IMG/VR virus record: IMGVR_UViG_3300032308_002010
Coordinates: 32,001-96,000 of that record
Length of the DNA: 64,000 nucleotides
Strand: one strand, 5' to 3'
Source: a virus
Shown one piece after another: positions 1 to 64,000 of the stretch. Position numbers and translations under genes: made by a program. How positions within the stretch are numbered: position 1 is the stretch's first letter; each line of letters opens with the position of its first letter. Below the pieces are notes generated by a model. The model was not told where the DNA came from. It saw nothing but the letters and a program-made list of their open reading frames with translations, and did not search any database.

Positions 1-921
1 CTCATGCACGTCAACGCCGTATACGAGCGGCGTACCGGCTGTGACGCGCTGCTCTACCTCGACACGCGGGACCGCTGTTTCAGGAAAACGATAGACCGCT
101 TTGTCTGTAATAATCAACAAACCACGCGCATCGTTGTCTACGCGCTCGACTATCTCGTCGGGCCCTGTGCTGATCGGCACGCCGCAAATTGCCGCGATAG
201 CCGCGTCTAGAATTGCCGCTGTAGCGCCGCCCTCTACAAGCCCAGATATCACGGCGTTGGTAAGATCTTTGTAGCCTTGGCTTGTGCGAAGCTTGATGCT
301 AACAGCATACGCAAACTGATTGAAAACGTTGTTGTAATCAAACTTACCGCAAAACGCCCACAGCGTTAGTTCTTCGTCGTCGGTTGTGCCGGCAGCGGGG
401 CGTTTTGTAAATACCGGGTTTTCAAACGGGTCTGCAGCAAACATCAAAGCGCCGCGCTCGACGTCGATAAGGAAGTCAAGATTTTTGCTCAACACGCCTG
501 TCGGGAACGTGATGCGATTAAAGAATTGCGCCACGTCAACGAGTTCAGCCGGTAACGGAAAAGAGAAAAACGGCGCGTTCGCGTTCGCGGCGTCAAACTG
601 CAGGCCGCCACTAAAATTTACGCCGGAATCGCGATCAAACCGCGCGATTGTAGTACGGGCGGAGTTGCGTTCAGATTTTTTTAAGACGACCGGCGTTAGC
701 TTCTCTGTGTGCAACAAAGGAATATCAAACCGACTTAACGCCTCGATTGTCTCGATTAGATTTTGATATGTTTGGTTTGCAACGTGTGCCGTAGCGTCAA
801 CATATGAATGCACTTGGTCTACGCCGGTATAAAGCCGCGACCAAAAGCTACCGAGCGCTGCAATTAAATTACGGCTGCGGTCAAAGTCGGACCCGGGGTA
901 TACGAATTCAGGCTTTTTCAT
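1..921 (-). CDS. Baseplate wedge-type structural protein (partial, runs off the window start)
   Basis: Not in the ORF track. ATG at 921 lies 2 nt after the stop of the baseplate J-like gene; reads MKKPEFVYPGSDFDRSRNLIAALGSFW; no stop seen in the stretches translated by hand at either end. Function inferred from position. Confidence 0.6.
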   Translation of the reverse strand, partial: MKKPEFVYPGSDFDRSRNLIAALGSFWSRLYTGVDQVHSYVDATAHVANQTYQNLIETIEALSRFDIPLLHTEKLTPVVLKKSERNSARTTIARFDRDSGVNFSGGLQFDAANANAPFFSFPLPAELVDVAQFFNRITFPTGVLSKNLDFLIDVERGALMFAADPFENPVFTKRPAAGTTDDEELTLWAFCGKFDYNNVFNQFAYAVSIKLRTSQGYKDLTNAVISGLVEGGATAAILDAAIAAICGVPISTGPDEIVERVDNDARGLLIITDKAVYRFPETAVPRVEVEQRVTAGTPLVYGVDVHE

Positions 922-923
922 AA

Positions 924-2639
924 TCAGCGCGTCCAGCCGGCGGATACTACGGATACAGATATGTCTTGCGGACTTGTTAAAAATGCCGTCGTTCGCCCGG
1001 TGACAAGTCGCGCGACGTCGTTAGGAATCTGTAGAATTGTGTTATCACGCACAAACGCAATGCTGCCGTCGGGTCTGCGGATACGGCCAAACATATCAAT
1101 ACCGCCAAGCGCCTGCTGCTTTGTGAGGTACTGATGCGCTGCTGTGCTGATAAGCGACGCGTGTAGCTGCCCAGAGAAACCAACCCCAGAAACAGCCGCG
1201 CTTACAGCTGTCTTAATCGCTTCTATATCGGGTGCCGGGTCGGCGGCGTTTTTACGGATTTCAAACGCGATCTTTGTAAAGCACGGCACCGGCGCTTTAA
1301 CCAACACGTCCGCAGCCCGGGCTCTCGTTTCACGAGCCGCCATGTAATCTTGCAGTTCCGCAATCAAAGGAAGGCCGGCCGTAGTAACCGAGTACAGCCG
1401 TTTTGTTTGTCCCGGCGTGAGCGTGGGGTTCGGTTGGATGTCTGTATTCACAAACCGAATTGTGGCGGTTTGGTAACGTGTGTATGCGCTTTCAGGTAGA
1501 TATAGAATGTCGGGAATAAACTCAAAGTCTGAGAAGTCGACGTTGCGCTCGTCGCTCAGTACAGAGTAATTAACTCGTAAGGTTGCTGCAGGATTTACGA
1601 TGCCGATGACTTCGTAAAACCCCGGGGCGAGATCGCGGCCAATCGATACCTGCCAGATAGTGCCCGTCGGCGTGCCACCAACCAAGTCGCGTTCGTCGCA
1701 CGGTCCGTCTGTGTTCTGCGCGGGAGAGTATGGGCCAATGTACGTAGCTTCCAATAAGTGTTCGCGCTCTTGCGCATAAGCGTTAGTGTGCGCGTAGATA
1801 TCTACCTTCCCGCCGCCAGAGATTGGGAAGAGCGAGTGCTGGTCACGTTGTTGTTCGGCGTCACCGCAACCGAGCACCGACAAGTGCAGCGTGTTGGCAA
1901 AGACCGGTTGTGACTTGATGGTCGCAATATAGCTTTGCCTGCTACCAATCGTTTTGGCCGCTAATCCCGTCGTTAGGCGTGTGAGATATTCGGCGTTAGT
2001 GGCCGGATCACGCCCGTCGATAAAGTCGGCGCTCGCGTAAAGATCGACAACATTGCTGATTGAACCTTGGCTGTTAAGTCTGGCGCGGCGACGGATATTA
2101 CCGGCAACGCCGGCAGCGGAAGCGATTACAGTGATTGTTGCCGCGTACGTCCCGTCGCCCACTGCGACCATTTTTCGCTGATCTGGTTCTGTGGCGGGTA
2201 GCGTCGGGTCGGTCGGAAACACAACGAAGTTTTGTGTCGGGCTGAACGTAATGTCGCTGTCCTCGACGCCGAAGATCGCGGCGGTCGTGATCTCTGTTCG
2301 GATGTCCGAGTTAAAGACAACAGTGACATAACCTACCGCCGGAGATCCGTTGTCGCGCGATAAGTTGAAATTCGACAAAACCTGATCCACGATATCAGTA
2401 TCAGCAAGATCGGGATTCTGTGTAATTTTCAACAAGCTTTGGCTCTGCAGTACGCGATCAATATTTTCTTGAATTGCTGCATTCAGTAGCCCGTCAAAAT
2501 AAAGCACAAGGTCGTGGAACACGCCGCGCGTTAACTCAACCTCTGGATGGCGCTCGGCCATCAGCTGCGATAAAGTCGCAACCATTGCCTGTACTTTTTC
2601 TGGGCTAAGCTGTTTGAGGCTTGAAATTTCAATCGGCAT
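924..2639 (-). CDS. Baseplate J-like wedge protein
   Basis: 571 aa; GVAGNI and FIDGRDPATNAEYLTRL resemble baseplate J (G.d.EtD.ey..Rl); follows a gp25-like gene. Confidence 0.75.
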   Translation of the reverse strand: MPIEISSLKQLSPEKVQAMVATLSQLMAERHPEVELTRGVFHDLVLYFDGLLNAAIQENIDRVLQSQSLLKITQNPDLADTDIVDQVLSNFNLSRDNGSPAVGYVTVVFNSDIRTEITTAAIFGVEDSDITFSPTQNFVVFPTDPTLPATEPDQRKMVAVGDGTYAATITVIASAAGVAGNIRRRARLNSQGSISNVVDLYASADFIDGRDPATNAEYLTRLTTGLAAKTIGSRQSYIATIKSQPVFANTLHLSVLGCGDAEQQRDQHSLFPISGGGKVDIYAHTNAYAQEREHLLEATYIGPYSPAQNTDGPCDERDLVGGTPTGTIWQVSIGRDLAPGFYEVIGIVNPAATLRVNYSVLSDERNVDFSDFEFIPDILYLPESAYTRYQTATIRFVNTDIQPNPTLTPGQTKRLYSVTTAGLPLIAELQDYMAARETRARAADVLVKAPVPCFTKIAFEIRKNAADPAPDIEAIKTAVSAAVSGVGFSGQLHASLISTAAHQYLTKQQALGGIDMFGRIRRPDGSIAFVRDNTILQIPNDVARLVTGRTTAFLTSPQDISVSVVSAGWTR

Positions 2640-2646
2640 GCTGCAC

Positions 2647-3114
2647 CTACGGTAATGTTGCGATCGGAACTAGTATCTCACGGGAGTCACCGGCGCGGCT
2701 TGTAATCGCGATGCTAAGGTTCATGTACCCGGGCAATAGCCCGACAGAAATAAGCTCCGCGTCATCAAGTCGTTCGTCGTCGGGCATTCCTTCGTATTCT
2801 TCGGCCTGCAGCGTCACGCGAATCCGCATATTTGACGCGTGAAACGTTTGCGTCACGTTTAATTGTGTTTTAATAGTGCCCTGCCGCACAAACCGCATAA
2901 AGTCGCAGCCGCGGTCGGGTAAACCCAGCAGCGAACCTTTTTCTGTTAAAAACTCTAACAACCATCGCTGCGCAAGCTTTTGCGGGCCCGCGCATATTTT
3001 TCCGCGGTTGTCGTCTGAGTACAGAACGAGATCGAGTCGACTGTTGCGGCCGTCATCGCTTCGCTGCAGCGCGAGGAAGTCGTATTTTCGATTAGCAAAG
3101 TCGGCGATGCTCAT
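2647..3114 (-). CDS. Baseplate wedge subunit, gp25/GPW-like
   Basis: 155 aa; KLAQRWLLEFLTEKGS...RGCDF and DERLDDAELISV match the gp25-like pattern; directly upstream of the J-like gene. Confidence 0.6.
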   Translation of the reverse strand: MSIADFANRKYDFLALQRSDDGRNSRLDLVLYSDDNRGKICAGPQKLAQRWLLEFLTEKGSLLGLPDRGCDFMRFVRQGTIKTQLNVTQTFHASNMRIRVTLQAEEYEGMPDDERLDDAELISVGLLPGYMNLSIAITSRAGDSREILVPIATLP

Positions 3115-3116
3115 GT

Positions 3117-3584
3117 TTATTTACCAGCGTTAATGTGCGATTGCACGCCGTCCTTTAAAAATGAAAACACGCTTTTCTTGGCGAGACTGTGCCCGTCGAG
3201 CCGGCCGTGCATGAAACAGGCGCAACGAATAAGGCTCGCATGACGTAACCGCCAGCCGCGCTCTTCGGTGGCCATAAAATCTGCTTGCCACTTCATCGCA
3301 ACAAGATCGCCAGTAGTGCCGCCCTCTTTCCCGGGACCAGACAATACGCTCATCGAGTAAATCTGATTGATGTTATCGCGGTTCCAGCTTGGCTCGTGTA
3401 GATTTGGTACGTCCAGCAGCTCCTTGTCTTTTAGTTCGTCGGGCGTGTGCCAGTCGCGCGCGTCGCCTTGATATCTGAACGATGTTGACATTTGCCCGGC
3501 GCGTGATTCAAGCTGATTGACGCGCGCTTCAAATTTGCCGTCAACCTGTCCCTTAGTCGTTCCAATCCCTTGCGGCTTATCCAT
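3117..3584 (-). CDS. Hypothetical protein (baseplate module)
   Basis: 155 aa ORF, SD-like AAGGTG, tightly packed between sigma and gp25-like genes. Confidence 0.5.
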   Translation of the reverse strand: MDKPQGIGTTKGQVDGKFEARVNQLESRAGQMSTSFRYQGDARDWHTPDELKDKELLDVPNLHEPSWNRDNINQIYSMSVLSGPGKEGGTTGDLVAMKWQADFMATEERGWRLRHASLIRCACFMHGRLDGHSLAKKSVFSFLKDGVQSHINAGK

Positions 3585-3592
3585 GTGTCACC

Positions 3593-4414
3593 TTAAAAAG
3601 TGCTTTGTGTGTATTGCTTATCGAGCATCGCCTGAATTTTTGCTGCGCGCTGACTCACTGCGCCCGGCGTGATGTTAAGACGCCGGGCGATTTCTTGTGT
3701 GCTTGTTTGTCTGCGTCCGTTACGCCCCAGCGTCATATCTGCAATGAGCTTGTCAACCGGGCTCAGATCTTCGTACACAAAATTGAACCACGCATTAGCT
3801 GCGCGCGTGTTGTTTGGAATTGTACTTGCGACATCTCCGCCGTAGCTTTCTTCGTCCATGACTTCTCGCGTAGTCATGCCCTCTGACACCGGTTGATTGA
3901 ATGCGCGAATTTTTTGAATTCGCCTCGTAGATAATCCGGTCGCGTCTGCCGTTTCGTCGTCTGTTGGGTCGCGCCCTAGTCGGTCGCGTAATTCGTTTTC
4001 ACTTTCATTGAGGCGCGTATAGTCGAGGCCCACTTGCTCTGGGATAGAGATGATGTTCTGTTGCTGTGCCGATAACCGACGCAAACTTTGTAACTGCGAC
4101 AGAAGATGCGTGCGCACGTTGCCGCGATTTGGGTCATAGGTGTCGAGCGCTTTAAGGGCCATGAGTTTTGCGCGCGACCGAATTATTGGGCTGGCTGATT
4201 GGCCGGCGTAACTCATAACGGCCGTGTCAATAACGGGCTGCAAACTGTTCAGTACTGCAGAGCTGGTTTCTGGAGTTTTATTGGCTACCCACTGCGGATA
4301 CAGACTGTCAAACTCCGAGCTAACGCCTGCGGGCTTTTTAGCTGAAAAAGGCGGTGCAACATCGCCCAGTATGGACGGCATTCCCTGCGGTTTTTTGTTA
4401 TTTGTATCGTTCAT
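3593..4414 (-). CDS. RNA polymerase sigma-70 family factor (FliA/SigF-like size, regions 2-4)
   Basis: ALKALDTYDPNRG (region 2), LGRDPTDDETADATGLSTRRI (region 3), LSPVDK...STQEIARRLNITPGAVSQR (region 4 HTH). Start moved to ATG 4414, which overlaps the upstream stop (ATGA). Confidence 0.8.
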   Translation of the reverse strand: MNDTNNKKPQGMPSILGDVAPPFSAKKPAGVSSEFDSLYPQWVANKTPETSSAVLNSLQPVIDTAVMSYAGQSASPIIRSRAKLMALKALDTYDPNRGNVRTHLLSQLQSLRRLSAQQQNIISIPEQVGLDYTRLNESENELRDRLGRDPTDDETADATGLSTRRIQKIRAFNQPVSEGMTTREVMDEESYGGDVASTIPNNTRAANAWFNFVYEDLSPVDKLIADMTLGRNGRRQTSTQEIARRLNITPGAVSQRAAKIQAMLDKQYTQSTF

Positions 4415-6036
4415 TTCAGCGTATATCCCGGCCATTTTTGACCTTTATACAGCGGCGCGGTTTCTTGCGTAATTTTACCTGTTTTATTGTCTTCTTTTTC
4501 AGTCCTAATGTACGATAGGTCGAAGGCGGTTCCGGCAAGCGCACGCTCAGCGTTGATCGCGTACGATACCTTTGTTACGGCAGCGATTAGATCGCCTGTG
4601 TTGTCTAGCTCCGTGTCCGGCAGCTTGATTTTAACAATACTGCCGGGCGCTATATCAAAGCGTAGTTTACCGGATAGTTCGCCGTATCTTTGACTTAAAA
4701 ACTCTGTGTGATAGAAGTGTTTTGCAAATCGCGTGCAAACTTCGTTGTACATTGCGTCAGCAAGCTCCGCTGGTTTTTTCCAGCCCGCCGGTAAATTTGA
4801 CTCACCCGTTTGTGGGGCGAGGCAATCCCCCGGCCGCTTTCCACCTTCTCCGGTCGTTGGTCCGCACATGATTGGCCACGGAGACGTGTTCGCGAGCCAC
4901 GACGGTAAGTCTTTAAATAGTTTTAATCCCTGCCGCGGTTGTTGCGCTGTTCCTACATCCGGCCACTGCCCCGACGGCGTAGAAAATTTATCGCTGCTCT
5001 GCATATCTCCGCCCAGATGTAACATCGGATCCATTTGTGCCGGCCAAAACACAGTGACGTTTTCGATTAGCTGGTGCATCGTGGCGTTGAAATTTGCGTA
5101 GCTGTAGTCGTCTGCATGAATTGTGAGTTTGTCGCTACCGTTGAATTTAAGTCCGCCAAAAAACGGAATGACGTACGCTTTGTCAATACAGGGCGATACG
5201 GCAAAGAAAAACTGTGACGCGTAGTCTCCGACGAGCGTGCTCCAAAACGTGGTGTACGCAAATGATTCTGCAGAATCTTTTGTAAGCGCCTGTCGAATAG
5301 ACATCTCGGCGTTTAACCCGACGCCGCTGATATCTAAACTCAACTTGGCCGATCCTGCAAAGCTGGGGGCTTCCGCCGGCATCCGTTCTAGCGCCTTAAG
5401 CGCGGCGTCATTCGGATCGTTTGACGATGTTTTCCAGCCCGCCATCGTTTTAAAGATGGGTTTTATTACATCGCCCCAGAGATTTTGACTGATGTTTGAC
5501 TCTGTAATGATTTGCTCGTTAGCGTCGATAATCGGTACCGGAGACCACACGTTACCGTCGCTGGTTTGCAGTGCTTCGAACGCGGCGTTTTGCGCCATTA
5601 AAAAGGGCGCGTTAGGAAACCACTTGCCGTTGAGCGCGGAAGAGTTGTTGAGGTCATCAAGCCAATGCACGACGTGGATGACATAGTTGGCGCTGTTGTG
5701 GGAGCGCTGATAACCGATACTAACCAAAAAGCCCTCGAAAATTTTTATGCGGCCGTTTTCCATTTTTTCGGTGCGACCGGCGGTTGGTGTGATTGTTAAC
5801 CACACCTCAACTTTATCTCGCGGTTGCAGGTTTTCTTTTGCTTCGTGAATTTTTGCTTTTTTATTTCGCCCCGAGCGCGCGTCGTGCCCGACTGCTACGG
5901 TAAGACTAGCTGTCGGAATTGTGTTTAATGGAAACGACGCCGACATAGCGACGATATCATTGTCAAAATTTATGCCGCCAATTGTGGCTTCAATTTTGAA
6001 TTTTGCGTGAACATAATTCGGATTTAATTCTGTCAT
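4411..6036 (-). CDS. Baseplate hub / late control D-like tail protein
   Basis: 541 aa; N-terminal IFEGFLVSI and C-terminal GKLRFDIAPGSIVKI...VTKVSYAI resemble gp27/GpD-type hubs; located downstream of the tape measure gene. Confidence 0.55.
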   Translation of the reverse strand: MTELNPNYVHAKFKIEATIGGINFDNDIVAMSASFPLNTIPTASLTVAVGHDARSGRNKKAKIHEAKENLQPRDKVEVWLTITPTAGRTEKMENGRIKIFEGFLVSIGYQRSHNSANYVIHVVHWLDDLNNSSALNGKWFPNAPFLMAQNAAFEALQTSDGNVWSPVPIIDANEQIITESNISQNLWGDVIKPIFKTMAGWKTSSNDPNDAALKALERMPAEAPSFAGSAKLSLDISGVGLNAEMSIRQALTKDSAESFAYTTFWSTLVGDYASQFFFAVSPCIDKAYVIPFFGGLKFNGSDKLTIHADDYSYANFNATMHQLIENVTVFWPAQMDPMLHLGGDMQSSDKFSTPSGQWPDVGTAQQPRQGLKLFKDLPSWLANTSPWPIMCGPTTGEGGKRPGDCLAPQTGESNLPAGWKKPAELADAMYNEVCTRFAKHFYHTEFLSQRYGELSGKLRFDIAPGSIVKIKLPDTELDNTGDLIAAVTKVSYAINAERALAGTAFDLSYIRTEKEDNKTGKITQETAPLYKGQKWPGYTLK

Positions 6037-6920
6037 CGGTGCAGCCTTACCTGTTCCGTTCTATAGACGAGTGACATGACTAAACCCGCTAATCGGTACG
6101 CCGGCAACGGATGATCAAACCAAACGTTTTTAAACGTAGCGTACGGCTCTTCGGGCGCGACGCCAAACAGTTCTAGAAAAATTGGCTCACCGAGAATTTC
6201 AAGTGTGGGCAGTAATGATGTAATTGCCGGCACGGGGTTTGCCAATAAGTTAATGTGCCAGCGCCCTTCATATGTCGCCGGATCGGAGATCAAAGAGCTA
6301 AGGCGTACCCGCACTTCCGTTTCCGGCAGCGTTAATGTGGGAAGTCCGTCTGCCACGGTTTGCCGCGCGTCTTGTCGCTGGTCGTTGATCGCCTCTGCGC
6401 TTACTGTGATAAACTCTGACTTCAATTCTTGCAACAACAAACCCTCACCAGATTCGAGCGTTAGCGTTGCGCCTTCTTGTTCGTTTACAACTGGCGTGTC
6501 CATTGGATCAATAAATGTCAGTGTGTATTGCCGGTGTGCGCGGCCGGAGCCGTTCGCGGCAATAAACTCGCCGCCTATCGCGACTGGGCGCGCCGGGCCG
6601 CGCAATTGCTTAATACGGATGCCGGTTGGGAACTGGAACGAGTTGGCAGCGGGTTCCGGCCAATACGTAACGCGCGGATCTAGTTTGTAAACATACTCAG
6701 CTAATTCAGTTTGATGGACGTAGCTGAGCAATTCACGCGCACGCAAGTTTAAAAATCGCTGATCGGGCAGTGAGCCAAATAGCACGCGGCGTAATGTCTT
6801 TAGACTTTGCGGTAATACAAGCGGACGATATTCTACGGGGATGTACTCGTAACCGGCGAGCTGCTTGTCGGCGCTTTGAGCAAAAATATTTAACAGTAGT
6901 GTACGCGCGTGATTAATCAT
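6033..6920 (-). CDS. Hypothetical tail/baseplate protein
   Basis: 295 aa ORF, translationally coupled (ATGA) to the hub gene. Confidence 0.5.
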   Translation of the reverse strand: MINHARTLLLNIFAQSADKQLAGYEYIPVEYRPLVLPQSLKTLRRVLFGSLPDQRFLNLRARELLSYVHQTELAEYVYKLDPRVTYWPEPAANSFQFPTGIRIKQLRGPARPVAIGGEFIAANGSGRAHRQYTLTFIDPMDTPVVNEQEGATLTLESGEGLLLQELKSEFITVSAEAINDQRQDARQTVADGLPTLTLPETEVRVRLSSLISDPATYEGRWHINLLANPVPAITSLLPTLEILGEPIFLELFGVAPEEPYATFKNVWFDHPLPAYRLAGLVMSLVYRTEQVRLHR

Positions 6921-6925
6921 AGTAA

Positions 6926-7378
6926 TTACTTCTTCGGTAACACGTTAAAGCGAAGCGACCACTGCGCAATTGCTGTTTGCGGGTCTTGCACCTCAACACG
7001 CATACCCGTTAGAAACGCCCAGAAGTTTGCGTCCGGGCATTCGCCAATGTGGACTGAAAGGTCGCCTTTTTGTTTAATTCGGTTTTGTGTGTAGAAATCA
7101 AACAGGTTGCAGATCTTTGCCGACGAGGCATTACCGCACGTCTGCGAGAACCCAAAGCCAGACACAGTCAGTTCACCGATACGGTCGCCAAAAGCGTACA
7201 CGTAAATAAAATCGTTGACGGTGTGCAAAAACTGATAGTTGCCGTTTAACTCCAGCGCAAAGCCAGAAATCGGCAGTGTGAGCGAGCCGCCGCTAATGTC
7301 AACTTTAAATACGGCGTCGCCAGAGCAACCCGGGATTTTTGCGACGGCGCCAACGCAGGGACTAAAAACAGCTGCCAT
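6926..7378 (-). CDS. Tail tube-like / tube initiator protein
   Basis: 150 aa beta-rich; IYVYAFGDRIGELTVSGF pattern typical of tube-fold proteins that follow tape measure genes. Confidence 0.45.
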   Translation of the reverse strand: MAAVFSPCVGAVAKIPGCSGDAVFKVDISGGSLTLPISGFALELNGNYQFLHTVNDFIYVYAFGDRIGELTVSGFGFSQTCGNASSAKICNLFDFYTQNRIKQKGDLSVHIGECPDANFWAFLTGMRVEVQDPQTAIAQWSLRFNVLPKK

Positions 7379-7385
7379 AAATCAC

Positions 7386-10300
7386 CTACCCGTGGTAAGA
7401 CCCTGCGCCGCCGCCCATGTCGACTGGCGTACCGTCTGGCGTCTGCTCCATATGCCGTCCGCTCGCCTGCATCACGGCCTCTGACAGGCCCTTTAATACA
7501 AGAGTGCCGGTCAACTGCATATCGCGGCCGCGCTCGTTATTTTGCACGTTCTGCTGCGCGCGAGACGCCTGCTGCGCGTTCTGTTGCACAAGCCCTATAG
7601 CCTCGCGCCCAGCTGATGTGAAGTCGTGCTGCGTCTGTTGAATAGCGCTAACGCCGGCAGAGTCAAAACGCGCAGCTTTTACAGTGGCAGTTTGGACGTC
7701 GCGGTCACCAAGTATTATGCGGCCGCTTCTCGCGGTGGCGTCTTGACCGGTTGTTTTTATTTCATCGCGGCGCTGCTGTAAAAAGTCGTATTGCTCGCGG
7801 TCTTTCTTCGACAACTGCAACTCATTTGTAAACCAGCCTGACTTACCGCGCGACGCGACTTCTTCCATCTGCTTAGTTACGGCGCTAAGCGGATTCCCTG
7901 ATTCGAGTTCCTTGCGGCGCTGACTGAGGGCGTCATATTTTTTACGGTCTTCTTTTGACAGCTGCAGTTCGCTTGTAAACCAGCCGGGTTTGCCGCGGGA
8001 AGCAACCTCTTCCATCTGCTTAGTTACGGTACCAAGCGCATCGCCAGAGACGACTTCTTCTTTTCTTCGTTGCAGCGATTCGTATTTGTCTTTGTCTTCT
8101 TTTGACAGCTGCAGTTCGCTTGTAAACCAGCCGGGTTTGCCGCGGGAAGCAACCTCTTCCATCTGCTGTGTAACAAGCTGCAGCTGCTCTTGTTGCGACG
8201 GCTGACCTTGCGCAGTAGCGGCGCCACCCGACAACAAATCCATCATTTGCTGCAGGCCGCTGGAGTGCAGCGCTGATGATTGTTTTGGGTCAAGGTTTTG
8301 AGAGGTAAGGCCGGCGGCTGGCTGCGCGGGAGCCCCAGACTTTACGCGTTCCATTACTTTGGTTGCTTGATGTTCGGCCAGCGTTTTGTGTAGGCGCGAT
8401 ACGTTTGCGCGCTCTTCTTTTGTCAGTAACACACTTGTCCGCGCGTCATCTAAACCTTTTAACCCGCTTTGCTGATCTTCAGGTGAAAACTTGTCAAACA
8501 AATCTCGGGCGGATGCGTCTGGTAACGACAACAGTTGCGCTCTTTTTTCGTCGTTCCACATTGCGGCTTTGAAATTATCGACTGTTGGATCTTTGCTAAT
8601 TTCATCAACAACTTTTTGCTGCGCGGCGGTAGGTTTTGTGTCGTCCGCGGCGGCAGGTGTTTCGAGTTCTTTCTTGCGCTGCTGCAGTTCTTCCCAACGT
8701 TTCTGGTCTTCGTCGTTAGAGAATTGCATGTCGCTGGCAAAAAAACCACGGTCTTTACCGCGCTTCTTTAACTCGTCAATTTGCGCGTTTACACTTGCCG
8801 GATCGTCCATGTTTGTTTTCTTGGATCGGAATGTTTCCAACCCCTGTTCTTTGGCGGCCTCTCTCGCTTTGGCGTAGACATTGTTCAGCTGCTGAACGCC
8901 GCGCTCACCCTCGCCAAATACTGCGCGCAAGTGCTTAGTTGCTTTTTCTTCAGCGCGAGCAGGAACGGACCCCTCGCTTTCGAAGTGCTTGACCATCTCT
9001 TCTTTCAGCCGCTTCGACATGAACTTAGCGCGCTCTTCTGGTGACTCGTCGACTTGATTGCCCATTTCATTGATAGCAACGCCGGAAGCGATGTCGGCAG
9101 TCTTGCGCATAAGATCTTTACGGCGCGCATCAAACTGCTCAGCTGTCACGTTTTCTGGTTTTAGATCAGCGTACGCGCGTTTGTCGTAGTTTTGCTCTAG
9201 CTGCTCAAACGTTTGTCGACTGACGTCACGAGTAACTTCATTTGTTTTTGCCAGCGGTCTTTCTTGAGCTTCGGTGACGGTTTGCGCGCTCTGATCGAGA
9301 CCAACGCTCGCTAAGCCGCCAAACTCTTGCGACGCACGAAGCGCTTTAGACATTGCGCGGGCTTCTTCTTGTTTTTCTTGGCTCAATTTGCCGCCGAAGA
9401 AGCCGCCCTGCATTTTCTTTTCAAACGCGGTCGTGTCTTTGTTGAGCGCTGCTTCCGCGAATGCGTCAATTTGTTTTTGATCAGCGTTTGGACCAAGTAC
9501 GGATTCGGCCATGGCTTTTGCGCCGGCCGTAACGTCTTCTTTTTTGCCAGTGTTATATGCTTTGATAATTGTCGTAGCGCGCTTACGTTGCGCCTCGTTT
9601 CGCTCTTTTTGTTCTGGCGTGGACCCAGCGGCAGTATCGCTAGCCGCCATCTGCGCGCGAGCGTATAGGGTCTGTTGTTGTTCAGCCGTCAGCTCTTCAT
9701 CGGGTTTAAACCCGGCTAGTTTCTTCAGTTCTTTGGCCGCGGCGCCGCTCGGGTTTTTTTGCGCTTCTTCGTTGAGCTTCTGGATTTTTTCCGGCGTAAT
9801 AGTCGCGTCGTTTGACATCTTCGCCGCGGCAACGAGACCTTCTTGCATATCCGGCGCGTACTTCTGCAGCACCTCGTCCTCAGATATGACGTTGAATACA
9901 CGCTTCAACGACTCGGTGCGTGTAATCGTGTTGTCTGATGCTATGTTATTTAATTCATCGCCCACTCGCTGTGAAAACGTAGATTCTGTGCCCATAGCCG
10001 CGGCGCCAAAACGTTCAGCTTTTCGTTCAGTGATTTTTTGGCGCGCGTCGGCGTCGGTGATGGCGGCCTTGTTGCGAATTTGTTTTTGACCCTCGATGCT
10101 GACGCCAGTACGTTCTTGTAAAATCGCGCTTGATTCGGTGTACAGTGTGCGCATGCTTTCTTTACGCGTTGCCGCGTCGGCACCGTAAAGTGCGTTGAAG
10201 TAAGTCTCAGCGCGGGCGTCTGCCGCCCCTTTACCGAGTCCGCCGCCGTCTTTACTTTGAAAGTATTTCGACAGTTCTTCTTTACCGCGGCGCTCAAGCG

Positions 10301-12296
10301 TGGCGTCGACCTCTTCCGCGCCCATGTCTTTTGTTTCGTTCATTACGACGTCGAGCATGCGATTGGCGAGGTTTGGCGCGATCGTCTTCTTTTGCTCCGC
10401 AAACTCTTCGTCTGACACGCCCATCGGCTTGATTTTGTTAAACTCTTCGCTGTCCATCGTGCCCTGCATGACGGCAGCTTGCCGTTGTGCAAGCCGCCGC
10501 TGGTGCATATAGGTTTGACCTTTGTAGGCGTATCCTTCTTGCACAAATGGCCGCAAGCCCTGCCGGTCCATCTGATAAGCCCGAAACATACGATCAGAGG
10601 CGCCAGATTCGCGCGCGAGCTGGTACATAGCGCCGACGCCGCCCTCGCCAACCATCTGCGCGAGGTTATACTTCTTACCCTTGTATTCAAACTCTTCTTG
10701 ATTGTTTCGGTATGCCTGTGCCGCGGCCTCCATCTTAGTGCCGCGGTACTTGTCAGGATTTTCAGAGACAAGCCGGTTTAACACCGCAATACTTTGACCA
10801 CCCGCGCTTTCATCGCCACGACGCGAAAAACCCGCCATTGTTGCGTCGGCACCGTCGTCCCCTTCTTTCTGTAGCTTGCCCGGTAGCATCTTGTTATAGA
10901 CACCAGCGTCGTGCATAGCTTGGCTGCGCGCCATATTAACTTTCATCCGCTCCAATCCAACCTCGCCTGCTTGCGCACGAGTTAACCCCATTTGCACGCC
11001 AAACTCTTGTTCGTTGCGCGCCATGTTGTGCAACTCGGTCAGGCTGGTGCTGGAGTCGCGCGCGGCCATGCGCACTTCTCGCACAAGTTTTTCCAACTTA
11101 CCGGGCGCCAAAGATGACGAACCGCCCGTTAGCTGTTCGAGGCTGGCGATCAACGCTTGAACCGGCGCGTTTGCCTGCCCGTTGTCGCCAAAAATTTCAC
11201 GAATAGACGCGATAACTTTGTTGTAATCTTTTAGCGTTTTTGACGTTCGTGTTGCGTCTACGGCATTTGCTGCAACACTAAATCCGTCCATTTGCTCGAT
11301 TTCTGAGACAGATTTAGCGCGCGGATCTTTAGCGACTTGTTTGTCAATTTCTTCAAACGTTGAGCTAATGCGCTTTTTGTAATCGCCCATTTTGTCGTCG
11401 AGCATTATTTTGCGTTCTTCTTCGGTCGCGTTGGCGTAGTCGAAGTTACGCGTCATCAAATCGTCATGTCCAAACTGCTCGGCCATGCGTGTGATTGTTT
11501 TATCGTCGCGCTTGGCGGCGCTCATTGCTTTGACGCGCTCAGCCGGTGACAGCGCCCCGAGAGCCTGCGGCAGCTGCCCCTTCTGGAATAAATGCTCCAT
11601 CATCTCGCTAGTCGACTGAGCGCCAAATCCGCGCATTTCATTTATGTTCGCGTCCGGGCCGTATAAATTCTGATATACGTTTTGCGAGAACTGTTTAAGC
11701 GAGTCTTCCGACATGCGGCGACCACCTGTCGCGGCGTCGGCGCGATAAAAACCGATTCTTTGCGCAGCGCCGGCAATAGCTGCCGGATCGCCGCGGCTAC
11801 CGAACATTAAGCCCTCGTATGTGTCGGCGCCAACTTGACTTGCAGCAAACTGTTTAAATACGGGGTTGTTTAATACGCTTGCGCCCGTGTTTGCTTGTTC
11901 GCGGTCGAGCCGCGTGATTGGCTTCCCGCCGTTTGCGATTTGCTGCACAGCTAGTAGTTTCTTGGCGACCTCTTCGTTGCCGGCCATGTGCGCCGCGTTA
12001 ATTACTTGTACGCCGTGCCGCTGATATTGCGCGGCAGACCGTTCGTCCATAACGTTTTGACTAGGCATCTGGTGCATTAAAAACGCGTCGGGCCCAAACG
12101 CGCCCTGCACCAGCTGCGGGCCGTACATATTAGCCAGATAGCCAAACGCGTTATCTACGTGCGCCGGGTTGTTAAACGGCGAATACTGCGGCGGGGCGTA
12201 CCGCATCGCGGCAATGGCGCGGGCTTCCGCCGACGGCTCGCCGTACTCAAACGGAGCGGCGCCAAATAAGCCCTGATTGTTGTATTGCCCCTGCAT
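7386..12296 (-). CDS. Tape measure protein-like
   Basis: 1636 aa, Ala/Gln/Glu/Lys-rich helical composition with internal repeats; lies downstream of the sheath, tube and chaperone pair. Confidence 0.7.
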   Translation of the reverse strand: MQGQYNNQGLFGAAPFEYGEPSAEARAIAAMRYAPPQYSPFNNPAHVDNAFGYLANMYGPQLVQGAFGPDAFLMHQMPSQNVMDERSAAQYQRHGVQVINAAHMAGNEEVAKKLLAVQQIANGGKPITRLDREQANTGASVLNNPVFKQFAASQVGADTYEGLMFGSRGDPAAIAGAAQRIGFYRADAATGGRRMSEDSLKQFSQNVYQNLYGPDANINEMRGFGAQSTSEMMEHLFQKGQLPQALGALSPAERVKAMSAAKRDDKTITRMAEQFGHDDLMTRNFDYANATEEERKIMLDDKMGDYKKRISSTFEEIDKQVAKDPRAKSVSEIEQMDGFSVAANAVDATRTSKTLKDYNKVIASIREIFGDNGQANAPVQALIASLEQLTGGSSSLAPGKLEKLVREVRMAARDSSTSLTELHNMARNEQEFGVQMGLTRAQAGEVGLERMKVNMARSQAMHDAGVYNKMLPGKLQKEGDDGADATMAGFSRRGDESAGGQSIAVLNRLVSENPDKYRGTKMEAAAQAYRNNQEEFEYKGKKYNLAQMVGEGGVGAMYQLARESGASDRMFRAYQMDRQGLRPFVQEGYAYKGQTYMHQRRLAQRQAAVMQGTMDSEEFNKIKPMGVSDEEFAEQKKTIAPNLANRMLDVVMNETKDMGAEEVDATLERRGKEELSKYFQSKDGGGLGKGAADARAETYFNALYGADAATRKESMRTLYTESSAILQERTGVSIEGQKQIRNKAAITDADARQKITERKAERFGAAAMGTESTFSQRVGDELNNIASDNTITRTESLKRVFNVISEDEVLQKYAPDMQEGLVAAAKMSNDATITPEKIQKLNEEAQKNPSGAAAKELKKLAGFKPDEELTAEQQQTLYARAQMAASDTAAGSTPEQKERNEAQRKRATTIIKAYNTGKKEDVTAGAKAMAESVLGPNADQKQIDAFAEAALNKDTTAFEKKMQGGFFGGKLSQEKQEEARAMSKALRASQEFGGLASVGLDQSAQTVTEAQERPLAKTNEVTRDVSRQTFEQLEQNYDKRAYADLKPENVTAEQFDARRKDLMRKTADIASGVAINEMGNQVDESPEERAKFMSKRLKEEMVKHFESEGSVPARAEEKATKHLRAVFGEGERGVQQLNNVYAKAREAAKEQGLETFRSKKTNMDDPASVNAQIDELKKRGKDRGFFASDMQFSNDEDQKRWEELQQRKKELETPAAADDTKPTAAQQKVVDEISKDPTVDNFKAAMWNDEKRAQLLSLPDASARDLFDKFSPEDQQSGLKGLDDARTSVLLTKEERANVSRLHKTLAEHQATKVMERVKSGAPAQPAAGLTSQNLDPKQSSALHSSGLQQMMDLLSGGAATAQGQPSQQEQLQLVTQQMEEVASRGKPGWFTSELQLSKEDKDKYESLQRRKEEVVSGDALGTVTKQMEEVASRGKPGWFTSELQLSKEDRKKYDALSQRRKELESGNPLSAVTKQMEEVASRGKSGWFTNELQLSKKDREQYDFLQQRRDEIKTTGQDATARSGRIILGDRDVQTATVKAARFDSAGVSAIQQTQHDFTSAGREAIGLVQQNAQQASRAQQNVQNNERGRDMQLTGTLVLKGLSEAVMQASGRHMEQTPDGTPVDMGGGAGSYHG
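7801..8167 (-). repeat. Three 147-bp (49-aa) tandem repeats inside the tape measure gene
   Basis: Unit QMEEVASRGKPGWFTSELQLSK...; 73 bp identical at 7948-8020 and 8095-8167; third copy from 7801 is diverged. Confidence 0.9.
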
Positions 12297-12314
12297 ATGC
12301 CGCCGCCGTCGTTT

Positions 12315-12716
12315 TTATTGTTCGTTGTTTAGCGCTTTATATCGCTCCAACATGTCGCTAAGGTCTTTGCTTAACATTGTATCTTTTTTGGGCTCGTCAC
12401 CGCTCGTTGGCGCCGTTTTGTCTGCGTCGAGGCTAATCCACGGAAAAACTGTTTTTTGGATATCTACTAGTAGCTCATTGCAGCGTTTTTTCGTGTTTGC
12501 GAAGCTGTCCTCGACTAGGTTGCCGTGTGACAAAAGCGCTAGCCAATGCCGGTGGGCCGTAGTTAGCAGTTCGTAATCGTCTCGGCGCTCAACTTCCGTC
12601 AGTAGTAACCGGTGCTTAATCTTCCATTGACGATTTCTGGGATCGGCGCCCGCGTAATTTATTGCGCCGGACACGGCAGCCCGCACCATTAAGGCTGCTA
12701 CCCGATCCCGTTCCAA
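12315..12716 (-). CDS. Tail assembly chaperone, downstream (T-type) frame
   Basis: 133 aa, overlaps the 3' end of the upstream chaperone in the -1 frame; TTG start, no clear SD; directly precedes the tape measure gene. Confidence 0.5.
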   Translation of the reverse strand: MERDRVAALMVRAAVSGAINYAGADPRNRQWKIKHRLLLTEVERRDDYELLTTAHRHWLALLSHGNLVEDSFANTKKRCNELLVDIQKTVFPWISLDADKTAPTSGDEPKKDTMLSKDLSDMLERYKALNNEQ

Positions 12717-13729
12717 AAACTTGGTTCTAGCGCCATAGCCTCAAGGGCCTCCACGAGCCTTTGAAAACGCCGAAGATGCGTGCTGATTAACCGGCGCGTA
12801 ACCTCGTGGGCGAGTGCTTTTGTGTTTACAAAATTTCTAGCCGCCGGAAGCGCCGTTTGATTCGGCTGATCTGCTGGCGGCGTAAATTTCACGTCGGCCA
12901 GCACGGGGTTTAAAACAGTCGGTTTACCTGTGCTATCAAGAATAGCTTCAAGCGAGCATGCGAGCCGGTATTCGGCCATACGCAAAAACCACTCAGCCTC
13001 TGAAAAAATTTCGCCGGCGTTTTGATCGAGCAGCAGCTGGCGCTGTATTAAAAAGTTTTCGTCGGCCAGTAAACTGCGCAGTCTGACAACCATTCGACCG
13101 CCGGCAAGCTCGTAGTCACGCGTAAAGCGGTTTCCGCCAAGCAGCGTAACAAGAAAGTCCTCCTTGTCGCGATCAGACACGTCGACGTCAAACTTTTGCT
13201 GCATGTTCCACCCGCATCGCGGACAGAACGGCAAAATAACCATCGGCCCTTCGAGGTCGCCTGTCGGCGGGGGAAGCTCTTCTTCGTCTGTTTTAACCGG
13301 CTGTTCTTTAGATTTAGCCGGCTCTTCTGTTGCTGTAACGGCGGCCGGCTTCTGCTCAGTGGCCGCTGCTTCAGCAGCAGCGACTTCTTCGCGGTCGTCT
13401 ACAATTTGTGTTTCCATCATCTTGCGGTACGCCTCGGCAACACTTGGCGCCATGTCAGCCGTCGCTTCTTTGAGTTTGTCGTCGGCTTCTTTCTTTTTGC
13501 CAATATTCTTTGCGTCGACAAGGCTTTTTTTTACTTTCTCTACGTCTTCCTCTGTCATTACCGCCGCGTCGATGAGCACGTCGATTCGTTTGGACGGCGG
13601 TAACCTGTCTCGAATTTGCAGCAGGAGTTCGCCGAGATCTGCTGGAATAGGGTCGTTAACCTTCCAGCCAAACTGCTCAAGCGTTGCCTTTGTAAAATCC
13701 GACACGTAAGGATTTTCTACTAAGTCCAT
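12698..13729 (-). CDS. Tail assembly chaperone (G-type) with a CPRC motif
   Basis: ATG 13729 preceded by AAGGAG; position between spike and tape measure genes; acidic/Ala linker and FCPRCGW. Confidence 0.5.
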   Translation of the reverse strand: MDLVENPYVSDFTKATLEQFGWKVNDPIPADLGELLLQIRDRLPPSKRIDVLIDAAVMTEEDVEKVKKSLVDAKNIGKKKEADDKLKEATADMAPSVAEAYRKMMETQIVDDREEVAAAEAAATEQKPAAVTATEEPAKSKEQPVKTDEEELPPPTGDLEGPMVILPFCPRCGWNMQQKFDVDVSDRDKEDFLVTLLGGNRFTRDYELAGGRMVVRLRSLLADENFLIQRQLLLDQNAGEIFSEAEWFLRMAEYRLACSLEAILDSTGKPTVLNPVLADVKFTPPADQPNQTALPAARNFVNTKALAHEVTRRLISTHLRRFQRLVEALEAMALEPSFWNGIG

Positions 13730-13740
13730 TATTAACTCCT

Positions 13741-16626
13741 TCAAGTCCGCGGAACGATCGGGTAATTGCCGTTAATGATTTTTGGCGTGTTTTCTTTGAA
13801 CTCTGGTGTTTGATATTCGCCAGCCAAACCGGGCGCTGGGTTTCGTTGCTTATCGATATAACCACCCTCAAGCTGCACGATCCTGAAATCTTGCTCAACG
13901 TAAGCCGGTTCCGAGTTGAGCCATTTGTCGCCCGGAAACGGAAATGTTTCTCCGCAAGCCGCCGCAACAACGGGGCGCTCTTTCCACTTGTCTGGAATCT
14001 TTCCGTCGAGTCGCGCCATCTGTTGCCATCTATCTTCGTACAGCATGAAGTCAGGAATTTTGTAATCTTCGTCGCGCCGGAAAGAAAACTCCATAATCGT
14101 CATTACGCGATCGTTGCCGGCGCGCTTTTCCGCATACCACATCTGCTGAATCTTTTGCGTATCGATCAGGTCGCCAATCTGCGGGATTTCCTCGTCAATA
14201 AGCTGTTTAAACAGATCAATTGCTTTGCGCACTTCTGCCTGACACTTGCCGTCGCAACCGGCTACAAAGACTTGGCCACGAGCTGCTTGTTCGGTGAATA
14301 TGTGACCCTTTGATACAAGAACGCTTCCGTCGCACAGCACATTACCGTCGAGGAAGATGTCGCCGTCTGTACCGATCGGGCCGCACAGCAGGGTAAGTGA
14401 TTGTTTGAAAAGATTGGCTTTATTTGTTCCACCAACTTTTTGTCCGCCAAAGAAGTGATAAACCGAACCCGACTCTTTGAGGTAGTTATACAGGTTCTCG
14501 GATTTGGTGATAATATCTTTACTGCCTTGCGCCGCGTCGAGCATGATGTCGCCGGGCTTGATATTGCCGCCACCTGTGCGCATGTAAATTTGATGCGCTA
14601 AGCCCACCACGTTTGAGTACGGGGCGCGCGCAACGACACCGGCAAACTTGATTTGATCGCCGCACTGCTCGAAGTCGTATTCGATAGTCTTGCCGCGCGA
14701 TTCAAGTAGGATGCCGCCTTCTCGGTCAGATGTTTCGTTTCCGGCAAATACCAATACGTTACGCTCGGCTTTGATACGGACGTTCTTTTCCGTGGCCGAG
14801 ATATCGACGGTCTTGTTACCGCGCAGAATGACGTCGTTACCACCCCACGCTTGCACGTCGCGGCCGCCCTTGAGCCACACGTCGCCGGGAGAAGAGATAG
14901 TGACGCAGCCAGCCACCATACGTATTTCGCCGCCGTATCCGTCCCCAATAACTACGCCGCCATCCTCCAGCAACGATATGTACGATTCCTGTTCGTAAAA
15001 CTTTTGCTGGTTGTAACGGTGATCAATTTTCCACTGTCTGGGCGTCGGTTCTTTGAGATACATCGAGCCTTGCAGCTGACTAAAGTCGGGAATTTTTTGA
15101 TTAACGTCAGCATAGCCCTCGCTTTTTAGATCCTGCTCCTCCCACGTCTTGTAATCTTTTTCGTGCCAGTAGAAGGGGTGCAGGCCGGCGTAATTAAACA
15201 GATAGCCGTGTAGATCGAGGACAGCCGTGGCGCGCTGCATGTTTGGCCACTTGGAGTCTGTCGTCTTAATGTCGCCAGTGATCTTGTGCTCTGGGCCGCT
15301 GCCGTATTTGCTGGCGGCTTTGTAGTTCTGATCGGTTCTATCGCCCTTGCCAGACTCGGGGCGCTTGAGGCGCTGCGGGAAGGGCAGTAGGATGCGTTTA
15401 GATAACACAATCCCCTTAGACGACGTAATAAACCGCCGCCCGTCCATGGCCACGTTGTCTTCTTGCAGGCCGTATACGGGTTTTTCTTGGTGGTCAGGGC
15501 TTTTGCTTCCACCGCCGCAGTCTGGTGGAAAGCTGTGCTTGCTGACGAGCGGCGATTCAAATGGCGGCGGTGGTTGGCCGCCCGGATCTGGTTTGTATGT
15601 CCATTTTTGTTGACCGGGTGGCGGCGCGTGCACAACCAACCGCGTACCTTGCCCGAGATACCCGTAAAACTTTTGTGTGCGGTGGTACGGCTGGAGGTAG
15701 TCGTCTTTGTTTTCCCAGTGACTGTAATATGGCACGCCCTTGGGGCATTGATAGTCTTTCGGTTGGAAATCTTTGACGATGTCCTGCCCCGGCTGTAGTG
15801 AGCCCATCGCCTCCCACGGGTACGGCGCATAACCGTTCGTGTCGTTGCACTCCGCCTGATCCATGTAGGCGTCGCGCTCTGTCCCAGCCGTCCACACCTG
15901 CATGTTATAGCCGGCTACACGCAGCAGCTGATCGTGGTAAAAGCCGTATACGCCGCAGAACTCGTTTACGGACGCCCGAAACATGAAGTCGTCGACCGTG
16001 ACGCCAATACCGGTTGTAGACACGGCGCCCCACTCGCTGGCTAACGTGGCATCCCACGGGCGCCAGCCGCTCCAGTCGACCATCTGACCGTTGAGCTTTT
16101 CTTTAATGTACTTCTTGTGGCAGTCGTCAACGCGCTTTCGGCTAGCCTGCGAGATATAGTCGTGGTAGGCGCGCCTACCGATATCTAAAACGCCCGGGGC
16201 GGCTCCAAGAATAAATCCCTGTCCTAGCCGGTCGTGCACCATGACGATGACAGGCGTACCGGGGGCGTACGTGTTGATCGCAGAAGCGCCGAAACACACC
16301 TGACTCGTGTGGGTCAGCGCAGACGCAATGATTGGCGCCCGAGACTTTTCAACAAACACTTTATAGCAGTTCGCAATAGCCGTGCCGTCGGCTATCGTGC
16401 CCATGCAGATCCGCCCAGTATCCTGAAACCCGGCTTTAAAACCGTGTAACTTACTGTTTGGATCTGCGACTGCCTGTGTTTGTGCCCCCCACGCCGCGGT
16501 TGCTGTACGACTAGAAAACTGCGTGTTACTTTGAACGCGTCGCGCAGTTTGAGTTGTGTCGTATGTGTGTTGCTGTCCGGTGGCTGGAGAAATACTAACT
16601 GGTTTAGGGAGCGGTTGCTCGCTCAT
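13741..16626 (-). CDS. Baseplate central spike/hub protein, gp5/VgrG-like (961 aa)
   Basis: N-terminal OB-fold-like segment (GTIADG...CYKV...YAPGTPVIVMV) and a beta-repeat stretch (ISLLEDGGVVIGDGYGGEIRMVAGCVTISSPGDVWLKGG). ATG 16626 chosen as start. Confidence 0.55.
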   Translation of the reverse strand: MSEQPLPKPVSISPATGQQHTYDTTQTARRVQSNTQFSSRTATAAWGAQTQAVADPNSKLHGFKAGFQDTGRICMGTIADGTAIANCYKVFVEKSRAPIIASALTHTSQVCFGASAINTYAPGTPVIVMVHDRLGQGFILGAAPGVLDIGRRAYHDYISQASRKRVDDCHKKYIKEKLNGQMVDWSGWRPWDATLASEWGAVSTTGIGVTVDDFMFRASVNEFCGVYGFYHDQLLRVAGYNMQVWTAGTERDAYMDQAECNDTNGYAPYPWEAMGSLQPGQDIVKDFQPKDYQCPKGVPYYSHWENKDDYLQPYHRTQKFYGYLGQGTRLVVHAPPPGQQKWTYKPDPGGQPPPPFESPLVSKHSFPPDCGGGSKSPDHQEKPVYGLQEDNVAMDGRRFITSSKGIVLSKRILLPFPQRLKRPESGKGDRTDQNYKAASKYGSGPEHKITGDIKTTDSKWPNMQRATAVLDLHGYLFNYAGLHPFYWHEKDYKTWEEQDLKSEGYADVNQKIPDFSQLQGSMYLKEPTPRQWKIDHRYNQQKFYEQESYISLLEDGGVVIGDGYGGEIRMVAGCVTISSPGDVWLKGGRDVQAWGGNDVILRGNKTVDISATEKNVRIKAERNVLVFAGNETSDREGGILLESRGKTIEYDFEQCGDQIKFAGVVARAPYSNVVGLAHQIYMRTGGGNIKPGDIMLDAAQGSKDIITKSENLYNYLKESGSVYHFFGGQKVGGTNKANLFKQSLTLLCGPIGTDGDIFLDGNVLCDGSVLVSKGHIFTEQAARGQVFVAGCDGKCQAEVRKAIDLFKQLIDEEIPQIGDLIDTQKIQQMWYAEKRAGNDRVMTIMEFSFRRDEDYKIPDFMLYEDRWQQMARLDGKIPDKWKERPVVAAACGETFPFPGDKWLNSEPAYVEQDFRIVQLEGGYIDKQRNPAPGLAGEYQTPEFKENTPKIINGNYPIVPRT

Positions 16627-16685
16627 TTGTGTCACCAAGTTGGCGTGTTACGGGCGAAATCGCCCCGGGCGGCTGCCCAATACAA

Positions 16686-16720
16686 TAAACGGCGGCTGCG
16701 AAAACCGCAACCGCCGTTTA
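16686..16720 (-). terminator. Intrinsic terminator-like hairpin after the tail tube gene
   Basis: TAAACGGCGGTTGCG-GTTTT-CGCAGCCGCCGTTTA, about 15-bp stem ending in TTTATT. Confidence 0.65.
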
Positions 16721-16752
16721 CTTGTTTGTTTTCGCTATATCAGCGTATCTGA

Positions 16753-17184
16753 TCAGGACACGTCGATATCGCTGCAAATAAAGCTCAAGTTCTCGTTAAT
16801 CACGACGTCTTGCGCCGTGACGCTGGCGCCGATCGACGTCAGGGTCGCGTCTTTTACGTCGTAGTTGACCGAGCCACCGCCCTTACAGGCGATGCCCTGT
16901 AGCGACATGTTTCGCGGGTTACACATGTTGCCGTAGGTTTGAATCAGCGTTTGGAAATCTCCATTACCGCCCATAACGCGCGTAAGCTGGCATTGCCCCT
17001 GACGACGGTTACCGACGTAATAAACATTGTTGCTGCCGATTTCATACAGGAAGTTTACGGTGCGGTTCACCGTAAATTGAAACTGCTGTACGAGTACGGC
17101 CTTAGATCCGAGCGTTAACACAACATCTTCTGCCCGCACGGCACCAGTGTGTGTTTGCGCCTGACTCTGCCACGGTACTGCCAT
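16753..17184 (-). CDS. Tail tube protein
   Basis: 143 aa directly after the sheath; LVQQFQFTVNRTVNFLYEIGS...GRRQGQCQLTRV is tube-like. Confidence 0.75.
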   Translation of the reverse strand: MAVPWQSQAQTHTGAVRAEDVVLTLGSKAVLVQQFQFTVNRTVNFLYEIGSNNVYYVGNRRQGQCQLTRVMGGNGDFQTLIQTYGNMCNPRNMSLQGIACKGGGSVNYDVKDATLTSIGASVTAQDVVINENLSFICSDIDVS

Positions 17185-17231
17185 AATTCACCTGCTGTTG
17201 TTGGGTTAGTACTTACTTATCAATTACGCGA

Positions 17232-20200
17232 TTAGACCACTAAGTGCAGCTCAATGTTGTTGAGCGGCGCCGGGACAGTCAGATCAAGCACAATCTCGAT
17301 ACGATCCTTGAGCAGCGGATGAATCTGCAGCTTACGAATCGCGCCGTCGATGAGCTGCGAGCCCAGCTCCTCGGTATTACCGTTGCCCTTGAGGAAATCG
17401 ATAATTGCCGTGACTTCGTAACGTAACCGACGCACCATACCCGGCTGCGCGTTCGTGCGGCCGATGAACGGCTTCAGACGGCGGTAGAACAGGTACGACA
17501 TGCTATCGACGTTACGACGAATCATTTCTTCACGGCGGTTCAGATCGAGGTTGTCGGTCGTCAAGGCGTGACGCGTGTGCGGCGTTCCGTCCTTGTCTTC
17601 CGTCACGATCCAGACGCCGGCCTCAGCCATGCGGTTAAGCTGGGTTTCGTTGAGGTACTTGTAGGAGCGCGAGAAGTCGTCAAACCCGGCAACCTCAACG
17701 TTCGTCAGCGGCTGGTGGGGCACCACGCCGGAGACGAGACCGGCCAGAGCGGCCGCGAGGTAGTAACCGGGCTGGATCGTGCCGGCTTCACCGACCTGAT
17801 CCGGCCACACGGCGCACACGCGACGGTTCGAGAGCGAACCACCCTGTTGCGCAATGTCTTCAACGATCTCGTTGCGGTTACGGTTGTGCCAAACCTCGAC
17901 GCGCTGCGGAACTGTAACCGCGGCGTCAGCGCCGGAGTACAGCAGCAGGGTCGATTCCGAGATAACCTGATCCACAACGTACTCTTCGTACTGCTCTTCG
18001 CCGAAACCGTCGACCGAGTAGTTGTAGCGCACGATATCGCCGGGGCGTACGTCATTTGTGATGAAGTAACCGTTGCCCGACGTAACCGTCAGCTTCGTGT
18101 ACTGCGTGTTGGTAGCGTTCGGGTCGTCGGCGAGCGAGGCAAGAACCGGGTCGTTAACCGTTTCGCCAAGCACACCTGCGATGCTCACGCCCTCACCAAC
18201 AACCTGAGCGACCGGCTGCGCCTTGAGGGCGAAGAAGCCAGCCTTCCAGTTGTTCGCGTACTCGTTCGACTCGCCGCCGATGTGCGCGGCCCACAGGTTT
18301 TGAATCCTGCGGTCGAACGTCATCGGAACGAGGTTATACATGTCGTCGCGGCCCTTGATGCGCTCAAGCACCTGTACCCACTTGTCCATGTCGACACCGA
18401 GCGAGCGACCCTCTTGGTCGTACTTCTCGGGGTCAGCTACGGCGGTGTACTTCACCACGGTGCCGTTGCTGTTGGAGAGCGCCTTGTAAACGCCCCACTT
18501 CAGCGGGTTATCAGGATCGAGCTGGCCCTTGATGTTGTCGAGGTCAGCCACGTCGCTGATCGAGTTGACCTGATCGGCCAGCTCAGACAGCCACTCGCGA
18601 TACTCGACGTACACCTTGCCAGAAATAACCGGCAGGGGTTGCTCGGCGCCGGCGCTGGTCCACTCGGGGTGGTAAGCGACGATGCCTTCCTGCACGCAGA
18701 TCTGGGTGTCTTCGTACCAGAAGTTGGTCATCGGGGCGAATCCGATCCGATTCTTCGAGATCTGGATGTTGTCCTTGATGAACAGCTTGAGGTCCATGTC
18801 TTCGCCGCTGATCAGCTGGCATGTCGCTGTAGCTGTCACCGCGCCGGGGCCAGCCGGTGGCGCCGAAAGCGTGACAGTCGGAGCGCTGGTGTAACCGGCG
18901 CCACGATCTGTGACCACAATGTTAACAACTCTGTCGGTGTTCTCGCCTTGAATGCTACCGAGCACAGCGTAACCGACGGCAGTACGAGCCTGCACAAGGT
19001 TGCCTGTCGGAGCCGAGAACGTCACAGTCGGGGCGGCGCCGTAACCGTCTCCAGCGTTGGTGATGCTGACCGGACCCACCTTGTCGACCGGCGCGCCGTC
19101 CTGCGTGAGCAGTACGGTCGGGAGGTCGTCGCGAAGGATGAGCTTGCGCACCGGGCCGGCCTTGCTGGAGTTAACAGTGATGTACCACTTGTCACCCTTG
19201 CGCAGACCAGCAACAGCGAAGTTGTCCTCTTGGTCGGCAGCGCCGACAAAGCGAACTTTAACGCCGTTCGTGCCGATGGCTACAGAGACGGCGTTACCGC
19301 CGGCGCCGTCGCCAGTTACTTCGGTCGGGCCGGAGAAGTCGAGGCCCTTGACGGTACGCACGGTGATCTCGGGAAGCTGAGCCCACGTGCCGCCCTTGGT
19401 GCACTCAACGACGTACGTGTCGTTCTTCGCGCCGGCGTACTTGCCAAGGATGTCAACCGCGCCGACAACGCCGTTTACCGACTCTTCAGTCTGGTACGCG
19501 CCGTCAGCGTCCGAAACAGCCCGGACCTTTTCGTACGTCTGCTTGACGTCAAACTTCCACTTCTGACCGACAACAAAGTTATCAAGATTAAGCGTTGTGA
19601 AACGCACCGAGAGGCCGCGGGTGCCGATGAACGTCACGCCGTCGTTGTCGTCAAAATCGTTCGGCTGAATTTCAGCCTGATCATCAGTGCCGGTTCCAGA
19701 CACAACACGCAGACGCGCGGCGTTGCAGCCAGAAATCGTGCTCTTGATGACTTCGACGTAGTACTCTTCTTCAACAGCGCCGGAGGGAAGGCCGTCATAA
19801 TCATTGGCACCTTCGTCTTGGGCGTCGAGGACGGTCACTGAAACGGCGTTATCAACACCCTCGATCTGCGTAACAGTTACGTCAACGCCGCTGGCGCTTT
19901 CGGCTGTGTAGCTATCTTGGTTGTTGATGTCAGCGACGGCCGGCAGAATGCGCGACGGAACAAGGTCGCTGGCGAAGCCGGTTACGTATGTCTCAAGCAC
20001 GGTCTCGATGCAGTCGTTGTCGGCGCTCACAGTGCGGAGCTGAACAACGTCGCCGAGTTGCACGTCACGATCAAAGAACGCGCTCGATCGCGGGTAAGCA
20101 GCGCCGTTCGACTTGAACGACAGCGTGCTGGACGCAATCCAGTTAGTCTTGCCGGGCACAGCTGTAATCGTCGTGTCGCTCTCGCCCATGTTGTGCTGGT

Positions 20201-20468
20201 AGTAACGCAGCATGGCGTCGTCAGCGTAAAGCTTGACGTAGGGAAGATCGACAACCGAGCCGGGCAGACGTTGCGGCCACGTGTAGCACGTATCGTTAAG
20301 ACGATCGTACTGGCCAAGAAGACAAAACCGCTTCTCGTCCGTGTTGCTATAGCGGTGAAGAATGCCATGCGGGCCAGCGATGTGGGCGCGCAGCGGCTCC
20401 GTGATCTCCGTGGGGACGATACGGAACTCTTGGAAAACAAGAACTTGTGGTTTTACGTAGCTCGACAT
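17232..20468 (-). CDS. Tail sheath protein (1078 aa)
   Basis: C-terminal sheath domain (GYYLAAALAGLVSG, QPLTNVEV, QLNRMAEAGVWIV, EMIRRNVD, IEIVLDLTVPAPLNNI); strong codon bias suggests high expression. Confidence 0.85.
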   Translation of the reverse strand: MSSYVKPQVLVFQEFRIVPTEITEPLRAHIAGPHGILHRYSNTDEKRFCLLGQYDRLNDTCYTWPQRLPGSVVDLPYVKLYADDAMLRYYQHNMGESDTTITAVPGKTNWIASSTLSFKSNGAAYPRSSAFFDRDVQLGDVVQLRTVSADNDCIETVLETYVTGFASDLVPSRILPAVADINNQDSYTAESASGVDVTVTQIEGVDNAVSVTVLDAQDEGANDYDGLPSGAVEEEYYVEVIKSTISGCNAARLRVVSGTGTDDQAEIQPNDFDDNDGVTFIGTRGLSVRFTTLNLDNFVVGQKWKFDVKQTYEKVRAVSDADGAYQTEESVNGVVGAVDILGKYAGAKNDTYVVECTKGGTWAQLPEITVRTVKGLDFSGPTEVTGDGAGGNAVSVAIGTNGVKVRFVGAADQEDNFAVAGLRKGDKWYITVNSSKAGPVRKLILRDDLPTVLLTQDGAPVDKVGPVSITNAGDGYGAAPTVTFSAPTGNLVQARTAVGYAVLGSIQGENTDRVVNIVVTDRGAGYTSAPTVTLSAPPAGPGAVTATATCQLISGEDMDLKLFIKDNIQISKNRIGFAPMTNFWYEDTQICVQEGIVAYHPEWTSAGAEQPLPVISGKVYVEYREWLSELADQVNSISDVADLDNIKGQLDPDNPLKWGVYKALSNSNGTVVKYTAVADPEKYDQEGRSLGVDMDKWVQVLERIKGRDDMYNLVPMTFDRRIQNLWAAHIGGESNEYANNWKAGFFALKAQPVAQVVGEGVSIAGVLGETVNDPVLASLADDPNATNTQYTKLTVTSGNGYFITNDVRPGDIVRYNYSVDGFGEEQYEEYVVDQVISESTLLLYSGADAAVTVPQRVEVWHNRNRNEIVEDIAQQGGSLSNRRVCAVWPDQVGEAGTIQPGYYLAAALAGLVSGVVPHQPLTNVEVAGFDDFSRSYKYLNETQLNRMAEAGVWIVTEDKDGTPHTRHALTTDNLDLNRREEMIRRNVDSMSYLFYRRLKPFIGRTNAQPGMVRRLRYEVTAIIDFLKGNGNTEELGSQLIDGAIRKLQIHPLLKDRIEIVLDLTVPAPLNNIELHLVV

Positions 20469-20475
20469 ACGTCTC

Positions 20476-20487
20476 GGCCTCCGTGCC
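20476..20487 (-). promoter_or_regulatory. RBS hairpin GGC-ACGGAG-GCC upstream of the sheath gene (CsrA/RsmE-type fold)
   Basis: SD lies in an ANGGAN hexaloop closed by C-G; 3-bp stem. Confidence 0.5.
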
Positions 20488-20571
20488 TAAATTTTACGTG
20501 TGTGCGGTAGGGCGTTCAGGTCGTAGTATACACAACTACGGGTTTGCAAAAAAAACACCCCATAAAAATTC

Positions 20572-21282
20572 TTAACAAGACAGTAAATCTGATGCCTTGA
20601 AGACAATCCGCTTTAGGCGCGGCGCATGCGGCTGGAGCGACCAAGCTTCCTCGGCAACGTATGCAACAGTCACAGGGACGGCATATCCCTGAGCGACCTC
20701 TTGAACTTCTCCTATGCCGCCGACTTCGGCGACGTAAAAACGAAACAAATCCATCTGGTCTCGGATCAGCGGCGAGAAGTTGATTAAAAACTTCAAGACC
20801 TCTGTTGCGAGAAATTCGGTTTCTGCGCCGGCAGAACTAAGGCAGTATATCGTATGACTACCTTCCCACAGTCCGGCGTAACTTACTTCTCCAGTATAAT
20901 CACTGGAGCTTGCAATGTCACCAATAGTTTGTTTTTGCCAGCGCCACCCATTTCGTTTAATAAGTACAGCTGGTCGCTTATCGGCGGTGTTTGGTGACCA
21001 CCGCGTAATACTTTCTATCAAAATACCGCCCTTGTTGTCGCCGGCGTCGGAGGGGCGCCAAGCGCCAAGCGTTTCTACGTGCCGGCGTATACGCGGTTCC
21101 TCTACATTAGCTGGATCCGCAAAGTGCCCCATTAATAATTGCCGCAAAAAACCAGTCATTACGTGCGGCCGTGTGCCGTACGAGCAAAGCGAACTAACTT
21201 TTTCGACTCGGTTTTCGGGGCTGCTGCCGGCCGGGAATTGTGCTTCAATTTCCGGCGGGTTTGGGTCGTCGCAGGTGCTCAC
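20572..21282 (-). CDS. Tail completion/terminator-like protein
   Basis: 236 aa between neck and sheath genes; RPAVLIKR...SHTIYCLS...ETEFLA pattern; GTG start with AAGGA. Confidence 0.5.
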   Translation of the reverse strand: MSTCDDPNPPEIEAQFPAGSSPENRVEKVSSLCSYGTRPHVMTGFLRQLLMGHFADPANVEEPRIRRHVETLGAWRPSDAGDNKGGILIESITRWSPNTADKRPAVLIKRNGWRWQKQTIGDIASSSDYTGEVSYAGLWEGSHTIYCLSSAGAETEFLATEVLKFLINFSPLIRDQMDLFRFYVAEVGGIGEVQEVAQGYAVPVTVAYVAEEAWSLQPHAPRLKRIVFKASDLLSC

Positions 21283-21396
21283 CGGATTTGTCCTTTAAAT
21301 TTTTGTCGTACATATCGCCTGACGCAAACAAACTTATCTTTGGCGGCAAAATTCGAATTTTGTCTAACCGCGGTTCGGCCGGATTTTTTTTGGTCA

Positions 21397-22629
21397 TCAG
21401 ATATCCCAAAAATTGTCTTTGACGTTTGGCGGCGTTTCAACAACACGTGTAACTGCCGGCTCGGGTGCCGCAGTAAATTGTTGCGGCGCGTTGGTGTTTA
21501 CAACAGTAACAAAATCAACGTCTGGTCCGTACTCGCCCAACTTGCTGTATACGATAGCATACTGACCAGCATCCAACGCGATTGACTGCGCCCAGCGCCC
21601 GTTTGCCGTTGTTGATGTTACACCAAGCGCTAGATTTTCTGGTGTTTCAAAACCGCTAACGTCAAAAACACTCTTCTCATAAATACGTATAGACGCCCCG
21701 TGAATTGGGCAGCCGTCTTCAGTTTTGTAAACAAATCGATCGTTTCCGCCATAGTTTTGGTCGACCGGTACAGCGCCACAACCCTCGACCGGTAAGGTGG
21801 GTCCAACGCGCTCCGCCGGCTCGCCGCCCACTTCGATGGCGTAGGCAGTATTGCTAAACGGCAGCAGACCCATTTTGACTTGATATACAATCGGCACGTT
21901 TCTAATCGCCGCGGCAATTTGAATGGTCTCAACAAGCCAACGTTCGTCGCTGGAACCGTTGACCCAGATATCGCTTTTGTTAATAGCCGGAAAGCCTACA
22001 AGCCGCGCCGTGATATACGGATTGTTGCGCGTCATTCCTTTGAACTGCGCGTCTACATCTTCTTGAATAGTCTGAGTCGATAAATCCCAGCACTGTAGTG
22101 ACAGCGGCGGATGATAACCAACTTCGAAGCCGGTGCCGTTGCAAACAGGGCAATCAGAGTCTAGTACTTCTTGTGTTAACTGGTCGCGGCACCTGCGGCA
22201 CGGTTTTCCGAAACGAAACGGTTTTAACAGATAACCCGGAACCGCAACATATTTAAACCGCAGCTGTTCCTTGCGAATTATCTCGCGCGCAATTAGCCAG
22301 TCTTTCTCGGGTATGTCGCCGTAGCAATTAGCAGCCTGTGAGACATACACACTCGTCGGTGTAGTTAGTACAACGCGATAGTGATCCAGCAGGTCGTATC
22401 CGGCTTCGCGCCATTCTGGATCTGACGCCGTGTAGCCATTTACAACAGGCGGACCGATGTTGACCCAGTCTACGGCGTCGCGGAGCCCGGTCTTTCCAAG
22501 CTGCAGTTGAAATACGTACGGCCCGGGTTCGTTAAACGTTCGCTCTAACTGCCACCAAACGCGAGTTGTGCCGCGGACCATATGATCCACTGAAACTCGG
22601 CGGAACGGAAAGATGCGGGACTGCGGCAT
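21397..22629 (-). CDS. Neck / head-closure protein with CxxC...CxxC and a C-terminal Ig-like domain
   Basis: KPCRRC...DCPVCNGTGFEVGY motif; located between adaptor and tail terminator genes. Confidence 0.55.
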   Translation of the reverse strand: MPQSRIFPFRRVSVDHMVRGTTRVWWQLERTFNEPGPYVFQLQLGKTGLRDAVDWVNIGPPVVNGYTASDPEWREAGYDLLDHYRVVLTTPTSVYVSQAANCYGDIPEKDWLIAREIIRKEQLRFKYVAVPGYLLKPFRFGKPCRRCRDQLTQEVLDSDCPVCNGTGFEVGYHPPLSLQCWDLSTQTIQEDVDAQFKGMTRNNPYITARLVGFPAINKSDIWVNGSSDERWLVETIQIAAAIRNVPIVYQVKMGLLPFSNTAYAIEVGGEPAERVGPTLPVEGCGAVPVDQNYGGNDRFVYKTEDGCPIHGASIRIYEKSVFDVSGFETPENLALGVTSTTANGRWAQSIALDAGQYAIVYSKLGEYGPDVDFVTVVNTNAPQQFTAAPEPAVTRVVETPPNVKDNFWDI

Positions 22630-22689
22630 TGCTTATTTGAGCCTCCGCGCGGGTCGACATAAAAATATCATGTCAAACCGCGCAAAATA

Positions 22690-23682
22690 TCAATAACGAA
22701 TACGGATTGCGTCAGTGTAAGCCGAGTATTTATACGTCGAAGAAACCTCGCCGTAGCCACCCTCCAGATTGATACTGGCCTTTGTGGCGCGCACCCACTC
22801 GCGATACGCCTGCCACCGCATCTGGCCTGCGCGCTCGTAGCTGGCCTCTTTATTTTGGTCGTTTACTGACAACCCGGCCGCGGAGTAGTCAAACTGATTG
22901 CGGCGAAACTGCTCGGCCACCATCATGAATAAATTTGCGCAGATCCCCTCAAGCCAGTGATATCTAAACGGAAAAGATTGAGTGTTGTATACGGCGTCAA
23001 TTGGGGGCGGGATTTCGTTCCAGTACATAACAGGGCGCGCAATGGCTAGGGCAATCTCCGCGTCGTCAAACATTAAGCCATCGAGCAGAAAACTCTCGCC
23101 CGGAGCTGAGTCGCGGAGATGCAAACGGATCTCGGCAATACTCGGAGGTCCGCCCGGCTGGTTCACGCTATCAAACGTGCTGCGGGCGATTACCACCGAA
23201 AACGTATTAGAAAAGATTACACACGGCTGGTTACTGGCTTGCGCCGGCACACTGACAAGCGCCATCTCGCCGTAATACACGCCCGGGACGCTTGTGGCGT
23301 TGCTAGATAACGATACAGAGACTTTGCCTGTCTCGGGCGCCACAATCGTTGCCTGCACTTCTACGGGCGGATTCTGATTACCCAACGACAGCTGTTCTTT
23401 CAGCCGTAAAACCACCTTAAAGTCCTGCGGATCGTCGCACGCCGTCAGGCTCACCGGGCGGCCTTCGCGGTCGTGCATTGTCCACTCAATCGTGGCGCAC
23501 TGCCCCTGCGTCAGCGTAATCGCCCGCATACGAGTCAAAATGGGCTGGCCATTAACGCCAGATATCGGCGCGCTAACGACGTTTTGGCCGACGCACGAAA
23601 CTGGCGTAATAGATTGGCCGTTTGTGCTACCGTTGCAACACGGCACAATGGGGTGTTCAGCTGGTGTGGCGATGACGACCAT
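22690..23682 (-). CDS. Head-tail adaptor (neck) protein with an N-terminal Ig-like (BppU-like) domain
   Basis: C-terminal EIRLHLRD...FDDAEIALAI...YWNEIPP...RNQFDYSAAGLSV resembles adaptors; first gene after the capsid-module terminator. Confidence 0.55.
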   Translation of the reverse strand: MVVIATPAEHPIVPCCNGSTNGQSITPVSCVGQNVVSAPISGVNGQPILTRMRAITLTQGQCATIEWTMHDREGRPVSLTACDDPQDFKVVLRLKEQLSLGNQNPPVEVQATIVAPETGKVSVSLSSNATSVPGVYYGEMALVSVPAQASNQPCVIFSNTFSVVIARSTFDSVNQPGGPPSIAEIRLHLRDSAPGESFLLDGLMFDDAEIALAIARPVMYWNEIPPPIDAVYNTQSFPFRYHWLEGICANLFMMVAEQFRRNQFDYSAAGLSVNDQNKEASYERAGQMRWQAYREWVRATKASINLEGGYGEVSSTYKYSAYTDAIRIRY

Positions 23683-23714
23683 GTGTACCTCCGTGTAACA
23701 ACTACAGTATAAAC

Positions 23715-23747
23715 AAAAAGGGCCGGCCGCTTACGCAGCCAGCCCTT
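23715..23747 (-). terminator. Intrinsic terminator closing the capsid module
   Basis: GGGCTGGCTGC-GTAA-GCGGCCGGCCC-TTTTT: 11-bp stem, GNRA loop, U-tract. Confidence 0.85.
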
Positions 23748-23772
23748 CGTGAGTCAAACAGATAAGTTAAGC

Positions 23773-24093
23773 TCAGTCCCAACCTTCCGGGCTCTTGGTG
23801 CCCAGCGCGTTGTCATCGAGCTTAAGCTGATCGACGCTGCCGTCGTCCTCGTCGGTGAGGTAAACAGCCGGCGACTTAGTGATGATCAAGTCGCCGTCTT
23901 CCAGCGCCGTTTCGAGCGCTTTGAACTGCCGCTGACCACCACGACCGCCCTTGCCGACCGTCGAGACGAGATCGCCGGGGACGGTGTACGTCTCGTTGTT
24001 CGCGAGACGCTTACCGTGCGCGCCGAGGAAGCCAAACACTCGGGCGGCGCCCGAAATGTTTTTAACTGTCGTGTATAAACCGGGTACTGCCAT
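23773..24093 (-). CDS. Small capsid-module protein (possible decoration protein)
   Basis: 106 aa, GGAG SD, last gene before the terminator, codon bias like the capsid gene. Confidence 0.5.
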   Translation of the reverse strand: MAVPGLYTTVKNISGAARVFGFLGAHGKRLANNETYTVPGDLVSTVGKGGRGGQRQFKALETALEDGDLIITKSPAVYLTDEDDGSVDQLKLDDNALGTKSPEGWD

Positions 24094-24112
24094 TGTTAGT
24101 TACTCCATTTCT

Positions 24113-24502
24113 TCAGGATGCGCTTTGCAGAGCCGCGGCCGCAGCAGCCTGCAGCGTCAAAACAGCCTGCGCAATCGCAGGTTGATTAGCCGCTGCGCTT
24201 GCTACGTCGCCGTAAGCAGCCGCCTTTTCACCAGTGCCGCCAAGGCCCGCGGCCGCAAGCATCTCGTCAAGCTGCTTGTTAGCAACGTTGAGCGAGGATG
24301 CTTGCGCAGCCGCGACCTTTTCTTGCTCCGCCGTGTAGAGCACATGAAGCTTGGAGGCAGCGGCCCACATTTCTGCGGCTTCGCCTTCCGTACGCGGCTG
24401 AATGCCGTGCGCGGCAAGCTTCTCGAAGAAATACGGCGCGGCAAGTTCCGACACGATTGTGGCGTAAGCTTGCTCAGCCGCTTCTTTAACAGTATCAGAC
24501 AT
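24113..24502 (-). CDS. Ala-rich head-module protein with K-x-A motifs
   Basis: 129 aa; FEKLAA, EKVAAA, EKAAAY; AAGGAG SD. Confidence 0.55.
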   Translation of the reverse strand: MSDTVKEAAEQAYATIVSELAAPYFFEKLAAHGIQPRTEGEAAEMWAAASKLHVLYTAEQEKVAAAQASSLNVANKQLDEMLAAAGLGGTGEKAAAYGDVASAAANQPAIAQAVLTLQAAAAAALQSAS

Positions 24503-24536
24503 AACGTGCTCCTTTGGGTTTAATTCCTACACGGCA

Positions 24537-25463
24537 TCACTTGAAGTTAACGCGAGCCAGACCGTTGGTATGGCCGAACGAGCCGCCCGAAGTCTGGTAA
24601 GCGAAGTACTCAAGCATGTAAGCTTCACGACGGATGTACATCGTGGTGGGCTCCAGCTCGTAGTTCTTGCCGATGAACTTCGGCGACGCGAACATGAACA
24701 GCGAGTCATCGGGGACAAGATCGCGCTTGATCGTGACGATCCAGCGGCAGTTGAGGAAGTTCGTCTCCGCCCAACCGTTCTTGATGATGTCCTGCGAGAA
24801 GTCACCGCCCATTTCGTCACGGCCGAACTTGAGGAGTTCCTTGATCGTGATGTTATTCACGAGGCAGGTTTCAACCTCAAAGTGCGACGGCGTGCGGGGC
24901 ATAACTTTCAGCGCGTCAACAAGGGTTTCACGCGTGATGCCGCCCGAAATTTCCTCGTACTGCACAGCGCCGCTAGCAACGTTGGCAACACCCGGAGTCG
25001 GAAGCACGGCGTTGAAGGCGGCAATAAACTTGCCGTCTTCTTCAGCCAGCATGTCCTTGATCATGTTGTCCGACAGCACCTGCCGGATGTCGATTACGTA
25101 CGTACGCAGCTCGTCGACGTCCTTCACAGCGCGGGGCGACACGATCCGGTCAAACATGACGCGGTAGCGCGGGCCACGGATGTAGAAGTTAATCGGGAGC
25201 GTCGCGAACGGAAGCGACACAGCCGCCGGGGAATCGGGCTCCTTGTCCACAACCTTAACGGGCTTGTCAGTATCAACCTGACGGTCGAGCTCGTCGTTGG
25301 TGATGGTCAGCGGCGGCATGATCCGCCGGTAGAACCCGTCTTCACGCATCTTGGTGCGCGTGAAGTCGTTAACCGCATCAATGGCCTGCTTCTGCATGCC
25401 GGGGGTGTCAAGCTGCTCAAAGAGCGTTTCGTTGAGCAGTTGGATCTCTTGCTGAGTGGGCAT
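24537..25463 (-). CDS. Major capsid protein (HK97 fold)
   Basis: About 308 aa downstream of protease and scaffold genes; REDGFYRRIMPP, DELRTYVIDIRQVLSDNMIKDMLAEED; strong codon bias; GGAGG 8 nt before ATG 25463. Confidence 0.8.
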   Translation of the reverse strand: MPTQQEIQLLNETLFEQLDTPGMQKQAIDAVNDFTRTKMREDGFYRRIMPPLTITNDELDRQVDTDKPVKVVDKEPDSPAAVSLPFATLPINFYIRGPRYRVMFDRIVSPRAVKDVDELRTYVIDIRQVLSDNMIKDMLAEEDGKFIAAFNAVLPTPGVANVASGAVQYEEISGGITRETLVDALKVMPRTPSHFEVETCLVNNITIKELLKFGRDEMGGDFSQDIIKNGWAETNFLNCRWIVTIKRDLVPDDSLFMFASPKFIGKNYELEPTTMYIRREAYMLEYFAYQTSGGSFGHTNGLARVNFK

Positions 25464-25467
25464 TTTG

Positions 25468-25483
25468 GGAACCTCCATGTTCC
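25468..25483 (-). promoter_or_regulatory. RBS hairpin GGAAC-AUGGAG-GUUCC upstream of the major capsid gene (CsrA/RsmE-type fold)
   Basis: Perfect 5-bp stem with an ANGGAN hexaloop containing the SD; matches (A/U)CANGGANG(U/A). Confidence 0.6.
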
Positions 25484-25503
25484 TGAATTAGTTAGGGATT
25501 AGA

Positions 25504-26085
25504 TCACGGATCAATGGTGGCCGCAGTGCCAGCCGGCAGGTACACGCACCAGAAGGAGAGTGTATCCACGCCATTGTGGTTCTTCGACGCGCCACTCGAA
25601 ACAACACCGCAAACCGGGTTTACGTACTGCACGGCGCTGGCCTTCGTCAGCACACCCTCAACGGCAGCGCCGCCAGAGGTGGGAGCAGTCAGAAGATCGC
25701 CGGGGTTGTACGTCACCGCGCTACCGCCGGACGTCTTCACGTACTCGGTGGTGGCGATTTCATAACCACCGGTCGCAACAAGACCCGACAGCTTGCCCGA
25801 GGGCGAAACTGCTTGGTGCATGAAGTTACCGGCCGCTGTGGTACCCGGATTGCTGACGTCAGCATCCGTCGAACCGTTCAGCAAGAAAATCGCGACGCCC
25901 GTGGCAGAGAGGCCCGGAACGAACACGTCCTTGCCGCCCTCTTTCGAGAGATGCACGACGCGACCGCGCGGGACATCATAAGCGACTGTGCTCAGCAGCT
26001 TGGCCGAGTAGTCGAGGGCCGTCATATCAAACCAGCCCTTTTTGACGTCAAGGCCGTGTTCAAACATAAGATCGGGAGCAGGCAT
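25504..26085 (-). CDS. Capsid decoration/cement-like protein
   Basis: 193 aa immediately upstream of the capsid gene; GGYEIATTEY...YNPGDLLTA is beta-tulip-like; high-expression codon bias. Confidence 0.6.
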   Translation of the reverse strand: MPAPDLMFEHGLDVKKGWFDMTALDYSAKLLSTVAYDVPRGRVVHLSKEGGKDVFVPGLSATGVAIFLLNGSTDADVSNPGTTAAGNFMHQAVSPSGKLSGLVATGGYEIATTEYVKTSGGSAVTYNPGDLLTAPTSGGAAVEGVLTKASAVQYVNPVCGVVSSGASKNHNGVDTLSFWCVYLPAGTAATIDP

Positions 26086-26089
26086 TGTT

Positions 26090-26103
26090 AGACCTCCGTG
26101 TCT
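26090..26103 (-). promoter_or_regulatory. RBS hairpin AGAC-ACGGAG-GUCU
   Basis: 4-bp stem with an ANGGAN hexaloop containing the SD of the decoration gene. Confidence 0.55.
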
Positions 26104-26139
26104 TTAGCAATTGGAAACGTGTTCCGGTAAGGGACGAAC

Positions 26140-26565
26140 TCAGGTAGTGGGCGGGTTGAGACCAAGGCCCGTAAACAACTTTACGTCAGAAGCCTTGAGG
26201 CGACCATCGCGGGCACCCACATACCCGCTCGTCAGGCTGGCTGTCGGGTCATAGCTGGCGGACTTTGTAGCCACCGGCGTGCCAAGACGAGCCATTTCAG
26301 CTGCGTTTTTATGCGCAGCTAATTTGATAACAAGTTCCATCGTGCGCACCGGGTCTTGAAGGGCGGCGGCGAGCGCTTCCTTCTGGTGGGCCTCGATCCG
26401 CTCGTTCTCCACGCACGCCTTGATGGCTTCGGGGATCAGGTGAGCCAGCTTTTCGCCGGTTTCAACCTGCGCCTTTTCGGCGGCGGCGGCTTTGGTCATC
26501 GCGGCATCGGAGTAACCGATGTAGTCGATGATCTTCTGTACGAGCGCGTTATTTTCGGTAGACAT
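26140..26565 (-). CDS. Helical head-module protein
   Basis: 141 aa; TKAAAAEKAQ, TKSASY; RBS ACACGGAGGT. Confidence 0.55.
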   Translation of the reverse strand: MSTENNALVQKIIDYIGYSDAAMTKAAAAEKAQVETGEKLAHLIPEAIKACVENERIEAHQKEALAAALQDPVRTMELVIKLAAHKNAAEMARLGTPVATKSASYDPTASLTSGYVGARDGRLKASDVKLFTGLGLNPPTT

Positions 26566-26581
26566 TAAAACCTCCGTGTGA

Positions 26582-27922
26582 TCAACGATTCACGAGTTCA
26601 AGAACGTGCTGCTTCATCATGTCCCGCAGCTGGCGCGAACGCTTTGTGCGAGCCTCTTTGACTTGAAACCGGCCAGCACGCTTAAAGTTTACAACAGCGC
26701 GGCCGATGGCGTCTAAATCTTTAGCAGCAGCCATCTTCGGCTCTTCCATCGGCGGCATACCCGCGTCGGGCGCAGCGCCGGCTTCGGGCGGCATGCCGCC
26801 TTCTGCGCTAGCACCGCCACCGGCCCCGGACAGAGCTTGCAGCAACGCTTCCGGCGGAATGCCAAGTTCTTCAAGCGCCATGGCCAGCTCTTGAACAGCT
26901 TCGTCTTCCGACGGCTCGCCGCCAACAGCTTCAGGACCCATGTCGCCACCACCTTCGGCGCCCATCATGGCGTCAAGACCGGCGGGTGCAGCGTCACCAG
27001 CAGGGGCATCGCTCATACCAGAAGCGGCGTCTTCAGGCGCAGAGTGATCTTCACCTTCGGTCGCTTCTTCGGTCGGATCGGCGGCGGCGGCCTTTGAGTT
27101 TACAAAACCGATGAAAAGGTCGGCCATTTCGTCGGCTTCGCGAATTGTGTTAGCGCACACTTCGCGAACGGACGCCTCAGCGGCTTCCTTGTTGAGCCCG
27201 AGCTGTTCAGCCAGTTCATAACCAGCCTTGAACGCAGCAGCCTTGTCGCTGCGAAGCGCGGCAAGATCCGAACCTTCGATCTTGCCGTCGTGGTCGGTGT
27301 CAAGTTTGTGCTGGTCGCCCTTCAGCTCGCCGGTCGACTCGTTTTTTTCTTCAGACTTCTCTTCGGTCTTTTTCTTTAAAAAAGCCGGCATCTCAGCCGC
27401 CTTCTCGTTGTTCAGCTTGCTCGTGCCGAAGTTGATGAGGTTGGCAAGAATGTCGTTGCCAAGGGTGCCGGCTCGTTCGCGGGCTTCCTTGAACGTAACC
27501 GAGCTGTACTTCTCACCGTCGTTGGCCTTGACCGGCGACGACGTGCCCGGATCATCCTTATCGCCCTTGAAATCTTTTTCGTTGGACGGATCTTCGCCAG
27601 TCGCCTTGGCCGAGACGCCGATGTTTGTCTGAACTTCGTCTTGACGACCTTCTTGCGACATCTCAGGTGTGTTGTCTACAGCGAGCGCACCCTGCTGCTT
27701 TTTGATATCAGCTTCGTACTCGCTGGCGCGCGCGCCTGTGCTGGCGTTCTGCACGCCATTGTCCGCGCTGGTCGTCGGATGCGAGGAGGCACCTTGGTAG
27801 CCACCCGGATCGGAGGGCACCGGGCCGGCGGACTTTTCAGCCGCAGTCTTAACGGGGCTCTGCGCAATCTCCGCGGCAAGAGCATTAAGTTGATCAAACA
27901 GTGAACGTTGCATCCGTGCCAT
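26582..27922 (-). CDS. Scaffold-like / internal head protein (acidic, low complexity)
   Basis: 446 aa between protease and capsid genes; several K-x-A motifs; EF-hand-like loop DTDHDGKIEGSD. Confidence 0.6.
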   Translation of the reverse strand: MARMQRSLFDQLNALAAEIAQSPVKTAAEKSAGPVPSDPGGYQGASSHPTTSADNGVQNASTGARASEYEADIKKQQGALAVDNTPEMSQEGRQDEVQTNIGVSAKATGEDPSNEKDFKGDKDDPGTSSPVKANDGEKYSSVTFKEARERAGTLGNDILANLINFGTSKLNNEKAAEMPAFLKKKTEEKSEEKNESTGELKGDQHKLDTDHDGKIEGSDLAALRSDKAAAFKAGYELAEQLGLNKEAAEASVREVCANTIREADEMADLFIGFVNSKAAAADPTEEATEGEDHSAPEDAASGMSDAPAGDAAPAGLDAMMGAEGGGDMGPEAVGGEPSEDEAVQELAMALEELGIPPEALLQALSGAGGGASAEGGMPPEAGAAPDAGMPPMEEPKMAAAKDLDAIGRAVVNFKRAGRFQVKEARTKRSRQLRDMMKQHVLELVNR

Positions 27923-27965
27923 GACTTTCTCCTTTGGGGTCTAACCGTTTCCGATTAGCTTCCGT

Positions 27966-29423
27966 TCATGTGACATAATTTTGCATTACACAGTGGTTTG
28001 CTGTCAACCAATTGTTTCCGTATTTCTCGCAGATGGCGGCGTAAGCAGCGATCTTATACAACGCGTAATGTTGCGCAAGAGCTGTTTCTGCTTTTCCACT
28101 CGCTTGCTTGTCAGACGGAAACTCAATTGCCCGGGCGTTACGAAGCGCGGCTAAATAGGCGCGCTTTTCAACACTGACGGGTAATACGCTATGTGTGTGT
28201 GCTACCTTTTCAGCCCACACGCGCACGTTTTGCGGCGCCGAGTCGGCTGGAAAGTATACGTTGTTTTCAAGCAGCGCAACCACATCACTGTCGTTGGCTA
28301 ACTTTGAAAACACATTAGGCAGCGCATACGCAACTGCACTAACAAGTGTGGCGTTAGCTGACTTAACTGTCAACGCTAAAAAATCTCGCGGGGGCAAGAT
28401 TACGCCAGCGTCGGCTAGTCCGCGTAACACCTCAGCCATTTTAACAGATGGCGCGCCATTTGTATCAATAGCCGGTTGTACTTCGTCGGAACTTGCGAGC
28501 GCGGTCTGGGCCCAATTACCGCCAGCGCCTGCATCCTTCTCCGCCTGCGCTAGCTGGGTTAACGCTTCTAACTGCAGCTGAACCCGGGTAGCGGGAGTAC
28601 GCCCAAGGTCAAAGCCAAGCGGCGCGGTAATACCGAGCTGTTCAGCGAGTTCAGCCCCGGAAACGCAACTGTTTGAGGCGGCTTTTTGCAACTGACCCGA
28701 CACGTAAGCAATGCGGTCTGCCGGGCGAAATACATGGCTGATATCAAAAAACGTTGGGTTCGGGTTGTCGGCGTGAAGAACGTGGCCGTCTTCTAGCACC
28801 CGCCCCATGTTGTGTTTTAACCCGCCCGCCTTACAATGACCGCCGCCCTCGATTGAGTCGCAATATTCGGCGCGGGTCTTGGCCGTATTGCCGCAAGACG
28901 AACACTTATCAAACGGAATTTTACAGGCCATCGACACAGCAATTTCTTTGTCGTTAGCTAGCTTTTCGAGTTCCTTGTCGGCAATCAAGCCGCCGTTTCG
29001 GTCGGCCGCTTCTTTAGAACCGTTAAGCGCCACGACTAACTCGATACGCTTCATGGGTTCGTGATATGCGCTGGCTTTCACAATTCCGAAAGACTTAGCC
29101 GGGTTTTTATTGGCGTGGTCGCGATAGAAACGAGCAAATTTTTCGAATGTCTGGTGGTAATTACGGCAGCAGTCGCGGGTGAATCCGTCGCCGTTGCGGT
29201 TCGGGCCGTAGTCCTCTGTGGCACCAATTGCGATCATGTGGACCGGCACTTCGTCTTTAGCAAACTTGATGTTTTCAAGCTTGTGCGCAAACTCAGCGCC
29301 AGCGCGCTTTACAAGTTCTTGTTTGTCTGCGCCAATAATGCCGCGGCTAGATACTTTGATCAGCGCAGCAACAGGCTCGCTAAAGTCTTGGGAGTGCGGT
29401 TGAATAACCTTGATCATGCTCAT
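27966..29423 (-). CDS. Prohead maturation protease (HK97/assemblin-like fold) with a Cys-rich insertion and C-terminal extension
   Basis: GPNRNGDGF, FYRDHAN (candidate His), AVSMAC (candidate Ser), CSSCGN...EYC...HC, FFDISHVFRPAD; sits upstream of scaffold and capsid genes. Confidence 0.7.
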   Translation of the reverse strand: MSMIKVIQPHSQDFSEPVAALIKVSSRGIIGADKQELVKRAGAEFAHKLENIKFAKDEVPVHMIAIGATEDYGPNRNGDGFTRDCCRNYHQTFEKFARFYRDHANKNPAKSFGIVKASAYHEPMKRIELVVALNGSKEAADRNGGLIADKELEKLANDKEIAVSMACKIPFDKCSSCGNTAKTRAEYCDSIEGGGHCKAGGLKHNMGRVLEDGHVLHADNPNPTFFDISHVFRPADRIAYVSGQLQKAASNSCVSGAELAEQLGITAPLGFDLGRTPATRVQLQLEALTQLAQAEKDAGAGGNWAQTALASSDEVQPAIDTNGAPSVKMAEVLRGLADAGVILPPRDFLALTVKSANATLVSAVAYALPNVFSKLANDSDVVALLENNVYFPADSAPQNVRVWAEKVAHTHSVLPVSVEKRAYLAALRNARAIEFPSDKQASGKAETALAQHYALYKIAAYAAICEKYGNNWLTANHCVMQNYVT

Positions 29424-29425
29424 GT

Positions 29426-30382
29426 TTACTCTCCCGCGGACGAGCCGCCCAAGCTGTTAAGAAGCGCCGGTACACTAAGCGCGCCGAGAACCGGGAGCCC
29501 AATGCCGGCGAGACGACCACCAACACGCGGCATCTTGCGCAGAGCTTGTTGAAGCTGCGCCGTCGTTAACCGCCGGCCAGCGTTACCGACGCCAGAAGAA
29601 GGCTCAGATGCGATTGCAGCCAGAACGCTGGCCGCGTCGTCTGCGTTGCGCCCAAGAATACCGCCAAAAAAGTTGCCTCGGGCAGTGCCACGAGCCGAGT
29701 TAACGCGCCCTGCAACACTGGCTGGCGTGCGCATACCAGCTTCTTCCAGTGGTAGGCTTACGTCGCGCGGAACACGATCTGCGCCAAAAATACCGCTCCA
29801 CGTATTGTTTTGAGCAAATGGCATGTTACGCAAATGGCGCGTTAAATTGTCAGTAATCCTCGACGGCCCGCTGTTTGCGCGCAGCTGTTCAATCGTTGGT
29901 TTTATCTGTTTAGCCGCCTCATCGCCGGAGGCTAAAAACCTGTCTAGCTTGCCGTAGGCGTCAATCGAGTTAGCAACCTGTCGGCCGCCGTAGCCGCCAA
30001 CACCCGCGGCCGCCAGATTGAGCAGCGCGCCGCCAGAAGAGCCGTCTTGGCCCTTGGCGGCGGCAATTGCCGGCGGCGGATCAGTCTTGGTCAACAGCAT
30101 GTTTTTTGCCGCCGTAGCGCCGAGACCGCCGATGCCGCCCATTAACGCATAATCGAGCATGGCGCGCCGTTTTTTCTTTCCCTGCAGCGCGCCAATTAAA
30201 CCACCAGCGCCAGCACCCAGCGCGGCGTTCTGCAGATACGGGTTACCCAGAATTTGCGACAAGTCGGCCTGCTTGCCTAGCGCTTCGGTTACTGCCGCAA
30301 CTTTTTCAATTGCGGGGTCTGGCATGCGCGTAGCAATCGCCGACAAACCGCGCGCAAGTTCTTGAATGTCTGTTGTTTTCAT
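29426..30382 (-). CDS. Gly/Ala-rich putative internal virion (ejection-like) protein
   Basis: 318 aa; EKVAA and GKQAD near the N-terminus, followed by several GxxxG hydrophobic segments. Confidence 0.5.
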   Translation of the reverse strand: MKTTDIQELARGLSAIATRMPDPAIEKVAAVTEALGKQADLSQILGNPYLQNAALGAGAGGLIGALQGKKKRRAMLDYALMGGIGGLGATAAKNMLLTKTDPPPAIAAAKGQDGSSGGALLNLAAAGVGGYGGRQVANSIDAYGKLDRFLASGDEAAKQIKPTIEQLRANSGPSRITDNLTRHLRNMPFAQNNTWSGIFGADRVPRDVSLPLEEAGMRTPASVAGRVNSARGTARGNFFGGILGRNADDAASVLAAIASEPSSGVGNAGRRLTTAQLQQALRKMPRVGGRLAGIGLPVLGALSVPALLNSLGGSSAGE

Positions 30383-30384
30383 AA

Positions 30385-31758
30385 TTACAGTAACTCGCGG
30401 GCCTTCTGCTGCGCTTCGAGATTACTCTTCAAACTCTCAGCGCGGATCTTCTCCATTTCAATCAGCTGTTTGATATCAAAATCAGCGAGCTGCCCGGCTT
30501 CTAGCCGTTTGCGCAAAAGAGCCTGCATAGCTGCACCTGAACCAGTAAAATTAGGCGCAATTTCGGCAATTTGGTTATAAGCAGAAGCCACCTCGTACGG
30601 GTCGTAACCGGAGATAACCGGATCGTTCAGAATAAGGTCGTTAAGCACACCACGAGATTTAATCTGCTGCAGTTTGTTTTCGTGTTCTGCGTCGGACATC
30701 TGCGCAAACGCTTTTTGCTTTTGCTTAATCGGATCTGTTGAGCGCTCCTCGTTGGCGCCCAGCTCGTTGGTAAGACCGGATGGGCTCATAAGCTTACCGA
30801 GATGACCCATTGTGCCGCTATAAGATGTCAGGGGCGGCGTTGTGTCTTGTTTTTTTTTAACAGCTGCCACTTTAAGCGCGAGTGGCGCAGTTTTTTCGTC
30901 GTGAAGAATCGAGCCGGTAATCGGCGTGGGCGCAACCTTTGGCGACACTGCCGGTTGATTTAACGCAGCTAATTTACTGGCTGCGTTGTTATGTAGCTCT
31001 ACCGCTTTTATCACGTTTTCAACAAGCGTCACAACCGGAAGCGAACCAAAAAAGTTTTCGTTTTTGGCGGCCTGTTTTGCGAAGTGCGGGTATACGGCTG
31101 CAATCTTGTTTAAAGTCGACACGCCGATATTGCCGAGGCGCAAGCCAACTTCGCGCACAGCGTCAGGAAACGACATGTTGCCGGGAACGCGGAAATACTG
31201 CGCTAGCTCTTCCATTGCAGCAGCGGCTTTGTAGTGCGAAATAGTAGCAAGCCTGCGCGTTTCGTCGGCGGCGTGCTGCGCGGCTTGCTTTTCGCTGTGG
31301 GCGCGACGGGCGGCGGAATGATCGTCACGGGGAGCAGGTACGTATGTCGGGGCCGGGAGCACGCTCTTCGCTGCGGCTGCTTTATTCAGGGTCGCGTTAC
31401 GCCGGGCGATAAAGCCAGTCGGCGCTACGGCATACTCTGTTGAGATGACGCTGTTGTTTGTTAATTCAGCTGACGTTTTAACGTGCTTAGGATACAGCGC
31501 GTCCATAACAACATTTACGTCAGCAAGTTGAAAGTCTGCCGCTTTCTCCAACGTGTTTGCGCCGAGTTCGCGCTGCTTGTTGGTACGACCGGTGTTGTAC
31601 GCATGCACCATGAGGTTAATATGCCCGGCCGGAATACTCGCGTCGCTTGCGCTTTTAATAATCGCGTTGTTTGGAGTGGCGCCTTCGTTGACTAACGTGG
31701 CCGCGCGCTCAATTGCGCTCAGCAATTTTTGCTCAGCTTCTTTACTTAATGCCCGCAT
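30385..31758 (-). CDS. Helical putative internal head protein
   Basis: 457 aa; LEKAAD, NKAAAA, AKQAAK, LKVAAV motifs. Confidence 0.5.
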   Translation of the reverse strand: MRALSKEAEQKLLSAIERAATLVNEGATPNNAIIKSASDASIPAGHINLMVHAYNTGRTNKQRELGANTLEKAADFQLADVNVVMDALYPKHVKTSAELTNNSVISTEYAVAPTGFIARRNATLNKAAAAKSVLPAPTYVPAPRDDHSAARRAHSEKQAAQHAADETRRLATISHYKAAAAMEELAQYFRVPGNMSFPDAVREVGLRLGNIGVSTLNKIAAVYPHFAKQAAKNENFFGSLPVVTLVENVIKAVELHNNAASKLAALNQPAVSPKVAPTPITGSILHDEKTAPLALKVAAVKKKQDTTPPLTSYSGTMGHLGKLMSPSGLTNELGANEERSTDPIKQKQKAFAQMSDAEHENKLQQIKSRGVLNDLILNDPVISGYDPYEVASAYNQIAEIAPNFTGSGAAMQALLRKRLEAGQLADFDIKQLIEMEKIRAESLKSNLEAQQKARELL

Positions 31759-32689
31759 CGGTTTTCTCCGGGTAGTGCAGTTCTTGGATCAGACCTTGAT
31801 TCTGTAAAGAACCGCCAGCCGCAATAATCATCATTTCGTCGTTACGTAACTCTGCAGCGCCGTCATCAAAGGGTAACATTTTTATGGCTGCGGAATCCAG
31901 TTTTGTTCCTACCTTAAACGGCAGAGTGGCCAACATTGCGCCAATATTTTCGACAATTGTGGCCTGCGATTTCGTGGCGTTGTCGCTGTTTTTCTCGATC
32001 TCTACATATTTTACAAAAGAATCGATCAGCGGTAACTGGGTATGGCTGTTGACGGGCACGGTAAGGCTGGCAATTGCCGCCTTGTACTTCATCGAGTGAA
32101 TTGCAAAATCTTGAAAAAACGTTGATACACCACCCGCTGCGTCCGGCTTGGGAATCTCTAGGCAGCGGTTAATTGCCGCATCTAGTACGTATTTCCCGCC
32201 GCGAAAACCAAGTAGTTTCCACAGCAGGTCGTAGTGCCGCTCTTGAAGCCCGCGCGTCACAGCGTCGGCCATAACAACATTAACGACATAATCCGTGTTG
32301 ACGAGCTTATCGCGCACGTCAAAAAACGTACTGGCGTAAGCTTCGATTGTCTCAACTTCTGTGCCTAGTTTGTTGGCAATTTCTTGATCGGACTCGCCGG
32401 CCAGAATGCGGGCTTCAATTGCCCAGCGCGTCGGTTGCTTATCGGCAGCCCAGAGCGAATGCGCCCAAAACATTGCGCCGTCGCGTAGCATGGCGCCGTA
32501 CGTCGCGGTTGGGTCGTTATTCGCCTGCTCGAAGTGCCGCTTAAGCCGCAAAGCCCGGCGTATCCACACAAAGCCGTCCGCGCCGTCGAGCGCGCGGGAA
32601 GCCTTTCGGCCGCCGCTGTCGATTTGTACAGCCCGCAGCCAACGCCAGTTTGGTGGGCGCAACGGGTTGGTGCGGAACGCGTTAAGCAT
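31742..32689 (-). CDS. Hypothetical protein with an HTH-like segment
   Basis: ARILAGESDQEIANKLGTEVETIEAY; ATG 32689 overlaps the upstream stop. Confidence 0.5.
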   Translation of the reverse strand: MLNAFRTNPLRPPNWRWLRAVQIDSGGRKASRALDGADGFVWIRRALRLKRHFEQANNDPTATYGAMLRDGAMFWAHSLWAADKQPTRWAIEARILAGESDQEIANKLGTEVETIEAYASTFFDVRDKLVNTDYVVNVVMADAVTRGLQERHYDLLWKLLGFRGGKYVLDAAINRCLEIPKPDAAGGVSTFFQDFAIHSMKYKAAIASLTVPVNSHTQLPLIDSFVKYVEIEKNSDNATKSQATIVENIGAMLATLPFKVGTKLDSAAIKMLPFDDGAAELRNDEMMIIAAGGSLQNQGLIQELHYPEKTDAGIK

Positions 32690-33341
32690 TTTGATCAACA
32701 AACCCGAAACAGACTGTGCAGTAATATTCGGCGGCACCGTAGTTAAACGTCACACTACTCATTGTTCCGTCGATTCGAATGATGTTAAAGCCCTCTTCAC
32801 CGACAAACTGCGTGTACTGGGTAGAGCTTACTTGATTTAGATACGTTGTTTGCGTGTTAGGAACGGTGTCGTTTGACGACCAAATCGGCGTAAACGGTTT
32901 TGGCGCGCCATTCTCGTCAAGCACTTGTACGGGAACTGTTCCATTCGCTTGACCAACACTCGCAAACGCAACTAAGGCGTTCGTGACGGGCGAACTAAAC
33001 ACCGCAGTAAATACCCCGGCCTGCGTGTTTGCGATTTGATTACCGCCGAGTGGTATGCCGTATTCTGCCGGGAACAGGGAACCTGCGACCATGCCAGTGT
33101 GCAAAAACATACCGCCGCCGCTCTGGGTAATCGCGACTGTGATATTGTTTTGCCCGATTCCAGCCGCCGCGGATTCAGTCACAGAATTCATCGTCATCCA
33201 CTGAAACCCGGAACTGCCGAAGTCCGATTCAAACACTAACGTATTGCCCAGAAACGCCTTGAACACATTACCGTAGCCGACCCTGAGCGCCGTTATGTTG
33301 AGCGAGCGAAAAAATATGTCGCTGTTTACTGTTGCGGGCAT
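32682..33341 (-). CDS. Beta-rich fibre-associated / lectin-like protein
   Basis: N-terminal LRVGYGNVFKAFLGNTLVF pattern, commonly found after fibre genes ending in a YDAL..KD..TLY motif. Confidence 0.4.
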   Translation of the reverse strand: MPATVNSDIFFRSLNITALRVGYGNVFKAFLGNTLVFESDFGSSGFQWMTMNSVTESAAAGIGQNNITVAITQSGGGMFLHTGMVAGSLFPAEYGIPLGGNQIANTQAGVFTAVFSSPVTNALVAFASVGQANGTVPVQVLDENGAPKPFTPIWSSNDTVPNTQTTYLNQVSSTQYTQFVGEEGFNIIRIDGTMSSVTFNYGAAEYYCTVCFGFVDQNA

Positions 33342-33346
33342 AACAA

Positions 33347-34279
33347 TTACCCGTTAATGATATACAGCGTCGCGGCATCTTTGGTCGTCAACGCATCGTA
33401 AACGGCTTGACTAACAGCGACAATATTTGTGATAGCAACAGCGTCGGTAAGCCCGGTAACGTCGCTTTCGATGTAGTTGTTTGCGCCGCCACCACCGCCG
33501 CCGACAATTTCTACCGTTGTAGTGTCTTCAAGACCGGCGTACAGTTTGTTTTCTTCTACGTCGTACAGCATCTCGCCCGGCTGCACGTTGATCGGAGTCG
33601 GGTCTAATTCGCTAACAACCTCGCGTCGGCGGTTCGGGAAGTGCATGGCCCTGAAAACACGCGTAACAGCCTCAACCGGACCTTCGCTGATTTCGAGGTA
33701 CGTGAAGTAAGCCTTCTCGTTAGTCTCGGTATCAAGGTCGGCGTGGAAACCGATGCGGTAGGCGCCAGCCGGAAGAACCTCTTCTGCAATCGTAATCGTA
33801 TTAACAGGAGAGCCACTTGCGCTGCTGCCTTCAAACAATTCGTGCGTAACGGTTTCCTCGACCGGGTTATAGGTCACGCGCGCCGTATACGTATCTCCAA
33901 CTGTGAGGAAGTACTCCCCGTTAGTGCTGTTATTGTTTTGCCCGTTAATTTCTGGATTGCCGCAGTTGTATTGAACTGCAATGCGGGATGCGTTATCGCC
34001 CCAACTCCAGTATGGTTCAACGTCGGCTTTGAAAAAACAAATGCCGTGGTCGGGGCAGGCGTCCTCTCCGTCGAAGTCGACGCCGGCGTGCACAAACGTG
34101 TAAATAACTACGACAGTCGTATCGCCGTCGATGTCATAGTTCGTGCGGATAGGGTACGGCGCGTCGCTCGCGTCGCCGGAGAACCACATGCCGGTAGAGT
34201 CAAAGCCAAACGCTACGTCCGCGTCTGGAAACGTGTCGAGCCAAAACGGTTGTGTTTGCAGATTGCTAGAAACACTCAT
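33347..34279 (-). CDS. Fibre/decoration-like protein with a beta-sandwich domain
   Basis: 310 aa acidic and beta-rich; ends in VSQAVYDALTTKDAATLYII, a fibre C-terminal motif. Confidence 0.45.
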   Translation of the reverse strand: MSVSSNLQTQPFWLDTFPDADVAFGFDSTGMWFSGDASDAPYPIRTNYDIDGDTTVVVIYTFVHAGVDFDGEDACPDHGICFFKADVEPYWSWGDNASRIAVQYNCGNPEINGQNNNSTNGEYFLTVGDTYTARVTYNPVEETVTHELFEGSSASGSPVNTITIAEEVLPAGAYRIGFHADLDTETNEKAYFTYLEISEGPVEAVTRVFRAMHFPNRRREVVSELDPTPINVQPGEMLYDVEENKLYAGLEDTTTVEIVGGGGGGANNYIESDVTGLTDAVAITNIVAVSQAVYDALTTKDAATLYIING

Positions 34280-34302
34280 GCTATTTCCCCAGTATGTGCC
34301 GC

Positions 34303-34722
34303 TTACCGAAGCGTTGGCGTTTCGACGGTGACGGTCAGCACGAAATTCTTGGCGCCGCTACCGTTCGGTTTGATTCGCAGATACAAAAACCGCTGCGGAT
34401 TTGACGGCGAACCATCGCGATTAAGATAGGCCACGTTTACGTCGCTGTTCTCGGCAATCGCTACGACGTCTTGATCGGATACGACGTCAGCAAAGTCCGC
34501 CAGACTAAGCACGTGAAATGCTTCAGCCGGCAAAGTATTATTCGGCGCTGTGTCCTGCTTGCTGGAATAAAGGTCAGCCTCAAACTTGTTGTCGGCGCCG
34601 GTTAGCTGAACGAGTGCGTACCCGCGCAAAATTGCCCGGTGCGGCATCTTTACCGGCACAGTTGTTTCAGTGCCGCTTGGCGCAGTAAACGTAGTGGTAC
34701 CCGACCAAATCGTGCTAGCCAT
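34303..34722 (-). CDS. Hypothetical beta-rich protein
   Basis: 139 aa ORF with AAGGTG SD. Confidence 0.5.
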   Translation of the reverse strand: MASTIWSGTTTFTAPSGTETTVPVKMPHRAILRGYALVQLTGADNKFEADLYSSKQDTAPNNTLPAEAFHVLSLADFADVVSDQDVVAIAENSDVNVAYLNRDGSPSNPQRFLYLRIKPNGSGAKNFVLTVTVETPTLR

Positions 34723-34731
34723 TTTTCACCT

Positions 34732-37113
34732 TTATGCGTTAGCGATAGCGCCAAGATCAATATCCTGCGCGGCTTCTTCGGGATACGGCTCGATGGTCTT
34801 TTGCTTGAGGAACAAGATCACGTCGCCGAGCATTTCAAACGCGTTGCGCAGCGAGTCTTCTAGTTCCGGCATGTCAGACTTGCCGTAACGTTCGGCAAAC
34901 CGGTCACCGTGCCAGTAGAACATGAATAGAATGCGGCCAAGCTTATCGAGACCCTTAGTGAGTTCGCCCATATACCTGTCGACGAGCGAGTCGTCGCGAA
35001 CGGCGCGCAACATGGCGCCGACCATGGCGGTGTCGAACACTTCGCGCTGGCCGCTCTGGGCGGCGTCGATGACAGAGCGAACGTCGCGCTGGTCGAGCAT
35101 CGTATTCGGGTTATAGACGCTGCGGTCGGTTTGGCTGGCGCTCATCCCCGGTACCTGCACGGCAGTATCGATACCGAGCTGCGTCGGAACGCTCGTGCCC
35201 ATGATGCTTTCGCCACCCATAACCGGGCCCGGATCTGTGGGCGCGGAAGGCGCGCCGTTAATCATCATTGGCGCGCCGTACGGATCGGCGTACTTGACGC
35301 GGCACTCAAACTTACGCTTGGCGGCTGCTTGCTTTAGGATTTCACGGGCAGCGTGCTCACGAAGGCCGTGGTGTTCTACCAGCGTAACAAGCGCTTTAAC
35401 GGGGCTCAGATTAGCTTCTTTGTTAATTGTTACCGACGAACCGTTGTGGTAAACAGTTAGCGCGGCAGTCTTCTGCAGCAGCGCCAGCTGGGCGTCTACA
35501 AGATTGCCGGGCATCAGAGCCGGCGGGTCGCTAGCGCCACAACCGCAGGCGCTTTGATCTTCTGCGTTTTCGGCGTCGTCTTCGCCCTTGGTGACTTTGA
35601 GCAGCTTGAATCCTTCCGGCACGTAAATGTCGCCCATGCTCGCGCGCAGGCTGGCGCCCTTCTTGCCGTTAAGATGCAAACGTACGCCGTCGCGGTACTT
35701 GTCGTAGTTCAGCGGGTCCGTGTAGCAGCAAGCGCCGATTGAACCCTTGGGCGGGTACTTTGAGTGGTCCTCAAGATGCACTTCGTAAACAGTGCTACCG
35801 TTGCTGTCGCCGTACTCTTTAATCACGCGAAACGGCGCTGTCGTATCGCCGCGCTTGCTGAGCGCGATGTATCGAGCATCTTTGCCCGATACGCTGTTGG
35901 CGTCAGGCAGGCCATCAAACCACTTGTCAAACTCTTCGCCTTCAATGCGGGCAAGAGCAAAGACTTGGTCGGCGCGGGTGTTGAGCCAGTTACGCGCACC
36001 CTCGACGCGCACTACCGTAATGAAGTTTTCACGCTTGGCTGCGCCTTGCGGATGTACAGCTACGTAGCAACGTTCAATGTTGCCCGGCTTGACTAGAATC
36101 TCGTACAAGCCACTTTCGGTCGGGTTAAACAGCTTTTTCTCGACCTGAATGTGGTACGGAATCGATACGTTATCTCGGTCGCGCTCGTCTTGGATCAGCA
36201 CTCCATCGCGCAGCAGCTTTTCCTGATCTTCTTCGCTGTGGCCGACTGGTGCCTTGGTCTGAATCGTAACGTCATATGTGATAACGGTTAGACCCTTAAC
36301 AGACGCCGGTTCTTTAGGCGCCTCAGACAAGACGCTGGCGATCTTAGTACTGGCCGCAACTTCACGTGCCGCAGCATCCGCAATGGCCTGCTTCACGATA
36401 TCTAAACCGTGAAACTCCTCAATTGCGGCAGCCATTTGCGGCGCGTGTTTGCAGGTGTTAATAAGAGTGCCGATCATTTCTCGGCCGGCCTGCTTCAGAA
36501 ACGACTGCAGATTTAACGCGTCGCCCATTTCTTTGAGCGCCTGCGCGGTATTTAACGTAGCGCTCTTGGCGAGAGCCGGCATTGCGGCCGTCATCATTTC
36601 CTTGAGCGTGGGCTGCGCCGAACCAAACTTGGCCGGGCTGCGCGAAAGCTGTGTGAAGTCGGGCTGGCGCTGGCCGAGACCCGAAAGATTCCGCTCGACG
36701 CCGCTGCCCAGAATGTTGGGCTTACGATTAACGAGATAGTTAATCCAGTTTTCCTTGAGCGGCACGAACATGTCCTGATTCTTGATATACAGGAGTTCGT
36801 GGCCCTTGAGGTCGCCGTTGAGGAAGAACACCGGCGCATACAGCCAGTTTGAGCCGACCTTGAACGCAAAGACGCCGACCGCCTTGGTGTTTTCGCGGTT
36901 ACGGTCAAGGAGCTGGAAACCGATTTCGTGGTCGAGTAGCTTCGGGGCTGAGTCGCGCAGATAGGCGTGGGCCAGATTGCTAAACGACTGCTCGAAGGAG
37001 GTGTCGTCGCCCTTGCCGCCTAAATCGGCGTATTTGGTCTGGGTGCGGTCATACGACTGCATCACCTTCAGCCAATGCTTAACAGACGACTCTTTCGCTT
37101 TTTTGTTATACAC
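34732..37113 (-). CDS. Large putative virion protein (about 793 aa) with repeated K-x-A motifs
   Basis: GTG 37113 preceded by CAGC-AUGGAG-GCUG; TKYAD, LKQAG, TKIAS, QKTAA, LKQAA, VKYAD. Confidence 0.55.
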   Translation of the reverse strand: MYNKKAKESSVKHWLKVMQSYDRTQTKYADLGGKGDDTSFEQSFSNLAHAYLRDSAPKLLDHEIGFQLLDRNRENTKAVGVFAFKVGSNWLYAPVFFLNGDLKGHELLYIKNQDMFVPLKENWINYLVNRKPNILGSGVERNLSGLGQRQPDFTQLSRSPAKFGSAQPTLKEMMTAAMPALAKSATLNTAQALKEMGDALNLQSFLKQAGREMIGTLINTCKHAPQMAAAIEEFHGLDIVKQAIADAAAREVAASTKIASVLSEAPKEPASVKGLTVITYDVTIQTKAPVGHSEEDQEKLLRDGVLIQDERDRDNVSIPYHIQVEKKLFNPTESGLYEILVKPGNIERCYVAVHPQGAAKRENFITVVRVEGARNWLNTRADQVFALARIEGEEFDKWFDGLPDANSVSGKDARYIALSKRGDTTAPFRVIKEYGDSNGSTVYEVHLEDHSKYPPKGSIGACCYTDPLNYDKYRDGVRLHLNGKKGASLRASMGDIYVPEGFKLLKVTKGEDDAENAEDQSACGCGASDPPALMPGNLVDAQLALLQKTAALTVYHNGSSVTINKEANLSPVKALVTLVEHHGLREHAAREILKQAAAKRKFECRVKYADPYGAPMMINGAPSAPTDPGPVMGGESIMGTSVPTQLGIDTAVQVPGMSASQTDRSVYNPNTMLDQRDVRSVIDAAQSGQREVFDTAMVGAMLRAVRDDSLVDRYMGELTKGLDKLGRILFMFYWHGDRFAERYGKSDMPELEDSLRNAFEMLGDVILFLKQKTIEPYPEEAAQDIDLGAIANA

Positions 37114-37194
37114 GGCCAGCCTCCATGCTGCGCTCAAAATTAGACACAGTATTAATTTACTGCGTCGAAGTCTCTATATCCTACAAAAACGGGC

Positions 37195-39075
37195 TCACGG
37201 CTTCCACCCGCTTGTTGTGCCTGTTACGCCAAACTGCTCGCCCTGCGCTAATGCCGGCACATAACTGCTTCCCGCGGTATCGCTACTTAGCCCGCGCTGG
37301 ACGCTATTCATAAGTCCTTTTTCCTGATACGAACCCAACATGCGGGTCATCCAGTCCGGGTCGTTTGAGATATTCGCCATGCCGCGCACCATTTCAGGCT
37401 GGAACGGCGGCGGCTCTTTATGGGCTTGAATCGTTTTTACGCCGTATTTATTCAAATTGCTCAGCACGTTTTTACCGATCTTTGTGCCAATTGAATAGTG
37501 CAATACCGGTTTTTCAAGATAATGCCCGGTTAATGTGTTAGGCGCGGCAGAAACGCTGCCTTCGCGCGGCGTCCAATTACGCTCAATAGTTGAATACGGC
37601 ACAACGTCGTCGGGTACGTAATCGCCGTACTCGTCATTTAATCGAACGTGATTGACAAGACCGCGCGCCAGTAGCTCGATGTTGCGCCTGTGGGCTGTAA
37701 TACCGCTGTTACCCATGACCTGCCGCATTGCTTGTACAAAATAACGCCGGCCCTCGCCTACGCCTTTGTGCCGAACAATTTCTGCTGGATTTGGCATACC
37801 CTCTGATATAACGTCTCCAGCTTCAAGCTCATCGCCTTTTTTAACCGACAAATTTCTCTCTGTCGGCACGTAGTGGTCCTGACCGTTGATCTGCACATAG
37901 TGCCCGCCCTGCGGAGCCGGGCGAACTTCTTGTACCCGGCCGTCGAGCTGCGCGTGCACGGCGCCATCTGGATATTTCTTCGGGACCTGTACAAGCGCGT
38001 TGAGCGCTTTAAAACCCGAAATTGCACCTGCGCCGCCAACACCGCCAGAGTGCTTTGAGCTAATCTGGCTTTGCGTGACAGGTTCCGACAGCGCTTGTGC
38101 CGCGGTAATACCCACATAATCTCCAATAGGCGGCAAACGGCCTTTTTCCCTATAGCCAACGTCTTTTGCATAAACTCCGCCGTCTCCGGGCCCGCCAACA
38201 ATAGGACTGCGAACTAAGATATCTTTAGCGCCGCTCTCTTTCAGATCACGCAAGATCTTTGGCGTCAGCAGCGTATTGCGTTTGTACGGCCCAACCGCGC
38301 GCGCCAGCATTGCGCCCTCATTGTCTGGGTCGTCTACGTCTGTGGGATACCCGCGCTCTTCGGCCATTGCGCGGCGCTCTTCGTCGGTGTCGTCATCGTC
38401 GTCTGCCGTAACGAGCAGGCGGTGTGTCATCTGCGCCAACTGCTTACCGTAGAAGCCGGCATCGGCGGTAGCTGTCTTCAAGTCGATTACGCCCTTGCGG
38501 GTACCGAATGCGCCGGCAAAGTATTCAACGGGGCGTAAGCCTTGGCTATACCCGCGCAGCACAGGAATTGGAATCGGGTCGCCGCGGTGATCAAGGTACT
38601 GCATGTCAGCGCCGAGGATCGAGTTTAGCTGAAACTTATTGCCGACGCCTGCGCCCGCGATTTGATGCACCAGTGGATTGTCTTGACCTTCCGCTTCTTT
38701 GTACACCTTATCCAGCAGTTCTTGCTGTGCCGCCTGCGCGAGCTCAAGTAACTTGATGTTGCGCTGTTTTTCGTCCATCCGGCGGTCGTCAAAGATATCG
38801 CGCATTTGGTTTTGTACGCGCAATTGAACGTTGCGGGCGGCGAGCGTTGGCCGAATGTCTTTAAGCCCGAACGATAGCCCGTTTGTCGTATAGCCCGCGT
38901 CACGCCCAATGTCGTGAAGGCGCTTCATGACCTCGCGATATTTTTCTGGGTGTTTTTTCGCTAATTCGGTCGCAACGCCGGACATCGTCTTCTTGTTAAG
39001 CACGCGGTCGTAGTCGCGCATTTCGGGCGGCAACGCTTCATTAATCAGAAGTTGTCCAAGCGTTGTCTTCAACAT
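37195..39075 (-). CDS. rpoC: Multisubunit RNA polymerase, beta' C-terminal part
   Basis: KTTLGQLLI start; bridge helix YFAGAFGTRKGVIDLKTATADAGF; trigger loop GITAAQALSEPVTQSQISSKHSGG; RRNIELLARGL. Confidence 0.9.
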   Translation of the reverse strand: MLKTTLGQLLINEALPPEMRDYDRVLNKKTMSGVATELAKKHPEKYREVMKRLHDIGRDAGYTTNGLSFGLKDIRPTLAARNVQLRVQNQMRDIFDDRRMDEKQRNIKLLELAQAAQQELLDKVYKEAEGQDNPLVHQIAGAGVGNKFQLNSILGADMQYLDHRGDPIPIPVLRGYSQGLRPVEYFAGAFGTRKGVIDLKTATADAGFYGKQLAQMTHRLLVTADDDDDTDEERRAMAEERGYPTDVDDPDNEGAMLARAVGPYKRNTLLTPKILRDLKESGAKDILVRSPIVGGPGDGGVYAKDVGYREKGRLPPIGDYVGITAAQALSEPVTQSQISSKHSGGVGGAGAISGFKALNALVQVPKKYPDGAVHAQLDGRVQEVRPAPQGGHYVQINGQDHYVPTERNLSVKKGDELEAGDVISEGMPNPAEIVRHKGVGEGRRYFVQAMRQVMGNSGITAHRRNIELLARGLVNHVRLNDEYGDYVPDDVVPYSTIERNWTPREGSVSAAPNTLTGHYLEKPVLHYSIGTKIGKNVLSNLNKYGVKTIQAHKEPPPFQPEMVRGMANISNDPDWMTRMLGSYQEKGLMNSVQRGLSSDTAGSSYVPALAQGEQFGVTGTTSGWKP

Positions 39076-39076
39076 G

Positions 39077-39316
39077 TCACGGCGTCCAAACTATGTTTTG
39101 CAACGACTTGGGCTGAAAGTCAGTTACAACAACTGTTTTATTGATACCTAGCGCCCGTAACATAGGATGAAAATCTTTTTCACCCACTGTCGAATACACA
39201 ACGGCTTCGTCGACCTGAATGGCGACAAATAACGGATTGCCTAGATCGTCTTCGACAACGACGCTGTGGGCTTTCTGTTCAGCGGGTTGAAGGCCGTGCT
39301 GCGTTTTAACCAGCAT
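39077..39316 (-). CDS. Small hypothetical protein between the RNAP genes
   Basis: 79 aa, overlaps the upstream stop. Confidence 0.5.
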   Translation of the reverse strand: MLVKTQHGLQPAEQKAHSVVVEDDLGNPLFVAIQVDEAVVYSTVGEKDFHPMLRALGINKTVVVTDFQPKSLQNIVWTP

Positions 39317-40031
39317 TGTCCGCGATACTCCGAATCATGGCGGCGATAGCATTTGCTTTAATCTGCATTGCCGTAGGCGCGTTCGGATTCGCGTAGCTGG
39401 GGCCAAACGGCCGACCAATCGAAGACGCCGACTTCTCGGCGCGGTCCCACCAAGCAGCCTTAGCGGGGTCGCCTTCCGGGGGTGCTGCGTTCGGCGGCAT
39501 CGGGCCGCCCGGCGGTAGCGGACCGCCCGGGGGTTGCATACCAGCTTGCGCGTTCGGGTCTTGCGGCGGCGGGGCCATAGGGCCGCCGGGAAGCGCTGTT
39601 TCGGCCGGCGGGGCACCGGTCGTTCCGGGCGGAAGCACAAGAGACTCTGGCGGGACTTGCACGCCCATCGCGTTCATGATTGCGGTGAGCTGCTGCTGCA
39701 TGTTGTACAGTCTGTAGTCGAGCATTTGCATCATCTGCTCAGGTTTAAGCTTTTGCTGCGCGCCAGCTGGGGCTGCACCCGGGGCAGCGGGAGCGGCGGG
39801 CGCTGCAGGAGGAGCAGCTGGCGGCGCCATTCCCATGGCCGCAGGATCAGCCGGCGGCGCGGCGGCTGCAGCAACAGCAGACGGATCAGCCGGCGGGACG
39901 GCCCCCATGGCGGCGGGATCAACCGGCGCGGCACCGGCGGCAGCGGGATCCACTGCCGCTCCGGGCACTAATGCGGATTTTTCAAAGCGCGCCTTCGCCA
40001 GCGCAATGAGTTCGGGGTTTACCGTGAACAT
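39306..40031 (-). CDS. Pro/Ala-rich low-complexity protein
   Basis: 241 aa; FEKSA near the N-terminus and AEKSAS near the C-terminus; RBS AAC-AUGGAG-GUU. Confidence 0.55.
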   Translation of the reverse strand: MFTVNPELIALAKARFEKSALVPGAAVDPAAAGAAPVDPAAMGAVPPADPSAVAAAAAPPADPAAMGMAPPAAPPAAPAAPAAPGAAPAGAQQKLKPEQMMQMLDYRLYNMQQQLTAIMNAMGVQVPPESLVLPPGTTGAPPAETALPGGPMAPPPQDPNAQAGMQPPGGPLPPGGPMPPNAAPPEGDPAKAAWWDRAEKSASSIGRPFGPSYANPNAPTAMQIKANAIAAMIRSIADNAG

Positions 40032-40052
40032 ACAACCTCCATGTTTAACGAT

Positions 40053-43000
40053 TTACGTATTATCTTCCACAATATGCACTGGGGTGTCCACCTCTATTTC
40101 GCCGCGCCGGTACGCCTGTACGGCATCCTGTTTGCTACGAAATACGCGTGGTTTGGACTTCTTACTAATCCGACTAGACGCCAAGTATAGGCCAGTTTGA
40201 TAGTCTTTGTTAGGCACATAGTGCGCTTTGAAAGTCGACGCTGCAAACAAGTTCTTGCTCGGCAACATCTTTTCTACAGCTTCTTTTGCCGCATCTTCTG
40301 TGCTCGGGACGTGATACTGCATTGCGTCGCCGTCAAAATCGGCGCCAAACCCCTTTGTAATAACGGGGTTTACTTCCATGACTTTGTTCTTAGTTAACTT
40401 GGGGTAGAACGCCATCATGCCGTAACGGTGGAGCACCGGCGCGCGATTAATAACAATTGGACGCGAGGACATCTGCCGGTCTAACTCCGCCCCGGCTTCT
40501 TTGTTCTTGTCCTCGACAGCCTGTAGCGCCTGCATACGCGGTAGACCGCGGCGCACAAGACCCCGCACCACGAATGGCTTGTAAATATCCCACGCTTTCT
40601 CTTCCGGCAGCGCAACCTCGTCCATGTCCAAATCGGGGTTGGGTGTAATGACTGCGCGGCCAACAAGGTCGACTGTCGAGCTGAGCAGTTTGCGCTGGAC
40701 TGTGCCGTACTTGGGCGAGTTACCAAACACATGCCGCAGGAAACCCTTAACGTTGCGCTCGACGTTCTTGGGCTGCTGCGGTTCGCCAAGGCCGCTCACG
40801 GCTTTCATAGAGTCATAGACGCTCAGCCGCTCATCACCGTAATCAGCCAACGTGCCCGACGCTTCTTTCAGCGTGTCATTCGCGTCGAGTAGTTCTTTGT
40901 ACAAATAGTTAGCGTCAGCCACGAGCGGCAGTTTTTTACTGCCCATTGTGCTCACTGGGCGGAAGAGCGGCGGCAAGACGGGAACTTTATTGATCATCCA
41001 GTCTTTGGGGTGCACACCAGTTGTCTCGGCGCTTTTCAAAAAGCCAAGCCGGCGGACAGCAGCATCGCGTAGTGTTTTGCGGCCGGATTTAATATCTAAA
41101 CGCGCCTGCTCAATTGCCTTCGGTAAATTAATACGTTCTAGTGCGGCCTTAATCGCAACGGGTCCGGTTTTGTCGCCCAGCTGCTCACGCCCGGCTAGCA
41201 CGCTGCGGAACTGCTTTTCAGTCATGCCCAGCACGCGCCGAATTGGGTCTTCCATAACTGGGTTAGGAAGCGGCTCGTGCAGCGTAATCTTGCTCCATCG
41301 GTTACCGCCGTGACCGCCAGTCAACGTTTCATCGAAGAGGCCGCCCGCGATTGGCTTGAGCCGGCCCTTCCAGTCAACCGTCTCGGAACTCTTTAACTCA
41401 CGGGCGCCTGCTAGCTCGTCGACGTCTTTGTCGGTCATAGCCATCAGATTTGAGCGCGTACCCTTACGCACGACGTTAATACCAGACGCCTTGAGCTGCG
41501 TGACGAACTTCTCGTAGACATGGGGCACCTTGGGAAGCGGCGGAGTGTAGCCGGCCATGAACTGCGACCAATACTCTGGGTTCGCTTGTCCGCGCACCAT
41601 CTTGGCGTCGCGAATAACTTTACCGGCACCGTGAGAAAGTAACGCGCCAAGGTCGAGCATGCCGACGCGCTTGGCGCCTTCGCTGCCGCCTTTAGCCGGC
41701 GTGCCCTCAGCGGTGTACGCGCCCATCGACCGGCCCTGCGCTTTTGACTCGCTGGTGTGGTGCAACTTCATGAAAAACCGGCTACCAGTCAGTACGCCGC
41801 CGATTTTACGTCCTGTTTCAGGATCGATGACGTCTTCGGTATCTGACAACCCGTGCTTTGAGAGTTCTTTTTGCGCAAACTCAATCAGGTCTGTTTTGTT
41901 ATCAAAGTCTTTAAGCTTGTACGACGAACCGGTTTTAGCTGCGACCTTGCCTAGCGCGGCTTCGATAACCTGCGCGGGGTTAATACGGCTGATCAGGCCC
42001 AGCGGCGAGACGAGAACTTCAAAAGGATTGCCATCGCGGTCTTTGGGCATCTGGTCGTCCGGGACAATCTCAGCCACGACACCCTTGTCGCCAAAGCGCC
42101 CGGTGAGCTTGTCGCCAACGTCCATTGGCGCTTGGTTCTTCACCACAACGCTTACGCCTTTTTTGGTGTGCATAACGTCGGTCACAATACCCGGGGCGTG
42201 ATGCTCCCACGTGATTGTGTCGTTCGTGAAGTTGCCGGCACGACCACGATGCACTTTGCCGTACACGCTGTCTTTCTTCTTAGCCACGAGCACAAGCGGA
42301 TCGCCAAATTTAACTGCGGTGCCTTTTTTAATAGCGCCGTCGTCGTCAAAGTTGTCGAGATACTTTTTGTCGTACTCGGTCGGGAACAAACTCACGAACG
42401 CCTTCTTGCCAACGTGAGTGTTGTCGTCCCACTCGGCTTCGTGCTGATACATATGCTCAGACGTTAGCCGTTTGGATGCAGATTCAGAAATTACGACTGC
42501 GTCTTCGTAGTTCTTGCCGCGAAACGGTAGATATGCCGTACGCAGATTTAAACCGAGCGCTGCGCTACCTTTTTGATCGGTAAAGTTTGAGCGCGCAAGT
42601 AACTGCCCCGGCTCGACGGTATCGCCCGGTTTTACGAGCGGCGTTTGGTGTAAAAACGTCTTCCGGTTGTACGGCATCTCGTTGTATAAATCGATCGTCT
42701 TTTTGTTGCCGTCTTTGTCACGCAGCACTATGCCATCTGGCGTGACATCAACTACCTGCGCGCGCTCAGTGGCTCGTGTCGCCCCGAGCTTTTCGCCCAT
42801 CTCGTCTTCGTGCGACACACCCTCGTCGTCTGCCTTGGCGGATTGCAGCAGCGGCGCCTCGGCGTTTACGAGCGGAAGCGCCTGCGTAAACATACGACTA
42901 CCCATGATCACGCGATGGCCTTTGATCATGGACTTAATCGGTACCATGTTGGACAGTGTCGAGAACGTCGAGTCCATGTTTGGCAGGCTGAACTGCGCTT

Positions 43001-44456
43001 CTTTTCGCGGGACGTACTTGAGCTTGCCATTTACAAGCGCCGCAACTACGGGCAACCCATTGTCTTCTTCACCGGGAAATACCAACGGCGTATCAGCTAG
43101 TTCTTGCGGCGTCTTGTACACCTTGTCGCCGGTTTTCATATCTACAACCGGCGTATACACCTTGCCGTCTGAGCCTTTCATGGCGCCGCGGGCAAACCGC
43201 ATATCAACGCCCACTTTTCCAGACTCGGGCGTGCGCAGGTAGTCGATAAACCCAAGATGGCTGGGTTGAACTGAGCGCGACTCAGCTGGCACGGCGTCCA
43301 GTGAGCCGATGCCCCCTTCGCCCATTCGGGTCACGCGCGTTTGGTGGTCAAAGATCTCGGCCGGGTTGATTTCTTCTAGGCTCGACCCAAGTCCGCTACC
43401 AATGAGCGCGGCTGAGATCGCCTTGTCGAACACGCCGGACGGAATGTGATCGATCGACTTTTTAGCGGTGGCTTTCCAGAGCAGCTTATTAAGCGACTGA
43501 CGATCTTTAGTAAACCGCTCTGCAATAAGGTCTTCCGGGCCGACGACAGACTGGTACACCATGTTGTCGCGGTCGTCGCTCTCGGCCTCGCGGCGATTGA
43601 CGGCGATAAGTTTTTTGGTGATCGCCAGAATAGTTTCCGGCGTCATGTTTTTGTACTCAGACCCCAACGTTCGGCGTGTAACTTCTGGGTCGAGTTCCGT
43701 CTTTGCGAACTCGGCAGCTACGGCTTGAGCTTTAGCGCGCGCGTCGGCACCCGCAACTTGTTTGTTAACAAGCCGGGCGTAGATCTTGTCCATCGTGCCC
43801 GCGTCGCCCTTCTCCATGTTGACGGCGGTAATCTCGTTGCCCCATGCCTTGCGGATGTCCTGATCTGACACGCCCATGGACTTGAGCAACGGCATAAGCG
43901 GGATCTGAGCCTGCCCGATGCTGATCTTGAACACACCGGTTTTGGGGTCGAGGAAGTACCGATGCGAACGGCCTTTACCGGGCAACGTGTTTACGTGCGC
44001 CTCGATCTCGCCGTTGTCTTTCTCGCGGGTAAACACGCCGGGGCGCAAGCGCATCTGGTGGGCCAGTGTGTACTCAACACCACCGTTGACGAACGTGCCT
44101 GAGTCGGTGAGATACGGCACGTGTGCGATCGTGGCGCGGCGCTGGCCAACAGGCTGGCCGGTTTTGTTATCAGTAAGCGTCCACGTACCTTGTAGCCGCC
44201 GGGCAAGTGTCCCTCTGGAAAGGACAGCTTTCTTCTGATCTGACCTTGTAAAACGGTCAGGTCCCGAGTAACCGACATCTTGAAGCTGCAGCGTATAAAG
44301 ATCGTTCTGCAGCGGCTTAAGGCCCTGCGCGCTCGTAAGCGCCTGATTAAAAATGTTATCCCGCATCATGCCGACATCGCCAAACGTGCGCATCGTGGGC
44401 GCAACCGGCGCGGGCATCGTCGGTGATTTTAAATCAGGCAGTTCGGGGGTTGGCAT
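40053..44456 (-). CDS. rpoBC: Multisubunit RNA polymerase, beta fused to the beta' N-terminal (catalytic) part
   Basis: beta motifs VPYLTDSGTFVNGG, TPESGKVG, MGSRMFTQALPL, NYEDAVVISES, GDKLTGRFGDKGVV, MKLHH, GAKRVGMLD; then beta' motifs VDLVGRAVITP, NRAPVLHR, GADFDGDAM. Confidence 0.92.
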   Translation of the reverse strand: MPTPELPDLKSPTMPAPVAPTMRTFGDVGMMRDNIFNQALTSAQGLKPLQNDLYTLQLQDVGYSGPDRFTRSDQKKAVLSRGTLARRLQGTWTLTDNKTGQPVGQRRATIAHVPYLTDSGTFVNGGVEYTLAHQMRLRPGVFTREKDNGEIEAHVNTLPGKGRSHRYFLDPKTGVFKISIGQAQIPLMPLLKSMGVSDQDIRKAWGNEITAVNMEKGDAGTMDKIYARLVNKQVAGADARAKAQAVAAEFAKTELDPEVTRRTLGSEYKNMTPETILAITKKLIAVNRREAESDDRDNMVYQSVVGPEDLIAERFTKDRQSLNKLLWKATAKKSIDHIPSGVFDKAISAALIGSGLGSSLEEINPAEIFDHQTRVTRMGEGGIGSLDAVPAESRSVQPSHLGFIDYLRTPESGKVGVDMRFARGAMKGSDGKVYTPVVDMKTGDKVYKTPQELADTPLVFPGEEDNGLPVVAALVNGKLKYVPRKEAQFSLPNMDSTFSTLSNMVPIKSMIKGHRVIMGSRMFTQALPLVNAEAPLLQSAKADDEGVSHEDEMGEKLGATRATERAQVVDVTPDGIVLRDKDGNKKTIDLYNEMPYNRKTFLHQTPLVKPGDTVEPGQLLARSNFTDQKGSAALGLNLRTAYLPFRGKNYEDAVVISESASKRLTSEHMYQHEAEWDDNTHVGKKAFVSLFPTEYDKKYLDNFDDDGAIKKGTAVKFGDPLVLVAKKKDSVYGKVHRGRAGNFTNDTITWEHHAPGIVTDVMHTKKGVSVVVKNQAPMDVGDKLTGRFGDKGVVAEIVPDDQMPKDRDGNPFEVLVSPLGLISRINPAQVIEAALGKVAAKTGSSYKLKDFDNKTDLIEFAQKELSKHGLSDTEDVIDPETGRKIGGVLTGSRFFMKLHHTSESKAQGRSMGAYTAEGTPAKGGSEGAKRVGMLDLGALLSHGAGKVIRDAKMVRGQANPEYWSQFMAGYTPPLPKVPHVYEKFVTQLKASGINVVRKGTRSNLMAMTDKDVDELAGARELKSSETVDWKGRLKPIAGGLFDETLTGGHGGNRWSKITLHEPLPNPVMEDPIRRVLGMTEKQFRSVLAGREQLGDKTGPVAIKAALERINLPKAIEQARLDIKSGRKTLRDAAVRRLGFLKSAETTGVHPKDWMINKVPVLPPLFRPVSTMGSKKLPLVADANYLYKELLDANDTLKEASGTLADYGDERLSVYDSMKAVSGLGEPQQPKNVERNVKGFLRHVFGNSPKYGTVQRKLLSSTVDLVGRAVITPNPDLDMDEVALPEEKAWDIYKPFVVRGLVRRGLPRMQALQAVEDKNKEAGAELDRQMSSRPIVINRAPVLHRYGMMAFYPKLTKNKVMEVNPVITKGFGADFDGDAMQYHVPSTEDAAKEAVEKMLPSKNLFAASTFKAHYVPNKDYQTGLYLASSRISKKSKPRVFRSKQDAVQAYRRGEIEVDTPVHIVEDNT

Positions 44457-44459
44457 GGA

Positions 44460-45314
44460 TCACCCCGCCTGCGACTGCTCAACTTGCTTCTTCAGCGCGA
44501 CGATCTCTTCGGGATCGACGTACGTCGGCAGAATACCGGCGATACGCGCTTTCGACTTTGCAGCCTCTTCAACCGCTTTTGCGCGGGAACGTTCGCGGGC
44601 GCGGTCGTACATAAGCTTCGCAGCTAAACCGCCAAGGCCCAGACCCCCGGCCACATATGTACCGCCGAGCGCCGCAGGTACACGCTTGGCTGTGTCGTAC
44701 GCGCTGGTGAGCCAGTCGAGCAACGCCTTTTTCTCGGCGGCTGCTTTTTCACTCGCCGCGTCATATGCGCTATCGAGCGCTTTGGCAGAGCCGCCCGTCA
44801 GCGCGTCGTAATATTCTTTTTCAGCGGCAGCAATTTGCTCCTGCTGATCGCGTTTCTTTTTACGCTTGTGCAGCGTTTCGATTAGTTTGTAGCCGCCGAG
44901 TCCGCCCAGTGCCGCTGCGCCAAACGTCGCGCCTGTACCGAATGACGAGCGAATGACGTTTGGGTCGTACGAGTTCTGGCCTTTGTTTGTCGCGGGCGTA
45001 AACGGCCGTAAAAAGCTGAGCACCGAGTCAGGCAGCATCTTGCCGACGCCCTCGGTGACGTTGTCGTAAATGCCGGCCGCTTTTGTCTCGGTAATCTTCG
45101 GCGTTTCTTCTTCGTTTTCTTCGTACTTGGGTTTGTTTAACGCCTGCGACAATCCGCGGGCCAGATAATACAAACTAGCAGCAGTAGCGCCAGCGCCAAG
45201 CCCGCCCAAACCAGTACGCACAATACGATCGCCCCAGAAGCGCTGGTAATCTTGGGCGGTAGGTTGGCCAACAGGGGCAGCTGGTGGGACGGCATTGTTT
45301 GCGAGTTTTTCCAT
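44460..45314 (-). CDS. Putative internal virion protein with Gly-rich hydrophobic helices
   Basis: 284 aa; starts MEKLA; TKAAG, EKAAAEKKA; three GxxxG segments. Confidence 0.5.
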   Translation of the reverse strand: MEKLANNAVPPAAPVGQPTAQDYQRFWGDRIVRTGLGGLGAGATAASLYYLARGLSQALNKPKYEENEEETPKITETKAAGIYDNVTEGVGKMLPDSVLSFLRPFTPATNKGQNSYDPNVIRSSFGTGATFGAAALGGLGGYKLIETLHKRKKKRDQQEQIAAAEKEYYDALTGGSAKALDSAYDAASEKAAAEKKALLDWLTSAYDTAKRVPAALGGTYVAGGLGLGGLAAKLMYDRARERSRAKAVEEAAKSKARIAGILPTYVDPEEIVALKKQVEQSQAG

Positions 45315-45326
45315 AAATGAGGCTCA

Positions 45327-45674
45327 CTAATTTTTGGGCGGAATCATGCCATAAACCTGCGCCCACTCTAACCAAACACGAAAATGTTTATTCTCGTCGT
45401 CCCAGTTGTCGTTGCGCTTCAGTAGCCGATACCAACCGTTCACTATTTTATCGTTTATGTCGTCAAATTCTGCTTTTTGCGTCACATCCCACAGTTCAAA
45501 CATCCGAGACTTAAAATCATACTGGATGTCGATGTTTTCCAGTTCTTCTTGTTTCAAGTCCGCGCGGTTACCGGAACCAATCACCGGAAAACCGTCGAGG
45601 GTGCCGGGCCAGTTCAAGCGGGCGTTGTTGTGCTGCTCGCCGCCGATTTCACCGTGATATTTGCGCAGGCTCAC
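45327..45674 (-). CDS. Hypothetical protein
   Basis: 115 aa ORF packed in the operon. Confidence 0.5.
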   Translation of the reverse strand: MSLRKYHGEIGGEQHNNARLNWPGTLDGFPVIGSGNRADLKQEELENIDIQYDFKSRMFELWDVTQKAEFDDINDKIVNGWYRLLKRNDNWDDENKHFRVWLEWAQVYGMIPPKN

Positions 45675-45677
45675 AAA

Positions 45678-46037
45678 TTACCTTTCTGGCCTATAGAGAC
45701 GTAACTTCCTATTTGTCTTAGCGCGGGCTGCGTACGCTTTATAAGCGGCAGCGAGTTCGCGCGCTTTCAAGTCTTCTTCGTCAACGTCGGGCTCCGTCAT
45801 CTTGCCCGCGACGTGCCCGGCTAGTCCGCCACCAACCGTGGCCAGCATGAGCGGCGTATACGCAATGTTTCCAAGCGCCTGAAACGAGTCAGCCATTGTT
45901 GGCAGCTGCATAGCCGCGCTTTTTACAAACGCCTCGGCGGCTTTGATGCGCGTTTCAAGCGCAGCGCCTGTTAACTGCTCTTCGGCGCAGCGGCGAAGAA
46001 ACCCGAGTTTAAAAGCTTCTTTTTCATTGACATCCAT
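45678..46037 (-). CDS. Small putative internal virion protein
   Basis: 119 aa; EAFKLGF leader, FVKSAA, then GGGLAG hydrophobic helix. Confidence 0.5.
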   Translation of the reverse strand: MDVNEKEAFKLGFLRRCAEEQLTGAALETRIKAAEAFVKSAAMQLPTMADSFQALGNIAYTPLMLATVGGGLAGHVAGKMTEPDVDEEDLKARELAAAYKAYAARAKTNRKLRLYRPER

Positions 46038-46038
46038 G

Positions 46039-46533
46039 TCAAAACTCTCCGGGCAAAATAAGTTTTTTGGTTGGCGCGCCGACAGTAAAGTCGGGCGCGG
46101 CGTACCGTCCGGTGTCTTTTCCTACCGGTAAGGCACCCGGCAACGCAGATGTAAAATTTGCGCTGCTGGCCAAAGATATCTTACTCTTTCTGCCCGGACG
46201 GTGTCGCATAAACCACGCATCAACGGCGGGATCATCGCGGTCGCCTTGTTCTTTTGCTTCTTTTGACACGGCGACCATGTTTTCAATAGCCTGCTGCAGT
46301 TCTGCTCGGTCGGCTGATAACCACGCGGCTTTTCCGGGGTTTTCAGCGGCCATATGCCGTAACCGCTTGGCCTCGTCGCTTAGAGCCTGCGCCCGCTGTA
46401 GGAACTCTTTGCGGGTAAGCACAAAAAACTCGCCGGTTTCCTCGTCATGCAGGCAGATGAAACCGTTTTGCGCGTAAAATTTAAGCCCGCGATACGAATA
46501 GCATTTGCCTGTTGAGCCGTGAACAGCGGTCAT
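46039..46533 (-). CDS. Hypothetical protein
   Basis: 164 aa ORF with AAGGTG SD. Confidence 0.5.
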   Translation of the reverse strand: MTAVHGSTGKCYSYRGLKFYAQNGFICLHDEETGEFFVLTRKEFLQRAQALSDEAKRLRHMAAENPGKAAWLSADRAELQQAIENMVAVSKEAKEQGDRDDPAVDAWFMRHRPGRKSKISLASSANFTSALPGALPVGKDTGRYAAPDFTVGAPTKKLILPGEF

Positions 46534-46541
46534 TAAACACC

Positions 46542-46946
46542 TTATTTACGTGACGTACCAGACCGTAGCGTACCGTTAGAGCCGGACACGGTCGTAGGAA
46601 TTGGACACCCGTCTTCGTCGCAATCTTCTTTCTTAACGGGCGGAAGCGGATTTGCCTGCAGACGCATCGACGGTCGCGGGCCGGTATTTTTCATCTCGCC
46701 GGACGTGTCGCCTGTATTTGGCTCGCAGTCGGGGCAGTCGGTCCACGGATGGTTGCTGTCGCCGGTCGGGATCTTACCGGTACCGTTACAGCGCTTGCAG
46801 TCTTTGGTGTCAACAATCGGCTTGGTTACCGGCGTATCAGGAAGCAGAGAAGCATAAGCAGCCTCTGTAGCGACCACCCCGACAAAGTCTTTTTTGGGCG
46901 GTTCTGCATGGGTCACCGGCAGTAGCGCTAAAAGCCATTCGATCAT
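46542..46946 (-). CDS. Protein with a DnaJ-type CxxCxGxG zinc motif
   Basis: CKRCNGTG...CPDC; short hydrophobic N-terminus; ATG 46946 after AGGTG. Confidence 0.55.
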   Translation of the reverse strand: MIEWLLALLPVTHAEPPKKDFVGVVATEAAYASLLPDTPVTKPIVDTKDCKRCNGTGKIPTGDSNHPWTDCPDCEPNTGDTSGEMKNTGPRPSMRLQANPLPPVKKEDCDEDGCPIPTTVSGSNGTLRSGTSRK

Positions 46947-46976
46947 CGTGATCACCTATTAAAGTTTACCAGTTCA

Positions 46977-48002
46977 CTAGATCCGACCGCGCGCGCCGTA
47001 ACTGCGCAGCTTTTTCGGGGGCCAGCCGTTCACGCCAGAAATCGCCACCATGTAACGATTTTTGATATCAGACCACTTAGCCCAGAAAGCGCCAACAGGA
47101 ATATCAACGACAGTCCCAAAAATACGGCGGCTTCCGGCATTCCACGCACCCCAGCTGTTTTGGACCAATACAAGCGGCTCGCCATAAAGTTTTTTAATCT
47201 CGTCGCGGTCGTCTACGCCAAGGTAGGCGAGCGCGTGCGCCCAAGAACCTTTACGTTTACTTACGCCGTTTAAATCACGCTCCGACGAAAATCCCTCGCT
47301 CCCGCAGCTACTCACGCAGTAACCATTGGCGAGAAGATCGCGTAGCGCCTCGTACTCTTCGATCTCGGTGATCGTCTGGACGAGGTGCAACTTACCAACC
47401 TCGCGCCACGCGTCCGGCGGCGTTTTTGAGCCGTATATGCCGGCGTTGCGCGATGAGTACTGCGTAAAATCAACGCCAATCTCGTCATACTTCTTGCGCA
47501 ACCACAAGCCGCTGTCGTTGAGCATAACTTGCGCGGCTTCGGCGCAGCTCCAGCCGTCCCCGCCGTGGCGGCGCCAATTGTAAATCGCTTCAGTACTCAG
47601 CACACCGTTGAGCCGCGCAGTGTCGCTTACTTCCGGGGCGCCCTCAAGCCGATTACTATTCGGGTCAGGGAGGCCGCTGGTAATCTCGCAGCACATTGTG
47701 CCGAGTGCCGCGTTTCGGCTCGACCAACTTACGCAATCACCGCGACCTTGGGCTCCACCCGGAAGGCAATCCGGGTAGAGCTTCAAGATCTCTAGCACTG
47801 GAAGACTTAACTTTCCTTTTCCTGTTTCTTCCAGTGAATATTCCGAGCACGCCATGGCGCCATCGGGGATGCCGCCAGCGGCTTTAATTTGATCGCGGAG
47901 CGCTTCAGCGGCTTCTGGGTTGCCATACGCCCCCACAAAACCCTTTTCATACGCTGCCACAACGTCATAGACGTTTTCAAAAAATTGCTCGGTGTCGGCC
48001 AT
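46977..48002 (-). CDS. Papain-like (C1-type) cysteine peptidase
   Basis: QGRGDCVSW (Gln/Cys), WAHAL (His), QNSWG (Asn). Confidence 0.8.
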   Translation of the reverse strand: MADTEQFFENVYDVVAAYEKGFVGAYGNPEAAEALRDQIKAAGGIPDGAMACSEYSLEETGKGKLSLPVLEILKLYPDCLPGGAQGRGDCVSWSSRNAALGTMCCEITSGLPDPNSNRLEGAPEVSDTARLNGVLSTEAIYNWRRHGGDGWSCAEAAQVMLNDSGLWLRKKYDEIGVDFTQYSSRNAGIYGSKTPPDAWREVGKLHLVQTITEIEEYEALRDLLANGYCVSSCGSEGFSSERDLNGVSKRKGSWAHALAYLGVDDRDEIKKLYGEPLVLVQNSWGAWNAGSRRIFGTVVDIPVGAFWAKWSDIKNRYMVAISGVNGWPPKKLRSYGARGRI

Positions 48003-48020
48003 TGTATTCTCCTGCTTAAA

Positions 48021-48347
48021 TCAAGCGGTCGGCTCTTCGCCCTTGGTTTCACTCACGAGTGTCACGCCCAGCGAACCGGGCTGCGCCGGCGGCAGCGTGT
48101 CTTCTGCAACAAACGTCAGCGCGGCAGGCTCGGAGCGGTTGCCGGCGTCGTCGATGTCGACCACACGTAGCTCCACAGACGAACCCTGCTCAACTAAAAC
48201 GTCACCTAACTCAGTTGCCGACGGCTCGTAAGCACGAACCTCGCGAGCAGCTTCGGCGCCGTTTACGTACACCGACAGCTCGCGTGTTACTACGTCAACG
48301 TCAACAACCGGACCAACCGAAACACGATACGTCAAAATATCAGCCAT
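48021..48347 (-). CDS. Small FN3/Ig-like beta-sandwich protein
   Basis: LRVVDIDDAGNRSEPA pattern; ATG 48347 after AGGAG. Confidence 0.5.
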   Translation of the reverse strand: MADILTYRVSVGPVVDVDVVTRELSVYVNGAEAAREVRAYEPSATELGDVLVEQGSSVELRVVDIDDAGNRSEPAALTFVAEDTLPPAQPGSLGVTLVSETKGEEPTA

Positions 48348-48477
48348 AGTATTTAAACTCCTAATTTGAAACACTTTTAAACCTGTTGGCGACAGCGGCG
48401 GCGCAAAAAAATGCGCCATAACTATCAACAACCAAAAAACCAAGCACAGTAAAACAACAGCTGCTTCAGCGCCCATG

Positions 48478-48930
48478 TTATTTAGCCGCTACCACCGAAC
48501 TTGCAACGATGTCGCACGCCTCTCCGAGTTTTTTCAGCGTTTCCGGGTTACCGGGCATCACGTCATCGGTTCCAACTGCCGTCTGAAACACGCGCTCAAT
48601 TGCAACGTCCAGCCCGGGGTACTTGTTCACCTGCTCGATTGCCAAATCTAACGTGCGGCCGTGCAGCTCTTCCCACTTCTCTGTCGTCGTGATGCGGTCG
48701 GGCGCTGTCGGGCGTTGAAGTACTGTTTTCAAAGATGTGTATACGTCGTAGATCCGTGCGCGATCAGCAGCAGTGCCGCCGGTCAGCAGTTTGACGATCT
48801 CAGCGTCTGTTGCCGCGTCGGCGATAACGGGACGAACAGCCGGTTTATTAAACACCGGCAGCGTCGGACCGTTTGGAAAAACTAACGACGTTAAAAGCAG
48901 TAAACCGGCGACCCAAACAAGCTTTTTCAT
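48478..48930 (-). CDS. Signal-peptide-bearing (exported/membrane) protein
   Basis: MKKLVWVAGLLLLTSLV N-terminus; ATGA overlap with the upstream gene. Confidence 0.55.
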   Translation of the reverse strand: MKKLVWVAGLLLLTSLVFPNGPTLPVFNKPAVRPVIADAATDAEIVKLLTGGTAADRARIYDVYTSLKTVLQRPTAPDRITTTEKWEELHGRTLDLAIEQVNKYPGLDVAIERVFQTAVGTDDVMPGNPETLKKLGEACDIVASSVVAAK

Positions 48931-49205
48931 ACAACACCCTTTGACGGTTGTTCGTACTCCACGATCACGCGCAATAAAGACGTGCAAGCATCTACGCCAC
49001 TTTGGCAACCCTCAGCCGCCAATTTATCGCGCAGCTTGGTAACGGCAAGGATGTCGTCCACAAGCGGAACGGCAATAGACTCCTGCACAATCGGACCGCC
49101 GACAACAGCCGACGCGCCGCGAAGTCTGGCAAGAATTTCATTGCGATAAGTTACCGCAAGCAAAGCTACAAACAGCGCGCTGCTTACTAATTGAAATGTA
49201 GTCAT
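48927..49205 (-). CDS. Small membrane protein
   Basis: 92 aa with an N-terminal TM helix; GGAG SD. Confidence 0.55.
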   Translation of the reverse strand: MTTFQLVSSALFVALLAVTYRNEILARLRGASAVVGGPIVQESIAVPLVDDILAVTKLRDKLAAEGCQSGVDACTSLLRVIVEYEQPSKGVV

Positions 49206-49240
49206 AGGTTCTCCAGTTTGAGTCAGGAAAAGTTATTTTA

Positions 49241-50068
49241 TCACGTTTGCGGAACGAGCACATACGGGCGGCCGTTAATTATCAGTGTACCGCCGACGTT
49301 AATGCCGGCGTCTTTGGTGAGTGGATACGCTTTCGTGCGTTTGCCATACAGCTTGATAATTTCTGCGATGTCGCCTTCTTGCGGCTTTGTGACGTTTGGG
49401 TCGTAGTAAGGCGCCATCAGATTGCCGGCATTCAAATGCGGCAAACCCAGCGCGTGCCCTAGTTCATGGCAGATGACGGCCACCGCCATGTTGAAGCTCC
49501 AGTCCTCAGCTTCGTCAAACATCTGATCGAGCTGGACGTTTTCTGCAACACCGCACGGCAGCTCACTCCACGCTAGCGTACCGCCTTTGTTATCTAAACC
49601 GCTTTTTTTGCCGGCACCTGACCGCGCATAGATGTTTGCTTTTTTATGCGTTTCAACTCGCACCGGATCAATAGCGCAAACTTCGGCCCACTGAGAAAAC
49701 GCAATGTCGTAAGCCTCGGCGACTTGCGCGTTGGTTAAGCCGGGCAGATGCAGCTCGTGATAGTACGAGATGTTCGGCATCGGCCATTTGCACGGGTCGC
49801 CGTCAGGTGAGGTGATATTGAAGTCGGGCAGACCGCAGCGATGACGATTAATACGATGCGCTGTTTTTGGGCCGACTGTACCGGTCGGATTTAGGCCGTT
49901 GAACTCCTGAAACGTACGAACCGCTTTCTGCAGCTCGGCGCCTTTGATTTTCTTGACTTGCGCCAGCGTTTTGTCGCCGAAATACCCCAGCACGTGGAGC
50001 CGACGTAGAATCTCGCTAATTGGCAAGACATGGGCCGTACTTGGTTGTTTCGCTGGCTTCCGTGCCAT
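49241..50068 (-). CDS. Peptidoglycan-binding domain + matrixin (M10-like) zinc metallopeptidase
   Basis: KAVRTFQEFNGLNPTGTVGPKT (PG_binding_1-like), RCGLPD (cysteine switch), HELGHALGLPH and LMAPYY (metzincin Met-turn). Confidence 0.85.
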   Translation of the reverse strand: MARKPAKQPSTAHVLPISEILRRLHVLGYFGDKTLAQVKKIKGAELQKAVRTFQEFNGLNPTGTVGPKTAHRINRHRCGLPDFNITSPDGDPCKWPMPNISYYHELHLPGLTNAQVAEAYDIAFSQWAEVCAIDPVRVETHKKANIYARSGAGKKSGLDNKGGTLAWSELPCGVAENVQLDQMFDEAEDWSFNMAVAVICHELGHALGLPHLNAGNLMAPYYDPNVTKPQEGDIAEIIKLYGKRTKAYPLTKDAGINVGGTLIINGRPYVLVPQT

Positions 50069-50088
50069 AATGCGCGTCCCTGCAAAGG

Positions 50089-50493
50089 CTATTGCGCGGC
50101 CGCCAACTCCATGAGCCCTGCTGCTGCCGCGTCGTCGATTGTATCACTTAGCGTGTAGACGGCGCCAACGACAGGGTTATCTCGCGTATATTCGACGCCT
50201 GTTTTTTCGCAGTGGTCGCGCCACACGTTATTTAAACGGCGCCGTAAACGCATCAATTTACGCGGCGGGAGTGTTCGTAACTCGCGCATGGCTTCTTGAA
50301 TTTTTTCTTCGCTGTTCTGTTCTCGGCAATGAATGATCACCTGCACAATGATCGAAATGATCATGACGATAGTGAGCGGATCAAATTGATACGAGTTGTT
50401 ACCCTGAGCGACAAGCTCATCCGTGAGCCTGTCTCTCAGGGCTGCCAGCGCAGGCGACTCGTTCACACGGCGCTGCAGTTCTTCGTTAGTCAT
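50089..50493 (-). CDS. Membrane protein
   Basis: 134 aa with a single TM helix, FDPLTIVMIISIIVQVIIHC. Confidence 0.5.
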   Translation of the reverse strand: MTNEELQRRVNESPALAALRDRLTDELVAQGNNSYQFDPLTIVMIISIIVQVIIHCREQNSEEKIQEAMRELRTLPPRKLMRLRRRLNNVWRDHCEKTGVEYTRDNPVVGAVYTLSDTIDDAAAAGLMELAAAQ

Positions 50494-50864
50494 TAGTTTA
50501 CCGTCCGTTCAGCGCGCATTTTCTCGACGGCAACTGCTTCCATGTAGTGATAGCGTGACTCGATCATCTTCGCACGAATCTGCGTACGGCCGCTGAGATA
50601 CTTCCAGATGAGCGCGCTGTTGACAACAATAATCTGGGTCGCGCCAAGAACAGCAGTGATTGACTTTGTTAGCGTTTCGGCTTGCGAGTAATCAATCCAG
50701 CCAATGAGCGCGGCCACTGTCACAAGGTTCCCGACAGCGCCAAGCGCCATCGTCCAAAACTCGGGTGTCAGCCAGCTGTTGGGATCGACGGTGGTGTCGT
50801 CTACGGCAGAGTTTAAAACACGCAGCTCTTCTCGAACCGTATCAATGCTTTTTTTTGTAGCCAT
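50493..50864 (-). CDS. Holin-like membrane protein
   Basis: SWLTPEFWTMALGAVG followed by two hydrophobic helices; AAGGAG SD before ATG 50864. Confidence 0.5.
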   Translation of the reverse strand: MATKKSIDTVREELRVLNSAVDDTTVDPNSWLTPEFWTMALGAVGNLVTVAALIGWIDYSQAETLTKSITAVLGATQIIVVNSALIWKYLSGRTQIRAKMIESRYHYMEAVAVEKMRAERTVN

Positions 50865-50927
50865 TACGTTCTCCTTGTAACAAAGTGATTTGTATTTTAT
50901 CGCGCACCGTAAGACGCGCAAGACTGT

Positions 50928-51944
50928 TTAGCGCCCGAAAAGGCTCGGGACAACGGCGTGCATCATCCCGCCCCACAACCCCATGTCTTGTAATTTAGCC
51001 TGCCCGGCCGGGGTCAAACCAGCCATGGCCGACAACGCCTTACCAGCCACGGTAGCTGTAGCTAACCCGACACCAGCTGACGCAATCCCACGCACAACAT
51101 CAATTGGACGAATAATCGGCGAGCGCATGTTAGTGCTAATGCCGCTCATTAACCCGGTAGTCGCGGCCGCAAACTGCGGCGGCGTGTGGTTTTGAAAACC
51201 GCGATACATGCCCATATTCACGTCCTGCCACGCGGCGTTATTAAACTGCGGCACAAAAACAGTCGGCGCAAACATTGGGTTCGGCGCGCCAAACGAAGAC
51301 TTTTTACGCAGCTGCTCTTCATACGGATACACGACCGGCGTTTTGTTATTTGTCAGCAACCCGCGCAGCATGCTCGTGCGCAGCGCCTTCGAGTTGGCGT
51401 ACGAGTTTAAACCGGCCACACCGACTCCGCTTAGTGCGCCCATCAATCCAAGCGTGCGGCGCAGTTTGCCGCGCTCTAAATAGCGCTCGGGAAAAAACTG
51501 CTCAGCTAGCGTGCCGGCGCCGTAGCCCACCCCGCCAGCCAACAAACCAGTCATGATGCCGTTAGATAGCGGCGTCGGGCCGCCCAGCATTGCGTTGCCG
51601 GTGTTCCATACTGTCGGTAGGCCCGGCACCAAAGAACCGCGCTTTACCAAAATTTCTTCATTCCAGTCTGGCTGAACCTCGTCGTATAAAACGCTGGCTA
51701 AACCGCGTTCGCCGTCATAGATAGCCTGCTCGTAAACCGCGTACGCCTGCTTGTCGATCGGCCCAGCTGAATACAACGTAATTGCGTTGGTTTCGGGCCT
51801 CCACGTGGCGGCAGTGGTGGCCAAGATACCGGCTTTGAGCGCCGCTTGTTCATGCGCCACTTTTGTCCGTACTGCCGCCGGCAGAAGCGTTGTCACGCGT
51901 TCTGGAACAGTCTGCCACTCGTATAGTGTGGTCGCGGATTCCAT
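50928..51944 (-). CDS. Putative internal virion protein with Gly-rich hydrophobic helices
   Basis: 338 aa; VKRGS then GLLAGGVGYGAG, GALSGVG, GIASAGVG segments. Confidence 0.5.
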   Translation of the reverse strand: MESATTLYEWQTVPERVTTLLPAAVRTKVAHEQAALKAGILATTAATWRPETNAITLYSAGPIDKQAYAVYEQAIYDGERGLASVLYDEVQPDWNEEILVKRGSLVPGLPTVWNTGNAMLGGPTPLSNGIMTGLLAGGVGYGAGTLAEQFFPERYLERGKLRRTLGLMGALSGVGVAGLNSYANSKALRTSMLRGLLTNNKTPVVYPYEEQLRKKSSFGAPNPMFAPTVFVPQFNNAAWQDVNMGMYRGFQNHTPPQFAAATTGLMSGISTNMRSPIIRPIDVVRGIASAGVGLATATVAGKALSAMAGLTPAGQAKLQDMGLWGGMMHAVVPSLFGR

Positions 51945-51947
51945 TGT

Positions 51948-52217
51948 TTACCGATTAAGCGCAAATAAGAATTTTACAAACACTAACAACCACGCCAAAA
52001 AACCGCTGATAGCAAAAAAAACAACAACCCCGCTGGCGCCGACAGCGCGACCCAGCTTTTCAATTGGAATGTCTTTCAGCAATCGCCACGCCTTGAGATA
52101 ATCAACGGCGGCCGGCGGACTTGTCGGCGTCGCTGGGGTCGGCGCCGGGTCTGGGTTAGTCGGCTTCTTTTTGCGCCATAAAAACGAATTCAAACTATCG
52201 AGGAGCGAGTTTGCCAT
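51948..52217 (-). CDS. Small membrane protein
   Basis: About 89 aa from MANSLL; C-terminal TM helix. Confidence 0.45.
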   Translation of the reverse strand: MANSLLDSLNSFLWRKKKPTNPDPAPTPATPTSPPAAVDYLKAWRLLKDIPIEKLGRAVGASGVVVFFAISGFLAWLLVFVKFLFALNR

Positions 52218-53661
52218 TTGGTTTCCCCCAGTTTTGAATCGTGTCAAAGATATCATTGCCGTAAAGCTGCGTAGCTTTGTCAAACGTGTTCATTCGCGGT
52301 AGCGTTCCAAGCGCGGCAGCTTGCGCCATCTGATAGCGATAATTTGGATCAAGCGCTGTGCGGTAAATATGCGATTTTTGTCGCGCGGCCAGAATAAAGT
52401 CACCGCGCTGTTTGGCCTTCAACAAGTGATCAGTAACGTTTGCAAACACCGGCTTGTTGTGGTCGTAAACAAACGGCGTACGAAAATCGAGCAGGTTACG
52501 AAACTGCTGCGCGTATACGCTGCCGGTCGCCGCTTTGACCTGCGAGCTAATCACACCGCCGGGAGCATGAAACCGAAACTTTGTCGGCGCGTGTGTGATG
52601 CCTTTGTATTTTGGCTTTGGGTCATCTACGTGCCAGTCTTGCGGCGATTGCGCAATCAGTCGCCGCAGGATTTCGTGCTTGCGGTCATACTCGCGGCGAT
52701 CAGAGTGCGTTTTTGCCGCACGTAGCTCGTCGAGGATGTTGGGTTTCTTTGCCTTGGGCTGTGCTTCTGCGCCCTTCTCTATTTCTTTGATTTTTTCGTA
52801 GTACTGCGGATCTTCGGACAGGTGATCCTTGGCAATTTCTTTGGCAACTTGATCGTCTCTTGTGTGCTCGTGCTCATGTTTAGCTCCTTCGGCTAAAGCA
52901 GGTTCAGAAAAGTCCCGATCGGGTAAATTATCGCCCGCGCCACCCTGTAACAAGTCTTTTTTTACCGTGCGGGAAAGATTTTCGTCCCGGTCGGGTATAT
53001 TGCTGGCGGCTTTGAGTTCTCCCCTACTGACGGGGTTACTAAACCTATGCCCTTCGGCGCTTTCGGCAGGGGTTTCGTAACCCTTGGCTTTGCCGTTATC
53101 GAGCAGTACGCCTTTTCGGCGCGCAGCGACTGTGATGTGAAACGGATGGTCGTCGTTCTGGAGCGCCGATAAACCGTAACTCTTGCGCAGTGCTGATAGG
53201 GCCGGGCTACTTATTTGAATCGCCCAGACTTTGCTTACGCCGTCAACGTTTTTGACGTCAATCTCTTTCAGCCCGCCCAACGTGTAGCCAAACATGTGGC
53301 CGCGCTCATTGATCTTGTCGGCACCGATAGCTGCTACTTCATCGGCATTCATGACCGATATATGCGCATTAACGATGTGAGACTCGACGTTTGGGACGTT
53401 GAACACACCAGCTGTTGGAAGCTCTGCACCCGGCTCGACTAGCGCGTCAAATACGCCGCGCACAAGGGCGTTCGGTACAGATAACAAAAGCCAGCCGGAT
53501 TTGGCGAGGTAGAGGCGGCCGGCAAGGGGATAACTCGTCGCGGCTTGCTTGTTACCGCCGCGGTAAAGCCAACCGAGCGCGTTGCCGGCTGAATAGGCCG
53601 GATGCTCGCGGAAATACTGCGGGTCCCAAGCGAGCGGGTCGAGTGCTGAGAGGCTGTCCAT
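52195..53661 (-). CDS. Multidomain protein: 2H phosphoesterase domain + DUF5661-like domain + unknown modules
   Basis: Two H-x-(S/T)-V motifs (AHISV, FHITV); EGAKHEHEHTRDDQVAKEIAKDHLSEDPQYY is DUF5661-like; modules separated by KQA, KAA, KGA, KAA. Confidence 0.7.
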   Translation of the reverse strand: MDSLSALDPLAWDPQYFREHPAYSAGNALGWLYRGGNKQAATSYPLAGRLYLAKSGWLLLSVPNALVRGVFDALVEPGAELPTAGVFNVPNVESHIVNAHISVMNADEVAAIGADKINERGHMFGYTLGGLKEIDVKNVDGVSKVWAIQISSPALSALRKSYGLSALQNDDHPFHITVAARRKGVLLDNGKAKGYETPAESAEGHRFSNPVSRGELKAASNIPDRDENLSRTVKKDLLQGGAGDNLPDRDFSEPALAEGAKHEHEHTRDDQVAKEIAKDHLSEDPQYYEKIKEIEKGAEAQPKAKKPNILDELRAAKTHSDRREYDRKHEILRRLIAQSPQDWHVDDPKPKYKGITHAPTKFRFHAPGGVISSQVKAATGSVYAQQFRNLLDFRTPFVYDHNKPVFANVTDHLLKAKQRGDFILAARQKSHIYRTALDPNYRYQMAQAAALGTLPRMNTFDKATQLYGNDIFDTIQNWGKPNGKLAPR

Positions 53662-53675
53662 AGCGCGCTTTCAAA

Positions 53676-53747
53676 CTGCCTGAGTAGGACTCGAACCTAC
53701 AACCCCAGCATTAACAGTGCCGTGCACTACCATTGTGCTATCAGGCA
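53676..53747 (-). tRNA. trnN: tRNA-Asn(GUU), CCA not encoded
   Basis: UGCCUGA/UCAGGCA acceptor, GCAC/GUGC D stem, CGGCA-CUGUUAA-UGCUG anticodon arm, GUAGG-UUCGAGU-CCUAC T arm, G discriminator. Confidence 0.92.
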
Positions 53748-53754
53748 AATGATG

Positions 53755-53904
53755 TCACGGGGTCGCGCTAATATTTGGTGTCGGGATGCTTCCCACTGCG
53801 TGATGTGATACCGCAGCCGACGCAGACGCCAACAGCAGCAGGCAAAACACGGCGGAAGCGCCCCACGCGGCTACGCTCAATTGTTTACGGACGGTCATTG
53901 TCAT
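53755..53904 (-). CDS. Possible small hydrophobic peptide
   Basis: 49 aa MTMTVRKQLSVAAWGASAVFCLLLL..., overlapping the end of the holin-like gene. Confidence 0.3.
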   Translation of the reverse strand: MTMTVRKQLSVAAWGASAVFCLLLLASASAAVSHHAVGSIPTPNISATP

Positions 53905-54241
53905 GTTCGTGCTCCAGTTTTTGATCACGCTCGTGCACAATGGTTACTTTGATGCCGGCCCCTGCCAATAGCGATATTGCCAGATCCGTTAAAGTTGAAC
54001 CGCCCATACCTGCTAGCACGCAAATGCCGATCAGGCCGTGGACGTTTTCTGCTTTCCGATAGTTTTGATACCAAATCAGGGCAATGGCGAGGCCGAGAAA
54101 CCCGGCGTTCAGCATGGCACTGACCACAGCTAGTTTAGACAGTTTCTTGGCAAACCGCAAAAGCGTTGCCAGCCCGGCAAACGCCGCCGCACCAAATGCG
54201 CTAGAAAGCACCGACAACGAATGTAATGTTTCGTCGCCCAT
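53885..54241 (-). CDS. Holin-like multi-TM membrane protein
   Basis: 118 aa with three to four hydrophobic helices and a charged C-terminus. Confidence 0.5.
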   Translation of the reverse strand: MGDETLHSLSVLSSAFGAAAFAGLATLLRFAKKLSKLAVVSAMLNAGFLGLAIALIWYQNYRKAENVHGLIGICVLAGMGGSTLTDLAISLLAGAGIKVTIVHERDQKLEHEHDNDRP

Positions 54242-54274
54242 GATTTATAACCGCCTGTCATTGTTAGTGTTATA

Positions 54275-54502
54275 AATTGTGTCAAAAGCCCCTGCGATCC
54301 CCTGTCCGCAGGACCTATCACAGCCGAAGCTGTGATTCTGCAGCAACTTTCAAGGACATATTTTCGTCCCGTGTGGCATTTGCTGCTCCTCCGCCCGTGA
54401 GCCCGACAAAATCTGACCACGGAACCTGTAACCCCCGCGGCATCCCTGCCTTAGAAGCTACGCCTAACCAGCCGACCACCACGGCTAACTTTTGACACAA
54501 TT
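54275..54502 (-). ncRNA. Candidate 228-nt structured ncRNA (RNA1)
   Basis: Intergenic; perfect 14-bp closing helix (54275-54288/54489-54502), C(UUCG)G-capped 8-bp hairpin, GGC-AGGGAU-GCC hairpin and further helices; G-U pairs favour the minus strand. Confidence 0.65.
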
Positions 54503-54578
54503 ACAGTTTAACATGTTCTACGCAGCACAAGAGCATGCCGAATAAAACCGCCGCGACAAATTGTCAAAGAACGCGCAG

Positions 54579-55031
54579 TTAAATGTAGCTCGCGGGAGAA
54601 TTACTGCACAGACCAGCTGGCTCAAATTTCTCGACCCAGCCCGGCAACGTTTCTGGGAGAAACGCAATTGCCCGCGGCGCCAACTCGTGCGGGGCGGGCG
54701 TCCAAATAAATTGCGCGCTTGTCAGTGTGGGAGTAGCGCTGTCAAAAAGCGCATGCGCGCCTACATTGCACAGCGCGTCGAGCGTTTCGCAGTCAAAGCA
54801 GCGCGACCAGACACGCTGCTTAGAGAAAAACCCCGGCGGAGCAATGTTGAACCCGCCGTCAAAAGGCAGTAAAAAACTACCCTGATGAAACACGACGTTT
54901 ACGCACACGTGCCAGCCGGCGTCTAACGTAGCTTTGAGATAAGCCAGCCGATTTTCTTTCTCTGGCTGCGACCCGTGAATGTTACCAAGATTGGCAATTA
55001 AAATACCGTCAAATCGAGTGTGCCGCGCCAT
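54579..55031 (-). CDS. Glycerophosphodiester phosphodiesterase-like protein, catalytic residues degenerate
   Basis: ILIANLGNIHG...ENRLAYLKATLDAGWHV aligns by eye to IAHRGN...ENT..YI..AL..GYDVEID. Confidence 0.5.
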   Translation of the reverse strand: MARHTRFDGILIANLGNIHGSQPEKENRLAYLKATLDAGWHVCVNVVFHQGSFLLPFDGGFNIAPPGFFSKQRVWSRCFDCETLDALCNVGAHALFDSATPTLTSAQFIWTPAPHELAPRAIAFLPETLPGWVEKFEPAGLCSNSPASYI

Positions 55032-55118
55032 ACCTGCTTCCCTGACTTGTTAACAACTGCCACGTTTTTGTATGTGGCGTATCGTACCCGTGACCACGAT
55101 GTGTGTCCACGAGAAGCG

Positions 55119-56153
55119 TCAAAGAATTTTGGCGGCGATTAGGCAGCCACGCGCAACAGCGTGCAGCGGGTCTTTCGCGTGACGAACTTCCTTCACAGGT
55201 AGAGGAAAACCGTTCTCTTCCAACTTCTTGGTGAACATTTCAACGAAGCCTTTAGCGCGCGTAGTGCCGCCAGCTAAAGATATCAGAATCGGTTCTTTGA
55301 ACTTCGGCAGCGCTTTGTGGTCACGAAGCGCAGAGGCGAGCTGCTTTGTTGTGTAATCAATTAGACGCTCGTAATACACGCTCACGGCGGCCAGAATAGC
55401 GTTATCGCCACCGCCTTCGCCGATGACAAACGTGCCGTGCTCTTTCTCAGCTTGCACTACCGAATCCGGCTCATTCGTCGCTACAGCGGTCATGCGATCG
55501 ATCCAGTCACCGGACTTTGTCGTCGAGAATAGCACCGTAGGCTCGCCGTTGAGCATGACGCAGACGTTCACCATGCCGGCACCCCACGACAGGCCGATGC
55601 CGGTGTAATCATCGTGCTCTAGCTCTGAGTAGCACAGCGCCTCGGCTTCGTTAATAGCGCGGGCGGCGTATCCCTGCTCGGCTAACACAGTGCGCACGAC
55701 GTCTTCGTGATACGCCACGTCGAAATCGTCATCCTCTTGGTCGACGGGTTGCGCGGGTACGCAAAAGATAAGCTTTTCATTAGGTTGGCCAGCTGTTCCG
55801 ACCACTTCCTTGAGAATAAACGCCAGCACGCGCTTCGCTTCTTTCTCTTTGGGGCTGACCACGCCACGAAACATGGGGCGTTTGGCCGAGTCGTTGCGCT
55901 CGACAGCCTTCTCGATGGCGTCTTGGCCGAGAATGATAAAGCTCCCGTCAGCGTCCTTGACGAAGACTTTGCCCTGCAGCCCCTTCTCAATCATTTTTGT
56001 AGCTACAGGCGTCGTCGGCTTGATGACGTAAAAAGCGTCGCGAAAGTCTTTGTATTGCACATTGCCAACCACGTGCGGGTCGGTCGTGGAGTTTGCGGCG
56101 GCGTCTTGGGCCAGCACGATAAACGATGTTCCAACGTCGAGACCTTTAGCCAT
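55119..56153 (-). CDS. Actin-like ATPase (MreB/FtsA/MamK superfamily)
   Basis: GLDVGTS (phosphate 1), INEAEA (connect 1), LSWGAGMVN (phosphate 2), LAGGTT (adenosine), VARGCL (connect 2). Confidence 0.85.
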   Translation of the reverse strand: MAKGLDVGTSFIVLAQDAAANSTTDPHVVGNVQYKDFRDAFYVIKPTTPVATKMIEKGLQGKVFVKDADGSFIILGQDAIEKAVERNDSAKRPMFRGVVSPKEKEAKRVLAFILKEVVGTAGQPNEKLIFCVPAQPVDQEDDDFDVAYHEDVVRTVLAEQGYAARAINEAEALCYSELEHDDYTGIGLSWGAGMVNVCVMLNGEPTVLFSTTKSGDWIDRMTAVATNEPDSVVQAEKEHGTFVIGEGGGDNAILAAVSVYYERLIDYTTKQLASALRDHKALPKFKEPILISLAGGTTRAKGFVEMFTKKLEENGFPLPVKEVRHAKDPLHAVARGCLIAAKIL

Positions 56154-56155
56154 GA

Positions 56156-56509
56156 TTACTTCCCTTTTAGTTGCGCGAGCTTGGACACAGACGAACTAAT
56201 ATCATCCTGTGTTTGGATCGTTTTGCCAAGTTCGAGTTGTTGCGTTTTTTGCAACTTGTCTGTGTTAATTTCGCCTACGTACTTACCCGTATCAATCTCG
56301 ATCTTTGCTTTACCTATTACGCTGTCTTTTTCTTTCATGGCTGCGCGCAACGTATTTGCCGCAGGAGCAACCGACGCCGGAGTATACTCGTGTTTCGTTG
56401 CGGGTCCGGCAAAACGCACAATCAGTAAATCTACGCGCCCAATCACGTAACCAAACGCAAAGCTGAAAAAAACACAGAGAAAAAGCGTAGAGTACGTCAG
56501 TGTCAGCAT
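56156..56509 (-). CDS. N-terminally membrane-anchored protein upstream of the actin-like ATPase
   Basis: TM helix STLFLCVFFSFAFGYVIG followed by a soluble tail; stop 2 nt before the actin ATG. Confidence 0.55.
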   Translation of the reverse strand: MLTLTYSTLFLCVFFSFAFGYVIGRVDLLIVRFAGPATKHEYTPASVAPAANTLRAAMKEKDSVIGKAKIEIDTGKYVGEINTDKLQKTQQLELGKTIQTQDDISSSVSKLAQLKGK

Positions 56510-57207
56510 GTTTCGGGCTTGCGCCATCCTCGGTGTGATTTAATACGCCCGGCGTTTACGCTACGCATGTGGCAGTCGCGCAGTCCGTTGTGCCGGCAAA
56601 AGTCCTTAAGATTGTGAATGATAACTAAATCGCCGTCGGGGTTGAGGAAGTTATACGTTTTGGAGTACTTCGCTCGAATGGCGTTGCGGCCGCGTGCGCG
56701 CAGCTCTTGCATGCGTTTTTCTGGAATAGCGTGCACGCCTGTTTTCATTTCTGCGGATTTTGTGCCGCCGATGCTTGCCCATTTCTGCCGCGTCGCCGGG
56801 TCCATACCAGCAAAGCCAGAACCACTATTTTGAGAGCGCTCTAGGGCTAGTTTGCGCTGGGCATCTGTGAGCAAAAATCGTCCGGCAGCGTTGCGATTGA
56901 GGCACATGTCCGGGCCTAGATACTTTGTGTCGGCATGTGCTGTTTTGATCAAAGCGGTTTCAGCTTTGGATAACTCCGTCGCGGCTTTTTTTGACTCTCT
57001 GCGATATTGCGCGTGCAACACGACTTTAATCGCGTCAGATTGATATTCAAGATGCGCGGAGTCGTTGTAATGCGCAAACGTAACCGGCGAGCCAAAATAC
57101 TGATGGTCGTCTTCCGGGCGGCGGTCCGTAATCCGCGAACCGTAATAAAATTTGTACCCCAGCGACGGGTACAAAATTACATACAGATAGTACCAGCGTT
57201 TACGCAT
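56503..57207 (-). CDS. Free-standing GIY-YIG (Seg-like) homing endonuclease with a C-terminal NUMOD-type DNA-binding motif
   Basis: YLY...FYYGSR, conserved E (LSKAE) and N (CLNRN); C-terminal NLKDFCRHNGL...HRGW. Confidence 0.65.
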   Translation of the reverse strand: MRKRWYYLYVILYPSLGYKFYYGSRITDRRPEDDHQYFGSPVTFAHYNDSAHLEYQSDAIKVVLHAQYRRESKKAATELSKAETALIKTAHADTKYLGPDMCLNRNAAGRFLLTDAQRKLALERSQNSGSGFAGMDPATRQKWASIGGTKSAEMKTGVHAIPEKRMQELRARGRNAIRAKYSKTYNFLNPDGDLVIIHNLKDFCRHNGLRDCHMRSVNAGRIKSHRGWRKPETC

Positions 57208-57280
57208 ACACTGAATCCGTTCAGCGCGAGTTTTCAGCCAAATCCTTTTGACTGCCGGTGTTTTAATTCCCGGACTGGAA

Positions 57281-57505
57281 CTATTTTAACAATTTGTGCG
57301 CGATAGGCGGAACTACCATATATGTAAGCGCGATCGCAATTAACCACAAAATAGAGATTACAACGCGCCGAATACGCATGTTTGTATGCCAATAACGCGC
57401 CCTGATTTCGGCGGGGTCGTGCAGCTGCATAAGTCGCGCGTCGAAAGCAATCCGTTCTTCTTCAGTGCGGATTGGCCGCGGTTCCCAAGGCATATAGCGA
57501 CTCAC
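57281..57505 (-). CDS. Small membrane protein
   Basis: 74 aa with a C-terminal TM helix; ATGA-type overlap with the deaminase gene. Confidence 0.45.
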   Translation of the reverse strand: MSRYMPWEPRPIRTEEERIAFDARLMQLHDPAEIRARYWHTNMRIRRVVISILWLIAIALTYMVVPPIAHKLLK

Positions 57506-57990
57506 ACTTCAATTTGTTTTCCGTCGCGTAACACAAAGACGCCCAGCTTTTCTTCCAGCCGGCGATACACGACACCAGCCTCACGCAGCATCTCGTCGCC
57601 GCGGTCGCAGCTCTCTTGCCACGAACCGTGTGCTGGTACATGCGCGAGCCCGATCACTTCGGTAATCCCCGCGCAGATAATTGCGCGCGCACAATCAGCG
57701 CAGGCAAACCACGGGCAGTACAGCGTGGCGTGCTTTGTCGGCATTCCCATCTTAGCCGCGTGATAAATAACATTACGCTCGGCATGCTCGATGTAGGCGT
57801 ATTTCAGCGGACGCTGCAGCCGCGCATCATTCTTTTTGACGTTAGCTGGCAGGCAGTTGGCGGCAGAGATAATGTCGCCACGCGGCGTCACCAGCACAGC
57901 GCCATTCTGGGTATGAATATCGTCGGCCTGCGTGGTTGCGACGTGGCAGGCAATACGTAGATAAAACAACGGGTCGACAGCGTTTGGCAT
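57502..57990 (-). CDS. dCMP deaminase (cytidine/deoxycytidylate deaminase family)
   Basis: HAERN and PWFACADC zinc motifs; start moved to ATG 57990. Confidence 0.85.
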   Translation of the reverse strand: MPNAVDPLFYLRIACHVATTQADDIHTQNGAVLVTPRGDIISAANCLPANVKKNDARLQRPLKYAYIEHAERNVIYHAAKMGMPTKHATLYCPWFACADCARAIICAGITEVIGLAHVPAHGSWQESCDRGDEMLREAGVVYRRLEEKLGVFVLRDGKQIEV

Positions 57991-58008
57991 AGTTGTAATA
58001 AGACGCGG

Positions 58009-58212
58009 GCTGAATACTGGCAGCAGGACCGCTCGTGTCCCGCTTATGCTCGTGTAACGTTGGGGCGAAGGAGGCGCTTGGAAACGTTTGAAACCCGACA
58101 ACCAGTATTCGGCACCACGGCTAACCAAGTGCAGTGCGAACACCGGGAGGACAACCGGTGTTCTGCGGCGTCACGTCCGGGCTGGCGCAGAACGGACGGG
58201 AGTGATCCGTTC
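58009..58212 (+). ncRNA. Candidate structured ncRNA with GGA-loop hairpins (RNA2); strand uncertain
   Basis: 277-bp intergenic gap containing 12-bp, 9-bp and 7-bp helices; loops AAGGAGG, GAGGACAA, CGGGAGUGA on the plus strand. Confidence 0.5.
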
Positions 58213-58267
58213 GCAGCGCATTCCGGCCACCATGCCGCAACTCTCCCGCATGTATGTATCTGTTGAC

Positions 58268-58708
58268 TTATAAGTCACCCATAATCCGGCGCATCTTTTC
58301 GCAGTCTTCGTAGCTGTCTTCCAGCTGATTTTCATAGAAGATCGTGAGGTACGCGGCCACAGTGGGATGTGCGCCAGCCAACGCGTCCAGCTCGTTAATA
58401 CGCTTGGCGTAGTTATCGGCCACGGCGGTTTCTAGCTGAATCGCGTGGGCCAAGATGTCACTGATATTCGTGTACTTCGGAAAACTGTGGCCGTCAGACG
58501 TGGGCATCTCATAGTTCAACCCAAACAAGCGATGCGTGAACTGCAGGACATGCTCTAACTCGCCCTTAGCCGCTTCGTGCAGAAACTCTCTGTACTCTTC
58601 GGCGTGCAGGCCCGTCACGGCACCAGCGTGATACAGGTAGAACTGCAGATGTGTCCACTCGTTGCGCAAATCGGCGTTCATCTTCTCAACGAATTCTGAC
58701 AGAGTCAT
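58268..58708 (-). CDS. Ferritin-like / bacterioferritin-type protein
   Basis: 146 aa four-helix pattern: LRNEW...Y..H, E...ELEH, LETAVADNY, EDSYED. Confidence 0.7.
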   Translation of the reverse strand: MTLSEFVEKMNADLRNEWTHLQFYLYHAGAVTGLHAEEYREFLHEAAKGELEHVLQFTHRLFGLNYEMPTSDGHSFPKYTNISDILAHAIQLETAVADNYAKRINELDALAGAHPTVAAYLTIFYENQLEDSYEDCEKMRRIMGDL

Positions 58709-59232
58709 AACAACTGCTCCTTTAAGTATGCCGCCAACCGTTCGGCCTGCGGTATTTCTTCTTTGACAATCTGGTCGAAGCAGACCGCGCCGTACTGCCG
58801 AAAGATCTGCACGTTATTTACGAACCAGCCCATATGGTACCCCTGCCGCATAAAGTTGCAAAGGTGATTTGTCGCCTCTTCGTCGTACACGTAGTTGTGG
58901 CAGCCGAACTTGTGCGCCCAGTATTCACGCGGCTGGCAATTAATGTGTCCGTGCCCGCCCTGTCCGGGTTGCGCGGCGCTAAAAATAACTGTCGGCGCCG
59001 TGTTGACTAACTTCTGTACAAACGCGTCGGCAAGCTCTGGATTGATGTGCTCGGCAACTTCGAGACACAAGCAGATATCATAATTTCGATACATGTCGAA
59101 CTGCGCGTCGAATACGCTGAGTTTGTCGTGCGGGCAGCGCGGATCAGGGTCAACTCCATCTACGGTAAACCCGGCGGCGCGGAGGGCGTCGACATAGATA
59201 CCGGGGCCGCAACCGACGTCAAGAACGCGCAT
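58705..59232 (-). CDS. Class I SAM-dependent methyltransferase
   Basis: VLDVGCGPG, CLEVAEH, FSAA.PGQGG.GHIN. Confidence 0.85.
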   Translation of the reverse strand: MRVLDVGCGPGIYVDALRAAGFTVDGVDPDPRCPHDKLSVFDAQFDMYRNYDICLCLEVAEHINPELADAFVQKLVNTAPTVIFSAAQPGQGGHGHINCQPREYWAHKFGCHNYVYDEEATNHLCNFMRQGYHMGWFVNNVQIFRQYGAVCFDQIVKEEIPQAERLAAYLKEQLL

Positions 59233-59833
59233 TGAAGTCACCAGCAGCGAGAGCGTGTAATCCAGCTAAATCGGCGGGCGGGGCGCGCATCTTAGATACC
59301 GGCGCATTCCAACAATCCCACTTGTATTTCCAACCGTTTTGGCTCGTGGGATCGACGTCGCCTTTGCTGCCGAACGTAGCGATATCAAAAAACTTCGCCT
59401 TGGGCATGAAACCCAGCAGCCACGCCCGCTCGCAGTCTTTGTGAATGCGGGCGAAGCAGTACCAGTCGCAAAGCTGTCGGATGTTCGCGTCGCAGACCGT
59501 GCAGTTATAGAACCCGCGCGGCGTCTCAGCGTAATTCTGCAGCTTCGTTTTGACGTCTATGCGCCCCAAGATCTGGTCGCGCAGATCCCAGTGATATATG
59601 TCGTCGCCAAGCGAGCGTTCCCACTGTTGCGCGTAGAAGTCGTGCACAACTTCCTCGCCCAAGAGGCCCGTAAACACACCGTAGCCGGCGCGGATCGAGT
59701 CGTTTAAATGTGCGCGGCCATACTTTGACAGCAGCCGCTTTTCCATCTCATCCACCCGCGCGAGCGCCCGTTCTAGCTGCGCATCGGTAATGGGCACTTC
59801 AATAACATGCTGCGTTAATACAGCAGAAGTCAT
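59219..59833 (-). CDS. PD-(D/E)xK-like nuclease-fold protein
   Basis: GLLGEEV...WD...RIDVKT; ATG 59833 after AAGGA. Confidence 0.5.
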   Translation of the reverse strand: MTSAVLTQHVIEVPITDAQLERALARVDEMEKRLLSKYGRAHLNDSIRAGYGVFTGLLGEEVVHDFYAQQWERSLGDDIYHWDLRDQILGRIDVKTKLQNYAETPRGFYNCTVCDANIRQLCDWYCFARIHKDCERAWLLGFMPKAKFFDIATFGSKGDVDPTSQNGWKYKWDCWNAPVSKMRAPPADLAGLHALAAGDFNARS

Positions 59834-59894
59834 ACGCGTCCTTTCACTTCGGGGTGGGCGAAGTGTAACGCGCATGTTCAATACACGCAATACG

Positions 59895-60602
59895 CTATAG
59901 CTTTTTTAAGATAGCGGCGACCAGCGGATGGCGCACGACATCACTGTGGGCAAACTGCACAACATCAATCCCCGACACGCCCTTGAGTTTATTCACTACT
60001 TCGTTCATGGGCGGCGGCGAAATCGGCAAGTCTGTCTGCTGGGGATCGCCCGTGACAATGATCTTTGAGTTCTGCCCAAAGCGCGAAAGAAACAGCTTGA
60101 ACTGCGTATACGTGGCGTTCTGGGCCTCGTCAAATACGCAGATACTGTCGTTGAACGTCCGGCCGCGTAGATAACATAACGGCGCCAGCACCACCGCTCT
60201 GTTGACAAACTCACGCTTGGGGCCAATTTTGCCCAAGAGCACATCCATGGTGTCGTACAGCGGCTGCATGTACGGATTGACCTTCTCGCCAAACGAACCG
60301 GGGAGATAACCAAGCTTTTCGCCGGCGTCTACGATCGGCCGGGTGAGCACGATAGATTCAGCGCGCTTGGCCAATATTTCATTGATAGCAAAAGCCATTG
60401 CCAGAAACGTCTTGCCCGAGCCAGCAGAGCCGAGCAGAAACGTGATGTCATTATCGTGCAGCGTTTTCCACGCCCGTCGCTGCGCTTCGGTGCGCCATTC
60501 GATTTCGCACGGCGTTAATAATGCTTTTGCTTTTTCCTGTTGGTCCTGTCGTTTCTTCGATTTCTTCTCGGCTCGCCGCACATTCCGTTGCTTGGGCGCC
60601 AT
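59895..60602 (-). CDS. phoH: PhoH-like ATPase
   Basis: GSAGSGKT, LTRP, LGYLPG, RGRTF, DEAQN, GD..Q.D, VVRHPLV. Confidence 0.92.
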   Translation of the reverse strand: MAPKQRNVRRAEKKSKKRQDQQEKAKALLTPCEIEWRTEAQRRAWKTLHDNDITFLLGSAGSGKTFLAMAFAINEILAKRAESIVLTRPIVDAGEKLGYLPGSFGEKVNPYMQPLYDTMDVLLGKIGPKREFVNRAVVLAPLCYLRGRTFNDSICVFDEAQNATYTQFKLFLSRFGQNSKIIVTGDPQQTDLPISPPPMNEVVNKLKGVSGIDVVQFAHSDVVRHPLVAAILKKL

Positions 60603-60643
60603 AAAGACTCGCTTTCAGGTTGTGTTACTCAGGTGCTCTTACC

Positions 60644-62581
60644 TCACAGACTCGCGGTCGGTGTTACGCGACCTGACTGCCGCGGCTTTGCGCGGTTCTG
60701 ATTCTGCACGATAGGCGACCGGAACTGCATCTGTACAGGTGATTGAAGCTGCGGTTGACCAGCGCCGTAGTACGCCGCAGCGCCGACGGCCGGCAGCGCT
60801 AACGCCGAATGTCGACCGGCGAGTTGACCCGCCTGACCTATAGCGCTTGTTGCCGCGCCAGCAGCTGCGCCAGCTGTGCCCATCATATTGCCAACAGCGT
60901 TCAACGTCGGCCGGTTGGGCGCGGCGTTAATAAGGCGCGTGCTCTGCTGCGCCACAGTGTCGCCCACAGTCGTAGCCGCGCGGCCCGCGCCGCCTACCAG
61001 TCCACGCGCACCAGCAGCCAGTCCGCGAGCGCCAGCAGCTAATCCGCGCGCAGCGAGGCCGCCAAACGCCTGTAACGCGTTTGCGTTTTTGCTGGCGCAC
61101 GCTGAGCCGGCAGCCGCAGCTAGCATTGGTAGTTTTTTCTTTACAACCGGTTTTGGCGCCGGCTTTGGCAGCGGCTGCTGAGCCTGAAACGGCACGGCCG
61201 CCGACTTTGCCACGGGTTGCTGCGCGTTGGTCGCGTCAGTTGCGACGGGCATCGCGGCTGGTCGCTGCTTGTCGTCGATCGGCTTACTTGTGCCACGAGA
61301 ACACGGCGTGCAACTCATCTCGGTCTTGCCGCGGGGCGCACTGGAGCCAGCTTTCTTTTCTTTCTTCTTCTTACTGCCAACGGGGCGGCACGAGTTGTTG
61401 CTGTACGGCTTCTTGCCCGGTACCGGTTCGTAGCCTTTCCAGCACCGACCAGCCATCTTACCGAACTCAAACGCCGAACCCTGCTTCACACCAGTCAGGC
61501 TCGCGTTCTGCAGCTGCGGCATGAGCTGTTCAATGATATTTTTATTGTGTGTTAGAAAGTCGTACATCTGTCTCCCCTGATCGCTAGACATATTGGGATC
61601 TCGGCCCATCAACATCGTGGTGCCGAACTCCGGGCTGAGCTGCCCGAGCGCATTAATTTGATCCATAGGGTTGCCGCCCTTGCCGCCGCCCATCATGCCG
61701 TAAAGAGCATTCGCGCCTTGGCCAACCATGCGGCGCGGGCCGTCGCCGAACATGCCGGCTCCAGCTGCCCCCAGACCAGCCGCACCCAAACCAAGCGCGC
61801 CCATTGCGCCGCCCATGCCATAATTTCCGCGGCCGCCCATAAACGCGCCAGCTAGCGCTAAGGGAACGCCGGCACCAATAGCGTAGCGAGCTTCAGTCGG
61901 CAGGCTGTTCCACATACCCATCAAGCCGCCATTCGCTGCGGCGGCCTGCGGATTTGCCTCGCCCTGCTGCTGCGCCATCGCCTGTGTCGCCGATTGTTGA
62001 TTCGCAAGCGTATCGGGTGTCGGCTCTGCGCCGCCGCCAACTAAACCCGTAGCCCGCGCACCGCCGTACATCGCACCGGCGCCAGTCGCGACGTTCAGCG
62101 GGTTGAGCTTGTCGCCCACAGGGCTTGTACCGAACATGCGGCCAGCTTCTGTCTGCACAGGACGCACAATACGGTCACCGAGCTTGCCGCCAGTAGCAGC
62201 AGCGCGGTTTGGGCCGTTCATAGCGTAGCGCGCGGCGTCGTCGGCGTAGTTCAGCCCTTGGCGCGTGGCGTCTTGCGCCACTTGGCCAACGCTCCCGACA
62301 AACTTAGTCGCATCAACAGCTTTGTTTGCGATCGTTTTGCCGGCACCGCTAATACGGTTTCCAACAGCGTCGTCCGCATTTTGTAAACCTTTTGCGGCGC
62401 CAGCGAGTACGGGTTTGGCCTTTTCAACGCCTTTTGTGACCAGCTGTTTGGCGGCAGGAAGCGCGCGCGTCGTGGCGTAATTGGCTGCTGCGCCGAGCAT
62501 ATTTTTAACGCCCGCGCCGACGTTGGCGTCTTTTTCAACTGTGTTTGCGATCAGAGCGCCAAACTGTTGTGTGTTATTCAT
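60644..62581 (-). CDS. Gly/Ala-rich modular putative internal head protein containing a CWxGY module
   Basis: 645 aa; EKDA, KQG, KMA, KKA, KSA, KNA motifs separate low-complexity blocks; RCWKGYEPVPGKKPYSNNSC. Confidence 0.55.
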   Translation of the reverse strand: MNNTQQFGALIANTVEKDANVGAGVKNMLGAAANYATTRALPAAKQLVTKGVEKAKPVLAGAAKGLQNADDAVGNRISGAGKTIANKAVDATKFVGSVGQVAQDATRQGLNYADDAARYAMNGPNRAAATGGKLGDRIVRPVQTEAGRMFGTSPVGDKLNPLNVATGAGAMYGGARATGLVGGGAEPTPDTLANQQSATQAMAQQQGEANPQAAAANGGLMGMWNSLPTEARYAIGAGVPLALAGAFMGGRGNYGMGGAMGALGLGAAGLGAAGAGMFGDGPRRMVGQGANALYGMMGGGKGGNPMDQINALGQLSPEFGTTMLMGRDPNMSSDQGRQMYDFLTHNKNIIEQLMPQLQNASLTGVKQGSAFEFGKMAGRCWKGYEPVPGKKPYSNNSCRPVGSKKKKEKKAGSSAPRGKTEMSCTPCSRGTSKPIDDKQRPAAMPVATDATNAQQPVAKSAAVPFQAQQPLPKPAPKPVVKKKLPMLAAAAGSACASKNANALQAFGGLAARGLAAGARGLAAGARGLVGGAGRAATTVGDTVAQQSTRLINAAPNRPTLNAVGNMMGTAGAAAGAATSAIGQAGQLAGRHSALALPAVGAAAYYGAGQPQLQSPVQMQFRSPIVQNQNRAKPRQSGRVTPTASL

Positions 62582-62636
62582 AGCCTGTAGTTCCTACCGT
62601 AAAAAGTGTGCGGAGACGGTTTGCGACGCGAGCGGA

Positions 62637-63218
62637 CTACCACTCCAGCTCCACCGGCCGACGTGTCCTGTAGTTAACATCAAAATCAATCGGCGACTGG
62701 AACTTCACGCCGGGCAGCGGCAGCTTCGGCGCGACAGAAGCCGTACCACCAAGTAACCCAGCTGCTACGAGTGACGGCACGCCATAAGAAGTTTCGGCCA
62801 GCTGCGATAGGCCGCGGCCGCCAGCCTGTAACGCTTTGCCCGCGAAGTCTGTGACTTGGCCGACACCACGCGTTGCCCGACCAGCCGCGCGGCCGCCAAA
62901 GCCCAGCGCGGACATCACGTCACCGTACATGCCGGTGTTCTTGGCGCCGTGATCGAGCACTGTTTTGCCGCCCTTCATGACTTCGCGGCCGAAGCCCTTG
63001 GCTAACCCAGCGGCGCCGCTTGTAGCTTGGCCAGCACCTTCAATTCCGCCGCCAAAACCACGTATGAGATGCTTAGCGCCCTGATTGATCGTCTTGGCGC
63101 CGGTCGCCACGCCGCGGCCAGCTTGCGCAAGCCGGGCAAAGATCGCGCCCATGTTGACGCTTGGCGCGGCAGATTTTTCCAGCTGCCCAACGCTGTATCC
63201 AAACTCAAATGGAGTCAT
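62637..63218 (-). CDS. Gly/Ala-rich putative internal head protein
   Basis: ATG 63218 after AAGGA; leader MTPFEFGYSVGQLEKSA. Confidence 0.55.
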   Translation of the reverse strand: MTPFEFGYSVGQLEKSAAPSVNMGAIFARLAQAGRGVATGAKTINQGAKHLIRGFGGGIEGAGQATSGAAGLAKGFGREVMKGGKTVLDHGAKNTGMYGDVMSALGFGGRAAGRATRGVGQVTDFAGKALQAGGRGLSQLAETSYGVPSLVAAGLLGGTASVAPKLPLPGVKFQSPIDFDVNYRTRRPVELEW

Positions 63219-63249
63219 GTGCCAGTCCTTTGTTATGAAAATGCGTGTT

Positions 63250-63897
63250 TTACCACTTGAACGGTTGCACGCCGGGCGCTTGCAGCTGCTGCGCGCCAAT
63301 TTGCGCCGCGCTGCTTTCAACCGGTTGAGAGCCCATCGTCATGCCCACGGTGTTAATCGGATTGCGAATCATGGCGTTGCCAAGCGATTTTACAGGATTC
63401 ATTGGCACAGACATCGGGCCCATCTGTTTCCAGCTCGTTTGCATCTGCGGAATGTGCTTTTGAATGCCCTGCGACATCGTGGTGTTTATGTTATTTGCGG
63501 CGCGATTTGCGGCTACCATGCCGCGGCTTAACGCCTGCGCGCCATCGGCTGCGGCGCCCAGACCCTTGCCGACAGTCTGCGCTACGCGGCCACCACCGGC
63601 TAAGGCACGACTGCCGCGAAGCAGGCCCTTCGCGGCTCCCGTAGCCAGCGCAGCTCCCGGAATGAGGCCCAGCGCCATCATGCCGGCAGAGCCCAGCGAG
63701 CCAAGCACGTTGCCCTGACTAACGTTGTGGTACAGGTCTTGAGCGGATTGAACGGAGCCTAATCCCGGCACAAAGTAACCCAATCCGCGCGCGAGCGTGT
63801 TTTCTTGATTCAGCGGATTAAAACCGCCAAGGCTTGGGCCCAACGCCTGCTTTTCAATATGCGCCCCGACACTGTAGCCAAACTCGTATGGGCGCAT
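63250..63897 (-). CDS. Gly/Ala-rich putative internal head protein
   Basis: ATG 63897 after GGAG; leader MRPYEFGYSVGAHIEKQA. Confidence 0.55.
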   Translation of the reverse strand: MRPYEFGYSVGAHIEKQALGPSLGGFNPLNQENTLARGLGYFVPGLGSVQSAQDLYHNVSQGNVLGSLGSAGMMALGLIPGAALATGAAKGLLRGSRALAGGGRVAQTVGKGLGAAADGAQALSRGMVAANRAANNINTTMSQGIQKHIPQMQTSWKQMGPMSVPMNPVKSLGNAMIRNPINTVGMTMGSQPVESSAAQIGAQQLQAPGVQPFKW

Positions 63898-63926
63898 GTG
63901 TAACTCCGACAGCTGACGATAGTTTA

Positions 63927-64000
63927 TTATTTCGTGGCGCATTCCCGGCCGCAACGAAACACCAGCGAATAGCGGGTGCCCGTGACCGGAAGTATTTCAT
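63927..64000 (-). CDS. C-terminus of a probable AlkB-like 2OG-Fe(II) dioxygenase (partial)
   Basis: Reads (H)EILPVTGTRYSLVFRCGRECATK*; H...R.S..FR is the 2OG-binding C-terminal motif. Only 24 codons are visible and the His codon is truncated. Confidence 0.45.
   Translation of the reverse strand, partial: EILPVTGTRYSLVFRCGRECATK

Follow-up and report, generated by a model that had tools for sequence, protein, structure and literature searches.

Short hairpins with an ANGGAX hexaloop were found over the Shine-Dalgarno (SD) sequences of the major capsid gene, a sheath-like gene and roughly a dozen further genes of an uncultured phage, whose 194 kb genome has nearly all genes on one strand and encodes a CsrA-family protein. 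The hairpins are candidate CsrA binding sites on the basis of their motif, their enrichment, the covariation of their stems, the csrA gene and the joint distribution of gene and hairpins in relatives; binding, repression and a regulatory role are what we infer from these. It is fairly probable, in our judgment, that a CsrA-family protein, likely the phage's own, binds these hairpins and limits translation. The individual sites described below lie in the window, a stretch of 64,000 nt (positions 32,001 to 96,000 of IMG/VR record IMGVR_UViG_3300032308_002010).

Hairpins at ribosome binding sites in the window

A first-pass annotation had grouped nine ribosome binding sites (RBSs) of the window into one class of CsrA/RsmE-type hairpins, and all nine were located on the minus strand where it had placed them. 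In seven of them, those of the sheath-like, 330-aa, capsid, 193-aa, 141-aa, 793-aa and 241-aa genes, the form is canonical, (stem)-C[A(C/U)GGAG]G-(stem), and lies 4-9 nt 5' of an ATG or GTG. The site of a 410-aa gene and that over the SD sequence of a protease gene are weak. On the coding strand of the window, CA[CT]GGAGG makes up 7 of the 17 GGAGG occurrences, all 7 at starts, and the other strand has 0. The GGA of RBS hairpins is positioned 5-11 nt upstream of the start codon and overlaps the Shine-Dalgarno/start region. In the high-affinity RsmE/CsrA consensus (PMC4005645), an ANGGAX hexaloop is set directly on a stem whose closing pair is C-G and whose next pair is U-A, G-C or A-U, and the motif of the candidate sites equals it.

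The hairpin of the sheath-like 1078-aa gene (GGC-ACGGAG-GCC, 20476-20487, start 20468) is kept in 12 of 13 relatives and is part of the minimum-energy fold, from which that of the 330-aa gene (UAC-ACGGAG-GUA, 23686-23697, start 23682), with a stem that is patchy among relatives, is absent. The major capsid gene (start 25463) has GGAAC-AUGGAG-GUUCC at 25468-25483, with a minimum-energy fold frequency of 0.48, and the 193-aa gene upstream of it (start 26085) has AGAC-ACGGAG-GUCU at 26090-26103, in which A at loop position 1 is invariant. The motif of the 141-aa gene (AC-ACGGAG-GU, 26570-26579, start 26565) has a 2-bp stem only, recurs in this 2-bp form in 19 of 47 relatives and appears to be a weak member of the class. 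The CAGC-AUGGAG-GCUG hairpin of the 793-aa gene (37117-37130, GTG start 37113) has G-C as its penultimate pair and faces a competing alternative fold, and the 241-aa gene (start 40031) has AAC-AUGGAG-GUU at 40034-40045. In addition to the nine, a 234-aa HNH-like gene (start 57207, likewise on the minus strand) has GCGCUGA-ACGGAU-UCAGUGU at 57208-57227, closed by A-U and present in the centroid fold.

The gene for a PG-binding M10 peptidase (start 50068) has two GGA sites (50054-50084) and is the one clear two-site candidate target; at most sites there is no further GGA within 45 nt. In the predicted fold, the UGC-AGGGAC-GCG cited over its SD sequence is not formed, whereas the better hairpin, UGGC-ACGGAA-GCCA at 50054-50067 (codons 1-5), is. 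The GC-GCGGAG-GC site of the 410-aa gene (22641-22650), labelled head closure, was left out of the class because its stem is 2 bp, its loop begins with G and it is unconserved in relatives. ViennaRNA z-scores are near 0 and none is significant, and stems of 3-4 bp are marginal and often outside the minimum-energy fold. Therefore, the case for pairing rests on covariation and enrichment and not on stability.

The claim that the targets are the structural or most abundant virion genes was overstated, since the hairpin is also found at genes for a GNAT, an HNH-like and a SEC-C-motif protein. Among the gene labels, support was obtained only for the major capsid (28% identical to the capsid protein annotated in Salmonella phage Arash), the sheath (weak PHROG tail-sheath matches, E 2.5e-9) and the PG-binding M10 peptidase, and the remaining labels were without support. 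Pfam and PHROG searches left most target genes and csrA neighbours without a name, a nucleotide search of cultured phages gave no match, and a protein search found only capsid proteins at 28% identity.

Enrichment and covariation of the hairpins

The whole genome contains 21 RBS hairpins (NNGGAN hexaloop, stem of at least 3 bp), whereas permuting the 5' flanks within the same RBS set gives an expectation of 6.1, and 0 of 20000 permutations reach 21 (p<5e-5). With Watson-Crick pairs only, 15 RBS hairpins were counted against 2.0 expected, and GGA is hairpinned in 18.3% of cases at RBSs compared with 5.5% inside genes (Fisher p=3.7e-6). Across the genome, 12 of the 14 ACGGAG or AUGGAG loops lie in a hairpin, as does 1 of the 14 plain AAGGAG. 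A occupies loop position 1 in 55% of the RBS hairpins of csrA-carrying genomes; the figure is 21% for csrA-less genomes and 21-24% for controls, and anti-SD pairing does not explain this preference. Avoidance of GGA at RBSs was not seen in csrA-carrying genomes. An upstream promoter-like motif common to the hairpins, CGT[AG]AA[AT], proved too frequent to be informative.

In 65 related metagenomic phage loci, the hairpins of the capsid gene and its neighbouring gene retain the loop while their stems covary. The covariation score is 0.35 at the capsid site against 0.12 when shuffled, and 0.42 against 0.17 at the site of the 193-aa gene (0 of 500 shuffles in each case). The closing C-G is found in 33 of 35 capsid orthologues and 29 of 32 orthologues of the 193-aa gene, and the penultimate pair across both sets is A-U, U-A or G-C. 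Both sets also have a near-invariant A at loop position 1 and avoid purines at position 2. The earlier suggestion that pairing rather than sequence is conserved is confirmed at these two sites.

The phage CsrA and its distribution among relatives

The regulator had been proposed to be a CsrA encoded by the host or the phage, and a search of the phage genome found csrA outside the window (PF02599, 68 bits). The gene (genome 11081-11371, minus strand) is positioned 20.6 kb beyond the start of the window and encodes a 96-aa protein that matches PF02599 at 68.2 and 67.4 bits (cut-off 27) and PHROG 9500, "CsrA-like regulator", at E 6.8e-13. The proposal is upheld in that the phage encodes csrA, the hairpins are co-distributed with it and their motif matches the consensus. 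The closest solved structure is that of RsmE (2JPP), relative to which L2, L4, R6, K7, R44 and E46 are retained, T5 is replaced by S, V42 by I and Q29 by R. The six retained positions are kept across 24 clade homologues, and L2, L4, R6, R44 and E46 are what we take to be the RNA-contacting residues of strands 1 and 5. With regard to the interleaved beta-strand homodimer of this family, a model of two copies has an ipSAE of 0.35, while the best of three controls has 0.00; as CsrA dimers are already solved, the score may indicate likeness only. Its mark is attained by 21 of the 30 proteins that were solved as pairs of one chain and by none of the 23 that were solved as single chains. The model runs share at least 96% of contacts with a pLDDT of at least 69, and strand 1 is predicted to pair with strand 4 of the partner copy. 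The search for CsrA homologues returned close relatives only and gave no clue to the host. Furthermore, a small, conserved acidic ORF overlaps the end of csrA, and the densest ANGGA cluster of the genome is the 5' part of csrA itself.

Of 19 relatives with a completeness of at least 90%, 16 carry csrA and have the CANGGAGG hairpin core at the capsid RBS, and the other 3 lack both. The phages Arash and Vibrio D69 have neither csrA nor the capsid hairpin. Together these five csrA-less relatives form an outgroup in the tree, outside the hairpin clade, and csrA-less relatives have open UAAGGAG sites without a hairpin at the same genes. The odds ratio of RBS hairpins is 1.8-3.0 (p 2e-2 to 7e-6) in the four csrA-carrying genomes tested, and 0.9-1.5, not significant, in three csrA-less genomes. 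In the relative G033, which carries csrA, the capsid RBS stems are only 2 bp. Five unrelated csrA-carrying phages showed no RBS hairpin enrichment, so that csrA carriage alone does not imply a self-regulon. As csrA and the hairpins co-occur on one branch of the tree, their association amounts to a single evolutionary event.

Other components of such a circuit were searched for in the whole genome. Rfam recovered only tRNAs and a tmRNA and no sponge RNA, and the genome has no GGA-rich intergenic region. Family profiles of FliW, Hfq, S21, S1 and RegB had no match in the genome, the RegB result being weak since control genomes were also unmatched. Among the families tried, CsrA is thus the only known family of RNA-binding regulators that was detected, and the antagonist that completes a Csr/Rsm circuit, a CsrB or RsmY/Z-type sponge sRNA or a FliW-type protein, was not found in the genome.

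A proposed translational gate, its alternatives and its parallels

With the A-N-G-G-A-G hexaloop displayed on a short C-G-closed stem, the Shine-Dalgarno GGA is held in the loop, 4-11 nt ahead of the start codon. A CsrA dimer clamped on this loop would mask the SD sequence and exclude the 30S subunit. For the capsid gene, the two neighbours upstream of it, the sheath-like gene and about 10 others, translation would then follow the ratio of free CsrA to mRNA. The proposed role is that of a threshold or timing gate, which would operate in a genome with nearly all genes on one strand. Several points count against this reading. A repressor site on the most needed mRNAs of the phage is odd, most sites have a lone GGA, stems of 3-4 bp are marginal, and no antagonist was found to lift repression; the 2-bp capsid stems of G033, the five unrelated csrA-carrying phages without sites and the single event behind the co-occurrence weigh on the same side. 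Well-studied CsrA-repressed mRNAs usually present two sites to the dimer.

The alternative that survives best, although unlikely, requires no protein. The hairpins may expose a strong GGAGG in the loop, insulated from long-range pairing, or may stabilise the mRNA, and so promote high translation. The sites do hold the strongest SD sequences of a GGAGG-poor genome, several precede genes expected to be highly expressed, and the closing C is forced by pairing with the last G of GGAGG. However, the stems are too weak for insulation, and neither the near-invariant A and the purine avoidance at loop positions 1 and 2 nor the open UAAGGAG at the same genes of csrA-less relatives is explained.

It is quite unlikely that host CsrA binds these sites while the phage CsrA acts on host mRNAs, such as those of defence or metabolism, which is the role suggested for other phage CsrAs. 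In the published view phage CsrA manipulates the host, and the presence of csrA in phage and host is correlated (PMC8450108, PMC11879866); the motif also fits generic CsrA/RsmE specificity. Host CsrA would nevertheless leave the restriction of the hairpins to the csrA-carrying phage lineage unexplained, and five other csrA-carrying phages lack such sites.

It is very improbable that the loop is read by some other RNA-binding protein or endoribonuclease of the phage that went unrecognised, such as an operator-binding repressor or a GGAG cutter like RegB. Most phage proteins have no family match and hairpin-type translational operators are well known in phages, but searches for the RegB, Hfq, S1 and S21 families found no gene, and the genome encodes a protein of exactly matching known specificity with the same phylogenetic distribution. 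Chance, base composition or a by-product of gene calling can practically be dismissed, for although stems are short and starts were called by a simple script favouring strong SD sequences, it is already contradicted by the permutation control on the same RBS set, a motif-centred enrichment test independent of gene calls, covariation in orthologues and a strand asymmetry of 10 versus 2 (1-2 in the reversed-pattern control).

For the favoured reading, control of phage mRNAs by CsrA, the closest parallels are the hcnA RBS and RsmZ stem-loops bound by RsmE in Pseudomonas protegens, which have the same hexaloop, C-G closure and GGA within the SD sequence (2JPP; Duss 2014, PMC4005645). The hcnA loop ACGGAU differs from the phage loop ACGGAG in one looped-out base, and the phage site at 57208-57227 is ACGGAU itself. 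In contrast to the RsmE system, the phage sites belong to genes of the phage itself, most of them stand alone, and their loop position 6 is G, which GGAGG dictates; residue 29 of the phage protein is R or K, not Q, and no sponge RNA was found in the phage.

In Bacillus subtilis, CsrA represses flagellin (hag) through a hairpin over the SD sequence, within a CsrA-FliW-flagellin system in which hag has two sites. The likeness, known for the phage from sequence, would lie in an abundant self-assembling structural protein with a hairpin over its SD sequence, whereas the phage lacks FliW and its sites are mostly single. By analogy, CsrA might silence the capsid, capsid-neighbour and sheath mRNAs until a phage protein removes it, so that structural synthesis would depend on the status of assembly or of DNA replication, and we consider such a checkpoint quite doubtful. 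Either the small acidic ORF that overlaps csrA or one of the structural proteins could be the antagonist.

Phage proteins that bind an RNA element at phage RBSs and set translation include the MS2 coat protein with its hairpin, T4 RegA and T4 gp32. They are of unrelated families and control fewer targets or use an unstructured site. The T4 endoribonuclease RegB acts on GGAG in the SD sequences of early mRNAs and needs no covarying stem. GGAG within the SD sequence is common to both cases, and no RegB homologue was found in the phage, a weak negative as controls were unmatched too.

Phage-encoded CsrA homologues, carried by about 1.2% of phages (PMC7366521), have been catalogued since 2020, with host reprogramming as the standing idea, and according to a 2025 study their role in the phage life cycle had not previously been tested (PMC11879866, PMC7366521, PMC8450108). 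Knock-down of one phage CsrA gave small plaques (PMC11879866). The other CsrA/RsmA homologues (PHROG 9500; the RsmM phages; F116, DC1, PTXU04_00028) belong to the same protein family and their proposed targets are host mRNAs, whereas the sites described here point to a self-directed target set, and five tested others are without RBS hairpin enrichment. With these hairpins, a phage-encoded CsrA has for the first time concrete candidate targets, which form a defined and conserved set on the phage's own mRNAs. Although the phage is uncultured, RNAs of 20 nt that can be synthesised and a 96-aa protein make the proposal directly testable in vitro and with reporters. If it is true, a jumbo phage clade would have a post-transcriptional control layer for its virion genes, and a bacterial global regulator would have been turned to viral self-regulation.

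Hexaloop hairpins at the ribosome-binding sites

The first-pass annotation cited nine ribosome-binding sites (RBSs) folded as hexaloop hairpins over the Shine-Dalgarno sequence (SD), and all nine were found in place. GGAGG is scarce on the coding strand of the window (17 copies); seven of these read CA[CT]GGAGG, each 4–9 nt ahead of a start codon, and CA[CT]GGAGG is absent from the opposite window strand. Whole-genome gene calls by a simple script placed 115 GGA at 3–12 nt from a start, and 21 of these sit in an NNGGAN hexaloop whose stem has 3 bp or more. When 5′ flanks were swapped among the same RBSs, with every SD and its 3′ flank retained, 6.1 hairpins were expected and none of 20,000 permutations reached 21, which bears out the enrichment under the SD-preserving control suggested earlier. 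With Watson-Crick pairs only, 15 RBS hairpins were observed against 2.0 expected, and the hairpin rate was 18.3% at RBS GGA vs. 5.5% at GGA inside genes (p = 3.7e-6). Loop identity separates two RBS classes, with hairpins at 7 of 9 ACGGAG and all five AUGGAG sites, but at 1 of 14 canonical AAGGAG sites. Genome-wide, three RBS styles can be told apart: AAGGAG left open, C-AYGGAG-G in a hairpin, and AGGUGA, which lacks GGA altogether (for example, at window 34722, 17184, and 3584), which is conserved at some virion genes.

Several more class members lie elsewhere in the genome, beyond those first cited. The hairpin GCGCUGA-ACGGAU-UCAGUGU of an HNH-like gene (window 57208–57227, minus strand) is likewise additional. 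Of the cited genes, the 241-aa one with a hairpinned RBS (start 40031, minus strand) lies inside window 37195–44456. The GGA sites are mostly single, and the target set includes non-virion types, namely GNAT, HNH-like, and SEC-C-motif proteins. Two of the cited sites fared less well: the 410-aa gene site is not counted in the class, having a 2-bp stem, a loop that begins with G, and no conservation, and the peptidase site is absent from the predicted fold, in which a UGGC-ACGGAA-GCCA hairpin does form within codons 1–5 of the same gene. Free-energy prediction gave z ~ 0 for the short stems, and only the hairpins of the capsid, sheath, and HNH-like genes turn up in a minimum-energy or centroid fold; this weak predicted stability is more in keeping with a site clamped by a protein than with a stable block. 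In contrast to the short hexaloop sites, the GNAT acetyltransferase gene outside the window (genome ~5793–5830, minus strand) has a stable 13-bp hairpin with a GCGGAG loop, directly after tRNA-Thr, that buries both SD and AUG.

The window spans bases 32001–96000 of a viral record that is 193,815 bp long (completeness 95%) and carries nearly all genes on the minus strand. Among the window's virion genes, one encodes a 308-aa protein sharing 28% identity with what is annotated as the major capsid protein in Salmonella phage Arash, another a 1078-aa protein that matches tail sheaths weakly, and a third an M10 peptidase with a peptidoglycan-binding part; most other window proteins have no family match in family-profile searches, and nucleotide and protein searches found no close cultured phage. 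The window also carries one tRNA-Asn (GUU) within the virion-gene region (53675–53748, minus strand). Nine further tRNAs are present in the phage genome, and a full tmRNA gene outside the window (genome 113912–114256, or 18012–18356 of the DNA stretch L146; minus strand; Rfam 127.7 bits), with the tag peptide GAYAPALAA, adjoins a tRNA cluster.

Conservation and covariation in relatives

A capsid-protein search of viral contigs yielded 65 loci (56–100% identity), with near-complete contigs reaching ~235 kb. At the capsid RBS of these relatives, C-A(C/U)GGAG-G is retained and both stem sides vary (GGAAC/GUUCC, AGAAC/GUUCU, AAGAC/GUCUU, GGAC/GUCC, UUC/GAA, GCAC/GUGC, and GAUC/GAUC). Covariation in related phages, which the first-pass annotation had named as a check, was scored on loop-anchored alignments with shuffled and slid controls. 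It reached 0.35 at the capsid site (0.12 shuffled) and 0.42 at the site of the 193-aa gene upstream (0.17 shuffled); neither value was reached in 500 shuffles, and slid controls stayed at or below 0.18. The sheath site is retained in 12 of 13 loci, and those of the 330-aa and 141-aa genes are partially conserved. Membership in the hairpin set shifts between lineages, as seen at the 446-aa gene (window 26582–27922), whose RBS is an open AAGGAG in near relatives, whereas its orthologues in distant relatives (loci L039, L043, L045, L048, and L053) place an AAGGAG loop on 4–6-bp stems with an A-U closing pair, e.g., GAGCCA-AAGGAG-UGGCUU.

The phage csrA gene and its distribution

No csrA gene lies in the window, as had been stated, but a search found one elsewhere in the genome (11081–11371, minus strand), encoding 96 aa and matching PF02599 at 68 bits, where the cut-off is 27. 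The closest solved structure is that of RsmE, the Pseudomonas protegens homologue, in complex with the hcnA RBS hairpin (2JPP), and L2, L4, R6, K7, R44, and E46 are retained relative to RsmE, also across clade homologues. In a two-copy model, strand 1 pairs with strand 4 of the partner (ipSAE 0.35, with the best of three controls at 0.00), a mark that 21 of 30 proteins solved as one-chain pairs attained and none of 23 solved as single chains did; at least 96% of contacts were common to the runs, with pLDDT of at least 69. Since CsrA dimers are already solved, this model shows likeness only.

The csrA RBS has a GGUGA SD and no GGA, and three GGA in codons 6–13 (1600–1647 of the stretch L001, minus strand) hint at autoregulation. 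Nowhere else in the genome is ANGGA so densely clustered as in these codons, and the cluster is partly retained in relatives. An 80-aa acidic ORF (MGWNDR...SSQN[VI][ED]P; L001 1232–1474, genome ~10956–11198, minus strand) without a family match overlaps the csrA 3′ end by 14–118 nt in near and mid-distance relatives, and is possibly a partner or antagonist of CsrA. In G030, a distant csrA-bearing relative with 69% GC and 37 coding-strand CAYGGAGG, a 163-aa protein (stretch L072; G030:C1, ~11.3–11.7 kb) fuses two CsrA domains in tandem and may be a single-chain "dimer."

Of 19 relatives at least 90% complete, 16 carry csrA; the three near-complete relatives lacking it have the lowest capsid identity (56–60%), and their capsid RBSs are without the motif. 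Whole genomes of relatives were fetched and the RBS hairpin tests repeated. Odds ratios were 1.8–3.0 in four csrA-bearing genomes (p from 2e-2 to 7e-6) and 0.9–1.5, not significant, in three csrA-less genomes, with intermediate, non-significant values for a genome with a divergent CsrA-like gene (1.7) and an incomplete genome in which no csrA was found (1.4). Coding-strand CAYGGAGG numbered 9–37 in csrA-bearing genomes vs. 0–11 in the reversed control; among the csrA-less, G039 and G040 had no excess and G041 was ambiguous (11 vs. 3). Arash and Vibrio phage D69, also without csrA, have open capsid sites (UAAGGAG or UAGGAG). On the capsid tree, all five csrA-less phages form an outgroup grade and every hairpin-bearing RBS falls in one clade (support 100/99). 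The association is therefore clean, yet amounts to one joint gain, to which no probability can be assigned. The relative G033 carries csrA, yet its capsid stems are only 2 bp. Five unrelated csrA-bearing phages (40–63 kb) showed no hairpin enrichment; the self-directed sites are peculiar to this phage clade.

Candidate readers of the loop

The high-affinity RsmE site is an ANGGAX hexaloop directly on the stem, closed by C-G and then U-A or G-C, and the SELEX consensus has A at the position after the closing C-G (Duss et al.; PMC4005645). The phage hairpins agree on every point. In the capsid and 193-aa-gene alignments, A occupies loop position 1 (without exception or in >90%), GGA never varies, and C-G closes the stem; position 2 interchanges C and U even between near-identical phages. 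Pairing with the anti-SD of the 16S rRNA tail would favor AA ahead of GGAGG, so the A-pyrimidine is not explained by SD pairing. With the four csrA-bearing genomes pooled, position 1 is A in 55% of the RBS hairpins that have 4 bp or more, vs. 21–24% in controls and 21% in csrA-less genomes.

On these sequence comparisons, we lean toward the reading that a CsrA-family dimer, probably phage-encoded, binds the RBS hairpins and limits translation. Against it count the mostly single GGA sites, the GNAT, HNH-like, and SEC-C-motif targets, the 2-bp capsid stems of G033, and the lack of any antagonist RNA or protein in searches with Rfam (whole genome), a GGA-rich intergenic scan, and a FliW profile. 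That the hairpins serve to expose the SD without any protein is unlikely, as this leaves both the loop A1 and the outgroup pattern unexplained. That host CsrA binds the hairpins and phage CsrA acts on host mRNAs seems improbable, although the latter half is the published view (PMC11879866, PMC8450108). Some other, unrecognised loop reader is very doubtful, profile searches of the genome for RegB, Hfq, S1, and S21 having given no candidate, and chance is practically ruled out by the controls.

Phage csrA genes are known, in ~1.2% of phages (PMC7366521), and a literature search found no report of a self-directed CsrA target set at virion-gene RBSs; such candidate targets are indicated here. For binding by a phage CsrA, we infer that the dimer would clamp the hexaloop and cover the SD, and that translation of the hairpinned genes would be set by free CsrA. 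In this genome, with nearly all genes in one direction, CsrA could keep read-through transcripts from being translated prematurely, up to the point where late mRNAs outnumber it.

Follow-up and report, generated by a model that had tools for sequence, protein, structure and literature searches.

What fills the 337-nt gap between two genes of a large lake phage, and what might it do for the gene behind it? The window analysed here, 64,000 nucleotides long, corresponds to bases 32001-96000 of a 193.8-kb IMG/VR virus record (CheckV completeness 95%), and its minus strand carries every sizeable gene. Followed 5' to 3' along that strand, the locus begins with an actin-like ATPase gene (55119-56153; Pfam Volactin, E 3e-62) and a 150-aa gene (54579-55031). 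The gap comes next, and then a gene for a 118-aa protein with three transmembrane (TM) helices (53885-54241), a small single-TM ORF (53755-53904) that overlaps the end of this gene and is conserved in part of the clade, tRNA-Asn(GUU) (53675-53748), and a 488-aa protein with 2H-SAK phosphoesterase and DUF5661 domains (52195-53661), which is the operon's conserved next large gene. The actin-like gene has 271 relatives (related stretches) in IMG/VR; in GenBank phages its sole matches are in two uncultured phages of 485-595 kb, at 32% identity. No close cultured phage was found: in the GenBank phage DNA search the tRNA alone matched, and tblastn with the 118-aa protein gave no match. The runs that hold this stretch of DNA are mostly freshwater or lake metagenomes. 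The phages that carry the element described below are uncultured, about 200 kb in size, and come from lakes.

In the initial annotation, made from the letters alone, the gap was said to contain a multibranched RNA of 228 nt (here RNA1; 54275-54502), encoded on the minus strand, belonging to no recognised class, and serving either as a free non-coding RNA or as a structured leader for the holin-like gene and the tRNA.

Conservation, strand and class of RNA1

Homologues were collected by blastn starting from relatives of the actin-like neighbour, and the gap sequence proved to be conserved down to 68% identity. RNA1 is conserved in about 100 viral contigs from at least four lineages; an exact degenerate RNA1 motif is found in 89-94 viral contigs and in 0 of the GTDB species genomes. 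The element is single copy in each genome, and a covariance model finds it once in that of the window, at 238 bits. Its structure was scored as 60 pairs in eight helices on an alignment (A2) of 53 distinct copies, with controls in which the pairing partners were slid and the phylogeny was kept. A covariance model, R1, was used to realign 67 distinct copies, with the same outcome. Among the 53 and 67 distinct homologues, 96.6-96.9% of the cells are paired, versus 34-44% with slid partners. Compensatory changes, on both sides of the pair, are seen in 44 of the 60 pairs (0/500 shuffles).

The minimum free energy of the RNA1 minus strand is -99 kcal/mol, versus -73.4 +/- 4.3 in shuffles (z -5.97, with 0/200 shuffles as good) and -72.9 on the plus strand. 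G-U pairs are invariant at several positions (for example, U-G in 53/53 copies and G-U in 53/53). Since they would be A-C on the opposite strand, RNA1 must lie on the minus strand. Both the strand and the multibranched structure initially proposed are thus borne out. There are 29 columns that are invariant across all lineages, and about 59 within the window's clade. Among the all-lineage invariants are two joiner motifs, GGUUAG of J2/3 and GGnGG of J4/5, and two loop motifs, the GGA of the P3 apical loop and the AGGGGAUC of the P7 loop. When further tertiary pairs were sought by all-against-all column covariation, the signal was swamped by clade structure. RNA1, about 228 bases long, is a genuine RNA with an intricate fold and represents an undescribed family; that fold is among the more complex covariation-supported phage RNA folds outside Rfam. 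It is next to impossible that the gap holds no RNA element and that a repeat, a fold arising by chance or a gene for a small protein accounts for it. ORFs of 60-72 codons can be drawn over it, but the reading frames are unconserved, with the shortest stop-free run being 15-22 codons in every frame, and the length differences between copies are not multiples of 3. The one copy per genome and the overwhelming covariation also speak against it.

With permissive filters and E up to 10, a cmscan search against Rfam 15 gave nothing in 54242-54578, and the same database gave nothing at the RNA1 position of six divergent homologues. This test covers GOLLD, ROOL, OLE, raiA, Y RNA, 6S, SRP, tmRNA, RNase P and riboswitches, and it agrees with the first impression of an unfamiliar class. 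ARAGORN found no tmRNA. A Y RNA of a Ro60 ribonucleoprotein was rejected, as Ro60 (TROVE, PF05731) and RtcB (PF01139) are absent from this 95%-complete genome and the controls were positive. The early comparison to GOLLD and ROOL has to be abandoned. Those are also large structured RNAs of phages or prophages, sometimes near tRNA genes; however, neither family gives an Rfam match, and RNA1 is less than half their size. Moreover, tRNA-Asn is found downstream of RNA1 in only 29 of 57 distinct loci, making it an optional neighbour, whereas the holin gene is obligatory. A variant-specific RNA1 motif had 0 hits in IMG/VR; its one GTDB hit lies antisense to an ABC-ATPase gene in a Chromatiaceae MAG, has no covariance-model score, and was put down to chance.

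Architecture of RNA1

RNA1 (54275-54502, minus strand, as are all of its parts) comprises seven helices and a pseudoknot. The helices listed at the outset (P1 with its 14 bp, P2, the P3 apex, P5 and its nested helix, P6 with its UUCG loop, and P7) are all present where they had been placed, while P4, the lower P3 stem and the pseudoknot between L2 and P5 are additions. The element is closed by P1, whose 5' strand (54488-54502) pairs with 54275-54289. Fourteen of these base pairs are perfect (54489-54502/54275-54288) and 13/14 show compensatory changes; the helix is 13-15 bp long among the copies, and very stable. P2 (54469-54487) is an AGCCG/CGGCU hairpin capped by the loop L2, UGGUGGU (54475-54481). 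Its cells are 100% paired, and four of its six pairs are compensatory. The joiner J2/3 (54462-54468), with GGUUAGG, is invariant in all lineages, and leads to P3 (54428-54461), a long hairpin with a variable stem and the apex GGC-AGGGAU-GCC (54439-54450). P3 aligns poorly as a sequence, yet a hairpin of 13-17 bp is present in 53/53 copies, the stems differing and the apex remaining the same. Next come P4 (54395-54422), a CCGUG...CACGG hairpin with a conserved GUCAG/GUCG inside, and the joiner J4/5 (54387-54394), GCGGAGGA, in which GGnGG is invariant. P5 (54340-54386; GCAGCAA/UUGCUGC) has internal loops and a nested helix P5a (GGGAC/GUCCU); P5 is 100% paired with compensatory changes in 6/7 pairs, and P5a is 99.6% paired. 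The P6 hairpin (54317-54336) has a UUCG loop and a fully variable stem, all of it compensatory (8/8 pairs). The last hairpin, P7 (54291-54312; CCUGCG/CGCAGG), has the loop ACAGGGGA (54298-54305), which is within the invariant AGGGGAUC.

The pseudoknot joins the GUGGU of L2 (54475-54479) to GCCAC (54373-54377), which is contained in the 5' internal loop of P5, AUGCCACAC. All of its cells are paired (265/265), and 3/5 pairs are compensatory; the consensus is GUGGY in L2 with RCCAC in the P5 loop. In the distant lineages, the same two places pair through other sequences: AGCA/UGCU in L319, GCGUAC/GUACGU in L309, and GGACA/UGUCC in L315. The pseudoknot is therefore preserved with four different sequences in four lineages. 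The junction is seven-way, purine-rich and invariant. Its seven helices, its seven-way junction and a pseudoknot formed in four different ways make RNA1 a good subject for structural work.

The holin-like gene and its leader

The 118-aa gene always lies directly downstream of RNA1. Its product has three predicted TM helices and a charged C-terminal tail. The AlphaFold2 model (mean pLDDT 55.8) contains the three helices only and is too poor for a fold search, and the protein itself has no direct Pfam or PHROG match. Its ESM language-model features are close to those of LydA and holin superfamily III clusters (score 0.90). With a family profile, 305 clusters (50% identity) are reached, and relatives linked in this way (E 1e-20 to 1e-33) have E values of 1e-5 to 1e-8 against PHROG 6384 'holin' and a weak match to PF16083 LydA. 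By these resemblances the gene is holin-like, of a superfamily III-like kind, and encodes a putative holin.

The start of this gene lies 17-62 nt downstream of RNA1 in 63/63 distinct copies that have enough flanking sequence. Reciprocally, RNA1 is found 17-57 nt upstream in 75/75 viral contigs retrieved via the holin-like protein. Fifteen actin loci without RNA1 are all also without the holin-like gene, and four related records, all of them incomplete, are without RNA1, the holin-like gene and csrA. In the distant lineages, RNA1 stands 17-58 nt before a holin homologue (L319/L320 at 90.7 bits, L309 at 41.9 bits, and L315 at 30.4 bits), and the holin homologues of these three lineages match the family profile at E ~1e-21. 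Four distant homologues (P0126, P0127, P0129 and P0134) have no RNA1 upstream, so the RNA is not general to that holin family. The neighbour on the upstream side is variable, being the 150-aa gene, the actin-like gene, or others.

An extended -10-like box, TGTTAAACT (54505-54513, minus strand), ends 2 nt before P1, and in most clades a box of the form TGnTA(A/T)A(A/C)T ends 2-8 nt before it. Directly before this promoter element and behind the 150-aa gene there is a terminator-like hairpin predicted by folding (54517-54546, minus strand); other clades have hairpins of different sequence at the equivalent place. The box occurs six times on the window's minus strand, four times between genes, and is likely to be a promoter type that this phage uses repeatedly. 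Its further intergenic copies on that strand are at 46963-46971, 49235-49243 and 57283-57291.

On the other side of RNA1, an A/U-rich spacer (54242-54274, minus strand) leads to the start codon. It has no conserved structure or terminator, and in relatives it is 17-62 nt long and unconserved in both sequence and length. P1 followed by a U-tract was ruled out as a terminator, as a T-run of at least 4 follows P1 in only 23/65 copies, and a consensus scan of the spacer for a conserved terminator was also empty. Searches for pairing of RNA1 with the ribosome-binding site (RBS), for an anti-terminator and for alternative pairing found none.

Traces of the transcript come from Logan contigs only. 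In a freshwater metatranscriptome, a 164-nt contig of depth 47 is 100% identical to 54299-54462, inside RNA1, with DNA carry-over possible. It is the sole cover of 53600-55100 in its run, and the uncovered remainder is uninformative. In relatives, contigs from RNA or RNA-labelled libraries span the 3' part of RNA1 together with the gene; these are contigs rather than reads, and DNA carry-over is again possible. RNA1 adjoins the same gene even in distant lineages, the promoter is flush with it, and a terminator is lacking. All this points the same way, and RNA1 is the promoter-proximal 5' leader of the holin-like operon. Between the two roles initially suggested, that of a holin leader fits best (63/63); the tRNA (29/57) belongs to the module only optionally. 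A processed free form of RNA1 may exist besides the leader.

A probable link to CsrA

The P3 apex, CA(G/U)GGAUG, matches the CsrA/RsmE consensus CANGGANG; the initial annotation had already listed this apex as a CANGGANG site. It is invariant in 51/53 displayed copies (the deviants being L032 and L164), on a stem that varies freely. Along with the P7-loop AGGGGAUC, the GGA of the P3 apical loop is kept in all four lineages. Counted over the whole of RNA1 there are 6 GGA per 228 nt, which is about chance for the base composition. The phage encodes a 96-aa protein of the CsrA family that is extended at its C-terminus (G000:C1:11225-11371, outside the window, minus strand; locus L303:1357-1647; PF02599, 68 bits). 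Its residues 1-48 align with RsmE (2jpp, solved with such a hairpin) and with other solved CsrA proteins, and it retains the N-terminal MLxLxRK and VRGE motifs. Each of the ten near-complete genomes with RNA1 that were checked has a csrA gene: this one (by PF02599), 5/5 from different RNA1 clades, and four by close homology. The gene lies about 75 kb from the holin gene in the genome of the window and, in the independent L315/L316 lineage, 3.4 kb upstream of RNA1 on the same strand. With the same query, a CsrA-like gene is found in only 26 of 50,697 GenBank phage records. Since the ten genomes have a common ancestry, the co-occurrence represents only two independent events. The leader is most likely read by CsrA, given its invariant GGA loops and the occurrence of a rare phage-encoded CsrA in two independent lineages.

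We give a probability of about 0.5 to RNA1 being a leader that responds to CsrA and exerts control over the holin-like operon. This proposal builds on the observed fold, strand, promoter-like box, strict 1:1 gene linkage, consensus site and csrA presence, from which we infer both the binding of CsrA and the direction and mechanism of control. RNA1 would head an operon starting with the holin-family 3-TM gene and reaching the 2H-SAK phosphoesterase. Its seven-helix pseudoknotted domain displays at least two invariant GGA loops, the CANGGANG of the P3 apex and the AGGGGAUC of the P7 loop, with the GGA-like joiners as further possible sites. These loops would be read by the phage-encoded CsrA-family protein, or by host CsrA, and occupancy of the leader would determine how well the holin-like mRNA is translated or how stable it is, and with this the timing of its expression. 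If control of the holin gene is true, this would be a new post-transcriptional way to set lysis timing in large phages. RNA1 is a concrete, testable candidate partner for the phage-encoded CsrA, fused to a gene family that normally times host lysis, and it invites the question of how a short-motif binder combines with an elaborate RNA architecture.

In the window's clade, the Shine-Dalgarno (SD)/start region ACAGGCGGUUAUAAAUCAUG has no GGA, so classical two-site occlusion is not obviously applicable. L309, L315 and the L052 type do have sites resembling CANGGANG close to the SD, and there two-site occlusion could operate. CsrA needs short hairpins only, and thus the 29-59 invariant positions, the pseudoknot and the seven-way junction stay unexplained by it; the invariant junction and pseudoknot look more like a ligand pocket or the core of a ribonucleoprotein (RNP) than a CsrA site.

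The nearest known parallels are the CsrA/RsmE-controlled leaders of hcnA, glgC and ColE7 cel, which also have a hairpin-loop GGA matching (A/U)CANGGANG(U/A) in the 5' leader. In ColE7 the regulated gene encodes the lysis protein, and CsrA represses cel via the SD and an upstream hairpin loop, the latter being one of two sites (PMC2896534). These leaders are however short and simple, with one site over the SD, whereas RNA1 is a 228-nt seven-helix pseudoknotted domain, lacks a GGA at the SD in the window's clade, and has a CsrA that is phage-encoded. Coliphage PTXU04 also encodes a CsrA homologue, gp28, whose knock-down reduced plaque size, and whose role in the life cycle was untested before that work (PMC11879866). 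A structured RNA partner is undescribed there, whereas RNA1 is a large folded candidate target.

Across the window, CANGGANG has 35 matches versus 25.7 +/- 4.4 expected, a mild excess partly due to overlap with SD-like GGAG; 28 are on the sense strand and 7 on the other. The octamer CACGGAGG, itself a match to CANGGANG, overlaps the SD region of four genes (20478-20485, 23688-23695, 26093-26100 and 26571-26578, minus strand). Such sites are possibly further CsrA targets, or simply strong SD context.

Other readings of the leader

The same GGA loops and csrA co-occurrence would also suit a trans-acting decoy, in which RNA1, perhaps processed from the leader and protected by P1, titrates phage or host CsrA as CsrB or RsmZ do, its position before the holin gene merely coupling its synthesis to that operon. 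The very stable P1 of 13-15 bp fits this, as does the 164-nt metatranscriptome contig of depth 47 that lies wholly within RNA1, and the four window genes with CANGGANG over their SD could be the targets relieved. CsrB, CsrC and RsmX/Y/Z likewise expose several GGA motifs in genomes that encode CsrA. Such sponge RNAs, however, are built from many GGA hairpins, show little further conservation and have their own terminators, whereas RNA1 has no GGA-hairpin array or enrichment, an elaborate and invariant fold, no conserved terminator after P1, and in every case is joined to a single mRNA. Nor would an RNA that acts only in trans need a fixed place 17-62 nt before the same gene in four distant lineages, and we consider a decoy rather unlikely. 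Control of the holin / 2H-phosphoesterase mRNA could instead be independent of CsrA, with the junction and pseudoknot forming the pocket of a small-molecule riboswitch or ligand-dependent ribozyme. RNA1 is indeed a 5'-UTR element flush with a promoter, with the same gene family always next, its purine-rich junction is invariant, its pseudoknot covaries, and its size and complexity resemble those of the cobalamin, lysine or glmS elements. As a precedent, Sudarsan et al. reportedly predicted a c-di-GMP riboswitch in a phage lysis module in 2008. But an expression platform was not found (no conserved terminator, anti-terminator or RBS pairing), P1 is too long and stable for ligand gating, and neither the length nor the sequence of the spacer before the start codon is constant; a riboswitch is thus unlikely.

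The junction and pseudoknot might also work together with CsrA. RNA1 would then be a new class of sensor, binding a small signal through these two parts and CsrA on the same leader, for a joint switch-on of the operon. Candidates for the signal include nucleotide second messengers of host immunity and metabolites of the infection stage. We hold this dual sensor to be decidedly unlikely; if true, phage lysis or counter-defence would be gated doubly, by a protein and by a ligand, in an arrangement extending from lake phages to the holin-PAS-2H-SAK lineage. Very unlikely, in our estimation, is an RNP scaffold that binds the neighbouring membrane protein, or else an element similar to put or EAR that modifies the RNA polymerase so that it reads through into the long array of co-directional genes. 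OLE RNA is a large conserved structured RNA that lies directly upstream of the gene for OapA, a small multi-pass membrane protein with which it co-occurs. RNA1 resembles it in this placement and in its strict co-occurrence with the adjoining small multi-pass membrane-protein gene. Yet OLE is ~610 nt long, belongs to Firmicutes, and is in Rfam with no match here, and RNA binding by the 3-TM protein of this locus is only conjectural. In favour of an effect on the polymerase, RNA1 comes directly after a promoter and heads some 54 kb of genes on the same strand, with terminator-like hairpins interspersed. Against it, RNA1 resembles OLE, put and EAR in neither sequence nor structure, and the known antiterminator RNAs are much smaller; since several more promoter-like boxes lie downstream, one leader need not serve the whole array.

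Related lineages and a second structured element

In the L315 lineage, the operon runs from the RNA to the holin, a PAS protein and a 2H-SAK protein. There and in L316, the 2H-SAK gene that follows holin-PAS is 167 aa long, which echoes the holin ... 2H-SAK order of the window. The holin-like gene and the 2H phosphoesterase may form one conserved functional module. The L316 locus corresponds to 72007-88766 of contig SDBT01000186.1 in NCBI GCA_004196315.1, and the same arrangement is found on a 139-kb ENA contig. The RNA1-bearing element of L316 also has many sugar-nucleotide, glycosyltransferase, radical-SAM, InPase and methyltransferase genes.

RNA2 (58005-58212) was considered as a possible paralogue of RNA1 and rejected, the covariance model R1 giving no match. 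The two RNAs have a 13-mer in common, apparently by coincidence, since it lies within a stem that is variable in relatives. RNA2 is itself conserved and structured, a second such element, and is located at 58005-58129 on the minus strand, in a gap of 57990-58267. Its 3' half is conserved in relatives down to ~72% identity, and contains a compensatory hairpin in which GCACCAC.../...GUGGUGC becomes, among others, GCGCCGC/GCGGCGC. The wobble pairs of the window's copy favour the minus strand. The 5' part (58130-58267) is less conserved, and has four GGA motifs on that strand.
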